Shown here one piece after another: positions 1 through 64,000 of a stretch of DNA of 64,000 nt. Origin of the DNA: a virus (lineage: Duplodnaviria > Caudoviricetes); the IMG/VR virus record IMGVR_UViG_3300036964_000424, positions 1 through 64,000 of that record. One strand, 5' to 3'. The notes under the pieces are model-generated. The model was not told the origin of the DNA and did no database searches. It worked only from the letters and a program-made list of their open reading frames with translations. Each line of letters opens with the position of its first letter. Positions within the stretch are counted from its first letter, which is position 1. The position numbers were made by a program, and so were the translations under genes.

Positions 1-817
1 TGCCAGCAGATATATTGACAGGATTGCCATCGAAAACAATAGCTTTTTTCGATTCGTCATAATCTTCAATGCTGGAAATTAATCGATTGCTGCATATCTG
101 GTTACCCCCAAGCGTTGTTCCAATTCCAATCGGTTGCCCAACTCTATAATAAGTTGCGGTTGCATTTGAAACAATAATCCTGTTTACTCCAGTCTCCGTT
201 ACTGTAGCTACATCAGCAGAACTGAATTTTCCATTCACCCATCCCATCATGATAGATTGACTGTTTAGCGTTGCAAATTCTACATAAAACAATGTTTGCA
301 GTAGATCAACGATCACGCCGTCAAGTTGCTGATATCCAACGCCGTTCGCCTTTGCATAATCACGAAATTGTACAATATTTTTACTAACCAGCGGAAATTT
401 TCCAGATTTGCTTTCCAGTTTCGTACCATCATCCGAAAGATTTGCGGTGTATTTGCCAATATCAACATATGGTAAAATTGTGCCCGTAGTATGGCGAAAG
501 CAATAGGGCAAATAGGCATTTCCAAAAGGCCTTTTCGAAATACGCCAAGTTCGGGCATTGCCTACTGCTGTTTTCTCAATATAAAATTTAGGGATACGAA
601 CAAACTCATTCCCATATGAATCTGTTACTTCTGTTATTTCTTTAAAAATTTCCGCATTATCAAAATCATTGCTAACAGGATTAGTATCAATCCCAGCATT
701 TGCAATCATTCCAACCGATGAATCTGTTCTAGTTAGAACTGGCGATTCGCCTCCATCCCACGATACTCCATATATTTTGGCAATATTCCTTAATAATAAT
801 AAGTTTCTATCTGCCAT
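1..817 (-). CDS. Phage structural/tail-associated protein, partial (runs off left edge; absent from ORF track)
   Basis: ATG at 817 after GGGGTG RBS; open frame to position 2 (MADRNLLLLRNIAKIYGVSWDGGESPVLTRTD...FVRIPKFY...LFYVEFATLNSQ); YGVSWD/VRIPKFY/VEFAT motifs are typical of phage tail-associated proteins. Confidence 0.65.
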   Translation of the reverse strand, partial: MADRNLLLLRNIAKIYGVSWDGGESPVLTRTDSSVGMIANAGIDTNPVSNDFDNAEIFKEITEVTDSYGNEFVRIPKFYIEKTAVGNARTWRISKRPFGNAYLPYCFRHTTGTILPYVDIGKYTANLSDDGTKLESKSGKFPLVSKNIVQFRDYAKANGVGYQQLDGVIVDLLQTLFYVEFATLNSQSIMMGWVNGKFSSADVATVTETGVNRIIVSNATATYYRVGQPIGIGTTLGGNQICSNRLISSIEDYDESKKAIVFDGNPVNISAG

Positions 818-824
818 ATCACCC

Positions 825-1589
825 CTAATTATTGTCCATAATAATTTTTATGCTATACTTTTCACTTACGCTAGCCGGCGTATAAGATGACAATGTTTCC
901 AGTGCTACCCATAATGATTTAGAATTAGGCTGGGCAATAACGGGTTGCCTTATTGTAGTAGTATCAGAAGATCGGCTACAGCTCCCACTAGTATCAGCAC
1001 TAGAAGACATACTAATCAAATCAAACGATCCAAGATTGTATGGCGTATCAATATAAGAATCAAGATAAGGCATATTATCACCAGATAACGTTACGGTTGA
1101 TGCGCTATAGAAATGTACTCTAAATGCAGGGTTAATGCCCGCTTTATTTGTAGAAAGATAGATTCCTGTAATATAGCCGCTTCCGCCATTTACCCTGAAT
1201 ATATTAGGAATTTCATAAGGCGTTATTACTGCTGACCCTGCACTAACTGTATCCCCTATGCTGTAAGCAACACTGCTTCCGCTGGTATTAGTAAATTCTA
1301 CGCTTCCTGATGAAAGTTTTCCTACTGTAACGCCAATAACCTCTTCGCCAGCACCTAAAACAACACTGCCGGTAATAAATGTACTGCCTGCAGAACCTGA
1401 AGTTCCACCTGCAATATTATATACCAAAGGCGCCAAAGTTAGATCATCTAAAATGCGATACCATTTTTGTTCATCAACTATATAAATAGACGCCCCTTTG
1501 TAAGAAGCATTTTCGACTTTCCCGTTCACTATATCGGTGCTGTAGGCTTGGTAGCTAACAGCATTCGAAGGTATGTACATTGCACTCAT
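825..1589 (-). CDS. Hypothetical Ser/Gly/Thr-rich protein, probably virion-associated
   Basis: 254-aa ORF, GGGAG RBS, beta-rich composition, same strand as neighbours. Confidence 0.55.
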   Translation of the reverse strand: MSAMYIPSNAVSYQAYSTDIVNGKVENASYKGASIYIVDEQKWYRILDDLTLAPLVYNIAGGTSGSAGSTFITGSVVLGAGEEVIGVTVGKLSSGSVEFTNTSGSSVAYSIGDTVSAGSAVITPYEIPNIFRVNGGSGYITGIYLSTNKAGINPAFRVHFYSASTVTLSGDNMPYLDSYIDTPYNLGSFDLISMSSSADTSGSCSRSSDTTTIRQPVIAQPNSKSLWVALETLSSYTPASVSEKYSIKIIMDNN

Positions 1590-1650
1590 AATTTATTCTC
1601 CCTTTCCCTCATCCTCATCTAAGGATTGTTTTTTTAATAAAACCGCCATT

Positions 1651-2700
1651 CTATTCCTCTACAAGGCCAGAATTTGCGACTAATTTAGATTTTTCAAGGT
1701 ATTCTTGCAAATTATTCAATTCATCCCATTCCCTATCCTTAACTTCTATATCAGAATACGTTGCAACCATTTTAGGATCCGACCAATCAAACAGCGATTG
1801 TATTAATTCGTCGGAAAACTTTAGTAATTTCAGCTTGGAGACAAGATTATGCCTCAAGCAATGAGGATAGAAAGGAACATCAATATACGATTGAATTTTG
1901 CTTACCCATCCCCTAGCAACAGATTCTTTTGCGGGATCCCCATTTTTATCAATAAATATAAACGTATGATTCTTATTGTGTTCTGATAATATTTTTTCTC
2001 TAATAGGAATCCATGCCTGATACTTATCCCAGAAAAGATCCTTGACAATATATTTTTTAGATAATTTCCCAAGTTTAGTTCTACCTTTGCTTTTTATCGG
2101 ATTTAATGTTTCCAGAAAAATCCCATTATATGCAAGATTGTTTAAACTAATATCTTCGGTAGTAAATCTAAGAAGTTCAGAAAACCTTGCACCGGAAGCT
2201 AATGCCAATGCTAACCAGCAAATTATTTGTGTTTCACCATCTTCTTCCAGCCTTGCAAATAAATAAGCAATTTGTTCATCTGACAAAACAGTTTTTTCTC
2301 GAATGGGATCTTTAGGGATAGTTTCCACCGTTGTAAGAACTATGTTTTTGAAGGAGGGATATTCTTCGTCAAAGAATTTTAGAATAAAATTAGAAAAAGA
2401 GCTCAAGCAAGATTTCATTCTGCGGTACCTCGCTCCAGACCACTTCAGTTCTTCTAAAGCATAAGAAAAGAACATACTAAGCTCTATTTTCTTGATATCT
2501 ACATAAAATTTGTTATTATTATATAGCAAATTATAAATAAAAAATATGTTTAAATCGCTTAAATAGCTAATAATAGTTTTATCGCTGCTCCGTGCATTCT
2601 TTTCTTTAAGAAACATATCCCTAAGCTCTATATTTTTAGGATTAACTTGCGCTAGTAATTCGGGGGTGACTATCACCTTCTTGTAAGTTTTACGTCCCAT
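1651..2700 (-). CDS. Tyrosine recombinase/integrase
   Basis: SGARFSEL (Arg), KSKGR, YPHCLRH (HxxR), Trp in place of second His (FDWSD), catalytic Tyr in MVATY. Confidence 0.9.
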   Translation of the reverse strand: MGRKTYKKVIVTPELLAQVNPKNIELRDMFLKEKNARSSDKTIISYLSDLNIFFIYNLLYNNNKFYVDIKKIELSMFFSYALEELKWSGARYRRMKSCLSSFSNFILKFFDEEYPSFKNIVLTTVETIPKDPIREKTVLSDEQIAYLFARLEEDGETQIICWLALALASGARFSELLRFTTEDISLNNLAYNGIFLETLNPIKSKGRTKLGKLSKKYIVKDLFWDKYQAWIPIREKILSEHNKNHTFIFIDKNGDPAKESVARGWVSKIQSYIDVPFYPHCLRHNLVSKLKLLKFSDELIQSLFDWSDPKMVATYSDIEVKDREWDELNNLQEYLEKSKLVANSGLVEE

Positions 2701-2723
2701 TCAATAATACCCCCTTTACTTTT

Positions 2724-3077
2724 TCAGATCACATCCTCTTCCCACTCATCCGTTTCTGTAGTTTCAGATTCGTCGCTTGCATCTATTCCAGATTCTTTAT
2801 AAATCTTTCGCAATGCATCGCCTGGTGTAATTACTAACCGTTTTTTGCCTTCTAGCATTTTTCTTTCTTTTGTATTAACATCATATCCCATATGCGGTTT
2901 AATAGTCGTCCCTTTTATGTCAAACATCCCCCTATATTTTAGTTCTGAATCTTCGGCTACAATTTCTCTAACTAATTTTTCAAATTCAATAAAAATATCT
3001 TTTGTATCTTTAATTGTAAACTCCGCTCTACGAGCGACTTCCCTAATTATATCTTCTCTAGTATATAATTTGTTCAT
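2724..3077 (-). CDS. HU/IHF-like DNA-binding protein
   Basis: TREDIIREVARRAEFTIKD...LKYRGMFDI...GYDVNTKE...ITPGDALRK matches HU pattern; acidic tail. Confidence 0.85.
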   Translation of the reverse strand: MNKLYTREDIIREVARRAEFTIKDTKDIFIEFEKLVREIVAEDSELKYRGMFDIKGTTIKPHMGYDVNTKERKMLEGKKRLVITPGDALRKIYKESGIDASDESETTETDEWEEDVI

Positions 3078-3106
3078 GGTATTATCCTATCCTTTTTTTA
3101 TTCCCC

Positions 3107-3200
3107 TTCATTAAGCCACGCGCAGCAACTGATTACATCTGCTTATTTTTAACATTTTGCTTTCCTATTCATTAACCCACGCGCAGCAACTGATTACATC
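3107..3200. repeat. Two copies of a 33-bp direct repeat (3107-3139, 3168-3200)
   Basis: TTCATTAA(G/C)CCACGCGCAGCAACTGATTACATC, one mismatch, 28-bp spacer. Confidence 0.95.
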
Positions 3201-3205
3201 CTTCA

Positions 3206-3952
3206 TTATTTATCTTTAACCCTATATCTTCTAACATTATTTTTTACATCCTCCCGCCTTTTTTCCTTATAGCAATTAGGGCAGAGGTTATGGTTTTTAT
3301 GATTGTTTTCTATAATGGCACCGCAGTTAGCACAAATTTTAGGATAATAGTCTATAATATTATTTAAGCTTTTTATTGTTACAAATTTTTCCGAATTTTC
3401 ATCAATAAAATTTACTTTGAAGCATCCTGTAGGAAGTGTGGTTATTAATCCGCTTTGATCTATTTTATATAGGATGCGTTTCCTTTCGTTTTTGCTAACA
3501 TTCACTTTAGCCATTTTTAAGATATTTATAAAACTGCAAGATGATACATAATAGCTTTTATCTTCTACATTTTTATTATCTCCGTCATGGTTATATTTTA
3601 AATATTTCGAAATAACTGCCATTACAAATAAAACTTTCCTTATTTTATATTCTTCAAAGGTATTTATTGATTCAATTTCTTTTTTAGTAATGCTAATCGC
3701 GGCATCCTTCTTAATCTTATATTTTTTAGAAATACGCACTGCATCCGCTATTTTTTTTCTAGATAGAATTTCATTGAAATCTTCATCATATTCTTTGCAA
3801 AAAGAAATCAGCGATTCTTTTATTTCCCTATCATTTTTATTTTTTTCATCCCTAAAATATTTCGCTAAAATAATTAATTCTTCGAATTTTATAAAACAAA
3901 AGAATCCATTCTCAAGTAGTTCTTCGGCTCGTTCTTTCTCATAGAATATCAT
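3206..3952 (-). CDS. Hypothetical protein with C-terminal Zn-ribbon and basic helix
   Basis: CANC...CPNC followed by KEKRREDVKNNVRRYR; directly downstream of the RNAP gene. Confidence 0.7.
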   Translation of the reverse strand: MIFYEKERAEELLENGFFCFIKFEELIILAKYFRDEKNKNDREIKESLISFCKEYDEDFNEILSRKKIADAVRISKKYKIKKDAAISITKKEIESINTFEEYKIRKVLFVMAVISKYLKYNHDGDNKNVEDKSYYVSSCSFINILKMAKVNVSKNERKRILYKIDQSGLITTLPTGCFKVNFIDENSEKFVTIKSLNNIIDYYPKICANCGAIIENNHKNHNLCPNCYKEKRREDVKNNVRRYRVKDK

Positions 3953-3973
3953 TTGCTGATTTTACCCATTTAT

Positions 3974-5110
3974 TTACATCGCCCAATCATCTATATAGTT
4001 ATCTGTTATATAAATTTTGCGTTTAGAATACTTTTTACCCAGATAGCTAATTGATCCATTTTCGTCTAGAAAAGGTATTTCGATATCTTTTTGTTTATTT
4101 GCTTTTATATTTTCAATAATGCCATCTCCAAAAACCAGCCAAGCAAAAGATTTATTGTCATTAGGATGCAGTTCATAGCATATAACTACCGCCAAAGAAG
4201 CTAATTCTTTTATATTAGAAGAAATCAATAAGGCTTCTTGCCGAATATATTTGCAATATTGTTCAATAGTTTTAAATCTTCTTTCTCCATCAATATCTTT
4301 TATTGAATCAAAATTTCTCCTCCCCGATTTATATTTCTTATATAGCACATAAAGCTTATCTAATTTATCTTTATCTATTTCAAAATTTCTATCTTTTAAT
4401 ATTTTTGCATTAAATTCTTTACTTCTGGATCTTCCCAAACCTTTTATTTCTTTTATTTCCCCTTGCATATAGTTAGAAATATTGTTTGTAATGCAGTTTG
4501 TTTCCACCAGTGGGTTATATCGATTAAATTGATCAATAAAAGCTTTCTGATCTTTTGTTAGTTCTGATTCTTCCAAAGATAATAATTCATCCAAGAATAA
4601 GCAAAACTTAGCTTGGGAGTATGTATCATAATTTTCCCGATATCGCTTATATTCTTTAGAATAATTGCTATATACATCAACCATAAATTTAGGGCGTTTA
4701 GAAACAATAATTCTATTATTAAATTCTGCAATTTCCCTTTCCTCCTCACTCATATCTTCAGTTATTTTTGACCAATTTGTCCAATGCGAAGGGATTGACC
4801 TAATAACCAATCCTTTCGTTGCATCTATAATAGCCCCTTGTTCTTTCCGGCATTGCTTTAGCCTTCTAATGATTCCATTATATTCTTTACTGTTTTCTTC
4901 AAACATTGGCAGCATAGCATACATTGTTGTACTAAGGTTAGTTAGGAATCCTACTTTCGTATTGAATCCGTTCATATCAGCCTTATACAATTCGGATTCT
5001 ACTATATTGCATTCGGGTGCCTTTTTTGTTTCATACATTATTGGTAATCCGCCATAGGCTCCATTGATAATATCTTTTTGATCTGTTAGGCATATTATAT
5101 CACCATCATA
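3974..5110 (-). CDS. YonO-like RNA polymerase, exon 2
   Basis: Begins TAT GAT GGT GAT (YDGD); contains GFNTKVGFLTN and QGAIIDATKG motifs of the cellular RdRP/YonO family. Confidence 0.85.
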   Translation of the reverse strand, partial: YDGDIICLTDQKDIINGAYGGLPIMYETKKAPECNIVESELYKADMNGFNTKVGFLTNLSTTMYAMLPMFEENSKEYNGIIRRLKQCRKEQGAIIDATKGLVIRSIPSHWTNWSKITEDMSEEEREIAEFNNRIIVSKRPKFMVDVYSNYSKEYKRYRENYDTYSQAKFCLFLDELLSLEESELTKDQKAFIDQFNRYNPLVETNCITNNISNYMQGEIKEIKGLGRSRSKEFNAKILKDRNFEIDKDKLDKLYVLYKKYKSGRRNFDSIKDIDGERRFKTIEQYCKYIRQEALLISSNIKELASLAVVICYELHPNDNKSFAWLVFGDGIIENIKANKQKDIEIPFLDENGSISYLGKKYSKRKIYITDNYIDDWAM

Positions 5111-5416
5111 CCTTTTTGTTAGCTTATAGTTTCCTATAAGAGCAGAGCACATCTTTACCCAATATCCTTGGGTATTCGGCGCTTCTCAATCAGGAATTTC
5201 ACCTGAAAGATACTCCATTACGGATGCTCGTTTCACTTTTTCTTTTTTCAAGAACTAGCACAGGATTATCACCGACATTACTCGCTGCGACTTCCCCTGT
5301 TAGCATAACTTCTATTTGCCATTTCCTGCAAATCCTAAACGTAAGTTATACACCCCAGATTTCTGGGTTCACCGAATTTTCATTTATGCATTACTGCATA
5401 ACGAGACTCTTGAGGA
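5111..5416 (-). ncRNA. Group I intron (306 nt, no ORF) in RNA polymerase gene
   Basis: 5' exon ends in U (GAT) and can pair with GTCT in P1; P3 ATTCGGTG/CGCCGAAT; P7 GAGCA/TGCTC with AAAGATG J8/7; terminal G at 5111; removal restores GGAD-YDGD in frame. Confidence 0.85.
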
Positions 5417-7033
5417 ATCTGCGCCGCCTAACACTGCCATGTCCATCCCATTAGCAGGGAAAACACAGCAACAATTTAGATATTTGAGCCAATGTTTGAT
5501 ATCATCATTAGTTTTAAGATTCATGACATTTACTTCTGAACGCCAAACCAATGGCGACCTCATGCCAGCAATCTTATTTATCCCTCGATCTAGCCAATAT
5601 TTGCAATAATATTCCCCTCTTTCTAATAATCCTTTGACGGGCATCCCAAATATGTGTTCAAGCATTGCAATGGGATCCGCCGCCATAAAGGTGTAATTCC
5701 CATTAACTATAATATTGCCAATATAAGATTCTTTTATTCTTTTTCTTATAGAATTTTGAATATATCCTTGGATATAAGGATCATTAATAAGATTATTATT
5801 TAATATTATCGCTTTTGCTACATTATCGCCTATCCTTTCAAAAATGTGTTCATCATAATTTTCATCGCATAAGTCGCCTAGCAAATATAGCAGCGTATAA
5901 TCTAATGTGTTGCTGATTATGTTTCTGAAATATTCTATTGTTTTTTTGCATAGGGATTTTATGCCTTGATCGTTTAAGTTTAATGCTTGAATAAATTGAT
6001 AGTTTAATGTTACATGATTTTTTTCTTGTTTCGGAGCATATCTGGTTACCCCCCATCCTATATTATTTTTTTTGCAATTTTCTATATAGGATTTTATATT
6101 ATCAAATGCATTATATAATTTGAATTGAGATGCAGATAGTATTACATCCATATCGCGGATATTTACCTTATCCCCATAAACATCTTCAATTATGTGCTTT
6201 CCGATATAATCCGAATATTCAACAAAATCTACTACAACTAATAATCCTTTTATGAAATTTGATCTGACAATAAAACAGCTTGGAATATAATCTAAATCTA
6301 AATCTGCCGCCCATTGCATAGCCATTCTAGGGCTAATCAATCCTTGCCCATCAAATAGATTAAACTTTATTTCCTTTTCAGTTTCTTCAATTTTGTCGTC
6401 TCCGCTTGGATCTTCTTCTATCCACTCAACCCTTTCTTTTCTTTTAACTTCACAATCTTTTACAACACAAAATAATGGGGTTGTTACTGGTAATGCAGTG
6501 GAGGAGGCTAATGCAAAATAAGCATTAAATTTAGCTGGAACCAAAGGGATATCTTTTCTACCGTTATTCAAGATTTTTTTTAAATCAGCTTCTATATCAG
6601 AATCTACAAGCAGAACATTGTTCCTTCTGGCTTGCCCTGCACTGCACATCAACCTTACATATTTTTTACCGTTTATATACAATCCATTTTCTATAATTTT
6701 AGTATAGTGCCTATTATCTTCTACTACCAGACTGACAATTTCAGGCACAAATAATATTGCATCAATTTCTTTTTCTATTTCATATAAGTTTATTGAACTA
6801 TCTGATCTCCTCCTAGCATTATGCTTTTGATCTAATAATTTTTTTAGTCGTTCTTCATAATTATTTCTGCCGGTAATATCCCTTAAGCTGCGAAGCATCT
6901 GGGAATCCCCTATAGCAACAAGTTCGCCATTTTCCCTAGCACGATCTATATCAAGTTGTATATTTAATTTGTCTTGGATCACCCTGCTGCTATTTAACTT
7001 GAAAATATAAAATTGTTGCAGCTTCTTAGCCAT
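5417..7033 (-). CDS. YonO-like RNA polymerase, exon 1 (spliced product 917 aa)
   Basis: SAGQAR, FDGQGLIS, FIKGLL, RSP and LGGAD motifs of the double-psi-barrel RdRP/YonO family. Confidence 0.85.
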
Positions 7034-7037
7034 CTAA

Positions 7038-7280
7038 TTACCTATCATAATCATTATCGGAATTTTCTTCATACTTTTCCCATTCTGTAGGCTCCCCATA
7101 ATCTAACAACGTATCAGTATATTTATTATAACTGAACTCACTCCATTTATCATTTATCACTTCTTCTCTTTCTTCCATTTCATTCTCTTTGTATATTTCA
7201 CAATAATCATAATATTTAACGAATTGTTTAATAAAAGGAGTGCATATATCATTAAAAACACAATTTCTGCACCCTGACAA
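7038..7280 (-). CDS. Small Cys-containing hypothetical protein
   Basis: 80-aa ORF with AAAGGAG RBS, directly upstream of RNAP. Confidence 0.6.
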   Translation of the reverse strand: MSGCRNCVFNDICTPFIKQFVKYYDYCEIYKENEMEEREEVINDKWSEFSYNKYTDTLLDYGEPTEWEKYEENSDNDYDR

Positions 7281-7486
7281 AATAAATCTCCTTTCTAATC
7301 CAGTATGCTAATTATGGATTATCTAACCTTTCCCTTTTGCATTATCTTTTCCAATTTCATCAATATTTATCTTCTCCCTTCATTCATATTAGTTGATTAG
7401 GATATATTGGCTTGCATAAGCTATGTATTGCTGCCCTATATATTCCTAATTTTACTGAAGAAAAGTATTTATCACCTTCATGCATA

Positions 7487-7515
7487 ACTATAACATATTT
7501 TAGCAACATTGTCAA
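7487..7515 (-). promoter_or_regulatory. sigma70/sigmaA-type promoter toward the RNAP operon
   Basis: TTGACA-17 bp-TATAGT on minus strand. Confidence 0.7.
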
Positions 7516-8062
7516 TACCCAATTTTCTATTTAGTACAATTTCTTATAAAATTCTTATTTTGATATCCTAGCTAATATGCAATGCCAGTTTTATGCTTGC
7601 ATAGTTCAATATAATAAGTATTACCCTTCTTAGCCAATATGCTTTAGCACAAGAAAACGTTTAGCATAAGATACTTTTATTTATTATTTATTTTTAAAAA
7701 TAATTGCTTCCATAACACTGAATGATCTAATTCTATCTTAAGTTATAAGGCAATAAATATAGTAGCACTAGAAGGCTATTGGCTAATAAGGTATTGTGCT
7801 TTATAGCCTTGCACGGTTCCTATGCTGTATTTTATTATCCTAGTTATATGCCTTTTTTATATTTGTAGCATAGGAAAGAAGAAAAGGATGATTACTCCTT
7901 ATGCTATGATCTATAGAAACTGAAGCATTGTTCTTTGATCAAAAGGGAAAAGCAAAAGAACTTGTAGCACGGAGGCGCTTTATTAATAAGGCGCTCCTTT
8001 TATTATATTCAAGCCTTATTAATTTTTTTTTTTAAGTTTCTTCTTTTAATTAATATATATAT

Positions 8063-8513
8063 AAGTTAATATATATACCTATTTTTTAAAAATATATATT
8101 AATATATATTTTTAAAAAATAGGTATATATATATATTTTAATTTAATTTAAATATCTTTATATTAATATATATATTAATTTAATTTAAAAATACTTAAAT
8201 TAATATATTAATTTAACTTAAATATATTAATATTAATTTAATATTAATTAAATTTAATTAAATTAAATATACCTATTATAAAAAAAAATATATATTTAAA
8301 TATATATTTTTTTTTATAATAGGTATTAATAATTATTTATATTTATTTTTTTATATTTAAATATAAAAAAATAAATATAAATAATTCATTAACTAGTGTA
8401 TATAGTTAATATATATTTAAGTTAATATATATAGCTATTTTTTTTAAAATGTTTAATACATTTTAAAAAAAATAGCTATATATCTTTTAATATTAATATA
8501 TATTAATATTAAT
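8063..8513. repeat. Cluster of long AT-rich palindromes
   Basis: Perfect palindromes 8069-8132 (64 bp), 8269-8326 (58 bp), 8331-8386 (56 bp); hairpin 8427-8483 with 5-nt loop. Confidence 0.95.
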
Positions 8514-10353
8514 AGCATTTCTTCATTTTTTTATCCCCTCTATTCGTAGTCGCACTTCATTAACCCCTTCTCCATTTCATCATTAGCCTTTTATGGGATC
8601 CTATCCCTTATATATTCACTTCACCTTCTATTATGCTAAATTGTTTACCCTTCACTATGCATGAGTATCTATTCTGCACTAACCCACCTATTGAAATATC
8701 TACTTTCTATGCAAGATGAATATCTACCGCCAAGGATCTATGCTAATCTACTATTCCCTTGCATTTGCAATCTTACCCTTATTCAATCTACACCCTTTCT
8801 AATGCTAAACTATCTAATAAGAATTATTATCAATTATATCTTATCCTTACTGTATTCATAATCATTTTCTATCTGCACATATCTATTTTCATTTATATCT
8901 ATTCTTTCCAGTGCAAGCAATCCTTACCGCTTATTTTCATCCACCCCCCCCTTTATCCATTATCTTTGATTTTTTGATCATGCTAACTTCATTTATTGTC
9001 TATTCCTATTTGACGGATATTATCTTATTTTTATAAATCTACCTATTCTATCATTTTATGCTGATTTTAGCCTTATCCTAGGTGCACACAAATATCTTCC
9101 TGTTTTACTATGCTTAGCCGACTTGTATGCACGCGAAGCATAGTTTCCTACTATCCATCATTATCCTACTTTACGCTTGCTAATCGTGAACACTATCGGT
9201 ATTTTTTGTGATGATTTAAGTTAATTTGAATTTTAGCTTAAATTTAAAGGCATTTTTATGGACTAGCTTGATGAGCTATATGCCGGCTTCGCCGGTTTTT
9301 GGGGTCGGAATATGTAAAATAGGGGGTGTCTGTAATAGCCGTAGGTTACGATTATTATAGATATAATCATAACCTAGAAGGCTAAAAATCCATTGAAAAA
9401 TAAAAAATCCTTATTATTTTTTTATTTTATTCATTTTTTTTGTATTCCAGGATTGATTTTTCCGGATATCCGGAAGCTTCCGGCGGAAGCTGGCGTAACG
9501 CTTGATTACACGCGGCTTAACATGACGGCTGTCGGGGCTGTCTTGGTTCGTATATAAGCTAATAGCTTACCTAATCAACTAATCGCTTATCTTATTAACT
9601 AATCATCGGTTCCATGCGGCTAACAGTTCCTGCTTATGCGTCTCCGTCACCTTCCGGATATCCCAATCGTTTTAGCTTATGCATGGGCTGGATCGATATT
9701 GAATTTTATTTTTAGATTTCCTGTCACCTTCCGGCGGTTAGCGTCTTTATTCCTTCTGGCGTCAAGCTGGCGGCTGGCGGTATGCGCTGCTTACTCGTGG
9801 CTATATGTTCTGGCGGCTGATGATTTGATTTCGGGTTTCTGATTTTTTTTGATACGCTGATTGATTAGCGGAATACAATTATCGGTTTAGTTTGTCGGAT
9901 ATACGCGGGATCTTATCGCTGACGTTGTGCATGCGGCGGCGGGTGGCGGCGTCTGGTGCTTGTCGCTGTATCCGTCGGTTTCCGTCTGCTGGTTCCGTCA
10001 CCTGGTCTTTATAGCTTCCGGCGTTCCGGCTAATATCGTTGGCGGTTGGCGTCTGGTCTATGGCGGCGCTGGTGCTTGTGTTTTATGCATGGCAACGGAT
10101 ATCTTCCGGCGGCTGGTTATCGGCTGTGCTTGGGCGTGTCTTTCCGGCCTTGCGGGTTCCACTCGTGGCGGTTGGCGGTGTCTGCTGTGGCGGCATTCTA
10201 TGCATGGTGCGGGCGGATATCTTTTTGAATTTGGAATTATAGGAATATATGCAATTCGTTGCAATTGCAAGGAATACTACAATTTTTATTACAGTTTCCG
10301 TTTCCAGTTCCGGCTGGGTGCGGCGGTGGATCTATACGGTGCTTTATCTATAC

Positions 10354-10418
10354 ATGACGAAAGTCACCTAAAAAATATGTAATATATCAGTGTTTTATTT
10401 TATAGGTTGGGGTAAACT
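10354..10418 (+). promoter_or_regulatory. Early promoter with TGAC-N4-RTCAC box (related copies at 12639-12694, 16599-16664, 17232-17274)
   Basis: ATGACGAAAGTCAC, ATCA(C/G) 23 bp after GTCAC, GGTAAACTTA -10 region. Confidence 0.6.
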
Positions 10419-10459
10419 TAGATTATGAAATTCAATTTTACTTTTTTGGGAGGTTTATT

Positions 10460-10627
10460 ATGGCTAGGCGTAAAGTTTTTATAGTCGGTTTCCTCAACGA
10501 ATGGGGGAATATTGTTGAATTATTCAAGGGTTCAGAGGCGGAATGTGAGGGATTTTTGGAAAATTTTTTGAAGTTGGAGCATTGGCCGAAATGGGTCATT
10601 GACGAACCGGTTATATTTCCGGCTTGA
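10460..10627 (+). CDS. Small hypothetical protein (55 aa, absent from ORF track)
   Basis: GGGAGG RBS, ATG 10460, TGA 10627. Confidence 0.55.
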   Translation: MARRKVFIVGFLNEWGNIVELFKGSEAECEGFLENFLKLEHWPKWVIDEPVIFPA

Positions 10628-10639
10628 CTAATTAATCAA

Positions 10640-10670
10640 TCCGGCTTGATTCGTCAAGCCGGAATCAACT
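10640..10670 (+). repeat. Conserved intergenic hairpin TCCGGCTTGA-TTCG-TCAAGCCGGA + ATCAACT
   Basis: Related hairpins at 13026-13049, 13355-13376, 13987-14016, 14364-14389. Confidence 0.8.
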
Positions 10671-10686
10671 ATAAAAGAGGAAAAAA

Positions 10687-12633
10687 ATGGACGCAAATGA
10701 TATCTCAAAATTAGCAAGATGGACTGCACCGAGAGAGGTGCAAACCAAATTTGGTGCGAAGCTTGTTCGGAAAGCCGCTGCTACACCCGAGTTTTCGGCG
10801 GCTTGGAAAACAAACAAAGAGGGATTGAAGGCTGCCGGAGCCAGTTTTTCCAAAGATCAATATGGGAACTGGGAGTTAATTTGGTGGCAGGAGCTGCCAG
10901 AAGAGATTAAAAAATCACGTTCAGAATCGATCGAAGCCAGCAGAGCTACAAAAGCAGATATCGACCTGCCAAAACCTGAAGGTTTGGATTATAGACCTTT
11001 TCAGAAGGCTGGCATCCGATACGCTTTAGACAGGAATGGTGTCTTGATTGCAGACGAGATGGGATTGGGGAAAACAATTCAAGCCATCGGCATCATAAAC
11101 GCTGATCCGTCAATAAAAACGGGCATCATTGTATGTCCGAAATCGCTAAAGTTAAATTGGGCACGGGAGCTGGAAAAATGGCTTACCCGGCCGTTGACCG
11201 TTGGAATTGCGAATGGCAGCCTGCCAGAAACCGACCTCATAATCATCAATTACGAGGGTTTGGTCAAATTCCAAAAAGAATTATCCGATAAACATTTTGA
11301 TATCTCAATTATCGATGAATGCCACTATATAAAAAATAGAGCTGCACTTCGGTCAAAAGCCGTGAAGGCGATCAAGTCAAGGCGGAAGATTCGCATGACG
11401 GGCACCCCGATTGTCAACCGACCATCGGAGTTATACAATATCATCGAAGATCTGGGCGGTGAGTGGGGTTCGTTCATGACATTCGCGAAACGCTACTGCA
11501 ACGCCCATCAAAACCGCTACGGATGGGATTTTTCGGGCTCATCAAACCTGGATGAGTTGCAGAAGCGGCTTCGGGAAACGGTCATGGTCAGGAGATTAAA
11601 ATCTGAAGTTTTGACCGAGCTTCCTCGGAAGATTCGGCAGATCATCGAAGTCACTGCCGAAGATTCAACCCAAAAACGGGCAATTGAAGCCGAAAAAATA
11701 TATGAGGAACAAAGCCAGGAAAAGCTGGCTGACCTCAGGGCTGCAGTTGAGCTTTCCAAAGCTGAAAGCGAAGAATCCTACAAAGCAGCCGTCGCACGAT
11801 TGCGGGATGCAATGCAAGTCGATTTTGCCGAGATGGCAAAGCTTCGTCATGAAACAGCACTCGCAAAAGTGCCGTCCGTAATCGATCATGTGAAAAATGC
11901 GCTGGAAGACAATGACAACAAAATCATCATCGCAGCGCATCATCATGACGTAATCGATCAGCTTATGGCTGGATTAACTGAGTTCAGCCCCGTGAAGCTA
12001 ACCGGTGAGAGCAAAGAAGCCGATCGGCAAGCTGCAGTTGACCGCTTTCAAAATAACACGGATTGCCGGGTGTTCATCGGATCGATAACCGCTGCTGGAG
12101 TTGGGATCACCCTGACTGCTTCAAGCCACGTCGTCTTTGCCGAGCTTGACTGGGTGCCGGGAAACATCACCCAAATGGAAGATCGAGCCCACCGGATCGG
12201 ACAAACCGACACTGTTTTAGTCCAGCACATCGTTTTGGCCGATTCATTGGATGCAAGAATGGCCAAAACGATAGTTGAGAAACAGGAAGTGATCGATTCG
12301 GCTTTGGACGATCATCACCCTGACAGAAACGAAATCGTTTATGAGCCAAAAGTCAAGGCTGCGACGGCTTCTGAATCGGTTGCAAAAATTGAAAAAGAAG
12401 CTGAGAATCTCACGGATGAACAAATCGCCGATATACACGAAAAACTTCGCTATTTAGCTGCTTTAGATCATGATTATGCAGCGAATCGAAATGGCATTGG
12501 ATTCAACAAAATCGACTCAACGATCGGGCATTCACTCGCTGAACGAAGTTTTCTAACACCGAAGCAGGCAGCTTTAGGGATGAAGCTAATACAAAAATAC
12601 AGAAAGCAGCTGGAAGTCTTTCAGTCTGTATAA
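10687..12633 (+). CDS. SNF2-family helicase (HARP/SMARCAL1-like)
   Basis: ADEMGLGKT, DECH, TGTP, GVGITLT, QMEDRAHRIGQ motifs. Confidence 0.92.
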   Translation: MDANDISKLARWTAPREVQTKFGAKLVRKAAATPEFSAAWKTNKEGLKAAGASFSKDQYGNWELIWWQELPEEIKKSRSESIEASRATKADIDLPKPEGLDYRPFQKAGIRYALDRNGVLIADEMGLGKTIQAIGIINADPSIKTGIIVCPKSLKLNWARELEKWLTRPLTVGIANGSLPETDLIIINYEGLVKFQKELSDKHFDISIIDECHYIKNRAALRSKAVKAIKSRRKIRMTGTPIVNRPSELYNIIEDLGGEWGSFMTFAKRYCNAHQNRYGWDFSGSSNLDELQKRLRETVMVRRLKSEVLTELPRKIRQIIEVTAEDSTQKRAIEAEKIYEEQSQEKLADLRAAVELSKAESEESYKAAVARLRDAMQVDFAEMAKLRHETALAKVPSVIDHVKNALEDNDNKIIIAAHHHDVIDQLMAGLTEFSPVKLTGESKEADRQAAVDRFQNNTDCRVFIGSITAAGVGITLTASSHVVFAELDWVPGNITQMEDRAHRIGQTDTVLVQHIVLADSLDARMAKTIVEKQEVIDSALDDHHPDRNEIVYEPKVKAATASESVAKIEKEAENLTDEQIADIHEKLRYLAALDHDYAANRNGIGFNKIDSTIGHSLAERSFLTPKQAALGMKLIQKYRKQLEVFQSV

Positions 12634-12741
12634 TAAATGTCACATAAAAAGCGTTATGTTTATCACTTGTGCTATAATATTGATAGGGTAAACTTAAGTC
12701 AAGATAAAAAATATTTTTTTAGAGGAAGGGTTGGGTATATC

Positions 12742-13017
12742 ATGAATACGAATTCAGAAATTGTAGGAATAAAATTAAGCGGTAAACTTTTAGTGCGTTA
12801 TTCCGGCTGGCATGATATCCGGCGGCTGGTGTCGGTAAAATATAAGGTTTATTTGCTAGAGGATTCTGGGCAATATCTTATTACGTCAGAATTTAATCAG
12901 TTGTTCGAAGGTCAAGAATATAAAACGTTTCGATATCATATTTTTGATTATATCGACGAAATTCAAAAATCCGGATTATATCCGGCGGAATTGGTAAGCC
13001 GCATTTTGTGGAAATAA
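12742..13017 (+). CDS. Small hypothetical protein, paralog of 13078-13353
   Basis: Start moved to ATG 12742 because a promoter occupies 12639-12694; shares SGQYLI..F and GLYPAELV..ILW with next gene. Confidence 0.65.
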   Translation: MNTNSEIVGIKLSGKLLVRYSGWHDIRRLVSVKYKVYLLEDSGQYLITSEFNQLFEGQEYKTFRYHIFDYIDEIQKSGLYPAELVSRILWK

Positions 13018-13077
13018 TCAATCAATCCGGCGCTACGAATAGCGCTGGAATAAGTTTATAGAAGGGATAGGTATATC

Positions 13078-13353
13078 ATGAGTGAAAAATTCCAGATTAA
13101 AATGAGTGGTACGCTTTTGGCACACCATTCTAGTTGGTATAATTACCCAAAAGAATTTTTGGGCAGATATGATGCTTATCGAATTGACGAATCGGGGCAA
13201 TATCTGATTATCAGCCAGTTCGACGAATATATCGATGGGAAAACATATACTGCTGTTGTTTTTCATATTTATGATTCAATCGATCAGATTAAAAAAGCTG
13301 GCTTATATCCGGCTGAATTGGTTGATGGCATTCTATGGGAACAAACGAATTAA
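13078..13353 (+). CDS. Small hypothetical protein, paralog of 12742-13017
   Basis: Shared motifs and similar GGTATATCATG start context. Confidence 0.7.
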   Translation: MSEKFQIKMSGTLLAHHSSWYNYPKEFLGRYDAYRIDESGQYLIISQFDEYIDGKTYTAVVFHIYDSIDQIKKAGLYPAELVDGILWEQTN

Positions 13354-13404
13354 CCCTACTCGATTTCTCGGGCAGGAATCAACTTATAGAAGGAAGGTAA
13401 TATC

Positions 13405-13761
13405 ATGAAATTCAAATCAAATCGTAAGGAAATTCTGGGGGGATTTGAGCATGTAATCCCCATTGGATATTGTAATCTTTGGCACCTTCTCAGTGAGGAA
13501 AAACCGGCGGCATATGTCACGCGGTCCAGCGGCTGGGCTTGCGACGTGTATGATTTCGGCGACGTCGCGATTGCTACGGGATACCAGCCGGTGGGAAATT
13601 TGCGGATTAGCTATGGTTTAGTGGAAAAATACGAAAACCAAGCTAAACTGGTTGTGGAAAACAGCGATTTATCTCATACTGAGAAACGGGAATCGTTGCG
13701 GGCATTGATTAATAGTTTTATATCCGAAGCGATTAATCGAAATGTCGAGGTTGAACCATGA
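13405..13761 (+). CDS. Hypothetical phage protein
   Basis: 118 aa, GGAAGG RBS, GYC...GWACDVY...TGY pattern. Confidence 0.7.
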   Translation: MKFKSNRKEILGGFEHVIPIGYCNLWHLLSEEKPAAYVTRSSGWACDVYDFGDVAIATGYQPVGNLRISYGLVEKYENQAKLVVENSDLSHTEKRESLRALINSFISEAINRNVEVEP

Positions 13762-13982
13762 AAAAATACTTTGCTGTGATATATAATTTCGAAACGGATA
13801 TATTTTTTATCCGTGTGCATGCGGTGTCTAAAAATCCGCTTGATGGGTTGCTGTACGGTGAAATGTATTTTGGCAGTTTTCCTTCCAGAAAATCGGCCGA
13901 GGAACATATCGAAATGATGGAATCGATATGTTCCGGGAATCCTGAAGCCGTGGTACCTGCTGCTGGTGGTGGTGTTGATTAG
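13758..13982 (+). CDS. Hypothetical protein
   Basis: ATGA overlap with upstream gene. Confidence 0.55.
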   Translation: MKKYFAVIYNFETDIFFIRVHAVSKNPLDGLLYGEMYFGSFPSRKSAEEHIEMMESICSGNPEAVVPAAGGGVD

Positions 13983-14045
13983 TCAAATAGCTTATCCTGG
14001 AAACGGGATAAGCTATAATTTTTTATAAAAATAAAGGGGTTTGCT

Positions 14046-14354
14046 ATGTATAATAATAATAAATTTTTCGAGCATGATTTTTTTGTGGGTTATGTATCTG
14101 ATAGTACTGACAAATCAGTACAATTTAAGTTGAATTCAAGATTAATAGCGGCGCTTGAATTAAATAATCCTGATGGTTCAATATCCTATTATGAGATATA
14201 TGATATACCGGAAGGCGCATATATTCTAGCGGTGCGGAATTATATTAGTGTTCATGATTACACTGATTCAGTATTATTTTTCCGGACGCTTTTTGATTTA
14301 TATAAGGTGGTTCCGGACGGTATTAAAAATCATATTAGGGATTTATTAAATTAA
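14046..14354 (+). CDS. Hypothetical protein, distant paralog of 12742/13078
   Basis: RBS present; YEIYDIPEGAYIL...FRTLFDL..VVP aligns with the family pattern. Confidence 0.6.
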   Translation: MYNNNKFFEHDFFVGYVSDSTDKSVQFKLNSRLIAALELNNPDGSISYYEIYDIPEGAYILAVRNYISVHDYTDSVLFFRTLFDLYKVVPDGIKNHIRDLLN

Positions 14355-14418
14355 CCGAATTAATCCGGCTTGAAAAAATTCAAGCCGGAATCAACTTTTA
14401 TAAAAATAGGGGCATACT

Positions 14419-14685
14419 ATGGAACAATCACATATTAATAACAGCCGTAGCCGGCTAGTTAACCAACCGGAACTTCTAAACTTATTTGATCTAGGAATTG
14501 ACACGATCAATAAGCTGGGTATTTCGGTTGACGATTTGAAACAGTTCGCAAGTGATAATCGCTGGCGGATACATATGCGAACACTAGAACAAACTAATCT
14601 TTTTGATGGGGATTCAATACCCCCAAGGGCAGCTTCAATCGAATTTTTAATCGATTATTTCTTTATTTATCACTATGATATATAA
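14419..14685 (+). CDS. Hypothetical protein, paralog of 16984-17235
   Basis: NLFDLGIDTINKLG...IPPRAASI vs NLHELGIDTLELLG...IPLRARAI. Confidence 0.6.
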   Translation: MEQSHINNSRSRLVNQPELLNLFDLGIDTINKLGISVDDLKQFASDNRWRIHMRTLEQTNLFDGDSIPPRAASIEFLIDYFFIYHYDI

Positions 14686-14771
14686 ATAATTTTTTGTTTG
14701 ATATTGGCTATAACAGCTTGGTTATAGCCAAAAATGAAATAAAAAATTTTGAAAAATTAGGAGAATATATC

Positions 14772-15851
14772 ATGAATACAAAAATTGAAAAAATAAACAT
14801 TGACGAAATAGCCGGATGGATAACAGACTTCGCAAAATCGAGGAGAAAAACAGCGATTGCGAAAACGGCATTTAAGGAAGAGACAGATCGAGGGCTTGAA
14901 TCCTTCGCGCATTATCGACAGGAAACAGTTAATAAACTTAAAATGAATAAATTAGTTTTCGACGAAATAACCCTTGATGAACTTAAATTTGTCGACGAGC
15001 GGATTTTGCCAGCTTCGGAGTGGGCAGGCGGATTTAATGAGTTGGTTTTGTCTGCTTGCGCTTATCAAACAGCTTCGGTTATATCAAACATAGCGGCCAA
15101 AATGCGGGCGGGTATAATTCCAACTCCAGAAAACGTTTTTGAAACGATACAAAAAAAGAAAATTATAGAAGCTAATATTTTAGATTATCTTGGGCATGTT
15201 TGGGCGGATGAAACAGATCCTTTTTATAAAGATTTTAATACTATTAAATGGGATTCTCGAGGTTTCGGAAGGGGTGGTGAAAAAGCATATCTTGGCAATT
15301 TTTTTGCTGAATGGGAAAAACGAAAAAATGCACAAAACGAAGTTGAATTGATGGTTGAATTGTCTAGAGCTTCAATCAATAACAGCCGCATATGGAAGGA
15401 AAAAATTAATTATTTCGGTAACAGCAATTCCTGCTGGCGTCCAGGGAAATCTTGGAGCGATTCGTCAAAATGGTTTTCCTGGATGGAATCTAGACTTGAT
15501 GCGTTCGGGATTTATTTTTATGCTTCAACACAAAAATTAACTTATATGCTTAACGGACTGGGCGCAATAGGCCGGATTTGGGGGTTATATGATTATTCGT
15601 CAAACATTGTTTTGGGGATTAACCCTTATTCTGTATATGATTCAATTTCTGAAAATCATTTATTGCGTTCAGATAATCTATTGACTATAGCCGGATTAAA
15701 TCGATCAGATACCATATATGGAAGTTTAGAGGGAGTTTATATTAATGGGAATCGGTTTTATTATCCTTATGGGTATCGGATCCGGCCGGAATTTATATGC
15801 GAAACAATAAGGCGTTTCTATGATTTATACCCACAAAACGATAATTTATAG
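14772..15851 (+). CDS. Hypothetical protein
   Basis: Long ORF; likely start ATG 14772 after AGGAG. Confidence 0.65.
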   Translation: MNTKIEKINIDEIAGWITDFAKSRRKTAIAKTAFKEETDRGLESFAHYRQETVNKLKMNKLVFDEITLDELKFVDERILPASEWAGGFNELVLSACAYQTASVISNIAAKMRAGIIPTPENVFETIQKKKIIEANILDYLGHVWADETDPFYKDFNTIKWDSRGFGRGGEKAYLGNFFAEWEKRKNAQNEVELMVELSRASINNSRIWKEKINYFGNSNSCWRPGKSWSDSSKWFSWMESRLDAFGIYFYASTQKLTYMLNGLGAIGRIWGLYDYSSNIVLGINPYSVYDSISENHLLRSDNLLTIAGLNRSDTIYGSLEGVYINGNRFYYPYGYRIRPEFICETIRRFYDLYPQNDNL

Positions 15852-15868
15852 TAGAAGCAGGCCATATA

Positions 15869-16549
15869 TTGGATAATTTTATTTTAGAAAATAAATTAAA
15901 TGCATTACGATTAGGGGATTATTGCTTAACAGATAATCCCCTAAAAGTCATAAAAAATATAGATTATGACAAAAAAAATAATTATTGGTTTCTGGATAAC
16001 AGCAGCGATATATTAGCTGTTGCGCATTTTGACACGGTAGAACAGCGGAAACCAAATTTTGAAATAATTTATGACAAATTTGATAAAACAAAAATTAGAA
16101 GTATAAAATCAATACAATTGGATGATAGATTGGGGTTATATATTATTGGGGAAATTTTGCCACAATTTAATTGTAATTATGATATATTAATTACAGATTT
16201 CGAGGAGGTGGGTAACAGCAGCGCATTTAATTTTAAAACAGATAAACAGTACAATTGGATTTTCGAATTTGATAGGCATGGGATTAATCCGGTCTTATAT
16301 CAGTATGAAAAAAACAGAACTTGGTATAAGGCAGTATTTTCCTTATATGATATAGCCGTAGGGAGTTTTTCGGATATATGCGCATTGGATTGGCTGGGCT
16401 GCTGTGCTATTAATTTTGGCACCGGTTATTATCTGGAACATACCAAAAAATGTTTTTGTGACATAACAGATTTAAATACTTGCATTAATAAATTTTTAAT
16501 TTTTTATAACAAAAACAAAAATATATATTATAATTTTGAACGTGAATAA
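15869..16549 (+). CDS. M28-like Zn-dependent peptidase
   Basis: VAHFDTV, LDDRLG, EEVG, FEFDR, FSDI, Y..EH metal-binding pattern. Confidence 0.7.
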   Translation: MDNFILENKLNALRLGDYCLTDNPLKVIKNIDYDKKNNYWFLDNSSDILAVAHFDTVEQRKPNFEIIYDKFDKTKIRSIKSIQLDDRLGLYIIGEILPQFNCNYDILITDFEEVGNSSAFNFKTDKQYNWIFEFDRHGINPVLYQYEKNRTWYKAVFSLYDIAVGSFSDICALDWLGCCAINFGTGYYLEHTKKCFCDITDLNTCINKFLIFYNKNKNIYYNFERE

Positions 16550-16706
16550 GGTTATAAAAATAGCGCTAAACAGGAATCTAATAATGAATTTCCGAAATAT
16601 GACAAAAGTCACGCTTAACAGATTACATTAATCACTTGATGTAATTTTAATAGAAGCGTAAAATTATATCAAGATTGAAAATAAAAATTAACTGGAGGAT
16701 AATATT

Positions 16707-16931
16707 ATGGAAACAAAAAATTTTGAAGAAATGTCGAAGATGGAAATTGCCTTAAACACGATTGAAAATTGCGCTATATGGGAATCGTCGGATCTGGATA
16801 TGTGGAAAGGTCTGTCGGAGGACAGAATTTTTGGAATTCTACGGGATTATAATCCGTACCTTGATAATCCGATGGAAAATCTACAGGAACGCGCGCAAGC
16901 AGTTTTCCTGTATGTGAACGGAATGCTGTAA
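16707..16931 (+). CDS. Hypothetical protein
   Basis: GGAGG RBS; IL.DY....D......RA.A pattern shared with 16984. Confidence 0.6.
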   Translation: METKNFEEMSKMEIALNTIENCAIWESSDLDMWKGLSEDRIFGILRDYNPYLDNPMENLQERAQAVFLYVNGML

Positions 16932-16983
16932 AAAAAAAGATAGTTATAACAGAATAAATAAATTAAAAATTGGAGGAAAAATC

Positions 16984-17235
16984 ATGGAAACAGTTAACTT
17001 GCATGAACTTGGTATTGATACGCTGGAATTGTTAGGCTATTCAGATATCTCCAGTGTAATGGATTTTGATGGATTATCGCTTAAACAGATAAGGGATATC
17101 CTGTCAGATTATAGCTGTATATTAGAATTTGATATCGATGACATACCGCTTAGGGCAAGGGCGATATTGTACTTGTTAGAATTATCCAAAAAGAATAACA
17201 GTGATCAAATTACAAATATCACAGCAAATATATGA
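16984..17235 (+). CDS. Hypothetical protein
   Basis: GGAGG RBS; paralog of 14419. Confidence 0.6.
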   Translation: METVNLHELGIDTLELLGYSDISSVMDFDGLSLKQIRDILSDYSCILEFDIDDIPLRARAILYLLELSKKNNSDQITNITANI

Positions 17236-17311
17236 CTTTTATCACTTGCGGCAAGCTATTTTATAAGGTAAACTTAAATCAGAAATAAAAAAGCGAAAGG
17301 ATAGGCAAAAG

Positions 17312-17494
17312 GTGGATATAAATGTAACAAGAACAAATAATGGGTTATTTCTCGAAACGCTATACAATAATTCATATTATCACAAATTGTATAGTGGCTA
17401 TACACGGCGGGAATCTCGGAAATTGTTTTCCGAATTCGTGCTAAAAGAGGAATCAAAATTTTTTTGCAATCAAAAACAGGAGGATGAAGAATGA
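17312..17494 (+). CDS. Small hypothetical protein
   Basis: Y.GYT.RE...F pattern; overlaps next start codon. Confidence 0.5.
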   Translation: MDINVTRTNNGLFLETLYNNSYYHKLYSGYTRRESRKLFSEFVLKEESKFFCNQKQEDEE

Positions 17495-18018
17495 ACGCAC
17501 AAAAGGAATTAACTTTGCATGTAGTCTGCGATTATACCAGACTACGCTATATTCTGTTTTTTTCAGGAGATACAAGCCAAAAAGAGGATGCAATAAAAGA
17601 GCTCGGCTATAAATTCGTAATGCCACCTATGGTTATACAACAATTTAATCTTGATCCTAAACTTTTATGGTGTAAAGCTACAACAATTGACGAAAAAGAT
17701 TTAGAAATTGTAAAAACATTAGCATTAAACCCATTGATGATTGATCATACTTCGGATGGGGATTTGCTTTTGTTAGAGGGTTGCCAGGAATTGGCCAATG
17801 AACAGCATTTTATTCCACGAACCGGAATACCTGAACAACCTGATATAATAGCCGGTAGATATTGGAACCATAAATTTTATGGTCGTCCTGGTAATTGGTC
17901 AATTTATCAGGATGGAGAAAGAGTGCAGATAACGGATTCAGAAAAGTCAATACTAGATTGGTATATAAAACGGTTAATTGATTTTGAATCTAAAGTTGAA
18001 ACTGGCTGGGACGATTAG
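17491..18018 (+). CDS. Hypothetical protein
   Basis: GGAGG RBS, 175 aa. Confidence 0.65.
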   Translation: MNAQKELTLHVVCDYTRLRYILFFSGDTSQKEDAIKELGYKFVMPPMVIQQFNLDPKLLWCKATTIDEKDLEIVKTLALNPLMIDHTSDGDLLLLEGCQELANEQHFIPRTGIPEQPDIIAGRYWNHKFYGRPGNWSIYQDGERVQITDSEKSILDWYIKRLIDFESKVETGWDD

Positions 18019-18628
18019 TTATAAAAATATAATTTTATGTATGATTCGGGATATATTGGGAGGAAAAGGGTGGGTGTACTATGATAAAATTAAATAAATG
18101 CCTAAAAGCTTATTTGATAAAATTGATTAAGCCTTCTAAAGATGAAATTAAATTGCAATATTCAGAACTTGCAATTAGAATTATTGAACGAGGTTATATA
18201 ACAGAATTCGAATTGCAAATGCTGAAAAATATAGGATTTAAAGAAATGTAATAAAAAACATTTAAAATGCAAATAATGTGGTATACTTTTATATAACAAA
18301 AAGGATTGAATAGAGTGGGAAAAGGGATATTTATTGGATTATTTATTTTGTTTATGAGCAATTCTAGGGGCGATTATGAATTAATACATATTTTGATATT
18401 TATATTTATAGGTTTTATGTTTAAAATTATTTTTACAAAGGAGGTTTGATCAGAAATTATGAATAAAAAATATGAATTAACAGAAGAAACATTGTATTGG
18501 GAAGGGGCAATTTAAATGACTTCCCTGAAAAAATGGATAAATTTAATTCGAATGAAAATTTAACAGATTAGGATATGATTGTTTTTATAGTATGTTTTTT
18601 TGCTATGATAATTGCTATATTTGAGAGC

Positions 18629-18657
18629 TTGACAAATAAAAAATAGTATGTTATACT
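18629..18657 (+). promoter_or_regulatory. Consensus sigma70/sigmaA promoter (others at 20813-20841, 26408-26436, 27297-27325, 29412-29440, 36049-36077, 37183-37211, 41658-41686, 42794-42822)
   Basis: TTGACA-17 bp-TATACT with extended TG; the others share TTG(A/C)-type -35 and 17-bp spacing. Confidence 0.8.
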
Positions 18658-18691
18658 TGTATTAAATAAAAAAAAAGAAAAGGAAAACAAA

Positions 18692-19786
18692 ATGATTACA
18701 TTAAGCAAAAAAGAATTAGTATCAGCATTATCGAAATGTAGTAAAGTTTTACCGAAAAAACCGAGTTTAGAAGTTCTAACAGGAGTTAATATTGTATGCA
18801 AAGATGGTGTATGCAAATTTGTTGCAACGGATTTAGAAAACGAGATTACCATAAAATTAAACAGTGCCACATTTGATAATGATATTAGTTTTGTTCTTAT
18901 GGATATTGCATCATTGTCTAAAGCAATCAAGTTATTCGGAGAAGTGATCACATTCGAGCAAGTTGATAATAGCATTGTTGTAAGTTCTGGTTCAAAATCA
19001 ATTAAGGTAAAATGCCTTGATAGTAAAGAATTCCCTGAATATAATTTGCTTGGAGAATTTAAAGTTAATTCACAATTCAAAGTAAATGGTAAAGAATTAG
19101 GTAACCTCTGTAATAAAGTTGCTTATGCTGTAAGTAAAGAATTGGAAAGACCTGTTTTAACTACTGTATGCTTTAGAAAAAATTATGTTACTGCGACAAA
19201 CGGATTTATAATTTCTAAAGTTGATAATAATTTTTTTGAATGCGAAAAAGATTTATTATTTTCTGATAGAGCTGTAAAACTTTTTGAATTAATTGGTAAT
19301 GGAGATTTGTATATTGGAGTTTATAACTCGTCAGATTTAAGATATTGCTTTGAGGATGAAAATATATCCTTAAAGGGTATGCTTCTTTCAGGAAGCTTCC
19401 CTGATGTTGAATGTGTAATCCCTAAAGATATTTATAATTTTACAAAGTATACAATTAACAGATTGGAATTTATCGATGCTTTAGATTCTATGATCAAAAT
19501 TAAATGTCGCTGCGTGAAGTTATCTGGTAATAAAATTATTGCTCAGAAATTAGAAAGCGTAAAAGATATGGAATTACCTGATTATGAAATTGAAATTGCT
19601 AATTTGAATGTGGAACAGGCATTTGCATTCAACCCGAAATTTGTATATGATGCTCTAAAAAATCAATTTACTTCTGATGAAGTTTTGTTTGAAGTAAATA
19701 AACCTAACCAACCATTTGTGATTACAGCAATTGGTGATTCGGAGAAAGACGGCTTATTTGTTTGTATGCCTATGTACTTAGGATAA
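18692..19786 (+). CDS. dnaN: DNA polymerase III beta sliding clamp
   Basis: 364 aa; ATDLE, RPVLT, ATNG, GSFPD, FNPKFV, C-terminal MPM. Confidence 0.9.
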   Translation: MITLSKKELVSALSKCSKVLPKKPSLEVLTGVNIVCKDGVCKFVATDLENEITIKLNSATFDNDISFVLMDIASLSKAIKLFGEVITFEQVDNSIVVSSGSKSIKVKCLDSKEFPEYNLLGEFKVNSQFKVNGKELGNLCNKVAYAVSKELERPVLTTVCFRKNYVTATNGFIISKVDNNFFECEKDLLFSDRAVKLFELIGNGDLYIGVYNSSDLRYCFEDENISLKGMLLSGSFPDVECVIPKDIYNFTKYTINRLEFIDALDSMIKIKCRCVKLSGNKIIAQKLESVKDMELPDYEIEIANLNVEQAFAFNPKFVYDALKNQFTSDEVLFEVNKPNQPFVITAIGDSEKDGLFVCMPMYLG

Positions 19787-19800
19787 AATTTTTATAATCG

Positions 19801-19839
19801 TACTGGTATAATAAATGTAAAAAGTTTATTATACCAGTA
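19801..19839 (+). terminator. Hairpin after dnaN
   Basis: TACTGGTATAATAAA...TTTATTATACCAGTA inverted repeat; weak U-tract. Confidence 0.5.
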
Positions 19840-19978
19840 TAGCAGAAAAGAGTAGCATGATAACAAAATTAGACATAAGAGATATAAATTTACAAAAAAT
19901 AGAACTGATAGATAAACTATTATCATCATTCCCCATATTGAGTTAGAAATTCAATGGGGAAAGGAGAATCTTGAAGAC

Positions 19979-20194
19979 TTGGAAAATGAACTTGAAGAAT
20001 ATTTGCTGAATCTAAGCGAAAACAAATCAAATGATTTTGAAATCGCGACAACAATTTCTATGCTTTTGGCAAGAATAGATGAATCGAAAAATAAGATATC
20101 TAATCTTACTGGCGAATTGTCTCGGCTGAATGCAGAGTGGGAAACACGGCGCGAAACACTTCATAATTTGATAGAAGAATTGAAAAAATCTTAA
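19979..20194 (+). CDS. Small coiled-coil protein
   Basis: ORF with heptad pattern. Confidence 0.5.
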   Translation: MENELEEYLLNLSENKSNDFEIATTISMLLARIDESKNKISNLTGELSRLNAEWETRRETLHNLIEELKKS

Positions 20195-20214
20195 TACTAA
20201 AAAAAGGGGAAGAA

Positions 20215-20562
20215 ATGAGATACAAAAAATGCGTAGAAGTAATTGGGGAATGGTTTCCTGACGGAAGAAAGGATACTTTCGAGGTTACTTTCAAAGGCCG
20301 TCTTGTTGGAAAATGTTTCATAGGTGATGAACCGAATTTTAATTCACAATATCGCTGGTGGGAGTTGCGGGTCTACGAACTTCCGTCAAAAAGTTTAGTT
20401 ATGTTTACAGAAGTAAGCGATCCAAGCTCGATCTACGATAATTTAGTAAACTTCAGCACATATGACACAGTTGAGGACTTACAAGATGAAGCTCCAACCA
20501 GATTAGTCGATCAGGTACGCAAGGCAATATTACAAGGAGAAGCCAATGGAAAAGAAATATGA
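20215..20562 (+). CDS. Hypothetical protein, related to the 12742/13078/14046 family
   Basis: FKGRLVG...LRVYELPS...TYDTVEDL...P..LV. Confidence 0.6.
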   Translation: MRYKKCVEVIGEWFPDGRKDTFEVTFKGRLVGKCFIGDEPNFNSQYRWWELRVYELPSKSLVMFTEVSDPSSIYDNLVNFSTYDTVEDLQDEAPTRLVDQVRKAILQGEANGKEI

Positions 20563-20794
20563 ATTAACGGAATCGAAAATATATTGTGGCATTACATTAT
20601 ATCGGATCAAAGCATTAAGAGACTTATGGAATGTAAAAGCCGGTGATCTTGGCGGGTGGGTGGAATCTGAATTGAATCTATCCCATGAAGGAAATTGCTG
20701 GATATATAATGATGCGATTGTATGCAATATTAGTAGAATTTTTAATAGAAAGAATGAATCCTATATTAAATATAGAATCCTGCGCGGAAACTGA
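20546..20794 (+). pseudogene. Truncated KKYELT/GDLGGW phage protein
   Basis: KKYELT...LYRIKALRD...GDLGGWVESE.NLS.EGNCWI, ending before the usual hexapeptide repeats. Confidence 0.5.
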
Positions 20795-20943
20795 AGATTT
20801 GAAAAATCCATCTTGACAATGATTATAAAGTATGATATACTATATTTTAGCTCGTGGACTAGCGAGCCTTCGGAATCAACCGATAGAAACTGCTGGGATA
20901 TAAATGCCTAGCGGAATAGCCACAGGAAATTAATAGTCACGAA

Positions 20944-21342
20944 ATGGATGCGATAATGAGATCAAAAAAAGAAATATTAATAGACTTAGCTAAAATATAT
21001 CGGGATTTTCAAGAATCTGAATCCCGTGCAGATGAATGGAGCCGAAAGTATAAGACACATTCTAATCAGTTCAAAAGCAATTCGCTTGAAGTTGACAGAT
21101 TAATAGAAGAATTGAAGTCAATTGATAATGAAGAAAAAGTGAAAAATCAAGAACAGAACGAAGAAAGTAGAGGCGTGCGGGGTATAATTCAAAATATAAT
21201 TGATGCATATAAAAGATCATATGATGCTGAAGTTCTTATGAATGAAAGCAAAGAAGAATCTAAAAAAAGCATAGACCAATATAATCTATTGGTGAAAAAA
21301 ATTAATGAGTTAGTAGAAGAATTAAAAAATTGTGAAGAATAA
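20944..21342 (+). CDS. Coiled-coil protein with internal duplication
   Basis: Both halves end in L(I/V)EELK. Confidence 0.6.
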   Translation: MDAIMRSKKEILIDLAKIYRDFQESESRADEWSRKYKTHSNQFKSNSLEVDRLIEELKSIDNEEKVKNQEQNEESRGVRGIIQNIIDAYKRSYDAEVLMNESKEESKKSIDQYNLLVKKINELVEELKNCEE

Positions 21343-21778
21343 TCTACTAATTAATTATTTAGTGGATAAGAAAGGAAAAAATAAAAGAATGGATATTTCA
21401 AATTTTAGGGAAATTTCAGTGCAGGCATTGGCCGCTGATTATAAATATCGAGGATTAAATCGCTATCGAGCTTGGGATCAATTGGTTATAGATCGCGGCC
21501 TTGTGCCTGGAATTGATGCGAAAGATTTCTATAAGATATTTGATAAAGTCGAGCCTAGTCCACTAATTAAAAATGAGCCGCCAAGCAATTTCAACCCGAC
21601 GCATTGGGATAATTATTGGGGATGCAGGTGCGAAATGATAACTCATGATGATGGTGTGATAGATATCCGCTGGGAGAATGGGCATTACGGCGGGTATCCC
21701 CCATGTAATCCACCAGAAGAAGGAAGATATACAGAATTGCATGAAGAGGATTATTATGGAAATAGAAACGAAATATAG
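21332..21778 (+). CDS. Hypothetical protein
   Basis: ORF; likely start at MDISNF. Confidence 0.55.
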   Translation: MKNNLLINYLVDKKGKNKRMDISNFREISVQALAADYKYRGLNRYRAWDQLVIDRGLVPGIDAKDFYKIFDKVEPSPLIKNEPPSNFNPTHWDNYWGCRCEMITHDDGVIDIRWENGHYGGYPPCNPPEEGRYTELHEEDYYGNRNEI

Positions 21779-22004
21779 CATAGGGGATACGGTTTGGTAC
21801 GAAGAATACGATAATGATTCTGACACATTTATTCCTGAAGAGTTAATAATAAAATATATTCAAATTGTTAACTGGAAGGAAAATTCTTTTGATATCACAT
21901 ACTTCGGGAAAGATATGTATGGAGTACTGGAAGAAAAATTATTCGCTACAAAAGATGAATGTCAGAAATCGTGTGACGAAAAAAATAAAATGGGGAGGAG
22001 ATAA
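21756..22004 (+). CDS. Small protein (TKYSIGD family), paralog of 22007
   Basis: MEIETKYSIGDTVW...LFATKDEC vs MNIKPKYDIGDEVY...LYKSEKDC; start at MEIET after GAGG. Confidence 0.6.
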   Translation: MEIETKYSIGDTVWYEEYDNDSDTFIPEELIIKYIQIVNWKENSFDITYFGKDMYGVLEEKLFATKDECQKSCDEKNKMGRR

Positions 22005-22006
22005 TT

Positions 22007-22264
22007 ATGAATATCAAACCAAAATACGATATCGGAGATGAAGTATACTCAATAATTTTTGATACAGTTTCTCGGAAGTTTATTTCCGAGAAGATAACAA
22101 TCGCTGAGGTTAATATCTTGAAAAATAAAACTGGCACCTTTATCCGATACAGTAGCCAGATATGGGGATCAGATAGTTTGTTTGAAGATAATTTGTATAA
22201 AAGCGAAAAAGATTGTATCGCCGAATGTCAGCGAAGAAATGCGGGACTATCTCATGGACGCTAA
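22007..22264 (+). CDS. Small protein (KYDIGD family)
   Basis: GGAGG RBS, paralogy with upstream gene. Confidence 0.6.
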   Translation: MNIKPKYDIGDEVYSIIFDTVSRKFISEKITIAEVNILKNKTGTFIRYSSQIWGSDSLFEDNLYKSEKDCIAECQRRNAGLSHGR

Positions 22265-22441
22265 AGAATATCTTATAAAAATAAATTTGATTTGCCATAA
22301 CTTTCAGATGCGCTGCGATGATTGTCCGCTTGAAGCTTTGTATTGCGGTTATCCAGCTAATAAATACGACATTGATCAAGCGATCGAAGTTGTGGAGAAA
22401 TATGATATTCCAAATGAAGAAACTGTGAAATGGGAGGATGC

Positions 22442-22630
22442 ATGAAAGTGATTTACATAGTTGTAGATGAACTGCCAGATTCGTGTCTCGTCTGCCGACT
22501 TACTGAATGGCGTGATGAAGTGAAACGGGCTTATTGCTTTTGTGTCCCACTTGGGGAGAAAGTTGATTTATTTAAATACGTAATGGCGCGACCTTCAAAT
22601 TGCCCGCTGAGGTTGGAAAGGAAGAAATAA
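22442..22630 (+). CDS. Small Cys-rich protein, paralog of 22637
   Basis: VDELPDSC..CRLT.W...YCFCV...RP.NCPL in both; start at MKVI after GGAGG. Confidence 0.6.
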   Translation: MKVIYIVVDELPDSCLVCRLTEWRDEVKRAYCFCVPLGEKVDLFKYVMARPSNCPLRLERKK

Positions 22631-22636
22631 AGTTTC

Positions 22637-22930
22637 ATGAAAATATATAGAGCCTTCGTAGACGAATTACCTGATTCCTGCACTGATTGCAGATTAACCA
22701 AGTGGAGCACCGACGGGAAACGAACGTACTGCTTCTGTGTTATGCGCAATGAAATGGCCAATTTGATAAAATATCCAAATAATCGCCCGCCGAATTGTCC
22801 CCTTGAGCTGGAAGAGGAAAAAGATAAATTGAAAATTGATCTCGATGCTGCGATGGATGCTATTAATAAACCTGAAGACCCGTGTGGATTTTCAATAGAA
22901 ATTTGTGAATCTGATGGGAAACAGATTTAG
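22637..22930 (+). CDS. Small Cys-rich protein
   Basis: Paralog of upstream gene. Confidence 0.6.
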   Translation: MKIYRAFVDELPDSCTDCRLTKWSTDGKRTYCFCVMRNEMANLIKYPNNRPPNCPLELEEEKDKLKIDLDAAMDAINKPEDPCGFSIEICESDGKQI

Positions 22931-22945
22931 AAGGAATAGTGAAAA

Positions 22946-23167
22946 ATGAAATTCTATTTGATAACCAGAAACGACGATGTTGACTACGAACAATATGATG
23001 CGGCGGTTGTGATGGCCGAGACTCCTGAAGCGGCAATTGAATTAATAAAGAATGCGCATAAAGATGATTCGCCATATTTAAAATTTTGGGGGGATTACGA
23101 TGTTTCAGCAACAGAAATTATCCAAACCGAACCAAAGATTATATTAGAATCATTTCGAGGAGGATAA
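22946..23167 (+). CDS. Small hypothetical phage protein
   Basis: YEQYDAAVVMAET...ILESFRGG. Confidence 0.65.
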   Translation: MKFYLITRNDDVDYEQYDAAVVMAETPEAAIELIKNAHKDDSPYLKFWGDYDVSATEIIQTEPKIILESFRGG

Positions 23168-23174
23168 GGAAGAT

Positions 23175-25367
23175 ATGCGATATTTAGTTTTATTACGAGG
23201 TAGTGCAGGATGTGGCAAAACAACGTGGTTAGAAAAAACCGGATTAAAGCCTTATAGTATTAGTGCCGATGATATTCGTACTATGCTAAGATCGCCTTCA
23301 ACTAATATAGAAGGTAAACTTGAAATTAGCCAACTTAGCAATAAAAAAGTATGGAATATGATTTTTGAGACATTAGAAGAAAGAATGTCAAGAGGAGAAT
23401 TAACTATTATTGATGCAACTCACTCAACCCTTGATATGATATCTAAATACCGAAATTTATGCCAAGAATATCGATATCGATGCGTTGTTGTTGAGTTTCC
23501 TAACGATGTAGAAACTATACTTAAACAAAACGCAAGCAGAGAAGAAATTAAGCGCGTGCCAGAAGATAGTATTAGAAATATGTGCAGTCGTATTGAAACA
23601 CAACCTACTCCTAATTGGTGCACTAAAACTACTCCCGATAAATTCTTAGAAGAATATGGAAGTATAAAAGTATTTGATTTCAATAATTATGAAGAGATTG
23701 TACATTTTGGAGACATTCATGGATGTTATGAGCCACTGAAAGAATATTTTGAAAAACATCCTTTTAGTGAAAATAAATTCTATATTTTTACAGGTGATTA
23801 TACCGACAGAGGTATTCAAAATAAAGAAGTAATTGAATTCCTATTTACGCTTATCGATAAAAAGAATGTACTATTTTTGGAAGGGAATCATGAAATACAC
23901 ACAAAACTTTATGCTAACGATAAAGAAGATCAAATAAAATCTTCAGAATTTAAAAAGTTTACTTTATCTCAAATAGAATCTATAGACAAAAAGCAGTTAC
24001 GAATTTTTTATGGAAAATTAGCACAATTAGCTTTGTATGAATATGGTAATGAAATATTTTTTGTTTGTCATGGCGGATGCCCTCTATTACCTACATATTT
24101 TACTTCTACAGAAGAGTTGGTTAAAGGCGTTGGCAAGTATGAAGATTATTTAAAAGTGGAAGAGTCATGGAATAAATGGGCATATAAACAAAATACAGTC
24201 TATTACCAAATTCACGCTCATCGTAATACAGAAAATAATGATACAGAAAATGGCAGATGCTATAACTTGTGTGATAGAGTTGAGTTCGGAGGGAATTTGA
24301 GAATATTAACTTTATCAAAAGATGGCGATAATGTTAAGAAAAACATTGAATTAATTAAAAATAATGTTTATTACATTAATAATAATGTAGCAGAAGAAAA
24401 AATAGTAATAGATGGCGACAATTTGATAAGTAAGATGATGAATAGTAAATTAGTGCAAGTAAAGTCTTTAAAAAATAATGTAATATCCTTGAACTTTACA
24501 AGAGACGCTTTTCATAAAAAAGAATGGAACGACTTGACAATTCAAGCACGAGGGCTATTTATTAACAAAAACACAAAAGAAGTAGTTGCAAGAAGTTATG
24601 ATAAATTCTTTGCCGTAGATGAAAACGAATCTATGAAAACCAATGTTTTGCGTAGGAAAATGGTTTTTCCTGCTAAGGCATATATTAAATATAATGGCTA
24701 TTTAGGAATCACAGGATATAATTCAGAAGCAGATGAATTATTTATTGCCACAAAAACTACAGATACTGGAGATATGCGAGAAAAGTTTAAATCTATATTG
24801 GAGAATACTTTAGATATTAACAAATTATCTACTTTATGCAAAGAAAATAATATGAGTATTATATTCGAAGTAATTGACCCTGTAAATGACCCTCATATTA
24901 TTGAATATGATAAAGAACAAGTTATTTTGTTGGATTGCATATATAGAGATTTAAATTTTTCTAAAAGTGATAAATCAGAAGAAATTGCCAAAGAACTTGG
25001 CGTAAAATATAAAGAATTAGCATATACATTTAATGATTATCTTGAGTTTGAAAATTTTATAGCAAATGTAAAAAAGGAAAATCTTAATATGAATCTAAGA
25101 TCCATAGAGGGTTTTGTTATTGAAGATAGCAATGGCTATATGATGAAATTGAAAAATAAGTACTATACATTCTGGAAATTTATGAGGGGGTTTAAAGATC
25201 AAATAGCATTGGGGCGCGTGGTAAATTTGCATATGCTGAATAAACCGCTTGATAATAAAGTATATGCTTTCATGAAAAACAAGGGTAGAGAATATTGCGC
25301 AGAACATTCTATTATTGAAATAAGAAAAGATTTCGAGAAAGAGTATGGCAATGATTATTTTCTATAA
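23175..25367 (+). CDS. Pnkp-like RNA repair enzyme: P-loop kinase + metallophosphoesterase + RNA ligase
   Basis: GSAGCGKT and IDAT kinase; GDIHG, GDYTDRG, GNHE phosphatase; KYNGYLG, FEVI, EGFVI, KLK ligase motifs. Confidence 0.88.
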   Translation: MRYLVLLRGSAGCGKTTWLEKTGLKPYSISADDIRTMLRSPSTNIEGKLEISQLSNKKVWNMIFETLEERMSRGELTIIDATHSTLDMISKYRNLCQEYRYRCVVVEFPNDVETILKQNASREEIKRVPEDSIRNMCSRIETQPTPNWCTKTTPDKFLEEYGSIKVFDFNNYEEIVHFGDIHGCYEPLKEYFEKHPFSENKFYIFTGDYTDRGIQNKEVIEFLFTLIDKKNVLFLEGNHEIHTKLYANDKEDQIKSSEFKKFTLSQIESIDKKQLRIFYGKLAQLALYEYGNEIFFVCHGGCPLLPTYFTSTEELVKGVGKYEDYLKVEESWNKWAYKQNTVYYQIHAHRNTENNDTENGRCYNLCDRVEFGGNLRILTLSKDGDNVKKNIELIKNNVYYINNNVAEEKIVIDGDNLISKMMNSKLVQVKSLKNNVISLNFTRDAFHKKEWNDLTIQARGLFINKNTKEVVARSYDKFFAVDENESMKTNVLRRKMVFPAKAYIKYNGYLGITGYNSEADELFIATKTTDTGDMREKFKSILENTLDINKLSTLCKENNMSIIFEVIDPVNDPHIIEYDKEQVILLDCIYRDLNFSKSDKSEEIAKELGVKYKELAYTFNDYLEFENFIANVKKENLNMNLRSIEGFVIEDSNGYMMKLKNKYYTFWKFMRGFKDQIALGRVVNLHMLNKPLDNKVYAFMKNKGREYCAEHSIIEIRKDFEKEYGNDYFL

Positions 25368-25448
25368 TAAACTTACATAAAAGTATGTTTTTATTATTAT
25401 ATTCAGATAGGTATTTATTTATACCTTATCCGTCAAATTTTCAATAAT

Positions 25449-25679
25449 TTGACGATTCAGAAGAAAAAAGTATGTAGGATGGAAAGTGAAATATATTTAG
25501 ATATTAAAGATTTAGATACATTAATGCTTGCTCTGCAAAAATGCCGTGAAGAATACGGTAATATATCTGTTGATATGGATATGAGTACAAGAAAAGATGA
25601 AGGGAACTATAATATTGATGCTATTCTTTATAGTAAGGATGGAGATGGTAATAACTCCATTAGTTTAATTAGTTGGTAA
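25449..25679 (+). CDS. Small hypothetical protein lying between two ATAAAA-N6-TTTTAT sites
   Basis: ORF; sites at 25377 and 25680. Confidence 0.5.
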   Translation: MTIQKKKVCRMESEIYLDIKDLDTLMLALQKCREEYGNISVDMDMSTRKDEGNYNIDAILYSKDGDGNNSISLISW

Positions 25680-25717
25680 ATAAAATTTCAATTTTATTAG
25701 GTTTTTGGAGGCGTTAT

Positions 25718-26398
25718 TTGTGGTCTTATTATGGTACTAAAAAGAAATTGGCAAAATATTATCCGGAACCACAATTTGATACTATTATAGAACCTTTTGC
25801 TGGTGCAGCACAATATTCTTTATTTGGCAATAATTGGCAGAAACAAGTATATTTAGTTGATAAATATGATATTATTGTTAAAGTGTGGCAATATCTTATC
25901 AATGCTACGAAAGAAGACATTTTGGGATTGCCAGATTTAGATGTAGGACAAAATGTAGATGATTTTACTACTTTATCTAATGAAGAAAAATGGCTAATTG
26001 GATTTTGTATTAATCCCGCATCTGCTTGCCCAAAGAAAACTTCGACTAAAAGAGGAAGATGGAATGCCAATAAAATAAATATTGCTGAAAATATTTATAA
26101 AATAAAACATTGGAAAGTAAAATGTGATGAATTTAAAAATATTAAGAACATAAGTGCTACGTGGTTTATTGATCCTCCTTATAAATACGGCGGTATTTAT
26201 TATAGAATGAATAATAAAAATATAGATTATAATGATTTGGCGGAATGGTGTAAATCGAGAAACGGTCAAATTATTGTGTGCGAAAATACAAAAGCGGATT
26301 GGTTGGACTTTAAGCCATTGGCGGAATTAAAAGGTCAATTACATACAACAATGGAAGCTATTTGGTATAAATCTTACATAAAAACTCAACTTTATTAG
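25718..26398 (+). CDS. DNA adenine methyltransferase (Dam/D12-like, short form)
   Basis: YYGTK, EPFAG, FIDPPY; TTG start after GGAGG. Confidence 0.85.
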   Translation: MWSYYGTKKKLAKYYPEPQFDTIIEPFAGAAQYSLFGNNWQKQVYLVDKYDIIVKVWQYLINATKEDILGLPDLDVGQNVDDFTTLSNEEKWLIGFCINPASACPKKTSTKRGRWNANKINIAENIYKIKHWKVKCDEFKNIKNISATWFIDPPYKYGGIYYRMNNKNIDYNDLAEWCKSRNGQIIVCENTKADWLDFKPLAELKGQLHTTMEAIWYKSYIKTQLY

Positions 26399-26454
26399 AT
26401 TTGAGCATTGACAACCGTGCAATTATAGTGTAAAATAATATAGGAAGAAAATAA

Positions 26455-27300
26455 ATGATTAGAATTTTAAGAATTGATTTTTTACCAATAATGCAGGATG
26501 GATTAACTTTAGATAAACTTTATAATAAAGATATTAATGTTTTACATAAGAATATTTTAGACACAATCACAGAGATATCTGGAGAAACTTTTCAAGTAGT
26601 TGGGATAGAAAGCACTAATGAGATTCCAATAAAACAAGATAGATTTCAATATACTAATGAAGAATATATTAATGTATTAGCTGGTAAATCGCCAGCGCAT
26701 CAACCGGATTATGCTTCGTATAAATGGATTATTGATAAGTTTGATTTAGTAAATAGAAAGAATAAAAATGAGTTTGATGAAGTACATTTATTCGGCAGTC
26801 CTTTCCTTGGTTTTTTCGAAAGTAGAATTGTAGGGAGGGAAACTATTTGGTGCAACGCACCAGTTTGTTATGCGGATTGTGGAAATTTCTGCATCATGGG
26901 ATATTCATATGAAAGAGGAGTATCAGAAGCTACAGAGAATTTAGGGCATAGAGCTGAAAGTATTTTGTCATATTGGAATCGTGATTTTTTTAGAGATTTT
27001 GTAAATGCGGTTGGAAGCATACATATTCCTCATAATGCTACAAAAGATTACGATTGGGCTAATATGAATAAAAAATTATGCTACGCAGATAAATATCCCG
27101 ATGCTTTTTATAAAGATAAAAAAGGATGCTTTATTTTAAGCTCGCTGTACAAACTATTTATAAAAGAAAAAGAGTTTATTCCGGTATTAAGAGATTCTAC
27201 TTATTGGAATAGTAATTCACTCGATTATTTTAAATATTGGTTTAAGCACCTTCCAAAAGAAGCTATAGATATTGTTCTGCATGTTGATAAAATAACTTGA
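26455..27300 (+). CDS. Hypothetical protein
   Basis: 281 aa, own promoter; FDEV.LFG and YERG...HRAE motifs. Confidence 0.65.
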   Translation: MIRILRIDFLPIMQDGLTLDKLYNKDINVLHKNILDTITEISGETFQVVGIESTNEIPIKQDRFQYTNEEYINVLAGKSPAHQPDYASYKWIIDKFDLVNRKNKNEFDEVHLFGSPFLGFFESRIVGRETIWCNAPVCYADCGNFCIMGYSYERGVSEATENLGHRAESILSYWNRDFFRDFVNAVGSIHIPHNATKDYDWANMNKKLCYADKYPDAFYKDKKGCFILSSLYKLFIKEKEFIPVLRDSTYWNSNSLDYFKYWFKHLPKEAIDIVLHVDKIT

Positions 27301-27394
27301 CAAATAGTAGTTAGTATGTTATTATTAGTAGAAGGAACTAAAAATGCGTATTGCCACACTTTTGGTTCGCATATATGATTAGTAAGGAGCTATT

Positions 27395-27778
27395 ATGAAG
27401 ATACCAGAAGATTGTTTAAAAAAATATACTATTATACAGCCCGACCCTACGTTGAGAAATAATTTGATGGTATTTGGATTTGAGATAGGCGAAGGATGGA
27501 TGTCTTTGGTTATAGAATTATTAGATAAGATCCAGCATCTTGTAGATAATAATCCTGAATATTCTGGATTGCAAGTAATACAAGTAAAGGAAAAATATGG
27601 GTCTTTGCGCGTATATCTGAATTACTACTATAAGGAAATAGAAGATATAATAAGCGAATACGAAGAAAAATCTTGCTATATTTGCGAAGAGTGCGGGGAA
27701 AAAGGCGAAATAAGAAATATCAATAATTGGTACACGGCTTTGTGCGATAAGCATTATGCGGAATATAAAGAAAAATAA
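27395..27778 (+). CDS. Conserved phage protein with Zn-finger
   Basis: GFEIGEGW...QVKEKYGSLR...CEECG...LCDKH. Confidence 0.75.
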   Translation: MKIPEDCLKKYTIIQPDPTLRNNLMVFGFEIGEGWMSLVIELLDKIQHLVDNNPEYSGLQVIQVKEKYGSLRVYLNYYYKEIEDIISEYEEKSCYICEECGEKGEIRNINNWYTALCDKHYAEYKEK

Positions 27779-27795
27779 AAAAAAAGGAGAATAAA

Positions 27796-28374
27796 TTGAC
27801 AACGTATTTGAATGAACAACGGCTTAAGACTTTTGAAAAGGAATTAGATTTAATTTTAAACCCACGAATTAGAAAATTTGCGGAGGAGGCAATAAAAACG
27901 TTTCCGGATTATTTTTTTGAGATAGGCGCTTCAAGCACCGGAAAGCATCATCCGGCTTATGCACTAGGATTTGGGGGATTAGTCAGGCATACGCAAGCGG
28001 CTATAAAAATTGCAGCAGAATTATTTAAAATCGAATCTTATAATTTCACTGATGATGAGAAAGATCTTATTATTGCGGCACTAATTTGTCACGATGCATG
28101 GAAACATGGTACAGACTTTGCAAAATTTACAATAGATAGCCATCCTATCATTGCAGGGGAACAGTTGACAAAAAACGAGGATCTGAAAAAACTATTATCT
28201 GAAAAAGAATTTGAATTTTTAATCGGGTGCGTCGAACACCACATGGGCGCCTTTGTGCAAAGTTATAAGACGGGAGAAGAAGTATTGGAACGTCCGCGTA
28301 ATAAGTATGAAGATTTCGTGCACTTGGCTGATTATTTAGCCAGTAGAAAATTTTTGGAAGTTAAATTTGTATGA
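27796..28374 (+). CDS. HD-domain phosphohydrolase
   Basis: ASSTGKHH, GGLVRHT, HDAWK, HMG, VHLAD. Confidence 0.85.
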   Translation: MTTYLNEQRLKTFEKELDLILNPRIRKFAEEAIKTFPDYFFEIGASSTGKHHPAYALGFGGLVRHTQAAIKIAAELFKIESYNFTDDEKDLIIAALICHDAWKHGTDFAKFTIDSHPIIAGEQLTKNEDLKKLLSEKEFEFLIGCVEHHMGAFVQSYKTGEEVLERPRNKYEDFVHLADYLASRKFLEVKFV

Positions 28375-28550
28375 GCCATGATAAAAATTATAAATAAAGG
28401 AGAATAAAATGGCAAGCGATGACGATATAATGAGTTTTGATGAATATTGCTTTGATGTTTTAGATATTACGGATACCGATTTTTTGTCAAGAGCAGAATG
28501 GGATAAATATTATGAACTTTATGAAAATTATTTAAAAAGGGAGCTAAAAG

Positions 28551-28775
28551 ATGATTTTGACACATGGGTACAATGATTTTTTAATGTTTTTCAAATTGTA
28601 CTTGGATCCAAAGTATAATACTTTGCCTTTATTCATGGAAAAGCTTATAGAACTTAATCCAGATATTAGTGAAGAAGAAGCAGAAATTTTGTGGAAATCC
28701 TTTGATGTTGCCTATGATATATGCGTTAATTATGGAGGGCTTTTGAAAGAAGTTAAAGAGGCAAAAGATGAATAA
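28551..28775 (+). CDS. Hypothetical protein
   Basis: ORF with RBS. Confidence 0.45.
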   Translation: MILTHGYNDFLMFFKLYLDPKYNTLPLFMEKLIELNPDISEEEAEILWKSFDVAYDICVNYGGLLKEVKEAKDE

Positions 28776-29382
28776 AAAAAATAAATTATGCGCACGAAAT
28801 TATAATGATATAAATAAAAGATATCGTAAGCCTTATAGTGCTCGTACTGCAGGTTATATTTCTAATAATATAGCTAAGCGTAACGTTTTCAACAAATATA
28901 TTAGCAATTATGAAGCAAAAGTCGTAATTAGCTTTTATGATTTTGCTGAAAAATTGAAGTATAATATAAATGATTTTATTCAAGAATTGAATTTAATTAA
29001 AAAATATTATAAAGTTAAATTCAACTATTTTCAAGATGCTAACTTTTTTAGATTTTCTAATATTTATGGGACAGAATTTTCATTTACGATTATTCATGAA
29101 AAATATGCTGAAAAAGATATATATGTTCTTAGCGTTTGGGATTATACTGGTAATACGCTTATATTTTCAAGTAAAATCCCAGATACAGATAGAAAAAGTT
29201 TCTTCAATAAATTGGAGAAAGCTTGTGATGAATTTTCTAATGGATTTATAAATTGTATTGAATGCGGAAAGCTTATCCCGTTTGTTGCTAATCAGTCACA
29301 GCGATATTATGGAGGAATATTTTGCAAAGCATGTTGGGATAATGAGTGGAATGATATAGAGGAAAAAGAGGATTATCGCTAG
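28768..29382 (+). CDS. Hypothetical protein with C-terminal Zn-ribbon
   Basis: CIECG...CKAC. Confidence 0.6.
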   Translation: MNKKNKLCARNYNDINKRYRKPYSARTAGYISNNIAKRNVFNKYISNYEAKVVISFYDFAEKLKYNINDFIQELNLIKKYYKVKFNYFQDANFFRFSNIYGTEFSFTIIHEKYAEKDIYVLSVWDYTGNTLIFSSKIPDTDRKSFFNKLEKACDEFSNGFINCIECGKLIPFVANQSQRYYGGIFCKACWDNEWNDIEEKEDYR

Positions 29383-29461
29383 TTGTTATACGAAAATGTT
29401 TAAATTGCCTATTGACAAAATTTTAGCATTGTGGTATTATTATGTTAAGGAGAATAACAAT

Positions 29462-30364
29462 ATGCTAAAAGAATACGAAGTTTATTTAGAAACGCTTAAG
29501 ATCGATAAAAGTAAGGAAACTTATCGATCGTATAAACATATTTTAGAAAATTTCTTCAATTCGATGAAGATTGAAAGCATTGAAGATATTAAAAATATGA
29601 AAAGTGAAGATATTCAAAATTATATAAACCATATGATAATTAAAAAGGAGGGTGAAGATCAGAATAGTATAAATAAGGCAAAAGCCACAGCCAATGCACA
29701 TTTAAGAGTAATAAAAGCTTATATGAATTGGCTGGTTAGTAAGAATTATATTCTTGAATCGCCGGCAAATAAAGTCGCAAGGTTTAAAGAGGCGCAAACC
29801 ATAGCGACTGTTTTTACAAAGGAGGAAAGGGATAAAGCAATCCTAAATACTAAAAATAAAGCAGAATTACAATTAACAATTGCAATACTTTTTTATACAG
29901 GAATTCGCTGTGAAGAGGCGGTGAATATAAAATTATCTGATATTAAAGATGGCGTACTCCTTGTGCACGGAAAAGGAAACAAGGAACGCCAAATACCATT
30001 GAATCCATTTCTACAAGAACTTATTAAAAAATGTTTATTGCAACGCAAGCATAAGAGCGAATATTTACTTGCGTCAGCTAGAGGAGGGCACAAAATTAGT
30101 ACAACTTCTTTATACAAAAGAGTAAAAACAGCTTGCGAAATTGCTGGTATTGATCAAGACAAGATTGAAAAATTAAGCCCGCATAGTGTTCGCAGATCGT
30201 TAGCTTGCTTTTTACTTATGGATGGTGCTTCATCATCCGTTATACAAAATGTGCTAGGGCATGCTAATTATAAAACAACGGAAAGATATATACGCCCAGC
30301 AATTGCCTTAGCCGCAAGGAAAACACTATTAGAACAGGAACCGCCTTCATGGTGGGGGAAATAA
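29462..30364 (+). CDS. XerC/D-like tyrosine recombinase
   Basis: TGIRCEE, HGKGNKER, PHSVRRS, LGHAN..TTERY; ATG 29462 lies after promoter 29412-29440 and AAGGAG. Confidence 0.92.
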   Translation: MLKEYEVYLETLKIDKSKETYRSYKHILENFFNSMKIESIEDIKNMKSEDIQNYINHMIIKKEGEDQNSINKAKATANAHLRVIKAYMNWLVSKNYILESPANKVARFKEAQTIATVFTKEERDKAILNTKNKAELQLTIAILFYTGIRCEEAVNIKLSDIKDGVLLVHGKGNKERQIPLNPFLQELIKKCLLQRKHKSEYLLASARGGHKISTTSLYKRVKTACEIAGIDQDKIEKLSPHSVRRSLACFLLMDGASSSVIQNVLGHANYKTTERYIRPAIALAARKTLLEQEPPSWWGK

Positions 30365-30401
30365 ATAAATAGCAAATAATAAATAGTATAGGAGAAATAA
30401 A

Positions 30402-30878
30402 ATGAGGTTAAATAATAGCTTAGTCTCTGCTACAAGGGGAAATTCTGATAAATCGGGGAGATGGGAAAGTTGGGATATCCTGCCCCCAGTTATGGTTTTA
30501 GACCCAATGAAAATTATTTATCAGCCGGACAGAGGCGTAACAATTGTTATTTGGGGGGATGGAAGCAAAACAGTTGTGAAATGTCATGAAGATGAATTTT
30601 CAAAAGAATTTGGCTTTGCCATGGCGGTAGTAAAAAAGCTTTATGGCAGAGGAGAATTTCTTAAGATGATTGAAAATGCATCAGTGCAGAATGCTAATAA
30701 AAAAAAAGAAAGTATAAAGAATAAACCTGCGCATATGATAGAATATGAATCTGATGCGGATGAATACGCTGGCAAAAAAGAGCTTCTTCGGGAAATATCA
30801 GATATTTTCCTAGAGATAGCTGATTCCTTAGATGATTTGTATAATATAATGAGTAAACTTGAAGAAATTAGCAAATGA
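30402..30878 (+). CDS. Conserved phage hypothetical protein
   Basis: TIVIWGDGSKTVVKC...FSKEFGFAMA. Confidence 0.7.
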   Translation: MRLNNSLVSATRGNSDKSGRWESWDILPPVMVLDPMKIIYQPDRGVTIVIWGDGSKTVVKCHEDEFSKEFGFAMAVVKKLYGRGEFLKMIENASVQNANKKKESIKNKPAHMIEYESDADEYAGKKELLREISDIFLEIADSLDDLYNIMSKLEEISK

Positions 30879-31032
30879 TTTTTTTATACTGGATCCCTGT
30901 GCCAACTAGTCGTATATTTATTAATTTATTATTAAGCGATGAATCTTCCACTGCAGGGAAGCTACGAATAAATGGCAATAATAAGTAGCATAATATAAGA
31001 TTAAAGTTTAAAAATCAAATAGGAGTAATTAT

Positions 31033-31662
31033 ATGGCAGTTGTAAATATGAGTGTGCATCGTGGTTTATCAGAGTTGAAACTATATGCTAACAAAATTGC
31101 AAGTTTAAATTCTGAGCCATTTGTTGTTGCCAACAAACAATCAAACAAAACTATTGGTGGTAGATCGATTGAAGATGTAAATAACTTAATTAAAGGTAAT
31201 TTTGATAGTATGGTTGCATTGATTGAAAATAGAAAACGAATTAAAGATGCTATTGTAAAATCAAACGCTGCAACCAATGTTACAATTGCTGGGAAAATAA
31301 TGACAGTTGCTGAAGCTATTGAGCGTAAAGCATCTATAGAATTTGAGAGGAATTTTCTTAGAATTTTACAGGATCAATTTTCACAGCAAAATAATATTGT
31401 TGAACAACAAAATCTGCAATTACCGACTAAACTTGAAACATTCTTGCAATCAACACTTGGAGAAAAAAGAGACGTTGCTACGGTAAAGGATTTGACAAAA
31501 ACATTTGAAGACAATAATAAATATGTTTTGATTGATCCTAATCATATTCAAGATTATATTCAAGCCCTCGATAAAAGTATTAATGAGTTTGCGTCACAAG
31601 TAGATTATACTTTATCTGAAAGTAATGCAACAACATTTTTTGATGTAGAATTAGTTGATTAA
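31033..31662 (+). CDS. Coiled-coil protein (resembles DIP1984-like phage proteins)
   Basis: GLSELK...I, IVKSNA.T.V.I.G..MTVAEAI, IDP, VDYTLSESNA.T. Confidence 0.7.
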   Translation: MAVVNMSVHRGLSELKLYANKIASLNSEPFVVANKQSNKTIGGRSIEDVNNLIKGNFDSMVALIENRKRIKDAIVKSNAATNVTIAGKIMTVAEAIERKASIEFERNFLRILQDQFSQQNNIVEQQNLQLPTKLETFLQSTLGEKRDVATVKDLTKTFEDNNKYVLIDPNHIQDYIQALDKSINEFASQVDYTLSESNATTFFDVELVD

Positions 31663-31667
31663 ATAGA

Positions 31668-31969
31668 ATTGTGCTGGTTATGCGAAAACCAAAAATATTA
31701 TTGTCGTCTGGCATAAACGTTATTATGCCACACCATTGATTATGGACAAATCCATTGCAGAATTGTAAATTTTGTTACTCTATTCTTGCACAGAGTTTGT
31801 TTCAAAAATCAAAGGTAAAAGATTAAAGGACAAAACACAAACATCATATTGTCAAGATTGAAAATTGAAAGATATAAAGAACAAGAATCTTTTAAATCTT
31901 TGATAAATGGTTTAGGTGATACAATAATGTAACCGTTGGTTATCCACAAAGCTGTATAATCAGCACAAT
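31668..31969 (+). ncRNA. Putative ~300-nt structured RNA with heptamer array
   Basis: 16-bp closing stem 31668-31683/31954-31969 with two G-U pairs; internal hairpins; NNNAAAG-type 7-nt periodicity at ~31800-31890. Confidence 0.65.
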
Positions 31970-31974
31970 AATAT

Positions 31975-32045
31975 TGCGGGGTTGAGTAGTGGTTACTCCC
32001 AAGAGTCATAATCTTGTTACATGCGTTCAAATCGCATCCCCGCTA
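31975..32045 (+). tRNA. tRNA with CAU anticodon (Met, initiator-like acceptor stem)
   Basis: TGCGGGG/CCCCGCT acceptor with 1-72 mismatch; CAAGA-GTCATAA-TCTTG; ATGCG-TTCAAAT-CGCAT. Confidence 0.75.
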
Positions 32046-32048
32046 CAT

Positions 32049-32129
32049 GGAGAAGCTGGACATGAGTGAGTCCACCTGACTGTAAATCAGGCGTTAATAC
32101 TGTAAAGGCGCACATACCTTTCTTCTCCA
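32049..32129 (+). tRNA. tRNA-Tyr (GUA)
   Basis: GGAGAAG/CTTCTCC acceptor; CCTGA-CTGTAAA-TCAGG; long variable region; atypical T loop. Confidence 0.7.
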
Positions 32130-32217
32130 CTATTATGTGATATATGTTTTTGTAGCAATTTGTTACGTGGTTTTGTGGTTATAATTTTCTTTATATCGTT
32201 GTAGACAATAATTATAT

Positions 32218-32290
32218 GCTTCTGTACCCAACTGGTTAAGGGAACTCTCTTATAAGGAGCGATATGTTGATTCGAATTCAACCAGAAGCA
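32218..32290 (+). tRNA. tRNA-Ile (UAU)
   Basis: GCTTCTG/CAGAAGC acceptor; CCC/GGG D stem; CTCT-CTTATAA-GGAG; GTTGA-TTCGAAT-TCAAC. Confidence 0.72.
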
Positions 32291-32343
32291 CTTAGGTGAT
32301 GGGGAATATAAGATTTTTTATTTTTTATTTTAGGAGGTAAAGA

Positions 32344-32712
32344 ATGTTTCCATTTTCTGATTTTTTTTGGTTTGATGATAGTGCTTATCGGTTTAATCGC
32401 CCAATGCTTGAACGACAAGGATGGTATAGTAAAGAAAAAGATGGCAAGTTATTATTGCTATTAAATGTATTGGGTGTAAATGAAGATGATTTGAATATTG
32501 AAGTAAAACCTGTTGAAAATAACAAAGAAGTTATTTGTATCAATGGCAAAACTAAGGATGAATTATTTGATAGGGAATTTAGTGTCAATATGAATTTCAT
32601 GATTAGTAAGCCAATGGAACAGGTAAAGACAAGCGCAAAAAATGGACTCCTTATTTTAGAAATAGAGTTCAAAGAGCCTGTAAAATCATCTGTAAAGATT
32701 ATTAAGGGATAA
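32344..32712 (+). CDS. Small heat-shock protein (Hsp20/alpha-crystallin)
   Basis: LGVNEDDLNIEV...I.G...SAKNGLLILEI; AGGAGG RBS. Confidence 0.75.
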   Translation: MFPFSDFFWFDDSAYRFNRPMLERQGWYSKEKDGKLLLLLNVLGVNEDDLNIEVKPVENNKEVICINGKTKDELFDREFSVNMNFMISKPMEQVKTSAKNGLLILEIEFKEPVKSSVKIIKG

Positions 32713-32757
32713 TAATTGTATCCCCATCACCTAAATTTTTTCAGGAAGGATAGTTAA

Positions 32758-33405
32758 GTGGAAAAGAAAATTGTTTGTTTTTCTGATATACACGGGCAAA
32801 TTGATAATAATCTAACTGATTGGTTTAATAGCCATCCTGGGGATATACTTATCTTTGCTGGAGATCAGAAAGGTAGTAGGCTCGAGGATGGCAGTAAATT
32901 CGCATCTTGGATTACTAACTTGCCATATAAATATAAAGTTATAGTTTTTGGAAATCATGATGATAATTACAAAAATGTTCAAGACTACTGTAAAAAATAT
33001 AAAAACATAATATTTTTATATGATGAATTAATTAATTTGTATGGAATAAATATTTACGGGTCACCGTATTCGGTAGCTTTTGGGAATTGGGTATTTCAAA
33101 AATCGGATAAAGATTTGATAAGATTATATGATAGTATTCCTGATAGTACAAACATACTGATTACGCATACGCCAGCATATGGAATTTTAGATAAAACTAT
33201 ATTCGGATATAATGAAGGGAGCCGCAGTTTATTAGATAGAATAGATAAACTTCCTAATCTTAAATATCATATTAGCGGGCATATCCATGAAGGCGGTGGA
33301 AAAATAATAGATGAAGAAAAAAAACGGGTTTATTTGAATGTAAGCTTATTAGACGAGGCGTATCGTTTAGTAAGAAATCCATATGCGTTTATATATAAGA
33401 AATAG
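32758..33405 (+). CDS. Metallophosphoesterase
   Basis: SDIHG, AGD, GNHD, THTP, GHIHE. Confidence 0.9.
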   Translation: MEKKIVCFSDIHGQIDNNLTDWFNSHPGDILIFAGDQKGSRLEDGSKFASWITNLPYKYKVIVFGNHDDNYKNVQDYCKKYKNIIFLYDELINLYGINIYGSPYSVAFGNWVFQKSDKDLIRLYDSIPDSTNILITHTPAYGILDKTIFGYNEGSRSLLDRIDKLPNLKYHISGHIHEGGGKIIDEEKKRVYLNVSLLDEAYRLVRNPYAFIYKK

Positions 33406-33413
33406 AGGTAAAT

Positions 33414-33602
33414 ATGGAACAAGAAGAAGAATATAAAGTAAGTGATGTTGCAGATTTATATTGGGAGAATGTTATGATGATCAAAGAAATTAAAAAATAT
33501 AAGACCGCTTTATCCGAAATAGCTTATCTTGAAAACGAATGGGATGATCCTTTAGATTTTATAAAAGATTTAAAAAATATTGCTAAAAAGGCGTTACAAT
33601 AA
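33414..33602 (+). CDS. Small hypothetical protein
   Basis: GAGG RBS; stop codon lies inside the palindromic site at 33599. Confidence 0.55.
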   Translation: MEQEEEYKVSDVADLYWENVMMIKEIKKYKTALSEIAYLENEWDDPLDFIKDLKNIAKKALQ

Positions 33603-33635
33603 AATGTGCATTTTATCATGTTTAAAGGAGGGTTT

Positions 33636-34376
33636 TTGATACAATTATTACAAGGTGATTGTTTAGAACTAATGAAAGAAGTTCCTGATAAATCTATTGA
33701 TATGATTTTATGTGATTTACCTTATGGTACGACTGCTTGTAAGTGGGATAGCATAATTCCTTTTAAACCATTGTGGGAACAGTACGAGAGAGTTATAAAG
33801 GACAATGGAGCAATCGTATTATTCGGTTCTGAACCATTTAGTAGTGCATTAAGAATGAGTAATATAAAGAGTTATAAATATGATTGGATATGGAAAAAGA
33901 ATAAACCCCAGGGATTTTTAAATGCTAAGAAGATGCCCTTGAAAGACTATGAAAACATTTCCGTATTTGCAAAATCTACTACCACATATAATCCTCAGGG
34001 TTTAATTAAAATTGATAAGGTAATTAAAAATGGTGGCACTAAAAATCCTACAAGCAATAAGGCAAATGGAGATAAAACATCTGCTAACAATGCCATTAAA
34101 AATGAGTTTTATAAACAAGAGAATACTAATTATCCTACACAAGTAATTGAATTTAAAAATAGTGGGAGCAAGCAGGTTCACCCAACCCAAAAACCCGTAG
34201 CACTATTAGAATACCTAATAAAAACATACACTAACGAAGGCGAAACAGTTTTAGATAATTGCATGGGGTCTGGCTCGACTGGAGTAGCTTGTGTCAATCT
34301 GAATAGAAATTTTATTGGTATGGAATTAGACGAAGGTTATTTTAATATAGCCAAGAAACGAATAGAAAAAACGTGA
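33636..34376 (+). CDS. DNA methyltransferase, beta class (N6A/N4C)
   Basis: CDLPYG, HPTQKP, LDNCMGSGST; TTG start after AAAGGAGG. Confidence 0.92.
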   Translation: MIQLLQGDCLELMKEVPDKSIDMILCDLPYGTTACKWDSIIPFKPLWEQYERVIKDNGAIVLFGSEPFSSALRMSNIKSYKYDWIWKKNKPQGFLNAKKMPLKDYENISVFAKSTTTYNPQGLIKIDKVIKNGGTKNPTSNKANGDKTSANNAIKNEFYKQENTNYPTQVIEFKNSGSKQVHPTQKPVALLEYLIKTYTNEGETVLDNCMGSGSTGVACVNLNRNFIGMELDEGYFNIAKKRIEKT

Positions 34377-34425
34377 TAAAAGTAGGATTTTATGATCTAA
34401 AAATAAGCATAAAAGGAAGGTAAAT

Positions 34426-35196
34426 TTGTTAGAATTAAATAAAATTTATTGCATGGATAATATAGAAGGATTAAAGAAATTAGATGATAATAGTATTGAT
34501 TTAACTGTTACTTCGCCACCTTATGATGATTTAAGAAATTATAAAGGCTATACTTTTGATTTTGAAAATTTAGCAAAAGAATTGTATAGGGTCACTAAAG
34601 TAGGAGGAGTAGTAGTGTGGGTGGTTGGTGATGCCACAAAAAACGGAAGTGAATCTGGGACAAGTTTTAAGCAGGCCTTATATTTTACAGAAATTGGCTT
34701 CAATTTGCACGATACAATGATATGGAATAAAGGAGGATTTACTGCTGTTGGTGCACTATCAACAAGATACGCACCAGTTTTTGAATATATGTTTATTTTG
34801 ACAAAAGGTAAAATAAAAACATTCAATCCTATAAAAGACAGAATAACTATAAATGGCGGGAAAAAAGTAAGTGGAACAATACGGCAAAAAGATGGATCAA
34901 CAAAGCCTATGAGTAAAGTTATGACAATCAATAAATACAGTCAGAGATATAATATTTGGAACATAAATCCTCAAAGGCAGAGGGGAAAATATACGCATCC
35001 CGCCGTATTTCCAGAACAATTGGCAGAAGATCATATTCTATCTTGGTCAAATGTGGGCGATATTGTTTTAGATCCATTCATGGGATCTGGTACAACTGCG
35101 AAAATGGCAAGATTAAATAATAGAAACTATATTGGTTTTGAGATATCACCAGAATATTGTGATATCGCAGAAAAAAGATTAGAACAAATACGATAA
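34426..35196 (+). CDS. DNA methyltransferase, beta class (SPPY, probably N4C)
   Basis: TSPPY, HPAVFP, LDPFMGSGTT. Confidence 0.92.
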   Translation: MLELNKIYCMDNIEGLKKLDDNSIDLTVTSPPYDDLRNYKGYTFDFENLAKELYRVTKVGGVVVWVVGDATKNGSESGTSFKQALYFTEIGFNLHDTMIWNKGGFTAVGALSTRYAPVFEYMFILTKGKIKTFNPIKDRITINGGKKVSGTIRQKDGSTKPMSKVMTINKYSQRYNIWNINPQRQRGKYTHPAVFPEQLAEDHILSWSNVGDIVLDPFMGSGTTAKMARLNNRNYIGFEISPEYCDIAEKRLEQIR

Positions 35197-35242
35197 AATG
35201 TGGATTTTATGATCTAAAAATAAGCATAAAAGGAAGGTAAAT

Positions 35243-36019
35243 TTGTTAGAATTAAATAAAATTTATTGTATGGATAATGTGGAAGGAATGAATTTGTTAG
35301 ATGAAAATAGCGTTGATTTAACAGTTACTAGTCCGCCATATGATAATCTGAGAAGCTATAAAGGGTTTCAATGGAATTTTGAGAATGTTGCAAAACAATT
35401 ATATAGGATTACAAAAATAGGTGGTGTTGTAGTTTGGGTAGTTGGGGATTCTGTTATAAATGGATCAGAATCCGGAACGTCTTTCAAACAAGCATTATAT
35501 TTCAAAGAGATTGGTTTTAATCTTCATGATACAATGATATATGAAAAGTGTGGAAATCTTCCAGCAAAAAATAGATATATACAATCTTTTGAATATATGT
35601 TTATATTCTCAAAAGGAAAACCAAAAACGGCCAACATAATTAAAGATAGAAAAAATAACTGGGGAGGTAGTAAAACATTTGGGAAATCTTCATTTAGAAA
35701 TAAAGATGGCACGCTGACAATAGGGAGGCAAAGAGAAATTGCAGAATATGGTAGCAGAACAAATATTTGGAAATATGCCAATGGGTATGGGTTTGGGCAA
35801 AAAGATAAAATAGCTTACCAACATCCTGCCACCTTCCCCGAACAACTAGCAATAGACCATATATTGACATGGTCGAATGAAGGAGACATTGTTCTTGATC
35901 CGTTTCTTGGTAGCGGTACAACTGCAAAAGAAGCTAAACTATTAGGGAGGAATTATATAGGATTTGAAGTTTCTCAAGAATATTGTGATATTGCAAATAA
36001 AAGAATTGAAAACTTATAA
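35243..36019 (+). CDS. DNA methyltransferase, beta class (SPPY), paralog of 34426
   Basis: TSPPY, HPATFP, LDPFLGSGTT; middle segment differs from paralog. Confidence 0.92.
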   Translation: MLELNKIYCMDNVEGMNLLDENSVDLTVTSPPYDNLRSYKGFQWNFENVAKQLYRITKIGGVVVWVVGDSVINGSESGTSFKQALYFKEIGFNLHDTMIYEKCGNLPAKNRYIQSFEYMFIFSKGKPKTANIIKDRKNNWGGSKTFGKSSFRNKDGTLTIGRQREIAEYGSRTNIWKYANGYGFGQKDKIAYQHPATFPEQLAIDHILTWSNEGDIVLDPFLGSGTTAKEAKLLGRNYIGFEVSQEYCDIANKRIENL

Positions 36020-36149
36020 TCAAACGAAGAATTTATTTAATTATATTCTTGACAAATTGTCATAAATATGGTAATATTATTTAATAAAAGGTTGATTAAA
36101 GAAATAAAGAAATATAAGAATGCTTTATCTGATAAAAGGATGAATAAAT

Positions 36150-36347
36150 ATGTATAACAATAGAAAATTTTTAAACAAGAACTGGACAGAATTTAATGGG
36201 TCAACTATTATAGATGCGCGTGATTATACAAATGATAATTGTTCAACCTTTAAAGAATATTGTTGTTATGTGCCTGTATATATAGATACAAGAGCATATA
36301 CAATAATAGAACTGTTTGAGAGATTTTATATAAAAAAGGATCAATAA
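36150..36347 (+). CDS. Small hypothetical protein
   Basis: ORF whose stop lies inside the site at 36344. Confidence 0.4.
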   Translation: MYNNRKFLNKNWTEFNGSTIIDARDYTNDNCSTFKEYCCYVPVYIDTRAYTIIELFERFYIKKDQ

Positions 36348-36385
36348 AATGAAGATTTTATTAAGTTTGTGAAGGATGGATACAT

Positions 36386-37162
36386 TTGAACATATATTAC
36401 AAAGATGATTTATGTATGTTAATACAAGGAGATTGTATTGATGTAATGCATGAATTAATTGAATCCGGATTAAAATTTGATGCTATAATTACTGATCCTC
36501 CATATGGAACTACCGCTTGTAAATGGGATAGTATAATACCTTTTGATAAAATGTGGGAGAGATTAAAATTAATACGGTATGATAAAACACCTATAATATT
36601 ATTTGGATCAGAACCTTTTACTAGTAATCTACGCCTGAGTAATATTGAAGAATATAAATATGATTGGTATTGGTATAAAAATAAACCAAGTGGTGCTATG
36701 ACAGCTAAAATTCAACCTATGAAAGCAATTGAAAATTTAAGTGTATTTTATAAATCACCACCTAATTATACCCCACAAATGAAAGAACGAACTGAAGCAG
36801 AATTAAAAAGACTTTCTAAAAAATCTGTATATACATGTTCAACAGAAATTGATAATCGAAAATGGGGGAAGAGTGGGAATAGAGATGATAATAAATTAAA
36901 ATATCCTAATAACGTATTAGAGATTAAGACAGTTTTTAATAGAAGCAAAGAAAAAGTTGCACATAGTACGCAAAAACCAGTTGAACTTATGGAATACCTA
37001 ATTAAAACATATACAAATGAAAATGAACTTATATTAGATTTTACTTGCGGTTCAGGAACAACATTAATTGCCGCAAGAAATCTTAAAAGAAAATGTATCG
37101 GTATTGAATTAGAAGAAAAATATTGTGAAATTGCAAAAAATAGATTAGAAAATTTATTATAA
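36386..37162 (+). CDS. DNA methyltransferase, beta class (DPPY)
   Basis: TDPPYG, HSTQKP, LDFTCGSGTT. Confidence 0.92.
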   Translation: MNIYYKDDLCMLIQGDCIDVMHELIESGLKFDAIITDPPYGTTACKWDSIIPFDKMWERLKLIRYDKTPIILFGSEPFTSNLRLSNIEEYKYDWYWYKNKPSGAMTAKIQPMKAIENLSVFYKSPPNYTPQMKERTEAELKRLSKKSVYTCSTEIDNRKWGKSGNRDDNKLKYPNNVLEIKTVFNRSKEKVAHSTQKPVELMEYLIKTYTNENELILDFTCGSGTTLIAARNLKRKCIGIELEEKYCEIAKNRLENLL

Positions 37163-37248
37163 AATAATGTACACTTTTAATCTTGACAAATTGTCATAAA
37201 TATGGTAATATTATTTAATAAAAGAAGGGAGATTGGAAAATTATATAT

Positions 37249-37812
37249 ATGGAAATAACTAAATTAGCCGAACATGGATATGAAGAAAGTGCTATTGGAT
37301 TCAGCTTATCATATAATTCTACTAGTACTAGAGCAAAAGAAATATTCCCGAAATATGCTTGGGGTAAACGTGGTGAATCTAAATTTTTAGAAAGCATATA
37401 CTTGTGGCTAGATATAAATGCCCCACGCTTTTGGTGGAGCGAAGCGGATACTTATCGGATGAGTAGCAAGCAAAGTTCGTCTACTATGCACACGCTAGCC
37501 AAAACAGAATTAACAAATAATAATTTTGAATATCCGATAGATGAAGATTATTTAAAAATTCTAAATGATTTACGATTGAAAACATTGAAAGGAGAAATTA
37601 AAATAGAAATTTTGAAGAATGCTTTGCCAGAAGGATTTTTGCAAAGAAGAATCTGGGTAATGAATTATAAGTGCTTGCAAAATATTTATATCCAGCGATG
37701 CAATCATAGATTGCCCCAATGGAAATATTTTTGCAACGAAATTGTAAAGATTGTAGATCATCCTGAATTTATTCTAATGCCAAAAGAAAAGGAGAATCAA
37801 AATATAATGTAA
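37249..37812 (+). CDS. ThyX-like phage protein
   Basis: APRFWWSEADTYR, SSSTMH, NALPEGFLQRR, QRCNHRL; canonical RHR motif not seen. Confidence 0.55.
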   Translation: MEITKLAEHGYEESAIGFSLSYNSTSTRAKEIFPKYAWGKRGESKFLESIYLWLDINAPRFWWSEADTYRMSSKQSSSTMHTLAKTELTNNNFEYPIDEDYLKILNDLRLKTLKGEIKIEILKNALPEGFLQRRIWVMNYKCLQNIYIQRCNHRLPQWKYFCNEIVKIVDHPEFILMPKEKENQNIM

Positions 37813-37894
37813 TTTATTTATAAAAAATTTTATGTATCGTAGAATATATTTTGAGATTGCAAATTGTAAAACTAAATAATAAGGAGATTAATAT

Positions 37895-38896
37895 ATGGCA
37901 GAAGTAATGGTTTTGAAAAAGGCACAGCGAAAGCAAGCTAAATTAAAATTAGGGATAAGCGCCCCTGCCGGCGGTGGCAAAACACTTGGGGCGTTATTAA
38001 TTGCTTACGGATTGATGAAAGAAAAATATCCGCAATTAAAAGATGAAGATTTGTGGAATAAAATTGTAATTATAGATAGTGAGAATGGATCGGGGGAACT
38101 TTATGTTGGGAGTGTTATTGATAATGTAAAAATTGGAACTTATAATGCCGTAACATTAACTCCACCTTTTGAAGCTGATAAGTACACTTCCGCTATTGAA
38201 ATGTGTTATAATGCTGGGATGGAAGTTGCTATTATAGACAGCGTGACACATTTATGGTCTGGGTCAGGAGGCTTGCTTGAACAACAAAACAGTATAGCTA
38301 AACGAACAGGGAACTCCTATACATCATGGCGAGATATAACCCCACAGCACAATCGCTTTGTAGAAGCAATGTTACAAACAGATATGCATATTATAGCAAC
38401 TATGCGAAGCAAGGTAGATTATGTGCAGGAAAAAGATCCTAGTACGGGTAAAACCATTGTTCGCAAAGTAGGATTAAATCCTATTGCTAAAGAAGGCATG
38501 GATTATGAGTTTACTGTATTCTTGGAAATTGATGCGGAACATAACGCTTTCGGATCAAAAGATCGTACTGGAGTAGTAGACCAAAAATATTTCAAAATTA
38601 CGCCCAAAATTGGGGCAGAATTAATGAATTGGCTGGAAAGTGGTACAACAGAAAAGGAGACTGTAGTTGCTGAAGCAGAAGTAGTTTCTGCAGAAACTAA
38701 AAAAGAAAATGCAATAAAAGAGCTTCAACAAAAAGTAATTAATAGATGTGTAGAATTAGGAGGAAGCAAAAATACTGCATTGATGGCAATTGTTAAAGAA
38801 TACGAACCTTCTGGGAATACGAACAGAATTAAAGATGCTTCAAAACTTGAAGAATTGTTAGCTAAATTAAATACATTAGAAATAGAGGATAAATAA
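37895..38896 (+). CDS. AAA_24/Sak4-like ATPase (single-strand annealing recombinase)
   Basis: APAGGGKT, IIDSENGS, IIDSVTHLW, ATMRSK, YEF, KDRT; upstream of SSB. Confidence 0.8.
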   Translation: MAEVMVLKKAQRKQAKLKLGISAPAGGGKTLGALLIAYGLMKEKYPQLKDEDLWNKIVIIDSENGSGELYVGSVIDNVKIGTYNAVTLTPPFEADKYTSAIEMCYNAGMEVAIIDSVTHLWSGSGGLLEQQNSIAKRTGNSYTSWRDITPQHNRFVEAMLQTDMHIIATMRSKVDYVQEKDPSTGKTIVRKVGLNPIAKEGMDYEFTVFLEIDAEHNAFGSKDRTGVVDQKYFKITPKIGAELMNWLESGTTEKETVVAEAEVVSAETKKENAIKELQQKVINRCVELGGSKNTALMAIVKEYEPSGNTNRIKDASKLEELLAKLNTLEIEDK

Positions 38897-38897
38897 T

Positions 38898-39275
38898 ATG
38901 AGTTTAGGGATCCGTGAAGGGCAAATCGTAAAAGTTTGGTCTTGGGAAGATAAAGGCAAATATGCTGTTGTGCGTATGAGCAGTAGCCGAAAAGATAAAA
39001 TAACTGGGGAATATAAATCATCTAATTGGGCGTTTGTCCGCTTTGTTGGTGAAGCCTATAATAAAATAAAAAACGGGGAACTTAATGAAGGCGATTTGAT
39101 TGAATTGCATGGATGCACAATTAGTTTAGAAAGTTATGTTGACAACAAAATAAAAAAGTATCCCAAATTCCCTTCTATCGTTGTTTTTAACTGGGTACCA
39201 TGCGAAAGTAAAGCCCCCGTAAATAATAATGCTACAGATACAGAAGATATGGACGATGAGAATATTCCTTTTTAG
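38898..39275 (+). CDS. ssb: Single-stranded DNA-binding protein
   Basis: OB-fold-sized protein with acidic tail DDENIPF. Confidence 0.75.
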   Translation: MSLGIREGQIVKVWSWEDKGKYAVVRMSSSRKDKITGEYKSSNWAFVRFVGEAYNKIKNGELNEGDLIELHGCTISLESYVDNKIKKYPKFPSIVVFNWVPCESKAPVNNNATDTEDMDDENIPF

Positions 39276-39301
39276 TCTTATTAATAATTAAACAATAAAA
39301 C

Positions 39302-39338
39302 AATAGGAATGATTAATATCATATTAATCATTCCTATT
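39302..39338. terminator. Long hairpin, probable terminator
   Basis: AATAGGAATGATTAATAT-C-ATATTAATCATTCCTATT. Confidence 0.6.
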
Positions 39339-39376
39339 TGTAAAATAAAATTTTTGGTAGTATAATTTGGGGGAAG

Positions 39377-40237
39377 ATGAATAACTTTTTATATCAAGCA
39401 TTACTATATTTAGATTTAGGGTGGTGGGTATTTCCTTGCAGGGAGAAGCCTGGAAAGCCATATATTGATAAACTTGGCAAGCTAAAAATGAGTAAAGAAA
39501 AGAGCCCCTATGTTAAAAACGGCTTTAAAGATGCATCGAACGATCCTTATCAGATTAAAGAATGGTGGAATAGATGGGAAAATGCTTGTATAGGAGTTTC
39601 ATGTGAACATTCTGGATTATTTTTAATTGATATTGATGTTAAAAATGGGAGAAAAGGCATAGATAATTATATGCAATTAGGAATATCAGATTCGGGTGCT
39701 TTGCATAGCAGAACACCTTCAAAAGGATTGCATATTCTATTTCAAGGCAGGGGTAAATCAAGCACAAATATTATTACAGGTATAGATACAAGGGGCGATG
39801 GAGGCTATTTCATTGCACCTCCTTCTGAAATAATAGGTGGTATAGTCCCTGGGAAATATGTGGCATTAGATAATTGGGATCATAATCCAGAAAAAATTAA
39901 TGATTACGATATTGAAAAATTAAACTTGGAACCTAAAAAGACTAGTGCTGGAAAGAAATCAATATTCCCCAAAAATATAAAAAACAATCAGGATGATATT
40001 CAAAAAGCTAAAAATGCTTTAGAAAATTTGCCAAGTTATATGGTAGATAATTATCAAGATTGGATTAATATAGGAATGAGTTTATATAGTTTAGGGTATG
40101 AAGGTATGAATCTTTGGAAAGAATGGAGCAAAAAGTCTTCCAAATATGAAGAAGGCATATGCGAAGAAAAATGGGAAACCTTTTCCCCCGATGAAATTAC
40201 ATTGGGATCATTGTTTTACTATTCAAAAGAAAATTAA
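39377..40237 (+). CDS. Bifunctional primase-polymerase with PriCT-2 domain
   Basis: VFPC, DAS.D..QI..WW, IDID, TPSKGLH, IDTRG.GGY; Y..WI.IGM.L...W..WS. Confidence 0.85.
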   Translation: MNNFLYQALLYLDLGWWVFPCREKPGKPYIDKLGKLKMSKEKSPYVKNGFKDASNDPYQIKEWWNRWENACIGVSCEHSGLFLIDIDVKNGRKGIDNYMQLGISDSGALHSRTPSKGLHILFQGRGKSSTNIITGIDTRGDGGYFIAPPSEIIGGIVPGKYVALDNWDHNPEKINDYDIEKLNLEPKKTSAGKKSIFPKNIKNNQDDIQKAKNALENLPSYMVDNYQDWINIGMSLYSLGYEGMNLWKEWSKKSSKYEEGICEEKWETFSPDEITLGSLFYYSKEN

Positions 40238-40251
40238 ATCTGGAGGGCATA

Positions 40252-41616
40252 TTGGGAAATAATCTGTATTCCTCAGATATGGAAGAAAGTGTTTTATGCT
40301 GTGTTTTAAATGACGGTAATTTATATAATATATTAGTAGATATTTGCAATGAGAAAGATTTTTGGTATCAGCCATATTCTTGGCTATGGGCTACTTTTCA
40401 AAGATTATATGAACGTAATTCGAATATTGATATTATTACTGTTCAGGATGAACTCCAGCGAGTAAGAAATTTCGAAAGCTTTTCTACATTTGACGGGGAA
40501 TATTCTGGATATGATGCACTATTATATTTAAAAAATAAGCCGAATGTAGTTTTGGATAATTATGAATCATATGGGAAGCAGGTAAAAGACGACAGTAACA
40601 AAAGAAGAATCCAAGAAATTGTTAATAAAAGTTTAGGCTGGATTAATCAAGGCAATGATTCAAGCAGCATTTTAACAAATTTAGAACTTGAATTAGGAAA
40701 AATATCGGCCTTCTGTGGAACCAATATTAAATCTATTAAAAATATTAGTGATGCGGTTGACGAGGCTGTAGAAGAAACTACCCTTGCCAGCTTGTCTAAG
40801 GGTAAATTTATTGATACTGGAATCAAAGCACTGGATGAAATTACCGGAGGCTTGTTCCCAGGGCAATTAACTACTATTGCGGCAAGGCAGGGTTTAGGCA
40901 AAAGCTCTTTAGCTTTAAGTATTGCTATGAATGTCGCAATAAATAATGAAATCAAAAGAAAAGTTGGTATATTTACATTAGAAATGAGTAGCACTGAATA
41001 TGTAAACAGAATGATATCTTCTTTAAGCGGCATTGATAGTTTGAGGCTTAAAAAAGGCATTATTTATAAAGATGAAAGAAGTAAATATGAAGAAGCTGTA
41101 AATAAAATAAAAGATTCAGGAAATATTGTAATAGATGATACGAGTAATATTACAATGTCTATGATCAGAAATAAACTACGCAAAATGAAAGAATGGGGGA
41201 TAGAAGTAGCCGTTATTGATCAAATGGGGTTGATTGCTGACAGATTCCCGAATGAACAGGAACATGTTCGCGTAGACAGATTAAGCTATTTACTGAAAAA
41301 TTTAGCAAGAGAATTTGATATAAGCATAATTAATATCCAGCAAATGAACCGATCTATTGAAAGTATACAGCGCGTAAAATTTAAAGAGCCGCAGACTAGT
41401 GATTTAGCCCAAGCTGGGGAGAGTAGCCCCGATTTGATTATTATGATTACGCATGAAATGCAAAACAAAGTTATTTTAAAATCAAAACTATGGATTGTAA
41501 AAAACAGAAATGGTGCTATGGGTAGTGTTGATGTAAAATTTGATGCTAAAAGAACGTTGTTCAGGGATTTGACGGAAAAAGAATTAGCGGAGCAAGCACC
41601 AGATTTTATGAATTAG
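40252..41616 (+). CDS. dnaB: Replicative DNA helicase
   Basis: TG...LD..TGG, AARQGLGKS, FTLEMS, QMNR, KNRNG. Confidence 0.88.
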   Translation: MGNNLYSSDMEESVLCCVLNDGNLYNILVDICNEKDFWYQPYSWLWATFQRLYERNSNIDIITVQDELQRVRNFESFSTFDGEYSGYDALLYLKNKPNVVLDNYESYGKQVKDDSNKRRIQEIVNKSLGWINQGNDSSSILTNLELELGKISAFCGTNIKSIKNISDAVDEAVEETTLASLSKGKFIDTGIKALDEITGGLFPGQLTTIAARQGLGKSSLALSIAMNVAINNEIKRKVGIFTLEMSSTEYVNRMISSLSGIDSLRLKKGIIYKDERSKYEEAVNKIKDSGNIVIDDTSNITMSMIRNKLRKMKEWGIEVAVIDQMGLIADRFPNEQEHVRVDRLSYLLKNLAREFDISIINIQQMNRSIESIQRVKFKEPQTSDLAQAGESSPDLIIMITHEMQNKVILKSKLWIVKNRNGAMGSVDVKFDAKRTLFRDLTEKELAEQAPDFMN

Positions 41617-41777
41617 ATCCCTAAAACCATTTAGTTTACGATCTTGATATATGGCTCTTGCATTTTTTATAAATCTGTGATACAATAATAGTAAGATGGC
41701 AACTTGCAGTTTTAGCTTCAATGCTGGATTAGAAAGGAGAATCAATTATTTATAAATACGAAACAATTTTAGATAAT

Positions 41778-42542
41778 ATGACATGGTCTTATAGTAGCGT
41801 AAACAGCTTCGCTACTTGTCCGCATATGTTTAAATTAACATATATTGATTCTGTAAATAGAAAGAATAACTTCTTTTCAGAATATGGCTTATTTTCCCAC
41901 AAGATATTAGAAAATTATTTTAAAGATAAATTAGATATTATGGAGTTAGCTTTATATTATGAAAATGACTATGCTAAAAACATTATAATGCCTCCTCCGC
42001 CTTATCCTGCAGGGATGAGTGAAAAATATTATAAACAAGGATTAGAATTTTTTCTAAATTTTGATTTTAACAAAGAAAAATATAATATTATTTATATAGA
42101 GAAAAAGATTCAAGCTGTTTTTAATGATATAAAATTGGTAGCAAAGCCAGATTTGATCTTAAAAGAAAAAGATACTGGTAAAAATATTTTGATTGATTAC
42201 AAAACTTCGGTACCTTTTATAAAAGAAACTCCCAATATGAAAAAAATAGATGAATATAAAAAACAGCTTTATCTTTATTCATATTTTACAAACGAACAGC
42301 TACATGCAAATATAGATATAATTAAATTGTGGTTTCTTAGAGTAAACAAGTGGTATGAATTTGCTTATAACGAAGATGAAGCGGCAGACGTTGTGAATTG
42401 GTTTTATAGCACGATATTAGATATAAAATCGGAAGAAGTATTTCCTCCTTGTGATATAAAAAAGAATGCTTATTTTTGCGATAATCTTTGTTCTGTAAAA
42501 GAGCATTGCAAATATCAGCATAACAAGGCACATCAAAAATAG
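41778..42542 (+). CDS. PD-(D/E)xK exonuclease (RecB/Cas4-like, Fe-S type)
   Basis: WSYS....F.TCP, PDL...IDYKT, QLYLY, FC..LC....HC. Confidence 0.8.
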   Translation: MTWSYSSVNSFATCPHMFKLTYIDSVNRKNNFFSEYGLFSHKILENYFKDKLDIMELALYYENDYAKNIIMPPPPYPAGMSEKYYKQGLEFFLNFDFNKEKYNIIYIEKKIQAVFNDIKLVAKPDLILKEKDTGKNILIDYKTSVPFIKETPNMKKIDEYKKQLYLYSYFTNEQLHANIDIIKLWFLRVNKWYEFAYNEDEAADVVNWFYSTILDIKSEEVFPPCDIKKNAYFCDNLCSVKEHCKYQHNKAHQK

Positions 42543-42884
42543 TAAAAGGATATAATATTGGAAACAAGGGTCGAAATTTACAGATGTGCTTGGTAATGAA
42601 TTTACATGGGACGGACAATATCTGATTTGCGAAAATTGGGAATCGTTTTCGATTCCTTTTAATATCAAACGAGGATATCTAAAACTAGAGCCTAGTGAAA
42701 ACACATTAATCCGAATTATGAATAATAATCAGGTTGATGAAAACACTGCTTTTTTTGATTAATAAAACGTGTATTTTATAGGGGGCGAAATCATTGACAA
42801 AAGGCAAAAAGCATGGTACACTTATCTACATGAAATCAATAACTGAATTGCAACTGCTTTTAGATAATCATATTTATTATAATC

Positions 42885-45560
42885 ATGATTATCATAGCAC
42901 GAGGAAAAATGAATAAAAAAAATTATGCATTCGACATAGAAGTATTCCCTAACTTTTTTTGTGCTACCTTTATGAATGTAGAAGATAGTGCAGAATATAG
43001 TAGTTTTATAATTGCGTGGAAATTGGGAATTGATCAATCGGAAGAAATGAAAGCCTTTGTAGATAGCAATGTATCATCTATGATAGGTTATAATAATTTG
43101 TATTATGATTATCCTATTCTCGAATCTATATATAATTATAACGGGAAAGATTTAAACAGCGATATATTTAAATTATCTAAAAAAATTATAGATGGGGATA
43201 GAGGAGAGAATTTCGGGCATAGAAAAAATTATCTTTGGGAACAAATTGACCTAATGAAGATGATGGCTTTCGATAAATTAGGTGTTAGTTTGAAACAATG
43301 CGCAATCAATTTGAAATGGGGAAAAATTCAAGATTTGCCATTAGCCTACGATCATAATGTTAGTAAAGACGAAATAGAAATTATTATAAAGTACAATATA
43401 AATGATGTTTTGATTACACTAGAATTATATAAATCCTTAGCCGAAGAGATTAATTTGCGTAAGGAATTAAGCGAATTATATAAAGTAAATTTACTTAGCG
43501 CAAGTGATAGTAAAATTGCCAATATATTATTAGAAAAATTTTATACTGAAGATAGCGGGCTAAATATTACCGAACTGAGAAAGCTTAGAACGCCTAGAGA
43601 ATTTCTATGGCTAAAAAATTGTATGTGCGACGGTATTGCGTTTAAAACTAAAAAGCTAAGAGAACTTAAATTAGAATTAGGTAATACCCTAGTAGTAAAA
43701 GAGAATAATTTTGCATATAATAAAACGATAAGCTTTGGATCTAATTATTATGATTTGGGTATTGGGGGATTGCATAGTGTGGATTCACCTGGGATTTTTG
43801 AATCAGATGAAAATTATAGAATAATAGATATAGATTGCCAAAGCTTTTATCCTTCGATCATGATCCAAAATAAAATTAAGCCGGAACACTTGGGTGATAA
43901 TTTTATTAATATTTTGAGAGACATTACAAAACAACGGATTGAAGCAAAAAAAGAAAATAATACAGTAAAGGCGGCAGGTTTAAAAATTGTTATCAATTCT
44001 ATTTTTGGAAAATTAGGAAGTGATACCTTTTGGCTATATGATCCCAAGGCGTTTCTTACCGTTACAGTATCGGGGCAATTATTTCTTTTGATGCTAATTG
44101 AAGATTTGGTTCTCCATGGAATAAAAGTTATATCTGCTAATACCGATGGCATTGTTAGCAAAATACCTGCAGATAAATACGAAACCTTTAAAAAAGTATG
44201 CATGGAGTGGGAAACAAAAACAGGATTCGTTTTAGAGGAAACTGAATATAGCAAATATATCAGAAGCGATGTAAATAATTATATTGTTAAAAAAATAGAT
44301 GGGCATATAAAAGAAAAAGGTAGATATATGACATCTTTGAATCTAAAAAAAGGATATAAATATCCGGTAGTATCAAAAGCCATGTTTGAATATTTTATTA
44401 ATGATGTACCAATAGAAAATACAATAAAAAACAATACGGATATATTAGATTTTTGCCTGTCTGAAAAAACAGGAAAGGATTTTATTCTAGAATTTAGAGA
44501 CGACAATCAAACAATCCCACTTCAAAAAACTAATAGATTCTATATTAGTAACACCGGCGGAACGTTAGTAAAAATTAATACTAATACTGGGAAAGAAATC
44601 GGATTAGCGGTAGGGAAATTATGCAGAATATTAAATGACTATGATCATACTTTAGATTTTTCTGAATATGATGTAAATTATAATTATTATATAGAAGAAG
44701 CATTAAAATATATAGAATCTATAGAAAATTCCAAAGAAGAAGAATTTTTTGAAATCGAGGAAGAAAGTTCGGAAGAAGAAAGGGATATATTTGAAAATAT
44801 AGAAACAAAAAATATTAATATAGTTCCCCCTAAATTTAGATATTCAACCTATGCTTATAAATTTGATAAAAATAAAAATTGTATTTGGCGGGGGATTGGA
44901 TCGCTGAAGTATGTTACTAAAAAAGTGGCAGAAGATTTAGAATCCCTTTCTAGCAAAACATATATAGACTTTATAGATTTTTTGATTGATGTAGAGGAAA
45001 ACACTACTATTAACTCCAAGCAAATGGAAATATTGATAATGCTAGATTTCTTTTCTGAATTTGGGAAAAATGGTAAACTTATGAAAATATATGATTTATT
45101 TAAAAAGGGAGATAACAAATATACTAAAAGTCTAAAACAAGAAACTAAGAACAACCGCATAGAAGCAATTCGTAAAATTTCCGAAAGCCTCCCTAATAAC
45201 CGAGTTTCAGTTATAGACCAAATAAATTTTGATAAATCTTTATTTGGGCAAATACAAACGGTTTATCCTATACAAAAAAATTATGTTTTAATAACAAGGA
45301 TTGACACAACTTATTCTCCAAAAGCCACTATATATTGCTTCAATAACGGGAATTATGCTAACTTAAAAGTTAGAAAAGCAATTTTCATGGGGAAGAAATT
45401 TAAGAAAGATGATATTCTGTTTTGTAAAAAGTTTGCCAAAGAGCCTTCTGTAATAAAAGTAAATAATGAATGGGTTAAAACTGGAGGATCGGAATTTTGG
45501 TTAGTGGATTATGATAAAGTATCCTATGAAGAATTTGACAATATAATATCGAATCTGTAG
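42885..45560 (+). CDS. Family B DNA polymerase with DnaE-like C-terminal extension
   Basis: Exonuclease FDIE, GYN..YD, YN.NDV; polymerase D..SFYPS, K...NS.FGK, NTDG; tail PPKFRYS...G..SLKY...INSKQ...LI.LDFF.EFG. Confidence 0.85.
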   Translation: MIIIARGKMNKKNYAFDIEVFPNFFCATFMNVEDSAEYSSFIIAWKLGIDQSEEMKAFVDSNVSSMIGYNNLYYDYPILESIYNYNGKDLNSDIFKLSKKIIDGDRGENFGHRKNYLWEQIDLMKMMAFDKLGVSLKQCAINLKWGKIQDLPLAYDHNVSKDEIEIIIKYNINDVLITLELYKSLAEEINLRKELSELYKVNLLSASDSKIANILLEKFYTEDSGLNITELRKLRTPREFLWLKNCMCDGIAFKTKKLRELKLELGNTLVVKENNFAYNKTISFGSNYYDLGIGGLHSVDSPGIFESDENYRIIDIDCQSFYPSIMIQNKIKPEHLGDNFINILRDITKQRIEAKKENNTVKAAGLKIVINSIFGKLGSDTFWLYDPKAFLTVTVSGQLFLLMLIEDLVLHGIKVISANTDGIVSKIPADKYETFKKVCMEWETKTGFVLEETEYSKYIRSDVNNYIVKKIDGHIKEKGRYMTSLNLKKGYKYPVVSKAMFEYFINDVPIENTIKNNTDILDFCLSEKTGKDFILEFRDDNQTIPLQKTNRFYISNTGGTLVKINTNTGKEIGLAVGKLCRILNDYDHTLDFSEYDVNYNYYIEEALKYIESIENSKEEEFFEIEEESSEEERDIFENIETKNINIVPPKFRYSTYAYKFDKNKNCIWRGIGSLKYVTKKVAEDLESLSSKTYIDFIDFLIDVEENTTINSKQMEILIMLDFFSEFGKNGKLMKIYDLFKKGDNKYTKSLKQETKNNRIEAIRKISESLPNNRVSVIDQINFDKSLFGQIQTVYPIQKNYVLITRIDTTYSPKATIYCFNNGNYANLKVRKAIFMGKKFKKDDILFCKKFAKEPSVIKVNNEWVKTGGSEFWLVDYDKVSYEEFDNIISNL

Positions 45561-45584
45561 TATAATAATATAGGAAAAATAATA

Positions 45585-46712
45585 ATGCAAAAAGGAAATT
45601 TAATAAAAGTACCAGTGACAGGGCAAGTTATTGAAGAAGAAGAAGTTGAAGCTTTGAAAAAGGTAGCGGAGAACAAGCAATTTGCTCCTGCAGAAAAAGT
45701 AAAAGAATTTGAGCATAATTTTGCTAGATATGTGGGAAAAAAGCATGGAATATTTGTAAACAGCGGTTCTTCTGCTAATTTATTAGCCGTAACCGCCTAT
45801 AAAAAATATACTAATGAATCCTTAGTAACATTGCCCGCACTGATGTTTCCTACTACGCTCAATCCTTATTTGCAAAACAATTATGATGTTGAATTGATAG
45901 ACGTTGATATAGAAACCCTACAAGCACAACTTCCCCAAAAGCATGGCGTACATACTTTAGGAAATTATTCTGATATATCTGGAATAGAAGATTCTTGCGA
46001 TGCATTATTCCCTGGAAATTATAAAGGCATAATCCAGACATTTTCTTTTTTTCCTGCACATTTTCTGAGCTGTGGAGAAGGTGGAATGGTTACGACAGAC
46101 AATGTTGATTTATACAAGCTAATGGTGTCTTTTTCACACTGGGGAAAAGATTGTTTTTGCCCATTAGGATATGATAATGCTTGCGGGAAAAGATTTGATC
46201 AGCAATTTGGCGAAATGCCATATGGATATGATCATAAATACATTTATAGTAATATCGGATATAATTTAGCTGGAACTGAAATGGGAGCGGCTATAGGGAT
46301 AGAACAACTAAAAAAACTACCAAGATTTTTAGAAATTAGAAAGCACAACTTTACAAAATTATATCAAGGATTAAATAAATATTCAGATGTTTTTATTCTG
46401 CCTAAAACAGTTTTACCTGCCACTGCTTGGTTTTCGTTTCCTATAACTATTAGAAAAGAAACGAATATACAAAGAAGGGACTTAGTACAATTTTTAGATT
46501 CTAAAGGGGTTGGATCCCGTCCTATTATGGGTGGTAATTTGAAAAGGCAACCAGCATATTCAAATATTCCATTTATAGTAAAAGAAAGCCTTCATAATTC
46601 TGATTTGATAACTGAAAATTCCTTTTATGTAGGAATATGGCATGGGCTAAAAGATGAACAAATAGAATATACTATTTCGGTTATTTCGGAGTTTATAGAA
46701 AATCGTGCATAA
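45585..46712 (+). CDS. DegT/RfbH-like PLP-dependent NDP-sugar dehydratase
   Basis: VNSGSSANL, EDSCDA, SFFPAH..CGEGG (His at the PLP-lysine position), YDHKY.Y..IGYN. Confidence 0.85.
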   Translation: MQKGNLIKVPVTGQVIEEEEVEALKKVAENKQFAPAEKVKEFEHNFARYVGKKHGIFVNSGSSANLLAVTAYKKYTNESLVTLPALMFPTTLNPYLQNNYDVELIDVDIETLQAQLPQKHGVHTLGNYSDISGIEDSCDALFPGNYKGIIQTFSFFPAHFLSCGEGGMVTTDNVDLYKLMVSFSHWGKDCFCPLGYDNACGKRFDQQFGEMPYGYDHKYIYSNIGYNLAGTEMGAAIGIEQLKKLPRFLEIRKHNFTKLYQGLNKYSDVFILPKTVLPATAWFSFPITIRKETNIQRRDLVQFLDSKGVGSRPIMGGNLKRQPAYSNIPFIVKESLHNSDLITENSFYVGIWHGLKDEQIEYTISVISEFIENRA

Positions 46713-47400
46713 CATAGTTCTTGGATGTGGCCTTTTAGGCAAAGAAATTGTGAAACAAACCGGATGGGATTGTCTTTCTAGGAAAGAAACGCCAGATTTT
46801 GATTTCCGCTATTTAAGAACTTACATCAAATATCTTTATGCATACGACATAATTATTAATTGTGTGGCAAATACTAATACTTATAGTGATGATAAAATAG
46901 CTATGTTAGAAACTAATTTTAAGCCAGTTTGTAAGCTTACAGATTGGTGCGAAAAAAATGGTAAGAAGCTAGTACATATTTCTACAGATTACGTATATGC
47001 AGGCAGTATTCATCCTTCAAAAGAATCAGATGTTCCAGTTCATGCTCGAACATGGTATGCATATTCTAAATTATTAGCTGATGGATATATAGAAAGTTTT
47101 TCTACTAATTATTTGATTATTAGAACATCCTTCAAAAGATACCCTTTTCCTTATGAAAAAGCTATAGTGATGCAAAAAGGGAATTTTGATTATGTGCCAA
47201 GAATAGCTGAAAAAATTATAAATCTTATAAATAAAAATTCCCACGGAATAGTTAATGTGGGGCATATTCCATCTTGGAACATGTATGAAATGGCTAAAGA
47301 AACAAAGCCAGATATAAAAGTTACAACTGAACTTATAAATAAAAATATGCCAAGAAATATCACAATGGATTTATCCAAAATGAAATCATTATTACAATAA
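46705..47400 (+). CDS. RmlD-like NDP-sugar reductase
   Basis: LGCGLLG, HISTDYVY, YAYSK, IIRTS. Confidence 0.82.
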   Translation: MHNIVLGCGLLGKEIVKQTGWDCLSRKETPDFDFRYLRTYIKYLYAYDIIINCVANTNTYSDDKIAMLETNFKPVCKLTDWCEKNGKKLVHISTDYVYAGSIHPSKESDVPVHARTWYAYSKLLADGYIESFSTNYLIIRTSFKRYPFPYEKAIVMQKGNFDYVPRIAEKIINLINKNSHGIVNVGHIPSWNMYEMAKETKPDIKVTTELINKNMPRNITMDLSKMKSLLQ

Positions 47401-47416
47401 GAAAAAGGAACTAATA

Positions 47417-48121
47417 ATGCCTAAAATTTCTGTACTTATTCCCGCCTATATAAATAATAAAAAAGAATTAAAATTATTAATCTATAATTTAAATCAAATT
47501 AAATTACAAAAAATGAAAGATTTTGAAGTAATTATATCGGATGATTCGCCATCTAATATTGTAGAAAAATATGTAAAAAATATAAAAGACATAGATATTA
47601 AATACATAAAAAATAGTGGTAAAAAAGGTATTGGAGGAAATACAAATAATGCCATGCTTCATGCAAGCGGCGATTTATTTCATATATTATATCAAGATGA
47701 TTACTTCTTTAGTGAAAATTCTCTAGATACAATAGTTGAAAATTTTGACTATAATGCTAAATGGATGGTTTCAGCTTATTTCCATACAAAAAATAGAAAT
47801 GAGTTTTTCAATTTGCATATACCATCTTGGAATAATGAAATATATATTAGAAATACTATTGGAACGGCATCCTGCCTTACTATTTTAAATAAAGATATTA
47901 TTCTTTTTGATGAAAATTTGAAATGGTTTGTAGATTGCGAATATTATTATAGGCTTTACAAAAAGTGGGGATTGCCTAAAATATTAGAAGATATTATATT
48001 CATACAGTATTTATGGGAAGGGCAAGCTACTAATACTATTACCGAAGATATTGTAAAATATGAAATTGAATATATGAGAATTATGCACGGAGATCAAACC
48101 TATGGTTCTGAAATTATCTGA
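47417..48121 (+). CDS. Glycosyltransferase family 2
   Basis: ISVLIPAY, EVIISDDS, YQDD. Confidence 0.85.
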   Translation: MPKISVLIPAYINNKKELKLLIYNLNQIKLQKMKDFEVIISDDSPSNIVEKYVKNIKDIDIKYIKNSGKKGIGGNTNNAMLHASGDLFHILYQDDYFFSENSLDTIVENFDYNAKWMVSAYFHTKNRNEFFNLHIPSWNNEIYIRNTIGTASCLTILNKDIILFDENLKWFVDCEYYYRLYKKWGLPKILEDIIFIQYLWEGQATNTITEDIVKYEIEYMRIMHGDQTYGSEII

Positions 48122-48749
48122 TATAACGCTAGTCGGAGTAGATTGTACTGATAGAATAATGTCTACTATTGAAGCCATGAACATATCTTCGCAGGGAATC
48201 ATATACGGAGAAACAATCTTGTTTTCTCATAAAAAGCCTGCGCTTATGCCAAGCTATTTTAAATTTATAAAGATCCCTAAGATAGAAAATATAGATGCAT
48301 ATAGTTATTTCATGTTTAAAGAATTGGGCAATTATATTAATACTACCCATTGCCTTACAGTTCATGATCACGGGTATGTTTTGAATAAAAATGTATTTGA
48401 TTATAGCTGGTTGCAATATGATTGGATTGGGGCACCTTGGCCTGTTATAGAAGGCGCATATATAGCGAATAACGGGGAAATAGTCAGGGTAGGCAATGGC
48501 GGGTTTTCTTTACGCAGTTCACGAATTTTAAAATTGCCAATAGAAAAAGGATGGTATTTGCGAGAAGAACAAGGTTGGAAAAATGAAGATGGTAATTTTT
48601 GTTGCTACTGGCGCAAAGAAATGTTAGAAAATGGGATAAAATATGCACCTATAGAAGTTGCGGCAAAGTTTTCATATGAAAATGATGTGCCTGAAAATAT
48701 GCATATAAAAGAGTTCTTTGGGTTTCATAGAAACTATCCAATACGATAA
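48102..48749 (+). CDS. DUF5672-like glycosyltransferase
   Basis: YDWIGAPW, VGNGGFSLRS, ED, A.KFS.E, FGFH. Confidence 0.8.
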   Translation: MVLKLSDITLVGVDCTDRIMSTIEAMNISSQGIIYGETILFSHKKPALMPSYFKFIKIPKIENIDAYSYFMFKELGNYINTTHCLTVHDHGYVLNKNVFDYSWLQYDWIGAPWPVIEGAYIANNGEIVRVGNGGFSLRSSRILKLPIEKGWYLREEQGWKNEDGNFCCYWRKEMLENGIKYAPIEVAAKFSYENDVPENMHIKEFFGFHRNYPIR

Positions 48750-48805
48750 ATATGATTATAATTAGCATTATACTTAGTTAGAAATGAAATTGGGAATAAT
48801 TATCA

Positions 48806-49129
48806 ATGAATGATTTAGAAATATTAGCACGAAAATATGGAACAGATAAAAGAACGAATGATCCAGGCCAAAATATTTATCATGGATATACAGATATATA
48901 TTATGAAATGTTCAAAGGTATGCGAAATGAAAAATTAAATATTGTGGAAATTGGGGTGCAGAACGGGTATAGCACTTTTATGTTTCGTGATTTTTTCCCT
49001 AATGCAATGATTTATGGTATCGATACATTCGGGGACATTGGCTGTAAAACAAAAGTTGAAGATATTGAGGGTGATAGAATCAAGATTTTAGTTGCAGATC
49101 AATCAGATGATTTATCTGATATTATATGA
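48806..49129 (+). pseudogene. Truncated class I SAM methyltransferase
   Basis: YGTDK...H.Y...LNIVEIGV..G.S...FPNA.IYGID...DQSD, then stops before the expected IIDDG motif. Confidence 0.6.
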
Positions 49130-49132
49130 ATT

Positions 49133-50014
49133 GTGCTTAAAAATGGAGGTGAGTTGAAATTGTTACCAAAACATATCGAAAATGTTATAGTTCCACCAAT
49201 TAAATGTCAAGGTATAAAAACAAAACTGGTTAATTTTATCGCAAATAATATTGTATGGGATGGCGAAGGTCGTTGGATTGAACCATTTTTAGGCTCTGGA
49301 GTTGTGCTTTTTAATATACAGCCAGAAAGGGCTCTTATTAGTGATAAGAATGAACACATAATTAATTTTTATAGAGGCATTCAATCTGGATATATAAACC
49401 CAATATCAGCCAGAGAATTTTTAGAATACCATGGTGAAAGGCTCAATAATATTGGTGAGGATTATTATTATCAAATGCGAGATGAATTTAACGAAACAAA
49501 AAATCCGTTGTATTTTTTATTTTTAAGTCGAGCCTGTTTTAATGGTGTTATGAGGTTTAGTAAAAAGGGAAAATTTAATGTGCCATTTTGTAAAAAGCCT
49601 GATAGATTTAGACCCGCTTATGTTACAAAAATTGTTAACCAAATTGAAAAAGTATCGAGAGTAATGTTAGGTCGGGACTGGGTATTTCAAGCCTGTGATT
49701 GGAGAGAAACAATACAGCAAGCGGCTGAAGATGATTTTATTTATATAGACCCCCCATACATAGGACGAAGCACTGGTTATATAGGCGACTGGGAACAGAA
49801 CGAAGCGAACGAATTAGCAGAATATGCAAGAACTTCTCCAGCAGGGTTTGCTCTTTCAATGTGGAAACAAAATAAATACAGGGTAAATACACATATTGAA
49901 GAAGCATGGGGCGGGTTAGAAATGAGAGAATTTAATCATTTTTACCATGTAGGTTCAAGTGAAGATTTAAGAAATACAATGATTGAAGCATTAATTATTA
50001 AAGAAGGAATTTAA
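49133..50014 (+). CDS. DNA adenine methyltransferase, M.EcoRV-like
   Basis: VPPIKCQGIKTKLV, FNVPFCKKP.RF..AY.TKI.NQ, DPPYIGR, HFYHVG...R..M.EALI closely follow M.EcoRV as recalled. Confidence 0.85.
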   Translation: MLKNGGELKLLPKHIENVIVPPIKCQGIKTKLVNFIANNIVWDGEGRWIEPFLGSGVVLFNIQPERALISDKNEHIINFYRGIQSGYINPISAREFLEYHGERLNNIGEDYYYQMRDEFNETKNPLYFLFLSRACFNGVMRFSKKGKFNVPFCKKPDRFRPAYVTKIVNQIEKVSRVMLGRDWVFQACDWRETIQQAAEDDFIYIDPPYIGRSTGYIGDWEQNEANELAEYARTSPAGFALSMWKQNKYRVNTHIEEAWGGLEMREFNHFYHVGSSEDLRNTMIEALIIKEGI

Positions 50015-50017
50015 AGC

Positions 50018-50878
50018 ATGATTAATGTAGACTTAACGGGTAATGTTTCGGATCATATAATAAGATACTGTATTTGCAGAAGTGTTGCTGAAAAAAATAA
50101 TTATAAATTGGGGATAAATCCCATTGCAAGCCATGATTATTATGGCGGAAAAGAACAAATGTATTTCTTTTCTGGCATAGATTATGGTGAATCCATCAAT
50201 ACACCTTATGGTGTTTTGCCTAAAGGAATTGCTAATGTTTGGGAAGAAAAGAGAGAACGGCATGCTGGGTATAATTTTCACCCCTTCCAGCCTGATATTT
50301 TTGATGTTCCTGATAACACAAAATTAGTTATTTACTGTGGACAAGATTCTAACTATTTAATTAAAGAAAAAGTAAAAGAATGGTTGCAAATTAAAGAAGA
50401 ATATATAAAAGACGCTGAAAGATTACTGGATGAAGCGGGAATAGAACTAAATGAAAATATTTGCATTATAAACGCTAGGGGTGGTGAATATAGAGGAGTT
50501 CCTTCATTATTTCTCCGGCACGAGTATTGGGAAAATGCCATACAACTAATGAAACAAAAAAATCCTGATATAAAATTTATTGTTGTAACTGAAGATTTAG
50601 ATTTTTACAAACATTATGAACCTTTTAGTGGCTTTCCGATTTATCATTTTGGAACTAACACCGATTATTATATTCTTAATCGTGCTAAAAATCTAATTGT
50701 TTCTAACTCCGGATTTGGAATTTTTCCTGTATGGCTGAACGAAAATAATCCCTATGCAATAGCACCTTATCTGTGGGCTAATCATAATTTTGGAAAGGAA
50801 GAAGAATGGGCAAATTCAAATATGCGAAGTTGGGGGTGTTTCACTTTTATTGACAGAAAGGGGGATATAGTATTATAA
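50018..50878 (+). CDS. GT11 alpha-1,2-fucosyltransferase-like protein
   Basis: RGGEY, Y...AI, VVTED, I.SNS.F..FP.WL. Confidence 0.7.
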   Translation: MINVDLTGNVSDHIIRYCICRSVAEKNNYKLGINPIASHDYYGGKEQMYFFSGIDYGESINTPYGVLPKGIANVWEEKRERHAGYNFHPFQPDIFDVPDNTKLVIYCGQDSNYLIKEKVKEWLQIKEEYIKDAERLLDEAGIELNENICIINARGGEYRGVPSLFLRHEYWENAIQLMKQKNPDIKFIVVTEDLDFYKHYEPFSGFPIYHFGTNTDYYILNRAKNLIVSNSGFGIFPVWLNENNPYAIAPYLWANHNFGKEEEWANSNMRSWGCFTFIDRKGDIVL

Positions 50879-50939
50879 TAAAGCATTATAAAGCATTCCA
50901 TTTATGGAGTGAAATAATAACTTAAATTAAAGGAAACTT

Positions 50940-51776
50940 ATGAGAAAAATTTATGATGTACAAACAATATTTAATGAAATGGATTTATGCTATTTAAGAT
51001 TTTCCATCTTAGATCCATACGTAGATTATTTTGTAGTAAATGAAGCGACTACAACCTTTTCGGGTAAGCCTAAAAAATTATATTTTCAAGAAAATATAGA
51101 TCGATTCAAGAAGTTTGAGCACAAAATTATTTATAATATGTTTGATGAAAATAAACCAGAATGGACACAATGGGATAGAGATTGTATCCATAAAAATGCT
51201 GCAATGAAAGCACTAGAAAAAAGCAATCTCGATGATGGCGATATTGTTTTTTATTCTGATGCAGATGAAATTTGGAATCCAAAAGCTGTTGATTTTTCTA
51301 ATTTTAAAGAAGATATACTTTATATTTTATACCAAAAAACATTTTATTATTATATTAATACAGAATGGTATGACATAAATAATCCTTATAAAGATATTTG
51401 GAGAGGATCCAAATATAGTTCATATGGTTTGTTAAAACAGCATTCTTTTGATACTTTTAGAGATTGGGGTTCTTATTTTCATCGGGATAATCAATATAAA
51501 AAAGAATATATTAATAATGGCGGATGGCATTTTTCTTTCTTGGGCGGTGCCAATAATATTAAATTAAAAATAGATAGCTACGGGCATCAAGAATTTAATT
51601 GCCCACCTTTTTTAGACAATATTCAAAATAATATTGATAATCTGAAGGATCCCTTTTTTAGACCATATTATAAAATAAGGGTTATTGACCTTGATCCTAA
51701 CATTTATCCGGCATATTTAATGGATCATCTAGATGAATATGATAAATATATTTATAGGGAAAACAGAAATGAATAA
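50940..51776 (+). CDS. GT17 (beta-1,4-GlcNAc transferase)-like protein
   Basis: FNE.D...LR...L...VDYFV..E...TFSG.PK, SDADEI, GGWHFS. Confidence 0.85.
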   Translation: MRKIYDVQTIFNEMDLCYLRFSILDPYVDYFVVNEATTTFSGKPKKLYFQENIDRFKKFEHKIIYNMFDENKPEWTQWDRDCIHKNAAMKALEKSNLDDGDIVFYSDADEIWNPKAVDFSNFKEDILYILYQKTFYYYINTEWYDINNPYKDIWRGSKYSSYGLLKQHSFDTFRDWGSYFHRDNQYKKEYINNGGWHFSFLGGANNIKLKIDSYGHQEFNCPPFLDNIQNNIDNLKDPFFRPYYKIRVIDLDPNIYPAYLMDHLDEYDKYIYRENRNE

Positions 51777-52506
51777 TTTTAAAATTCTATATCGCATTTC
51801 TAGTCAGGGGAATCCGCTAGGTCGCACGGAACTATCAAACACAGAATTGGCAGGTATTACTCGTCAAGATTGTTTTAATAATTTAGTAAAAGTATTTGGA
51901 ACTGTTAACTTAATTGTAATTGCGGATAATGCAAACGATGATGTAATTTCTTTTTTGAAATCTAAAGGTATCGATGATATTGAAAGAACTAATCTAGGGA
52001 ATACTAATAGTTTTCGTTATATCTTGCATAAAGCCATTTCCGAATTTGACGATAACGATATTATTTATTTTTTAGAAGATGATTATGTTCATAATTATGG
52101 TGCCGAAAAGATTATAAAAGAGGGAATAGAAATTTCAGATTATCTAACGCTTTATGACAATAAGGACAAATATATCGATACGGATAAAGGAGGAGACAAT
52201 CCTTTTGTTTATGGCGGAGGCGAAGATACAAAAGTAATGATTACTAATTCTTGCCATTGGAAAATAACAAACGCATTCACGATGTCTTTTGCATCTAAAG
52301 TAAAAACATTAAAAGAAGATTATGATACAATTATAAAATATTGTCCTCTAAATGCGCCGCATCCAATGGATTTCTTATTATGCCGCGAGTTGGCTACGCA
52401 AAAAAATCGCAAGCTAATTAGCCCTATACCAGGCTATTCTTCCCATATAGGATTAAATATGAGCCCGTTTGTACCATGGGTAAAATTGCTAAAAGGAGAA
52501 TTATGA
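51769..52506 (+). CDS. Putative glycosyltransferase
   Basis: GN..SF, IIYFLEDDY.H, SPIPGYS.H. Confidence 0.7.
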   Translation: MNNFKILYRISSQGNPLGRTELSNTELAGITRQDCFNNLVKVFGTVNLIVIADNANDDVISFLKSKGIDDIERTNLGNTNSFRYILHKAISEFDDNDIIYFLEDDYVHNYGAEKIIKEGIEISDYLTLYDNKDKYIDTDKGGDNPFVYGGGEDTKVMITNSCHWKITNAFTMSFASKVKTLKEDYDTIIKYCPLNAPHPMDFLLCRELATQKNRKLISPIPGYSSHIGLNMSPFVPWVKLLKGEL

Positions 52507-52573
52507 TTAAAGATATAGCGCAAGATGTACTAATAGTGGAACATAATAAATATATTTATAAGGGGAATAAAAA

Positions 52574-53239
52574 ATGAGCAAATTTGAAGAAATTTTTCCG
52601 TTAATTTATGTTATTAATTTGGATTCTCGACCTGATAGGCTCAATGCTAGCATAGAAGAATTCAAAAAAATTGGGCTAACCTCCATCAATAGAATGCCAG
52701 GGCAAGTATATACCTATGCCCCCGATGCTTATACCAATGGCGCTATTGGTTGTATGCTTTCCCACAAATTTTGTTTAGAAGAAGCATTGCGGCAAAAGAA
52801 AAACGTTTTCATATTTGAAGATGATATAGAATTTTTGCCATATGATAATTTAAATGAAATTATAGATCAATGCTGTGAGGAATTAGAAAGTATAGACTGG
52901 AGCCTAGTATATTTTTCTGGCAACTTACTTAGACCTGCATTTCAAAAAAGTAATCGCTTAGCTAAATTAACTCACGCCCAATCTACAGTTGCATATGGGG
53001 TCAAATATGAATTTATTGAAAAACTATTATCATATTTCCCTACAACTACTTTTACGGAGCCTATAGATATGACTTATGCTAATAGAGTAATCCCAGAAAA
53101 TAACTGCTATATAACTATTCCTATGATTGCAATTCAAAGAAAAGGCTATTCGGATATTGAATGCAAAGAAGTTGATTATAGCCAATATTTACAAAAGCGA
53201 TATTGGGAGAATTTGGTATATACCGAAGGGATATTATGA
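52574..53239 (+). CDS. GT25-like glycosyltransferase
   Basis: YVINLD.RPDR, GC..SH, IFEDD. Confidence 0.82.
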   Translation: MSKFEEIFPLIYVINLDSRPDRLNASIEEFKKIGLTSINRMPGQVYTYAPDAYTNGAIGCMLSHKFCLEEALRQKKNVFIFEDDIEFLPYDNLNEIIDQCCEELESIDWSLVYFSGNLLRPAFQKSNRLAKLTHAQSTVAYGVKYEFIEKLLSYFPTTTFTEPIDMTYANRVIPENNCYITIPMIAIQRKGYSDIECKEVDYSQYLQKRYWENLVYTEGIL

Positions 53240-54060
53240 AAGATTTCATTACGGTTATATTTTCACGAGACAGGGCATCTCAATGTGATTTGCTTTTAAA
53301 GTCTATAAATGCATGCACTAAAGAATACATGAATATTCATGTTATTTATACTTGTGATACCGATAGGCATTGGAGATCATACGAGAAACTTAAAAATAGG
53401 CACGGGGAAGCCAATTTTCACATTGAAACAACCTTTAAATATGATTTAATTTCCCTTATTCGATATTATAAATATGTTCTCTTTATGGTTGATGACAATA
53501 TTTGTGTATCTGATTTTAGCATAGAAAAGATTATAGATTTATTAGAAAAAAACAAGACTGCACTTGGGTTTAGTTTGCGGCTAGGAGCTAATTGCACAGA
53601 ATGTTATACGCTGTCCTGCAAGCAAGAAATGCCGCCTTCTACCAAAATAGCTGATAATGTATTTATGTATAGCTGGTTTGGTGCGAATGCAGATTTCGGG
53701 TATCCGCTGGAATTATCAAGTTCAATTTATAAGGTATCGGATATTATACCGATATTAATGAACGAAAATTTCTTGAATCCGAATGAATTAGAATGGAAAA
53801 TGCAATCTTATAATTATTGGTTTTCTACAAAAAAGCCGCACCTTTTGTTATACCAAACCAGTGCCTGCTTCTGCAATCCAATTAATAAAATAAATATTAA
53901 TAATAATCGAAGCGGGAATAATCCGGAATATTCAATAGAATCACTCTTGACAAAATACGAAAAAGGTGTTATCATTAAATATGATTTCAAAGGGTTTATT
54001 CCCAATGGATGTCATCAAGAAGTAGATATTGAATTTGGGCTTGAGAAAGGTGAAGAATGA
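53236..54060 (+). CDS. Putative glycosyltransferase
   Basis: IFSRDRA.Q...LL.S, FMVDD, FSLRLG, DFGYPL, PN.LE. Confidence 0.7.
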   Translation: MKDFITVIFSRDRASQCDLLLKSINACTKEYMNIHVIYTCDTDRHWRSYEKLKNRHGEANFHIETTFKYDLISLIRYYKYVLFMVDDNICVSDFSIEKIIDLLEKNKTALGFSLRLGANCTECYTLSCKQEMPPSTKIADNVFMYSWFGANADFGYPLELSSSIYKVSDIIPILMNENFLNPNELEWKMQSYNYWFSTKKPHLLLYQTSACFCNPINKININNNRSGNNPEYSIESLLTKYEKGVIIKYDFKGFIPNGCHQEVDIEFGLEKGEE

Positions 54061-54884
54061 GTCAGAAAAATAAATCTACAAAGTTTGTAAATATTGCTGA
54101 TCCACTTGTAAGTATTATTACTCCGACGTATAATCGTAGAAATTTACTCAAAAGAACTTTGGATTCTTTAGTAAATCAATCTTATAAAAATATAGAAATT
54201 TTAGTGATAAATGATTGCGGAGTAAACGTAGAAGATGTTGTGAACGAATTCAAAGATAATAGAATTAGATATTTTCAAAATGATAAAAATGTCGGATTGG
54301 CCGCGACGAGGAATGTCGGATTGGAAAACATGCGTGGGGATTATTTCTGTTTATGCGACGATGATGATATATATATGAAATATGCTATTGAAATACGCAT
54401 GTACCTGATGAAAAAATTAAATGCAGAAGCATCTTATACAAGATCATTATTAGATCATTGGGAAAAAAGGGGGGACGGGTATGTTAGTATTGGCAAAACC
54501 TTATACTGGAGCAATCCTTATTTCTCGAAGGATTTAATCCTTGTGCAAAATTTATGCCCTTGCTCGAACTCCACCGTCAGTCGAAAGGCATGGGAAAGGG
54601 CTGGCTGTTATCAGTTCGACAAAAATCTTACCACGACAGAAGATCACGACATGTGGATAGCAATCAGCAGAAAGACAGATTTTCATGATTTAGAAATAGT
54701 AGATACTGAATGTAGCCGGCGTAATGACAAAACGCAGATGACAAATAATTTAGATTTTTCTAAAAATTGGATTAAAGTATTTAAAAAATGGAGGCATACA
54801 GCAGAAAATTTAGAATGGGTTACAGAATCTCAAAATAGTATTCTAAGAAGTGTAGGGATCAATCCCGAAGATTATGGCTTGTAA
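54057..54884 (+). CDS. Glycosyltransferase family 2
   Basis: VSIITPTYNR, VINDC, G.AATRN.GL, CDDDD, EDHD. Confidence 0.9.
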   Translation: MSQKNKSTKFVNIADPLVSIITPTYNRRNLLKRTLDSLVNQSYKNIEILVINDCGVNVEDVVNEFKDNRIRYFQNDKNVGLAATRNVGLENMRGDYFCLCDDDDIYMKYAIEIRMYLMKKLNAEASYTRSLLDHWEKRGDGYVSIGKTLYWSNPYFSKDLILVQNLCPCSNSTVSRKAWERAGCYQFDKNLTTTEDHDMWIAISRKTDFHDLEIVDTECSRRNDKTQMTNNLDFSKNWIKVFKKWRHTAENLEWVTESQNSILRSVGINPEDYGL

Positions 54885-54930
54885 ATGGTACAATAAAAAC
54901 TGAATTTTATATGCAAGAAAGGGGTAACTA

Positions 54931-55701
54931 TTGCAAATTAATGATAACATTATTATAAAACAAGGTGATTGCTTGGAATTAATGAAAGAAATTCCAGATA
55001 AATCTGTTGATATGATTTTATGTGATTTGCCTTATGAGACGACTGCTTGCAAGTGGGATACAATAATACCTTTTGAACCATTATGGGAACAATATAACAG
55101 AATTATCAAAGACAATGGTGCTATTGTGTTATTTGGTTCGGAGCCTTTTTCGACAATGTTAAGATATAGCAATTTAAAGATGTATAAATACGATTGGATT
55201 TGGGAAAAATCTATCGGAGCCAATCCCTTATTATGTAAAAAACAACCTATGAGATATCACGAAAATATATCCGTTTTTTATAAAAAACAATGTGTATATA
55301 ATCCTCAAATGACAATAGGTAAGATGAGAGATAAAAAACCGAAAACGTGGGGAGATAAGACAGACGAAATATACGGAGGGGCTTTATCCCGCTTTAATGG
55401 AAAAAGTAATATAAATAATTTGTATTATCCGAGAAGTTATCAGTATTTTTCAAACGCTAATCAAAAAGATAGATTACACCCAACCCAAAAGCCAGTAGAG
55501 CTATGCGAATACTTAATCAAAACGTACACAAACGAAGGCGAAACAGTTTTAGATAATTGTGCAGGATCATTTTCGACAGCGATTGCATGCATAAATACTG
55601 GAAGGAGGTTTATTGGATATGAATTAGATGAAAAGTACTTTGAGATTGGTAAAAATAGAATATTAGATCATCTTACTAAAAAGGAAGAAATGTTATTTTA
55701 A
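54931..55701 (+). CDS. DNA methyltransferase, beta class, paralog of 33636
   Basis: CDLPY, HPTQKP, LDNCAGS. Confidence 0.92.
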   Translation: MQINDNIIIKQGDCLELMKEIPDKSVDMILCDLPYETTACKWDTIIPFEPLWEQYNRIIKDNGAIVLFGSEPFSTMLRYSNLKMYKYDWIWEKSIGANPLLCKKQPMRYHENISVFYKKQCVYNPQMTIGKMRDKKPKTWGDKTDEIYGGALSRFNGKSNINNLYYPRSYQYFSNANQKDRLHPTQKPVELCEYLIKTYTNEGETVLDNCAGSFSTAIACINTGRRFIGYELDEKYFEIGKNRILDHLTKKEEMLF

Positions 55702-55741
55702 AATCTGGATTTTATTATAAAAATTAGAAAGGAATATAATT

Positions 55742-55936
55742 ATGGCTAAATATTTTGTAGAATCATCGGAAATTGTAATTTATAGGACTGAGGTGGAAGC
55801 AGAAACACCCCAAGAAGCTATGGAAAAGATAGAAAGCTCCAACGGGGAAATTGTTGATCGCATTAAGGATGTTTCAATGCGGCATGATTTAGAAGCATTC
55901 GCAGTTTATGATGAAGATGATAATGAAGTATGGTAA
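55742..55936 (+). CDS. Small hypothetical protein
   Basis: AAAGGA RBS; VEAET..EA pattern. Confidence 0.55.
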   Translation: MAKYFVESSEIVIYRTEVEAETPQEAMEKIESSNGEIVDRIKDVSMRHDLEAFAVYDEDDNEVW

Positions 55937-56000
55937 ATAATTACTGGCACTCATGAAATTCACAACAATTCTTATATAACAAGAAAGGTAAAAAGTATAT

Positions 56001-56216
56001 ATGGAAATTAATAATCCTAAGATCAGTTTTGAATATACAAATTCTTTTGGCGATAAGGTAGCCATGAATACATCATTGGAAGATGATACTATTTTTGTTC
56101 TTGCCCAAGCATTTAAATCCTTTTTATACCAAGCTGGATTTTCTACAGAAAATATTAAAGAATTATTTGCAGACGGGCTGGACATTTCAGATAAATATTA
56201 TGAAATCAATTTTTAA
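56001..56216 (+). CDS. Small hypothetical protein
   Basis: F..FL...GF pattern. Confidence 0.5.
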   Translation: MEINNPKISFEYTNSFGDKVAMNTSLEDDTIFVLAQAFKSFLYQAGFSTENIKELFADGLDISDKYYEINF

Positions 56217-56548
56217 CAAACTTATAATTTTTTATTGTAATATATCTAAATTTATTATTTTGAAATATCTTACTGCTAAGAAGCTATTTAATAAGAAAGT
56301 AATATATTTTAAAAATAAAGATTTACGGGAGGAAATACTTTTAGACGAAAACTATACTCCGCACTATACTACAACCTATTCCAAAGCAATAGACATTGAT
56401 GCTAATAGTTTTAATATTATTAGAAATAATGTCGTAGAAGAAAAGCCAGTTCATTTTTCAATCAAGGTAAAAAGGGTGAATAAAAATAAATAGCAGAAAA
56501 AAGATATATCTTTTGGAAATTCAGTAAAAATAAAAGGGGCAAAAAAAG

Positions 56549-57076
56549 ATGATAGTTGCGGTAGATATAGATGATGTAATTATTAGTTTAGTTCCTACGT
56601 GGTTGCATTTATACAATAAAGACTATAAAGATAATTTATCTAAAAATGATATAACGGATTGGCAAATAGACAAATTTGTAAAACCCGAATGTGGGATAAA
56701 TATTTATAATTACATTGAAGATCCAAGGATATATGATCTTTGCAAGCCGGTAGAAAATTCTTTTGAAGCCATAAGCATTCTGCATGAACAAGCAAGAGTT
56801 ATATTCATAACATCTTCCACAATAGGTTGTGCCGGAAGGAAATATATATGGCTGAAAGAGCATGGGTATATTGATAAATTAGATGATTATATAGAGGCTA
56901 AAGATAAATATTTGATTAATTATGATTGTTTAATTGATGATAATTATTCCAATATTGTGCATTCTAACAAAAATAATTATTTGTTTAGTGCCCCATGGAA
57001 CTTAAAATATAATTATCCAAAAAGAATTAATAGTTGGGAAGAATTTATTGATGAAAGGAATGAATTTAAATGCTAG
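56549..57076 (+). CDS. 5'(3')-deoxyribonucleotidase (HAD fold)
   Basis: VDIDDVI, K..WL, K......LIDD, PWN. Confidence 0.85.
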   Translation: MIVAVDIDDVIISLVPTWLHLYNKDYKDNLSKNDITDWQIDKFVKPECGINIYNYIEDPRIYDLCKPVENSFEAISILHEQARVIFITSSTIGCAGRKYIWLKEHGYIDKLDDYIEAKDKYLINYDCLIDDNYSNIVHSNKNNYLFSAPWNLKYNYPKRINSWEEFIDERNEFKC

Positions 57077-57609
57077 TAATTACTGTCAGTGGTGCTGCGC
57101 AGCACGGTAAAGATTCCACCGCTAATATTCTAAAAGTAAAATTAGAATCTTTTCATAAAAAAGTTTTAATTATTCATATGGCTGATTATCTTAAATTTAT
57201 TTGCAAAGAATATTATGGATGGGATGGACAAAAAGATGAAGCTGGCAGAAAAATACTTCAAATAACTGGAACAGAAAAAGTAAGATCAAAATTTCCAGAT
57301 TTTTGGGTTGATATAGTTATAAAATTTTTAGAAGCTTTTGGAAATGATTTTGATTATGTAATAATACCCGATGCAAGATTCCCCAATGAAATAAATAAAT
57401 TAGAAGAATCTGGCTTTAGTACATTAGCGCTAAAAGTTGTTAGGCTGAATTTCGAAAATGATCTTACGCCAGAACAACGGTTGCATCCCAGCGAAAGGGA
57501 ATTGGATGAATTTGATTTTGATTATATAATTGAATCGGAATCGGGATTAAATAATTTATCAATTGAAGTTGATAAATTATATGAAAAATACAAAAATTTT
57601 TATTGGTAA
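57070..57609 (+). CDS. Deoxynucleoside monophosphate kinase
   Basis: SGAAQHGKD, AD.LK, R..LQ..GT, IPDARFPNE, HPSE. Confidence 0.85.
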   Translation: MLVITVSGAAQHGKDSTANILKVKLESFHKKVLIIHMADYLKFICKEYYGWDGQKDEAGRKILQITGTEKVRSKFPDFWVDIVIKFLEAFGNDFDYVIIPDARFPNEINKLEESGFSTLALKVVRLNFENDLTPEQRLHPSERELDEFDFDYIIESESGLNNLSIEVDKLYEKYKNFYW

Positions 57610-57624
57610 AAGGAGGAAGTATAA

Positions 57625-59358
57625 TTGAAAGTTAATGAAGATGTACTAAAATTATTAAAAGAAAAAGAATATTTTAAACAGGAATATAACGAAAACAGTT
57701 GGGATGATATTTGTAAAAGAGTATCCAAAGCCATAGCATCGCCCGAAGAAACTACTGAAATGAAAGAAAAAGTAGAATCCGAAGTTTTCAACGCTATGTC
57801 AAATTTAGAATTTATTTTCAGTACTCCTGTTTTATTGAATGCCGACGTAAATTCTCCAGGTCAATTATCCAGTTGTTTTATAAATTCTACAAGAGATACT
57901 ATAGAAGATATATGCAAATTGGATGCCCAATTCACAAAAATATTCCAAAAGAATGGAGGCGCAGGGACTGATCTGAGCGTATTGCGTCCGGCTAAATCCT
58001 CAGTTAATGCGAGCAAAGGCTATGCAGGGGGCGTCTTATCTTTTATGGAAAAGTACGATGCTACAGCAGATATTATGACAAGAAATAATCCGAGTAGAAA
58101 GGGTGCCCTCAAAATAAATTTACAATGCTGGCATCCGCAAATTATCGAATTCTGTCATTGCAAAGAAGATTTGAATAAATTAAACCGGATGAATATATCA
58201 GTATCGCTAACCGATAAATTTATGCAAGCTGTAATAAATGATGAAGATTGGAACTTAGTATTTCCTGATTATGAGAACTGCAAAGATATTTATGATTTAG
58301 AATGGGATGGAGATATAGATAACTGGATAGAAAAAGGTTATCCTATTAAAATATATCAAACAATAAAAGCAAAGGAATTACTAAAATTAATTTGCGAATG
58401 CAGTTATAAGACGGGCGACCCTGGATTTAACTACCAGACAACCATGAATAATGCGAATCCAAATAAGCATTTAGGCAAACAGGTATTTACAAATCCGTGT
58501 TCTGAATTTGTCAACATACCAGGCGCTTCTTGTAATTTGGCAAGCTTTAATCTTACAAAATTTGTAAAAACAAATAATGAAAATACATTTTTTGATTTCA
58601 ATGCTTTAGAAGATTTGGCATATAAATGTGTGAGATGGTTCGACAATATGATTACAATCAATAAACTTCCTTTAGATATTATCGACGATGTAACTAAAAA
58701 GATAAGACCTATTGGAGCTGGATTTTTTGGATTAGCCGACGCAATGTATATGCTGAAAATAAGATATGGATCGCCCGAAGCATTGAAATTTGCTGAAAGT
58801 ATAACCAAAACTATACGTGAAACATTAGAAAAAGCTTCTGTAGATTTAGCTAAGGAAAGGGGAGTTTATCCGGCATGGGAAGGAAGCGAATGGTGCAAAA
58901 AAAATATTAGAATAAGAAACAGCTCACTAGTTTCAATTGCACCTACAGGGTCAATATCTTTCATAGCAGGCGTATCGGGAGGTTTAGAACCTAACTATGG
59001 CTTATGCTATAATAGAAGAACTTATGATGGAAATATTTATTATATAGTAAATAGTATATTTAAAGCCGAATTAGAAAAATTAGGAATATATTCTGAAGAT
59101 TTAATGGAAAAAATATCTAAAAATAGGGGATCTTGCCAAGGAATAAAAGAAATCCCAAAAGATTTACAGGATATTTTTGTAGTTGCTTCAGACCTTACCC
59201 CTAAAGAGCATGTTGATATGGTTGCCGCTATTCAAAAGTATACAGATTTAAGCACGTCCAAAACGATAAATTTCGCCAATAAAGCTACTGTAGAAGATAT
59301 TTATGATATTATAATATATGCATGGAAACAAGGTTTAAAAGGATTGACTGTTTACCGT
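57625..59358 (+). CDS. nrdJ: Class II (B12-dependent) ribonucleotide reductase, exon 1
   Basis: QLSSCF, TNPCSE, CNLAS, SIAPTG, SKTIN, GLKGLTVYR. Confidence 0.9.
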
Positions 59359-59961
59359 TAACTATATGGCGGTCTTATATAGAAATATATATGGAAAAAT
59401 GCTTTAAATTGCGGGAACACCCTTAGAGATTTTATTACCAAATTATTTTGGAAACAAAATAATGGCATTTTTAATTAAAATGGTATGGTAAAAATATAAA
59501 ATATTGGGCAATCCGCAGCGAAATCTCTCTGGATAAAAATGGACAAAAATACTAAAGAAGAAATTATAGAAAAATATCTTAGCGGAATAAGTGCTAATCA
59601 AATATGCATTGAAAAAAGTATAAATATAAGTTCCGTTATGTATTTATTAAGAAAAAACAATATACCAATAAGGTCTATATCTGAAAATGTTAATAATTAT
59701 TATACAAAAAAGAAAAATTGTATAATTAATTTTGACGAAGAATTAAACGATATATTGTTAGGTAATTTATTGGGCGATGGGAGTATTAGGTTATCGATGG
59801 TTAATTGCATATACACTCATACCGATAAACATTTAGAATATGTGGAATGGATAAAAGATATTTTTAATTTAAGAGAGAGACGTTCAACGACTATAATAAG
59901 CAAGTCCTATCGGGATTATGGTATAGTCTGGTCTATAACGAAAGTTATAGTTAACACAACG
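59359..59961 (+). ncRNA. Group I intron (603 nt) in nrdJ
   Basis: P1 ACCGT/GCGGT; P AAATTGCGGGAA; Q GCAATCCGCAGC; R GTTCAACGACTA; S GGTATAGTCT; terminal G; splicing restores YR-DGCR. Confidence 0.9.
59539..59880 (+). pseudogene. Truncated LAGLIDADG homing endonuclease inside the intron
   Basis: HTH-like N-terminus then ILLGNLLGDGSI; rest of nuclease missing. Confidence 0.7.
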
Positions 59962-60537
59962 GATGGTTGCCGAGAAAATCAGGTATTAACCACAGATGCT
60001 ACTTATGCGGAAAAAGATGCTAAGCCTAAGCCTAAGTATGATTATATACAGCCAAGGGATAAAGATGATTTGGGGGAAACTTATGGATCCAATGTGAAGC
60101 GTAGAGTCGCCTGTGGGAATTTGTATATAAATATATGCCGAGATAGCGAAGGAGATTTAGTAGAAACCTTTATAAATACCGGAAAGGGGGGAATTTGTCA
60201 ATCTAACACTAACGCAATTAGCCGCCTTGTATCTTTAGCATTGCGCAGCGGCGTGAAAGTAGATTCTATTATAGATCAATTAAGCAATATTAAATGCCCT
60301 GCGTGTACAATACTTAAAGCACAGGGGAAAGAGGTGGAACAATCTTGCCCAGATGCCATAGCAAGGTATTTAAAAGAAAAATACGAACAAGGGAATATTG
60401 TTATAAAAGAAACTAAATCTAAAAGCAAGAAGCCAACCGAAAAAGATAATAAAATGATTTGCCCGAATTGCGGAGAAAAAATGAGACTGGAATCGGGCTG
60501 CATTACTTGTACATGCGGATTTAGCAAATGCGGATAA
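59962..60537 (+). CDS. nrdJ: nrdJ exon 2 (TSCPD domain and Zn ribbon)
   Basis: DGCRENQVL, CGNLYI, SCPDAIA, CPNCG...GCITC.CGFSKCG. Confidence 0.88.
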   Translation, partial: DGCRENQVLTTDATYAEKDAKPKPKYDYIQPRDKDDLGETYGSNVKRRVACGNLYINICRDSEGDLVETFINTGKGGICQSNTNAISRLVSLALRSGVKVDSIIDQLSNIKCPACTILKAQGKEVEQSCPDAIARYLKEKYEQGNIVIKETKSKSKKPTEKDNKMICPNCGEKMRLESGCITCTCGFSKCG

Positions 60538-61061
60538 ACTTAGAAGACAATAATATAAAAAGGATTATAATGATAAGAGTTAGAGGATTCGAAAAAATAA
60601 GTTTAAATATTTTTGCAGATAATATATTATTCAATGATGTTAAAGAAATTTATGAAAAAATCAAACTCCCTAAACGTAGTACAAAGAGCTCAGCAGGATA
60701 TGACATATTTTCTCCAATACCATTTATTTTACAGGCTGGGGAAGAAATAACATTGCCTCTTGGATTTAAAGTATATATGCCAGAAGATGAATTTTTTATG
60801 ATCGTTCCGCGAAGCGGTTTAGGATTTAAATATTATACAAGGCTTGCTAATTCTGTCGGAATAATTGATTCTGATTATTACGGGAATACAAAAAATGATG
60901 GGCATTGTATGGCTAAAATACGCAATGAAAGCTCAGACAAGACTATTTGTATTGAAGAAGGCGATGCTATTGCTCAAGGTATTTTCTTAAAATACCTTTT
61001 AGCAGATAATGATGCTGCTAATTCTGAAAGAGTTGGAGGATTTGGATCTACTGATAAATAG
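60528..61061 (+). CDS. dut: Trimeric dUTPase
   Basis: SAGYD, PRSGLG, GIIDSDY, AQGI, R.GGFGST. Confidence 0.92.
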   Translation: MRINLEDNNIKRIIMIRVRGFEKISLNIFADNILFNDVKEIYEKIKLPKRSTKSSAGYDIFSPIPFILQAGEEITLPLGFKVYMPEDEFFMIVPRSGLGFKYYTRLANSVGIIDSDYYGNTKNDGHCMAKIRNESSDKTICIEEGDAIAQGIFLKYLLADNDAANSERVGGFGSTDK

Positions 61062-61077
61062 CTTCTAAAAAGTGGTA

Positions 61078-61112
61078 AAAAAATAGGGTACAATAAATGT
61101 ACCCTATTTTTT
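61078..61112. terminator. Bidirectional intrinsic terminator between convergent arms
   Basis: AAAAAATAGGGTACA-ATAAA-TGTACCCTATTTTTT. Confidence 0.85.
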
Positions 61113-61193
61113 AATACAGAATAGATTTATGATGCGAAACACGTTTAAATATCGTCAAAATCTCTTATGCGGAATACGTTCACGATGATTGAT

Positions 61194-61301
61194 TCAAATT
61201 TGCTCCGCCAAAATTGCCAGCACTTCTTCGCGTAAATTTTCAGGCACGTCCTCAATCGTCTTGATGCCCTTTTTGATTAACGCCGCGTAAATTTTAGCCA
61301 T
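61194..61301 (-). CDS. CD1375-like small protein (35 aa, absent from ORF track)
   Basis: MAKIYAALIKKGIKTIEDVPENLREEVLAILAEQI with GGAGG RBS. Confidence 0.75.
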   Translation of the reverse strand: MAKIYAALIKKGIKTIEDVPENLREEVLAILAEQI

Positions 61302-61926
61302 TAGACACCTCCAGTCGTAGTTGCATCTGCGCCTCTGCTATGCGCCGTTCTGCGATGGCGAAGTAGGTCGGGTCGATTTCCACGCCGATGAAGTTGCGAC
61401 CAGTTTGAACGCAAGCCACGCCGGTTGTGCCGCTGCCCATGAAGGGGTCAAGGATGGTGTCGCCTTCGTTTGTATAATTTTCTATTGCCCACCTCATTAG
61501 TGATAACGGCTTTTGAGTTGGATGTACTTTCTTTTCTTCCGAATGAAACTCAACCCTACTTTTTCTAAATGCTTTTGTGGATTTATCAAACGAAGTCCAT
61601 GCAAGCTCAGCGTCCGCCCCAGAAAATTTTTGCATCTTATCCCAAATCAACCAGCATCTTGAGTTGTGCAAATAGTCAACAAAGTAATTTCCACCCCAAA
61701 TAATCTGATTGTTGCTTACCCTGAATATCTCGCTGAAATATAGTTTTTCTGGTATTGCTAAATCCCATCTATTATCGGTGGTAAATTCAGTCCTACCGCT
61801 TTTGTCTGCCTTGCGGACATCTTCGCCAATCCCATACGGCGGGTCAGTAATCACCGCGTCCACGCTCTTATCAGGCATGGATCGCATAACCTCCAAACAA
61901 TCGCCTAAGTGAAGCTCAACGGTCAT
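61294..61926 (-). CDS. DNA methyltransferase, beta class (DPPY)
   Basis: GDCL, TDPPYG, HPTQKP, LDPFMGSGTT; start at MTVEL after GGAAGG. Confidence 0.9.
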   Translation of the reverse strand: MTVELHLGDCLEVMRSMPDKSVDAVITDPPYGIGEDVRKADKSGRTEFTTDNRWDLAIPEKLYFSEIFRVSNNQIIWGGNYFVDYLHNSRCWLIWDKMQKFSGADAELAWTSFDKSTKAFRKSRVEFHSEEKKVHPTQKPLSLMRWAIENYTNEGDTILDPFMGSGTTGVACVQTGRNFIGVEIDPTYFAIAERRIAEAQMQLRLEVSNG

Positions 61927-62052
61927 AGCGCCGCCTTCCTGTACGCCTTCGCTCGGCAATTTCCAACCCTCACCCACCGCCATTCTAGTACGCCTTCCCT
62001 ATTCTCTAGCACTGTTCCATCGTAAAGTTTGATTGTATACATGAGATTACTC

Positions 62053-62886
62053 CTATCCGATTATAGAGAAAGCGGGGCGAACGCCACCGGCGTAGGAAGC
62101 GGAGTAGGAGTGCGCAAAACCGTAGGTGTAGACAATGGCGAAATAGGCGGCAGATACAACATCTCTCAGCCAGAAAGTCTGACAATTAGAAATCATGTGC
62201 GGGTCGTGTACAAACAACGGGTACTGAGATTTGTCAACGGTATGGTTTGCAACATCCGTAGCACCATTCCCCATAGGCGCAAAGACCTTGCCGCCGTACA
62301 CATTCTGTTCCGTCATAAGCTCAACCTTGCTGTCGTACCAAGAATTGCCCGAAGGATAACCGTCAGTAACGGCGTTGCAAAGATACTGTCTGTGAGACAG
62401 AATGTGTGCAGACCCGAAAGCGTTGTTAATCGCCGTCTTTGCGTCAGCAAGACCCTGTGTGTACATCTTCGAGCCAACATAACCGCCCGTAGTAATGGCC
62501 GTATCGTTCATTACATGGGTGTAAAGGTTCGAGTCCGGAACGATTACGACATGGTGAGTATTGCAAGCCGCATCACCTGTGGTGAGGTAATAGTCAAACG
62601 CCGCAATTCTCCAAACAACGTCATTTATAGTCCAGTAATCACCCACGTACATATCATCAAAAGTTCCAGCAGCAATAGCAGAATATTGAGCAGCAGAGAC
62701 AGACGTCCCTAATGAAACACCACGATAGACCGAATTGTGCGCGCCAGCATTATTGACAAGCGGAAATACTGCAGGTGTACCTGTCAAATTGGCATACGCG
62801 ATCTTCTTACTATCCGTTCCGTCATGATCATGTCCAGTAGAGGTATTGAATCCCATCTGCTCGTCTCTTAATTTTGTTTGACCCAT
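62053..62886 (-). CDS. Tail-associated protein with CLec-like C-terminus (DGR-target-like)
   Basis: GHDHDG fibre motif; VGDYW, WRIA.FDYY, FWLRD...GGVRPAF. Confidence 0.7.
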   Translation of the reverse strand: MGQTKLRDEQMGFNTSTGHDHDGTDSKKIAYANLTGTPAVFPLVNNAGAHNSVYRGVSLGTSVSAAQYSAIAAGTFDDMYVGDYWTINDVVWRIAAFDYYLTTGDAACNTHHVVIVPDSNLYTHVMNDTAITTGGYVGSKMYTQGLADAKTAINNAFGSAHILSHRQYLCNAVTDGYPSGNSWYDSKVELMTEQNVYGGKVFAPMGNGATDVANHTVDKSQYPLFVHDPHMISNCQTFWLRDVVSAAYFAIVYTYGFAHSYSASYAGGVRPAFSIIG

Positions 62887-62948
62887 TTAATCCCCTTTCA
62901 ATTAAAATAAAATTCTAATTTTATCATCATTATTTTCTTTTTTTCTTG

Positions 62949-63881
62949 TTATTTTGGTATAACGCAATATGTTGTTCCGGTTGCGCTAGTAAATGGATAG
63001 CGAGGTGTTTCCGCTTCGCCATATACATATAAATTTTTTATATTATCCGAAGTACAACAGAACATAGCTTTATGCACATTGATATAGGATCCCGATGTAG
63101 TGCTGGCAGAAGTATCCAATTTAGTTAAATAGACAAATGCATTGTTATAAGCATAAGACATATAATATATATCATTATTTATATTAGTTAAGCGATCGAA
63201 ATTCTGTGGATATACTACAGTCCAATCTGTTCCTGCATCAGTTGAATCGGTTGCGGGATTATATTTATAAATTTTATATACTGTTGAGAAATAGATTGAA
63301 TCGTTATTTGATTCCAAATCAGCCCATATATTATACCCATCATTAGTAATTATTTCAAAATTCAAGTCATTAGACAGTGTAGATGCTGATGTATCATATT
63401 TTTTTAAATGCCAAGTATAGCTCCCGCTTGTATGTGCATACCCATATGCTATATAAATATAATTTCCGTAACTACAGCTTCGCGCATATTCACTATGATT
63501 ATGAGTAAAACTTCGTTTAGTTCCCCAAGTATCCGTTAATGGAGTATATGGTATGATATCAATAGTAGTAGTACCCCCCGAATATAGAGCTGCAACTTCA
63601 TATATCTTATTTCCGATAGTTTCAAGTCCATATATTGTTTTTCCTGAATTATATGAAGTTAAATTACACCAACTGCCAGTTATTGTATTTAAAGATTGCA
63701 TCCCATAATCATTACCTCGATACTCGCCTTTTACATATACTTTATTATCATAAAATGTGTTAGCAACCGCTGATTTGAAAAAATCTACAGATGCATTATA
63801 CATATCATTCAACTTGGTTACAACTGTTCCGTTTCTAATAAAATGATTCTCAAGCCGTAAACCTCCACCTCCTAATATCAT
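62949..63881 (-). CDS. Kelch/beta-propeller-like protein, probably virion-associated
   Basis: Repeated KIY/YIY...Y(D/N/T)P.T(D/S) blades. Confidence 0.6.
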   Translation of the reverse strand: MILGGGGLRLENHFIRNGTVVTKLNDMYNASVDFFKSAVANTFYDNKVYVKGEYRGNDYGMQSLNTITGSWCNLTSYNSGKTIYGLETIGNKIYEVAALYSGGTTTIDIIPYTPLTDTWGTKRSFTHNHSEYARSCSYGNYIYIAYGYAHTSGSYTWHLKKYDTSASTLSNDLNFEIITNDGYNIWADLESNNDSIYFSTVYKIYKYNPATDSTDAGTDWTVVYPQNFDRLTNINNDIYYMSYAYNNAFVYLTKLDTSASTTSGSYINVHKAMFCCTSDNIKNLYVYGEAETPRYPFTSATGTTYCVIPK

Positions 63882-63935
63882 AAATATTCCTTTCTATAAC
63901 TATTTCGTACCATAAATAAAAACATCGCTGCATAT

Positions 63936-64000
63936 CTAGCTATAAGGAGAATTAGACGGTACAAAATCAGAAGTCCAGGCTGCCCCTTCAACTATTCTAA
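63936..64000 (-). CDS. C-terminal fragment of a LamG-like virion protein (partial)
   Basis: ...RIVEGAAWTSDFVPSNSPYS* resembles the RI..G.A.WT..F.P...PY ending. Confidence 0.45.
   Translation of the reverse strand, partial: RIVEGAAWTSDFVPSNSPYS

Follow-up and report, generated by a model that had tools for sequence, protein, structure and literature searches.

Sites and genes in the window

The DNA analyzed here, a stretch of 64,000 nucleotides (the window), belongs to the 100,289-bp record of a large, SPbeta-related, uncultured phage. An 18-base palindrome, ATAAAA-N6-TTTTAT, is placed between its accessory genes (Table 1). A first-pass annotation had listed ten perfect copies in the window, all of which were recovered; its estimate of less than one by chance and the shuffled control that it proposed are borne out by 100 dinucleotide shuffles, which give an expectation of 0.16 with a maximum of 2 in any shuffle. 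The whole record (G000) contains 12. Among the additional sites that had been called near-perfect, those at 1637, 26378 and 55698 have one mismatch, whereas that at 36019 (ATCAAA-CGAAGA-ATTTAT) has two, so that the label was generous. The remaining one-mismatch matches (9400, 34095 and 59851) are at the chance level (5.4 expected).

Table 1. Palindromic sites, methyltransferase genes and candidate recombinase genes in the window
Feature	Position	Strand	Remarks
One-mismatch site	1637..1654	-	On stop of YomM-like recombinase gene 1651-2700
Tyrosine recombinase 1, homologue of SPbeta YomM (candidate)	1651..2700	-	Phage_integrase domain
Perfect site, centre ATATAA	18021..18038	+	Between ORF 17491-18018 and small ORF 18081-18251
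Perfect site, centre GTATGT	25377..25394	+	10 nt past RNA ligase/kinase gene 23175-25367
Perfect site, centre TTTCAA	25680..25697	+	20 nt 5' of D12-class methyltransferase GTG start
D12-class DNA methyltransferase	25718..26398	+	
Tyrosine recombinase 2, XerC/XerD-like (candidate)	29396..30364	+	Phage_integrase domain
Perfect site, centre TGTGCA	33599..33616	+	On TAA of small ORF 33414-33602
N6_N4 methyltransferase cassette 1, TTG start	33636..34376	+	
Perfect site, centre GTAGGA	34376..34393	+	
N6_N4 methyltransferase cassette 2, TTG start	34426..35196	+	63% identical to cassette 3
Perfect site, centre TGTGGA	35193..35210	+	On stop of cassette 2
N6_N4 methyltransferase cassette 3, TTG start	35243..36019	+	
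Perfect site, centre TGAAGA	36344..36361	+	On stop of small ORF 36150-36347
N6_N4 methyltransferase cassette 4, TTG start	36386..37162	+	Preceded by site 36344
Perfect site, centre CGTGTA	42762..42779	+	At stop of small ORF 42586-42762
Perfect site, centre ACTGAA	54893..54910	+	Between glycosyltransferase 54057-54884 and methyltransferase 54931-55701
Seventh methyltransferase	61983-61294	-	After gene 62886-62053; site 62907 heads this two-gene unit
Perfect site, centre TTAGAA (gene strand)	62907..62924	-	20 nt 5' of gene 62886-62053 ATG

DNA methyltransferase genes adjoin seven of the ten perfect sites. The five that had been described as lying each between two sites (25718, 33636, 34426, 35243 and 54931) were confirmed in identity and arrangement, and two more had been missed (36386-37162, and 61294-61983 on the minus strand). 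The D12-class gene is followed by the one-mismatch site 26378-26395 and a promoter, TTGACA-N17-TAAAAT, and the methyltransferase gene 54931-55701 by the one-mismatch site 55698-55715, relatives retaining both this site and 54893. Cassette 3 is followed by the two-mismatch site 36019-36036 and then by a sigma-A-type promoter (copy 1, 36041-36090), a second copy of which (37175-37224, 96% identical) lies 3' of cassette 4; internal TTGACA promoters are at 36049 and 37183. Sites 34376 and 35193 have an identical 57-nt downstream leader and are therefore duplicates; the flanks of the other sites are unrelated to one another. Site 42762 is located 14 bp 5' of the promoter (TTGACA-N17-TACACT) of the DNA polymerase gene, and this site is missing, together with the small ORF 42586-42762, from a 77%-identical relative (L003).

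Constraint on the palindrome and its placement

Both the arms and the spacing of 6 bp are strictly constrained. When spacers of 0-14 were scanned over the whole record, a spacer of 6 gave 12 matches and all others 0-2, and reverse-word controls gave 0-1. In five phages pooled, there are 60 perfect and 49 one-mismatch sites, against 0.7 and 18.8, respectively, in shuffles. Over 49 oriented sites from these phages, the dyad is weakly extended to A-ATAAAA-T...A-TTTTAT-T, with a conserved length of only 6-8 bp per arm. Such a length is short for an arm of the Xer/Cre type. The half-site centres are spaced about one helical turn apart. The 6-bp centre is different at every position within a genome and is kept at corresponding positions between genomes. 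It had been noted that the spacer usually ends in A; read in gene orientation this holds for nine of the ten window sites, but the bias is weaker in the pooled set (29/49).

The sites are restricted to phage DNA and, within it, to gene junctions. Nearly all of them fall between a stop codon and the next ribosome-binding site, often with the stop codon overlapping the left arm (e.g., 33599, 35193 and 36344), and the distance to the downstream ribosome-binding site or start codon is 1-43 nt. Placement at or just after gene ends, already described in the first pass together with the overlap between site 1637 and the stop codon of a tyrosine recombinase gene, which was seen again, is real: automatic calls place 10 of the 12 sites in the record at junctions, and correction of an over-extended ORF at 25673 raises this to 11 of 12, while junctions make up only 12.8% of positions (P=6e-8). 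Generic A/T-only W6-N6-W6 words, used as a control, are at junctions in 39% of cases, and 54 of the 60 sites in the five phage contigs are at junctions against 9.5 expected.

Distribution among phages and hosts

Perfect sites number 13 in SPbeta and 30 in Bacillus phage FADO, with 0 in a control, and three uncultured phage contigs carry 13-19 each (G001, 13; G002, 19). Phages with almost no genes in common (G002) carry the same 12 fixed bases and spacing. In the genome of Bacillus rugosus, about 20 of 31 sites are located in an SPbeta-like prophage stretch of about 110 kb on one contig and two more, with SPbeta centres, on a neighbouring contig; the remaining nine match a control count of 5. 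The motif is phage-specific and not host-wide, the B. rugosus chromosome being at the chance level outside the prophage. Nor is it specific to methyltransferases, since 75 of 80 viral loci with homologous methyltransferases have no site. It belongs to certain phage lineages, rather than to methyltransferases or hosts. No published description of ATAAAA-N6-TTTTAT was found in the literature.

Gene exchange at the methyltransferase slot

Site 33599 forms the left boundary of a variable methyltransferase slot, and homology with ten relative contigs stops exactly at 33616. Among metagenome contigs that are 95-100% identical in the left flank (ORF 33414-33602), five continuations follow the site behind this flank. 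In V1 (seven contigs from seven samples), site[TGAAGA] leads to the Thy1 leader without methyltransferases. In V2 (the window and four contigs), site[TGTGCA] is followed by an N6_N4 methyltransferase, site[GTAGGA] and the onward sequence. The other three are each represented by one metagenome contig: site[TGTGCA], a D12 methyltransferase, site[GTAGGA] and the Thy1 leader (V3); site[GTAGGA] and a decayed methyltransferase (V4); and site[TGTGCA] and a DruA-like gene (V5, L104). The slot is thus either empty or occupied by a DruA-like gene or by one of two unrelated methyltransferases, N6_N4 or D12.

Every slot junction falls inside an 18-mer, on one or the other side of the centre. Each slot centre is found with different left flanks and with different right flanks, which places exchange points in both arms. 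In L110, site[GTAGGA] makes up a 21-bp stretch of identity with unrelated sequence on both sides, and in L120 it directly follows the 33414-ORF flank, while centre TGAAGA occurs in three flank combinations (the window, L004 and the V1 contigs). Between the window and L110, the gene between two different centres is replaced and both centres are kept. Exact sequence common at the joints is at most 21 bp. Alignment of these near-identical relatives shows cassette boundaries inside the 18-mer, with crossovers on either side of the centre. The breakpoint comparison proposed in the first pass is thereby positive at the methyltransferase array, where gain, loss and replacement all break inside the 18-bp sites.

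Elsewhere, most mosaic breakpoints are away from the sites: comparison with close relatives gives about 35 clusters of breakpoints, of which only 3-4 coincide with sites, and the G001/G005 breakpoint is 35 bp from a site. Site 18021, which is identical in ten relatives together with its 43-nt leader, is not an exchange junction, as homology continues for 26 bp upstream beyond it. Selection for viable recombinants at gene boundaries could contribute to the junction pattern.

Candidate recombinases

The likeness of the motif to a tyrosine-recombinase core site, pointed out earlier, stands: inverted arms surround a 6-bp centre. The window encodes two tyrosine recombinases. The YomM-like protein, encoded in a late operon beside an HU-like gene, has R, HxxR, W and Y. 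The second protein, encoded 3 kb 5' of the array and conserved in all near relatives, has R, HxxR, H and Y, and its best structural-sequence matches are XerC-like (E 2e-19) and XerD (3e-17), with IntI4 reaching only 2e-9. The earlier proposal that one of the two drives the cassettes is unsupported, as nothing ties either to the sites. The YomM-like recombinase co-occurs poorly with the sites, its homologues being encoded by phages 949, SEP9, nattely and MT835481 with no more than 1-3 sites each; in the 73-kb contig G002 with its 19 sites, no Phage_integrase domain was found in the 49% of the genome covered.

Comparison with known cassette systems

On Acinetobacter plasmids, pdif (XerC/XerD) sites flank dif modules (Mindlin et al. 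2019, PMC6449649). As in the phage, a short recombinase-type site with a 6-bp centre stands at each end of a single adaptive gene, the modules recur in differing backbones, and many of the sites cluster in accessory regions. Discrete site-bounded modules in differing contexts are likewise found here, the TGTGCA-GTAGGA slot holding either an N6_N4 or a D12 methyltransferase. However, a pdif site is 28 bp (11-6-11), whereas only 6-8 bp per arm are fixed around the 6-bp centre here. The pdif sites resemble host dif and are served by host XerC/XerD, while the present sites are phage-borne with enzyme candidates only, and the motif is at the chance level outside the prophage in B. rugosus, which may not be the host of this phage.

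In T4-type phages, the promoter-early stem-loop (PeSL) is also a short element repeated between non-essential genes in plastic regions, and the insertions, deletions and replacements that distinguish close relatives stop at it (Arbiol et al. 2010, PMC2839356), as they do here at the methyltransferase slot and not at 18021. PeSL is, however, a working sigma-70 promoter with a terminator stem-loop that recombines by homology, whereas the present sites lack promoter hexamers, fold weakly and have 6-bp arms around differing centres.

The system had been called integron-like, without attC. Both have single accessory genes alternating with sites in an array, and an element that includes a tyrosine recombinase gene, but the defining features of an integron are missing: instead of attC, an imperfect inverted repeat of 57-141 bp with R''/L''/L'/R' boxes, there are 18-bp sites with perfect 6-bp arms; there is neither attI nor a common Pc, each cassette gene having its own ribosome-binding site and some their own promoters; and the XerD-like protein fits XerC/XerD structures better than IntI4. 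Of the earlier cassette interpretation, then, the breakpoints at sites in the array are supported, and the link to a recombinase and the likeness to integrons in their defining features are not.

Heterospecific lox and FRT sites, with 13-bp arms and an established enzyme, are used in engineered recombinase-mediated cassette exchange. They resemble the present sites in having identical binding arms and differing centres, and in that replacement of a gene between two different centres leaves both of these in place. They differ in being engineered; here non-cognate centres are also joined, and the enzymes are candidates only.

Interpretation

We give about even weight to the explanation that the sites are protein-recognized recombination joints for accessory-gene cassettes, docking a two-fold symmetric phage-encoded protein. 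ATAAAA-N6-TTTTAT would be bound as double-stranded DNA, and single accessory genes, in the window mostly DNA methyltransferases plus other anti-defence genes, would be inserted, deleted and exchanged at the sites between related phages meeting in one cell. Cleavage and strand exchange would presumably take place where the 6-bp centre meets the arms, in the manner of tyrosine recombinases, the XerD-like and YomM-like proteins being enzyme candidates without specific support. The centre may act as an address, so that exchange would preferentially join cognate sites of two genomes, and differing centres may disfavour deletions between neighbouring sites, like heterospecific lox sites. Such an address would be leaky at best, because V1, V3 and V4 need recombination between different centres.

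Less probably, the sites are operators of a dimeric phage regulator or nucleoid-type protein (e.g., the HU-like protein, or a repressor that would serve as roadblock or insulator between genes), and recombination is a passive by-product of many short copies, as with PeSL cassettes. Dyad symmetry, strict arms, a free centre and the helical spacing of the half-sites would suit an operator, as would the position directly 5' of ribosome-binding sites or start codons. Operator-like placement is also seen in the spacers of late sigma-A promoters of G001, which carry the symmetric variant ACAAAA-N6-TTTTGT, and in PMBT24, where a co-varied TTAAAA-N5-TTTTAA is found at the starts of genes of both modules, in two cases just 5' of a -35 box. 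A precedent exists in SPbeta, where dispersed operators (SPBRE) are bound by the recombinase-fold repressor MrpR (YopR) (PMC10516654); in both cases an SPbeta-type genome carries repeated sites at scattered positions, and SPBRE shows that a tyrosine-recombinase fold can serve for binding alone. The two sequences differ, however: SPBRE is 15 bp long in the promoters of yorE, aimR, yonT and other targets, and the motif recovered from ten published target promoters is roughly ACAAA-AAATATGTATAT, inside promoter spacers. The stoperators of mycobacteriophages, which the phage repressor binds, are asymmetric 13-bp sites in one orientation to transcription, unlike the two-fold symmetric site here. 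Moreover, most of the present sites adjoin no recognizable promoter, and with 6-bp arms around differing centres the homology is insufficient for ordinary homologous recombination, yet at one locus junctions of four types all lie within the 18-mer.

It is improbable that the motif is an expression signal acting in transcription or on the RNA, whether a promoter (for a YonO-like polymerase or for a sigma factor of the phage), a hairpin for termination or processing, or an operator of translation. It always stands 5' of a gene, often within 20 nt of a Shine-Dalgarno sequence; several start codons in G001 overlap its last bases (TTTTATG), as would befit transcripts with short leaders; the base before the right arm is a purine in nine of the ten window sites; and a YonO-type polymerase is encoded by the phage. 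However, no motif lies within 700 bp of the mapped YonO start of SPbeta (PMC5467207; about 60,451 by coordinate conversion), and in four prophages that carry YonO, from four other genera, the motif is at the chance level. A position table of 49 sites reveals no -35/-10 signal of sigma-A promoters, and the sites are not among promoter calls. Site folding reaches only -0.8 to -3.3 kcal/mol, no stabler than shuffles for half of the sites; the stems consist of A-T pairs only, unlike the G+C-rich stem and U tract of an intrinsic terminator, with none called terminator-like, no Rfam family was found for the sites, and what is conserved is sequence rather than pairing. The directional bias fades over the 49 sites, and the motif is also present between divergent and convergent genes.

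That the sites are functionless AT-rich intergenic sequence inherited through tandem gene duplication, with junctions due to boundary selection or assembly chimeras, is very unlikely and disfavoured, since the duplicate pair 34376/35193 and the single contigs behind V3, V4 and V5 are outweighed by the same 12 bases and spacing in G002 and in Bacillus phages, the reverse-word controls, the unrelated flanks of the other sites, the recurrence of V1 in seven samples and the shortness of the sequence common at the joints.

One further proposal can be made tentatively, which we consider possible rather than probable: phages of the SPbeta supergroup, the present 100-kb one among them, may possess a natural, addressable form of cassette exchange, in which a dedicated phage recombinase would cut at the borders of the 6-bp centre, and the centre would serve as a barcode by which cognate positions of two co-infecting genomes are paired. 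Single anti-defence genes, such as those for methyltransferases and DruA-like proteins, would then be swapped precisely without scrambling the genome.

Sites at gene boundaries

The ten perfect sites (ATAAAA-N6-TTTTAT, two 6-bp arms around a 6-bp centre) listed in the window by the first-pass annotation are all real, against 0.16 expected. Its claim of a fixed 6-bp spacer is borne out as well, with 12 matches to the 6-bp centre in the genome versus 0 to 2 for each other spacing between 0 and 14. The sites are also placed at gene boundaries as claimed, after one gene's stop codon and before the next gene's ribosome-binding site; the preceding stop codon often lies within the left arm, and the distance from a window site to the next start is 19–43 nt. 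Site 62907 has the same placement relative to a minus-strand gene. Sites 34376 and 35193, which share the same 57-nt leader, are duplicates of each other; the remaining sites have unrelated flanks.

Methyltransferase genes adjoin seven of the ten sites. Of the window's seven methyltransferases, one is on the minus strand; the six plus-strand enzymes comprise five N6_N4-family members, which form two subgroups, and one D12-class member. The six plus-strand genes (25718, 33636, 34426, 35243, 36386 and 54931) start with TTG or GTG, none with ATG. Directly upstream of site 25377 is a kinase-phosphatase-RNA ligase fusion of the RNA-repair type (730 aa, 23175-25367; phrog_8238, E 2e-187). A few copies of the motif are labelled simply as stem-loops in the original SPbeta annotation, and full-text literature searches, with the motif spelled several ways and for inverted repeats in SPbeta, found no prior description of it.

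The phage and the distribution of the motif

The virus record (100,289 bp, of which the window is the first 64 kb; G+C 33%) has replication, nucleotide metabolism, a glycan cluster and many small proteins on the plus strand at 10–61 kb, and siphovirus virion genes on the minus strand from 61 to 100 kb, wrapping into 1–7 kb. Among its markers of the SPbeta supergroup are a YonO-type single-chain RNA polymerase in two ORFs (tblastn against SPbeta yonO, E 4e-18) and its HU-like neighbour (2724-3077), a tyrosine recombinase homologous to YomM of SPbeta, YomG/H-like tail genes and a terminase with 34% identity to YonF; the portal is nearest, among cultured phages, to that of Enterocloster phage PMBT24 (31%). 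The polymerase, YomM, terminase, tail genes and portal together argue that the phage belongs, to judge from its genes, to the SPbeta supergroup as a distant and uncultured member, which replaces a crAss-like affiliation drawn from polymerase matches. The two polymerase ORFs span positions 56-537 and 551-844 of phrog_8308, and no intron family turned up in an Rfam search of the window at gathering thresholds. The contigs near-identical to the window are metagenomic, many apparently from anaerobic digesters; digester metagenomes with variants of the methyltransferase slot include 3300009767, 3300009669, ERZ795049 and SRR11810820.

The motif is a phage-lineage feature, as follows from its counts across phages, hosts and methyltransferase loci (see table). 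An element specific to the regulation of methyltransferases is rejected, because, of 80 viral loci carrying homologues of methyltransferase 34426, only five have a site and 75 have none; these five loci have 3–10 sites each, and many copies adjoin other genes too. A host-wide signal is ruled out for Bacillus by the counts in Bacillus rugosus, where about 20 sites fall in a prophage stretch of about 110 kb on one contig, two that have SPbeta centres lie on a neighbouring contig, and nine are elsewhere. In four other genomes with YonO-bearing prophages the motif is at or below control. Gene junctions account for 54 of the 60 sites in five contigs, versus 9.5 expected. Virulent phage PMBT24 (OQ326496.2), which is cultured and also carries a YonO-like polymerase, an HU-like protein and a XerD-like gene, has no ATAAAA-N6-TTTTAT. 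It has ten copies of TTAAAA-N5-TTTTAA in a comparable position, at gene starts in early and structural modules, apparently a version of the motif that has co-varied.

Apart from methyltransferases and nucleotide enzymes, the uncultured, motif-rich contig G002 has almost no genes in common with this phage; among proteins of the motif-bearing contigs, the two are linked only by methyltransferases, ribonucleotide reductase, nucleotidase and an unannotated 158-aa protein (30402-30878). This protein has no Pfam or PHROG match and two weak homologues in G002, and its gene is directly downstream of the XerD-like gene and is kept alongside it in all near relatives. Comparison of shared proteins found no DNA-binding candidate common to all motif-bearing contigs.

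Motif-bearing phages, arrangements at the methyltransferase slot and other located features. V1–V5 are the arrangements to the right of ORF 33414-33602 among near-identical relatives; control, count for a control word (the reversed motif in G001 and G002).
Feature	Carrier or position	Strand	Description
V1	7 contigs, 7 samples		site with centre TGAAGA, then leader of the Thy1-like gene; no copy of the four methyltransferases
V2	window and 4 contigs		site with centre TGTGCA, N6_N4 methyltransferase, site with centre GTAGGA, next methyltransferase
V3	L110, one contig		site with centre TGTGCA, unrelated D12-class methyltransferase (Pfam E 2e-13), site with centre GTAGGA, Thy1 leader
V4	L120, one contig		site with centre GTAGGA, then decayed copy of the second methyltransferase
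V5	L104, one contig		site with centre TGTGCA, then DruA-like gene (PF14236, E 4e-8)
Sites	G001 (43.6 kb)		13; control 1
Sites	G002 (73 kb)		19; control 0
Sites	L006 (22.7-kb piece; polymerase 52% identical)		13; most precede small non-methyltransferase genes
Sites	SPbeta		13 perfect; about 27 one-mismatch copies, mostly with a TTTTAA end
Sites	Bacillus phage FADO		30; control 0
Sites	Bacillus rugosus genome		31; control 5
YonO-like RNA polymerase, split	window 3974-7033	-	ORFs 7033-5384 (PF05183, E 1e-19) and 5152-3974
Breakpoints off sites	tRNA region 30995/32293, 32065/32590; 55223-55506; 37216-37224; 56417/60549		55223-55506, methyltransferase target-recognition regions
G001 late-module promoters	IMGVR_UViG_3300020036_005209: 23186, 28454, 32306, 38808		TTGACAAAA-N6-TTTTGT-GG-TATACT or similar

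Junctions at the methyltransferase slot

Relatives were gathered by a metagenome search with the phosphoesterase 32758-33405 and by exact look-up of the 62-aa ORF 33414-33602. Many contigs are 95–100% identical to the window to the left of site 33599; the right side differs, and always from the site onward. The earlier proposal that the sites are cassette boundaries therefore holds at the methyltransferase slot, where they are the junctions of gene gain, loss and replacement (V1–V5). The final base of the site, 33616, is the exact end of homology with ten contigs, and in V3 the site with centre GTAGGA is a 21-bp island of identity with unrelated sequence on both sides. The centre TGAAGA is found in three combinations of flanks (window site 36344, the 77%-identical relative L004, and V1). 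Every centre occurs with differing left and differing right flanks, which places exchange points in both arms; the edges between arms and centre are the cleavage position expected of a tyrosine recombinase. The joints share too little sequence (arms of 6–8 bp, no more than 21 bp) to be explained by ordinary homologous recombination or by chimeric assembly at usual k-mer sizes. In V5 (Ga0116189_1016069, L104:4044-4316), the gene replacing the methyltransferase has the Druantia DruA domain and is cut by the contig end.

Ordinary routes are also seen in L120, with one deletion between paralogous methyltransferases and one between two 50-bp promoter copies. The promoter copies (36041-36090 and 37175-37224; 96% identical, TTGACA-N17-TAATAT) bracket a unit in which small ORF 36150 is followed by site 36344 and methyltransferase 36386. 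Only one promoter copy, and no such unit, is present in L004 and L120, which suggests deletion or insertion of the unit by repeat recombination.

Breakpoints away from the sites and candidate enzymes

Breakpoints in relatives coincide with the sites at the methyltransferase slot, but not at site 18021, at 54893/55698 or in most breakpoint clusters; of about 35 clusters against close relatives, 3–4 are at sites, versus about 0.5 expected by position. At 18021, ten relatives with differing upstream genes have 26 bp of coding sequence in common before the site, so that the joint is not at the site itself. This 26-bp tail encodes the peptide ...ETGWDD, which ends different upstream genes; the nearby 56-aa ORF 18081-18251 is identical in at least 31 collection blocks, in highly mosaic surroundings. 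At 54893/55698 both sites are kept and only the middle of methyltransferase 54931-55701, presumably its target-recognition region, is swapped; in L126-L129 and L133, 55223-55506 is replaced, with the gene ends and the two flanking sites kept. The tRNA stretch 30995-32590 (tRNA-Met 31975-32046, tRNA-Ile 32218-32291) is variable in near-identical relatives, some of which have a 350-bp segment in place of 30996-32292 and others of which lack 32066-32589, with breakpoints off the motif. Between the uncultured contigs G001 and G005 a breakpoint is 35 bp from a site, and G003 is identical to G002. Exact-protein look-ups at second loci (26455, 41778 and the polymerase) returned only the window's own arrangement.

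Attribution of the sites to one of the two tyrosine recombinases of the window gained no support. In both, the catalytic residues (R, HxxR, H or W, Y) are intact. All near relatives carry the XerD-like recombinase (29396-30364), whose gene lies 3 kb upstream of the array; no homologue of it could be detected in SPbeta, G001 or G002. The YomM-like one (1651-2700) is common to this phage, SPbeta and G001, and its family is also frequent in phages with almost no sites (1–3 each in phages 949, SEP9, nattely and MT835481, which encode it). No integrase domain was found in the half of G002 covered. With this patchy occurrence the two enzymes are candidates only.

Operators and other readings

Arms that are strictly conserved in sequence, together with a free centre and a fixed spacing, suggest that duplex DNA is read here by a protein with two-fold symmetry. 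The best explanation, to which we give about an even chance, is that the sites are protein-recognised recombination joints for cassettes of accessory and anti-defence genes. The main rival, less probable but serious, is that they are operators or insulators for a dimeric protein and recombine passively. Late TTGACA promoters of G001 favour it by holding the symmetric variant ACAAAA-N6-TTTTGT in the spacer, an operator-like placement, as do two TTAAAA-N5-TTTTAA copies of PMBT24 just upstream of -35 boxes. The four tabulated G001 promoters are consensus sigma-A promoters. That variant (five G001 copies) is the sole clear case of compensatory change and, lying in promoters, does not discriminate a hairpin from a protein site.

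A promoter or start site for YonO is disfavoured: the published start in SPbeta (PMC5467207), by conversion at about record position 60,451, has no motif within 700 bp, and the motif does not exceed control in the four genomes whose prophages carry YonO. Nor is the motif SPBRE: this operator, bound by the recombinase-fold repressor MrpR, was recovered from ten published target promoters (PMC10516654) and differs in sequence. A stable RNA hairpin is rejected on folds of only -0.8 to -3.3 kcal/mol, half of the sites being no better than shuffles; the Rfam search of the window finds only two tRNAs and no known RNA family at the sites. The motif is not a promoter, since 49 pooled sites oriented by their neighbours lack a -35/-10 context and show only a weak dyad extension (A-ATAAAA-T...A-TTTTAT-T), and simple scans call no site a promoter or terminator.

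Relation to known systems

The closest described systems are the pdif-flanked dif modules of Acinetobacter plasmids (PMC6449649) and the PeSL cassettes of T4-type phages (PMC2839356), both of which resemble the present sites in module-boundary behaviour. However, pdif modules have 11-bp Xer arms and a relation to the host dif, both of which the present sites appear to lack (6–8 bp per arm is conserved over 49 oriented sites, and in Bacillus rugosus the motif is at chance level outside the prophage), whereas PeSL cassettes carry promoter-terminator content that these sites lack. The likeness to integrons proposed earlier fails on attC, attI and Pc alike.

Should the sites prove to be genuine recombination joints, phages would have an equivalent of integrons and pdif modules of their own, and a short site pair with a selectable centre might serve as a tool for cassette exchange. 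Because the motif is present in SPbeta and FADO, phages of Bacillus subtilis, the hypothesis is open to direct genetics. In the window, such joints would explain the seven methyltransferases in site-bounded slots and the differences at exactly these slots among sister phages from anaerobic digesters. If the sites are operators instead, a model phage family would have a layer of genome-wide regulation that is so far undescribed; if joints, they would provide a mechanism for gene-by-gene renewal of anti-restriction and anti-defence genes in large temperate and virulent phages of Bacillota.

Follow-up and report, generated by a model that had tools for sequence, protein, structure and literature searches.

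Directly behind the gene of a 209-residue helical protein, the window (the whole 64,000-nucleotide stretch analysed here, itself part of a 100,289-bp IMG/VR virus record) encodes a structured non-coding RNA, and we regard the existence of this RNA, and of the module that it forms with the gene, as a near certainty. The element is real, far beyond chance, because some 200 related loci show both its conservation and its covariation. It is a closed molecule whose 5' and 3' domains are interlocked by three crossing contacts, with an array of A-rich heptads and a variable region looped out (Table 1). A preliminary description of this DNA had proposed a protein-ncRNA module here, and the proposal is borne out by homologous loci: of 240 that we retrieved (80 each from viruses, metagenomes and genomes), 209 carry the RNA behind the gene of the helical protein. 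The surrounding DNA is AT-rich, and from about 10 kb to 61 kb nearly all genes lie on the plus strand.

Table 1. Features of the gene-RNA module and of the adjoining tRNA gene in the window
Feature	Position	Strand	Particulars
209-aa helical protein gene	31033..31662	+	ORF; T5.085/phrog_1491 family; partner of the RNA
Structured non-coding RNA	31668..31969	+	P1 5' arm to P1 3' arm, 302 nt; model R1 267.5 bits
P1 5' arm	31668..31683	+	pairs with 31954-31969, 16 bp; 16/16 pairs compensatory, 90.2% of cells paired
P1b 5' strand (AACCA)	31687..31691	+	pairs with 31937-31941, nested inside P1; 4/5 pairs compensatory, 86% of cells paired
P4 5' strand	31694..31703	+	pairs with 31920-31929 in the P3 loop (pseudoknot)
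PK1 5' strand	31705..31707	+	pairs with 31717-31719 in the P2 loop (pseudoknot); 3/3 pairs compensatory
P2 hairpin	31710..31729	+	31710-31716 / 31723-31729; 7/7 pairs compensatory, 90.8% of cells paired
Variable region, local hairpins	31731..31800	+	unconserved in relatives (alignments)
Heptad array, about 12 units	31803..31886	+	consensus U-Y-A-A-A-G-N, 57% A, mostly unpaired (predicted)
PK2 5' strand (CUUUG)	31898..31902	+	pairs with 31947-31951 (CAAAG), crosses P1b (pseudoknot); 99% of cells paired
P3 hairpin	31909..31934	+	31909-31912 / 31931-31934; P4 3' strand in the loop; 92.6% of cells paired
P1 3' arm	31954..31969	+	TATAAT-like letters lost in relatives, pairing kept
tRNA-Met (CAU)	31975..32046	+	ARAGORN and Rfam; starts 5 nt after P1; probable RNase P site for the RNA 3' end

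The match of the covariance model R1 in the window spans 31665-31972. The preliminary description had reported the gene, a stem that starts 5 nt past its stop codon and closes on the 3' arm, and two G-U pairs within that stem; all of these are present. The G-U pairs (31677-31960 and 31682-31955) exist on the plus strand and become C-A mismatches on the minus strand, and they are invariant among the 12 closest relatives, which together with strong covariation upholds the earlier view that the function lies at the RNA level on the plus strand. For the 312-nt spacer, the fold energy of the plus strand is -78.7 kcal/mol (z -6.2), against a z of -3.8 for the minus strand, and the RNA region contains no plus-strand ORF of 30 aa or more. 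Two internal hairpins had also been described. The first, our P2, carries an extra U-A pair outside the seven listed and covaries in relatives; the second does exist (31756-31763 / 31782-31790), but it belongs to a variable stretch and is not conserved in relatives. In one relative (L122), a tRNA-Phe occupies the place of this variable region.

The helices were assessed by comparison between relatives. Twelve spacers, taken from relatives with 60 to 100% protein identity, were aligned over their full length (alignment A2); on this alignment RNAalifold recovered P1 and P2, with numerous compensatory changes, and R1 was built from it, with E-values that are rough owing to a shortened calibration. 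Pair statistics were then computed on 100 sequences (99 distinct) for every helix except P4. Standard pairs fill 90.9% of cells, as opposed to 63.1% in shuffles, none of which reached the observed value in 500 trials, and 33 to 42% when columns were slid by one to three. Both sides have changed in 37 of 40 pairs, and the covariation score is 0.648, compared with 0.193 in shuffles. P1b, PK1 and PK2 were absent from the model that made the alignment, and their pairing is therefore not a product of fitting: PK2 shows up to six pair types per position, and the letters of PK1, CGU/ACG in the window, are CGC/GCG and CCC/GGG in relatives. Changes in P3 are mostly one-sided, between U-A and U-G. An unbiased all-against-all covariation scan ranked the same helices first. 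P4, likewise absent from the search model, was tested separately from the others, because it falls in insert columns; it is a 6-10-bp helix found at a constant offset of five nt after P1b in 94 distinct members, and its letters are unrelated between clades. The 5' and 3' parts of the RNA are interlocked by P1b, P4 and PK2, to which PK1 in the P2 loop is added, and the result is a knotted core. A further hairpin, formed by the last heptads with the U-rich stretch that precedes PK2, was considered and rejected, as the family alignment gives it no consistent support.

Between the two halves of this core lies the array. About 12 degenerate heptamers had been counted in the window, and our repeat parser agrees, with 10 in-phase units and 2 more past a slip of 1-2 nt; identity at lag 7 over 31800-31900 is 0.52, a value reached by one of 5000 shuffles. 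The accompanying argument that a 7-nt period cannot derive from codons is sound, since period and slips are incompatible with a reading frame. The preliminary description had further proposed to look behind homologous genes for the closing stem and for the 7-nt period. There, the stem covaries, and in 95% of members no lag from 2 to 13 is as strong as lag 7, the family mean identity peaking at 0.46, 0.44 and 0.39 for lags 7, 14 and 21. Within the UYAAAGN unit, most of the information is held by U1, A3 and A4, and little by positions 2, 6 and 7. Of 1,034 steps between units, 875 are 7 nt long. The median number of units, counted with a simple parser on which all these figures depend, is 12, with exactly 12 in 46 and 11 to 13 in 71 of 100 members; the extremes are 4 and 18, in part through alignment noise. 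In 63% of members, the last unit ends exactly 10 nt before PK2. The predicted probability of being unpaired in the window is 0.62 for the array and 0.32 for the variable region.

The question arises as to how widespread the module is. A scan of viral contigs with the single protein gave no close relative, and an alignment used as query recovered relatives. Word-indexed relatives of the protein number 167, with identities from 99% down to about 46%, and a profile search returned 2,946 clusters (at 50% identity) with E 0.001 or better; among the 150 clusters listed, nearly all have about 203-217 aa and match in a single stretch. By tblastn, the protein is present in 746 phage records, which include T5-like phages of Salmonella and Escherichia and phages of Pseudomonas, Vibrio, Bacillus, Klebsiella, Lactococcus and Erwinia. 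The homologues in T5-like phages share 36% identity over 96% of the query, and that of phage T5 is annotated as T5.085. By blastn, the spacer is conserved behind homologues of only 45 to 76% protein identity. R1 itself has a match immediately behind the homologous gene in 75 of 80 loci from metagenomes, in 59 of 80 from viruses and in 75 of 80 from bacterial or archaeal genomes; in T5, the RNA lies at 43145-43427 of NC_005859, on the same strand as T5.085. Stop codon and P1 are separated by a median of 8 nt, and by no more than 14 nt in three quarters of cases, and the length of the RNA from P1 to P1 has a family median of 305 nt. There is one RNA per gene, and the genome of the window holds no orphan copies. 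The module spans phages of Gram-negative and Gram-positive hosts as well as Bacillus-type chromosomes.

The RNA of the window abuts a tRNA, from which it had been suggested that RNase P defines its 3' end. This suggestion stands for the window and its clade, where tRNA-Met begins at 31975 (a tRNA-Ile, UAU, begins at 32218) and where six members have a tRNA 0-7 nt behind the RNA, of types Met (twice), Leu, Gly (twice) and Tyr. Since tRNAs of four identities follow within so short a distance, RNase P could set the 3' end here, and the arrangement fits co-transcription with an RNase P-made 3' end in this clade. It does not hold in general, however, as bacterial copies lack the tRNA and the RNA of Lysinibacillus L165 ends at a terminator. 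Phage copies of the pair are frequently embedded in tRNA clusters. A tRNA, invariably on the strand of the pair, was present in the fetched flanks of 38 of 80 viral and 31 of 80 metagenome loci; among genome loci, only 5 of 80 have one in the vicinity. Because bacterial copies are mostly devoid of it, we take the gene and the RNA as the invariant unit, and the link to tRNAs as a phage habit. L165, the one locus examined in detail, consists of a promoter-like site, the gene, the RNA and a strong intrinsic terminator. In Lysinibacillus, the pair is found at a single syntenic site, between a gene for an MFS transporter and one for an RlmCD-like methyltransferase. Other bacterial copies have unrelated neighbours, and one of them adjoins a gene of a TOTE conflict system.

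Selection was tested by pairwise identity among about 17 syntenic Lysinibacillus species. In the codons of the gene, identity is 0.69 at third positions and 0.946 at first and second positions, and in the RNA it amounts to 0.919 for the core and 0.838 for the array (0.89 in A columns and 0.79 in the others). Both core and array thus exceed third codon positions, which indicates that the RNA is under purifying selection and that the spacer letters of the array are not hypervariable. Judged from these identities, purifying selection acts on the gene and on the RNA alike in the Lysinibacillus clade.

The partner protein matches the phrog_1491 profile over its full length (residues 5-206, E 1.4e-56). 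This profile bears the label 'tail fiber protein', for which the present analysis gives no support. Hundreds of GenBank records mislabel the protein in the same way. Searches of Pfam at E up to 0.1, NCBIfam and PADLOC gave no match for the protein, a sequence search of solved structures gave chance-level matches only, and a search of the ESM Atlas led to unnamed clusters only. In the AlphaFold2 model, made from 29 sequences (pLDDT 88), long helical hairpins are accompanied by a small sheet to which both termini and a central beta-hairpin contribute. A fold search with this model produced a sole outlier, 3kdq, a Corynebacterium diphtheriae protein without assigned function (Z 11.6, 150 residues aligned, rmsd 5.5 Å); the remaining matches are generic helical hairpins or bundles, with no RAMP among them. 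A prediction with three copies of the protein scored 0.56, compared with 0.00 for the best of three controls; in a benchmark, the mark applied to such predictions was reached by 20 of 30 proteins solved as one-chain pairs, as opposed to 1 of 23 single-chain structures. The three-copy runs share at least 71% of their contacts, and the pLDDT of the partner is at least 84. As both chains use the same residues at the predicted interface, the protein is predicted to self-associate as a two-fold symmetric dimer, and not through a head-to-tail ring or a ring-forming lateral contact. Members of the family are mildly acidic, with a pI of 5.1-6.8 and a net charge of -5 to 0. Outside the dimer interface, the invariant polar residues S7, H9, R10, E14, K16, N66, N78, D191, Y192, S195, E196, N198 and T201 are clustered at the sheet end of the model.

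How might the protein and the RNA work together? We give about an even chance to a dedicated RNP whose heptads are filled by dimers of the protein. A multi-copy binder is suggested because the period and the number of the motifs are fixed, the ends of the loop are clamped by the core, and the protein is the only constant companion of the RNA; that it is the protein that sits on the heptads has, in our estimation, a probability of about one half. Symmetric dimers would read the repeated UYAAA motif via the conserved polar patch, and about 12 protomers (6 dimers) would load onto one RNA, to yield a defined RNP. Since the RNA starts inside the ribosome footprint of the stop codon, assembly could take place in cis: a terminating ribosome would hold P1 open, and the nascent protein would emerge beside its site. 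In the window phage, an RNase P cut at tRNA-Met would free the 3' end of the RNA. The acidity of the protein, an interface that is two-fold rather than ring-forming, and the spread of heptad counts from 4 to 18 speak against this reading.

The conserved knotted core exceeds the needs of a mere scaffold, and the RNA may therefore have an activity of its own. Our best guess for the role of the particle is post-transcriptional control, either by titration and release in the manner of CsrA/CsrB or by an RNP that acts on translation or RNA turnover, although our confidence in any specific cellular role is well below one half. Tentatively, and with more doubt than belief, we can picture a new class of RNP in phages and Bacillota, in which some six dimers of the T5.085 family sit on twelve phased heptads of a pseudoknot-locked loop, the whole forming a closed particle that would rank with tmRNA-SmpB or Ro-Y RNA and act, during infection, in translation, tRNA or RNA turnover.

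Other readings of the same data have to be weighed. The RNA could be a cis-acting 3' UTR element, either an exonuclease shield for the mRNA or an autoregulatory operator, with no RNP acting in trans. Its location between stop codon and terminator in L165, the median gap of 8 nt to the stop codon, and the single RNA per gene, with no orphan copy in the window genome, all agree with such an element. However, some 300 nt with three pseudoknots and 12 phased units are far above the needs of known stabilisers or operators, the RNA core is nearly as conserved as non-synonymous protein sites (0.92 versus 0.95), and in the window clade RNase P would cut the RNA off as a defined piece at the immediate tRNA, so that we consider this explanation rather unlikely. 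It is unlikely, too, that the array soaks up a host factor as a sponge or decoy (a ribonuclease, for instance, or a protein that binds A-rich RNA), while the protein only folds, protects or delivers the RNA. The composition of the array, 57% A and predicted to be largely single-stranded, would suit a decoy, as would the acidity of the protein. The module is carried by phages of very different hosts, which would also accord with a sponge, provided that the target is universal, as it would have to be given that diversity of hosts. The strict linkage between gene and RNA over about 2,900 protein clusters points instead to a direct partnership, the vertical inheritance of chromosomal copies in Lysinibacillus is harder to explain for a decoy against the cell's own factor, and we know of no binder with a 7-nt motif of the UYAAAGN type, which we also count against this reading.

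A conflict module, that is, a type III-like toxin-antitoxin pair or a device of defence or counter-defence, appears quite improbable, and the type III antitoxin-like variant, put forward in the preliminary description, was not sustained. A small autonomous two-part unit that occurs in phages and on scattered bacterial chromosomes, in tRNA or accessory regions of the former and once beside the TOTE gene among the latter, does evoke such systems, and the combination of repeats and pseudoknots recalls ToxI. Yet neither PADLOC nor Pfam gives a match, no ToxN-like toxin is present, the protein model is a helical bundle and not an RNase of the ToxN/AbiQ type, the RNA lies downstream of the gene with units of 7 instead of 34-45 nt, and in about 17 Lysinibacillus species the pair keeps one syntenic site between housekeeping-type genes. 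Very improbable in our view is a guide of the VIPR kind, in which the protein would grip the conserved letters of each heptad and display the variable ones as a gapped code for recognition of a nucleic-acid target. VIPR likewise pairs a phage protein with a short-tandem-repeat RNA that has a pseudoknotted tail, and positions 2, 6 and 7 of our unit carry little information; but these variable positions are 0.79 identical in Lysinibacillus, compared with 0.69 for third codon positions, each locus has a single RNA rather than several, the period is 7 and not 5, and the model is helical, with no RAMP among its fold matches. Finally, the letters could serve as DNA, in the form of a tRNA promoter preceded by an A-tract element or of iterons for replication, or they could encode a small ORF. 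The TATAAT-like hexamer in the 3' arm, just upstream of tRNA-Met, and the periodic A-rich region speak for this option, which is practically excluded by covariation (relatives lose the hexamer and keep the pairing with the 5' arm), by G-U pairs that function only as plus-strand RNA, by bacterial copies without a downstream tRNA, and by a 7-nt phase whose slips of 1-2 nt no reading frame could accommodate, in a region with no plus-strand ORF of 30 aa or more. The dedicated RNP remains the reading that we prefer.

For all its intricacy and spread, the RNA is missing from Rfam, as its partner is from Pfam. It appears to be maintained by purifying selection in phages whose hosts are Gram-negative or Gram-positive, and in entire bacterial genera. 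Phage T5 and culturable Lysinibacillus and Brevibacillus carry the module, which opens its function to direct experimental attack. Loading of the heptads by the protein, if it occurs, would amount to a novel mode of RNP construction, and it might explain in part why large phages keep their tRNA/accessory regions.

Catalogue searches gave the following picture. With Rfam 15 at the gathering score, only tRNAs were found in the window, and nothing relevant came up to E 10 over 31400-32400; the comparison with Rfam, already envisaged in the preliminary description, also yielded no family for the RNA in 30 other loci (20 from phages, and 10 from bacteria at E up to 0.1). RAGATH-27, an orphan candidate sRNA (RF03100, 86 positions, gathering score 76.1 bits), scores at best 17 bits in the window genome, at another place, and in nine other module-bearing records it gave nothing over the cut-off and no report at the module. 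We found no paper on the gene-plus-RNA module, and the main text of the CRISPRi-ART paper on T5 makes no mention of T5.085. The long non-coding RNAs that lie next to tRNAs in phage K (PMC9241854) were considered as candidate relatives and rejected, for want of a model match on the correct strand and because gp233 is unrelated (hhalign probability 0.1).

Among characterised systems, several resemble the module in part. In Bacillus, TRAP reads 11 triplets on the trp leader RNA, and on the hut leader RNA HutP recognises a UAG that recurs every 7 nt. The likeness lies in a multi-subunit protein placed on a short motif that recurs at a fixed short period in single-stranded RNA, period and copy number being conserved in our family. 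However, TRAP and HutP act on 5' leader attenuators of operons, whereas we find a closed, knotted RNA behind the gene of its partner, and the partner has no TrpBP or HutP match in Pfam (E up to 0.1) and another, helical fold. Type III antitoxins consist of tandem repeats of 34-45 nt placed upstream of the toxin gene. In contrast to ToxIN, CptIN, TenpIN and AbiQ, our RNA is downstream and its 7-nt units are contained in a single closed fold, and the partner, with its helical-bundle model, shows no endoribonuclease of the ToxN/AbiQ type by Pfam or PADLOC. CsrA with CsrB or RsmZ offers the likeness of a dimeric protein and many copies of a motif, as about 12 sites could hold about 6 dimers. The module nevertheless has neither GGA motifs nor a CsrA domain, its units are strictly phased, and its RNA is fused to the 3' end of the gene, unlike the genes of Csr sponges, which are unlinked to csrA.

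VIPR is a mainly phage-borne minimal locus made of a protein and an RNA with 9-16 short tandem repeats and a pseudoknotted conserved part; it repeats a 5-nt unit, YNNGG, in which NN is hypervariable, Vipr belongs to the RRM/RAMP proteins, and the vrRNAs have about 100 nt, with several per locus (bioRxiv 10.64898/2026.04.26.720920). The unit of the module, UYAAAGN, has 7 nt and constrained spacer letters, and we see no YNNGG with hypervariable NN; the partner is predicted to be a helical bundle, and RAMP is absent from its list of fold matches, an absence that in itself does not exclude such a fold. GOLLD and ROOL are described as uncharacterised, highly structured RNAs of phages and prophages that are often found beside tRNA genes (PMC5737381; bioRxiv 10.1101/2024.12.08.627333). 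They are, however, 2-3 times larger and have neither a fixed partner gene nor a heptad array, and their models (RF01998 and RF03087) match neither the window nor 20 phage loci. The resemblance to tmRNA and SmpB extends to adjacent genes for protein and RNA, paired RNA ends, and pseudoknots that flank an unstructured internal stretch. On the other hand, our RNA is without a tRNA-like acceptor/T-arm domain, CCA end or tag ORF, neither ARAGORN nor Rfam detects a tmRNA in it, its array has no reading frame, and by Pfam scan the partner is unrelated to SmpB. What the window contains is the complete set of parts that defines an uncatalogued RNA family, namely P1, P1b, P2, P3, P4, PK1, PK2 and the array, directly 3' of the partner gene; the gene-RNA pair, itself uncatalogued, is probably an undescribed protein-RNA particle.

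In some family members, the variable region of the heptad RNA, which lies between the P2 hairpin and the heptad array, itself holds a tRNA or something close to one: tRNA-Phe in one locus (L122), and in another (L112) a sequence that resembles a tRNA but whose anticodon loop is odd. Processing of such an insert would leave a two-piece RNA, joined by the core helices.

Downstream of the heptad RNA in the window, tRNA-Met and tRNA-Ile flank a further tRNA-like sequence. Its acceptor stem is 7 bp long, a D arm is present, and the anticodon arm shows GUA (Tyr) in a loop of 7 nt, but the T loop is non-canonical. Rfam does not call this sequence, and ARAGORN does not do so even when its threshold is relaxed. 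In relative L097, the heptad RNA is directly followed by a regular tRNA-Tyr. In the tRNA-Met of the window, the top pair of the acceptor stem (1-72) is a U-U mismatch.

Two genes 5' of the module, that is, the partner gene and its RNA, lies a tyrosine recombinase gene (Phage_integrase, E 1e-30); apart from it, the phage genome looks like that of a large virulent type. The partner protein is labelled 'tail fiber protein' in many GenBank records of T5-like, Bacillus and Lactococcus phages; neither its fold nor its context supports this label.

Features near the heptad RNA in the window and in relatives
Feature	Sequence	Coordinates (strand)
Tyrosine recombinase gene	window	29396-30364 (+)
tRNA-Met (CAU)	window	31975-32046
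tRNA-like sequence	window	32050-32130 (+)
Heptad RNA match	L122	2205-2573
tRNA-Phe	L122	2292-2364
tRNA-like sequence	L112	953-1025
Drum RNA (RF02958)	L066	4413-4520
Twister ribozymes, type P5	L240	21-82; 587-644
RNAX	T5, NC_005859 (L162)	40848-41566 (4849-5567)

Other structured RNAs occur near the module in relatives. In one AT-rich viral contig, the heptad RNA is followed after about 420 nt by a drum RNA (Rfam, 47.7 bits). In a Parabacteroides MAG contig, two twister ribozymes precede the module by about 2.4-3 kb, a setting in keeping with the RAGATH ('associated with twister and hammerhead') RNAs. In T5, a 719-nt segment just 5' of tRNA-Arg is annotated as 'RNAX, stable RNA with unknown functions'. 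RNAX is not matched by R1, the covariance model built from twelve relatives' RNA spacers, and about 1.6 kb separates it from the heptad RNA; the two are separate features of T5.
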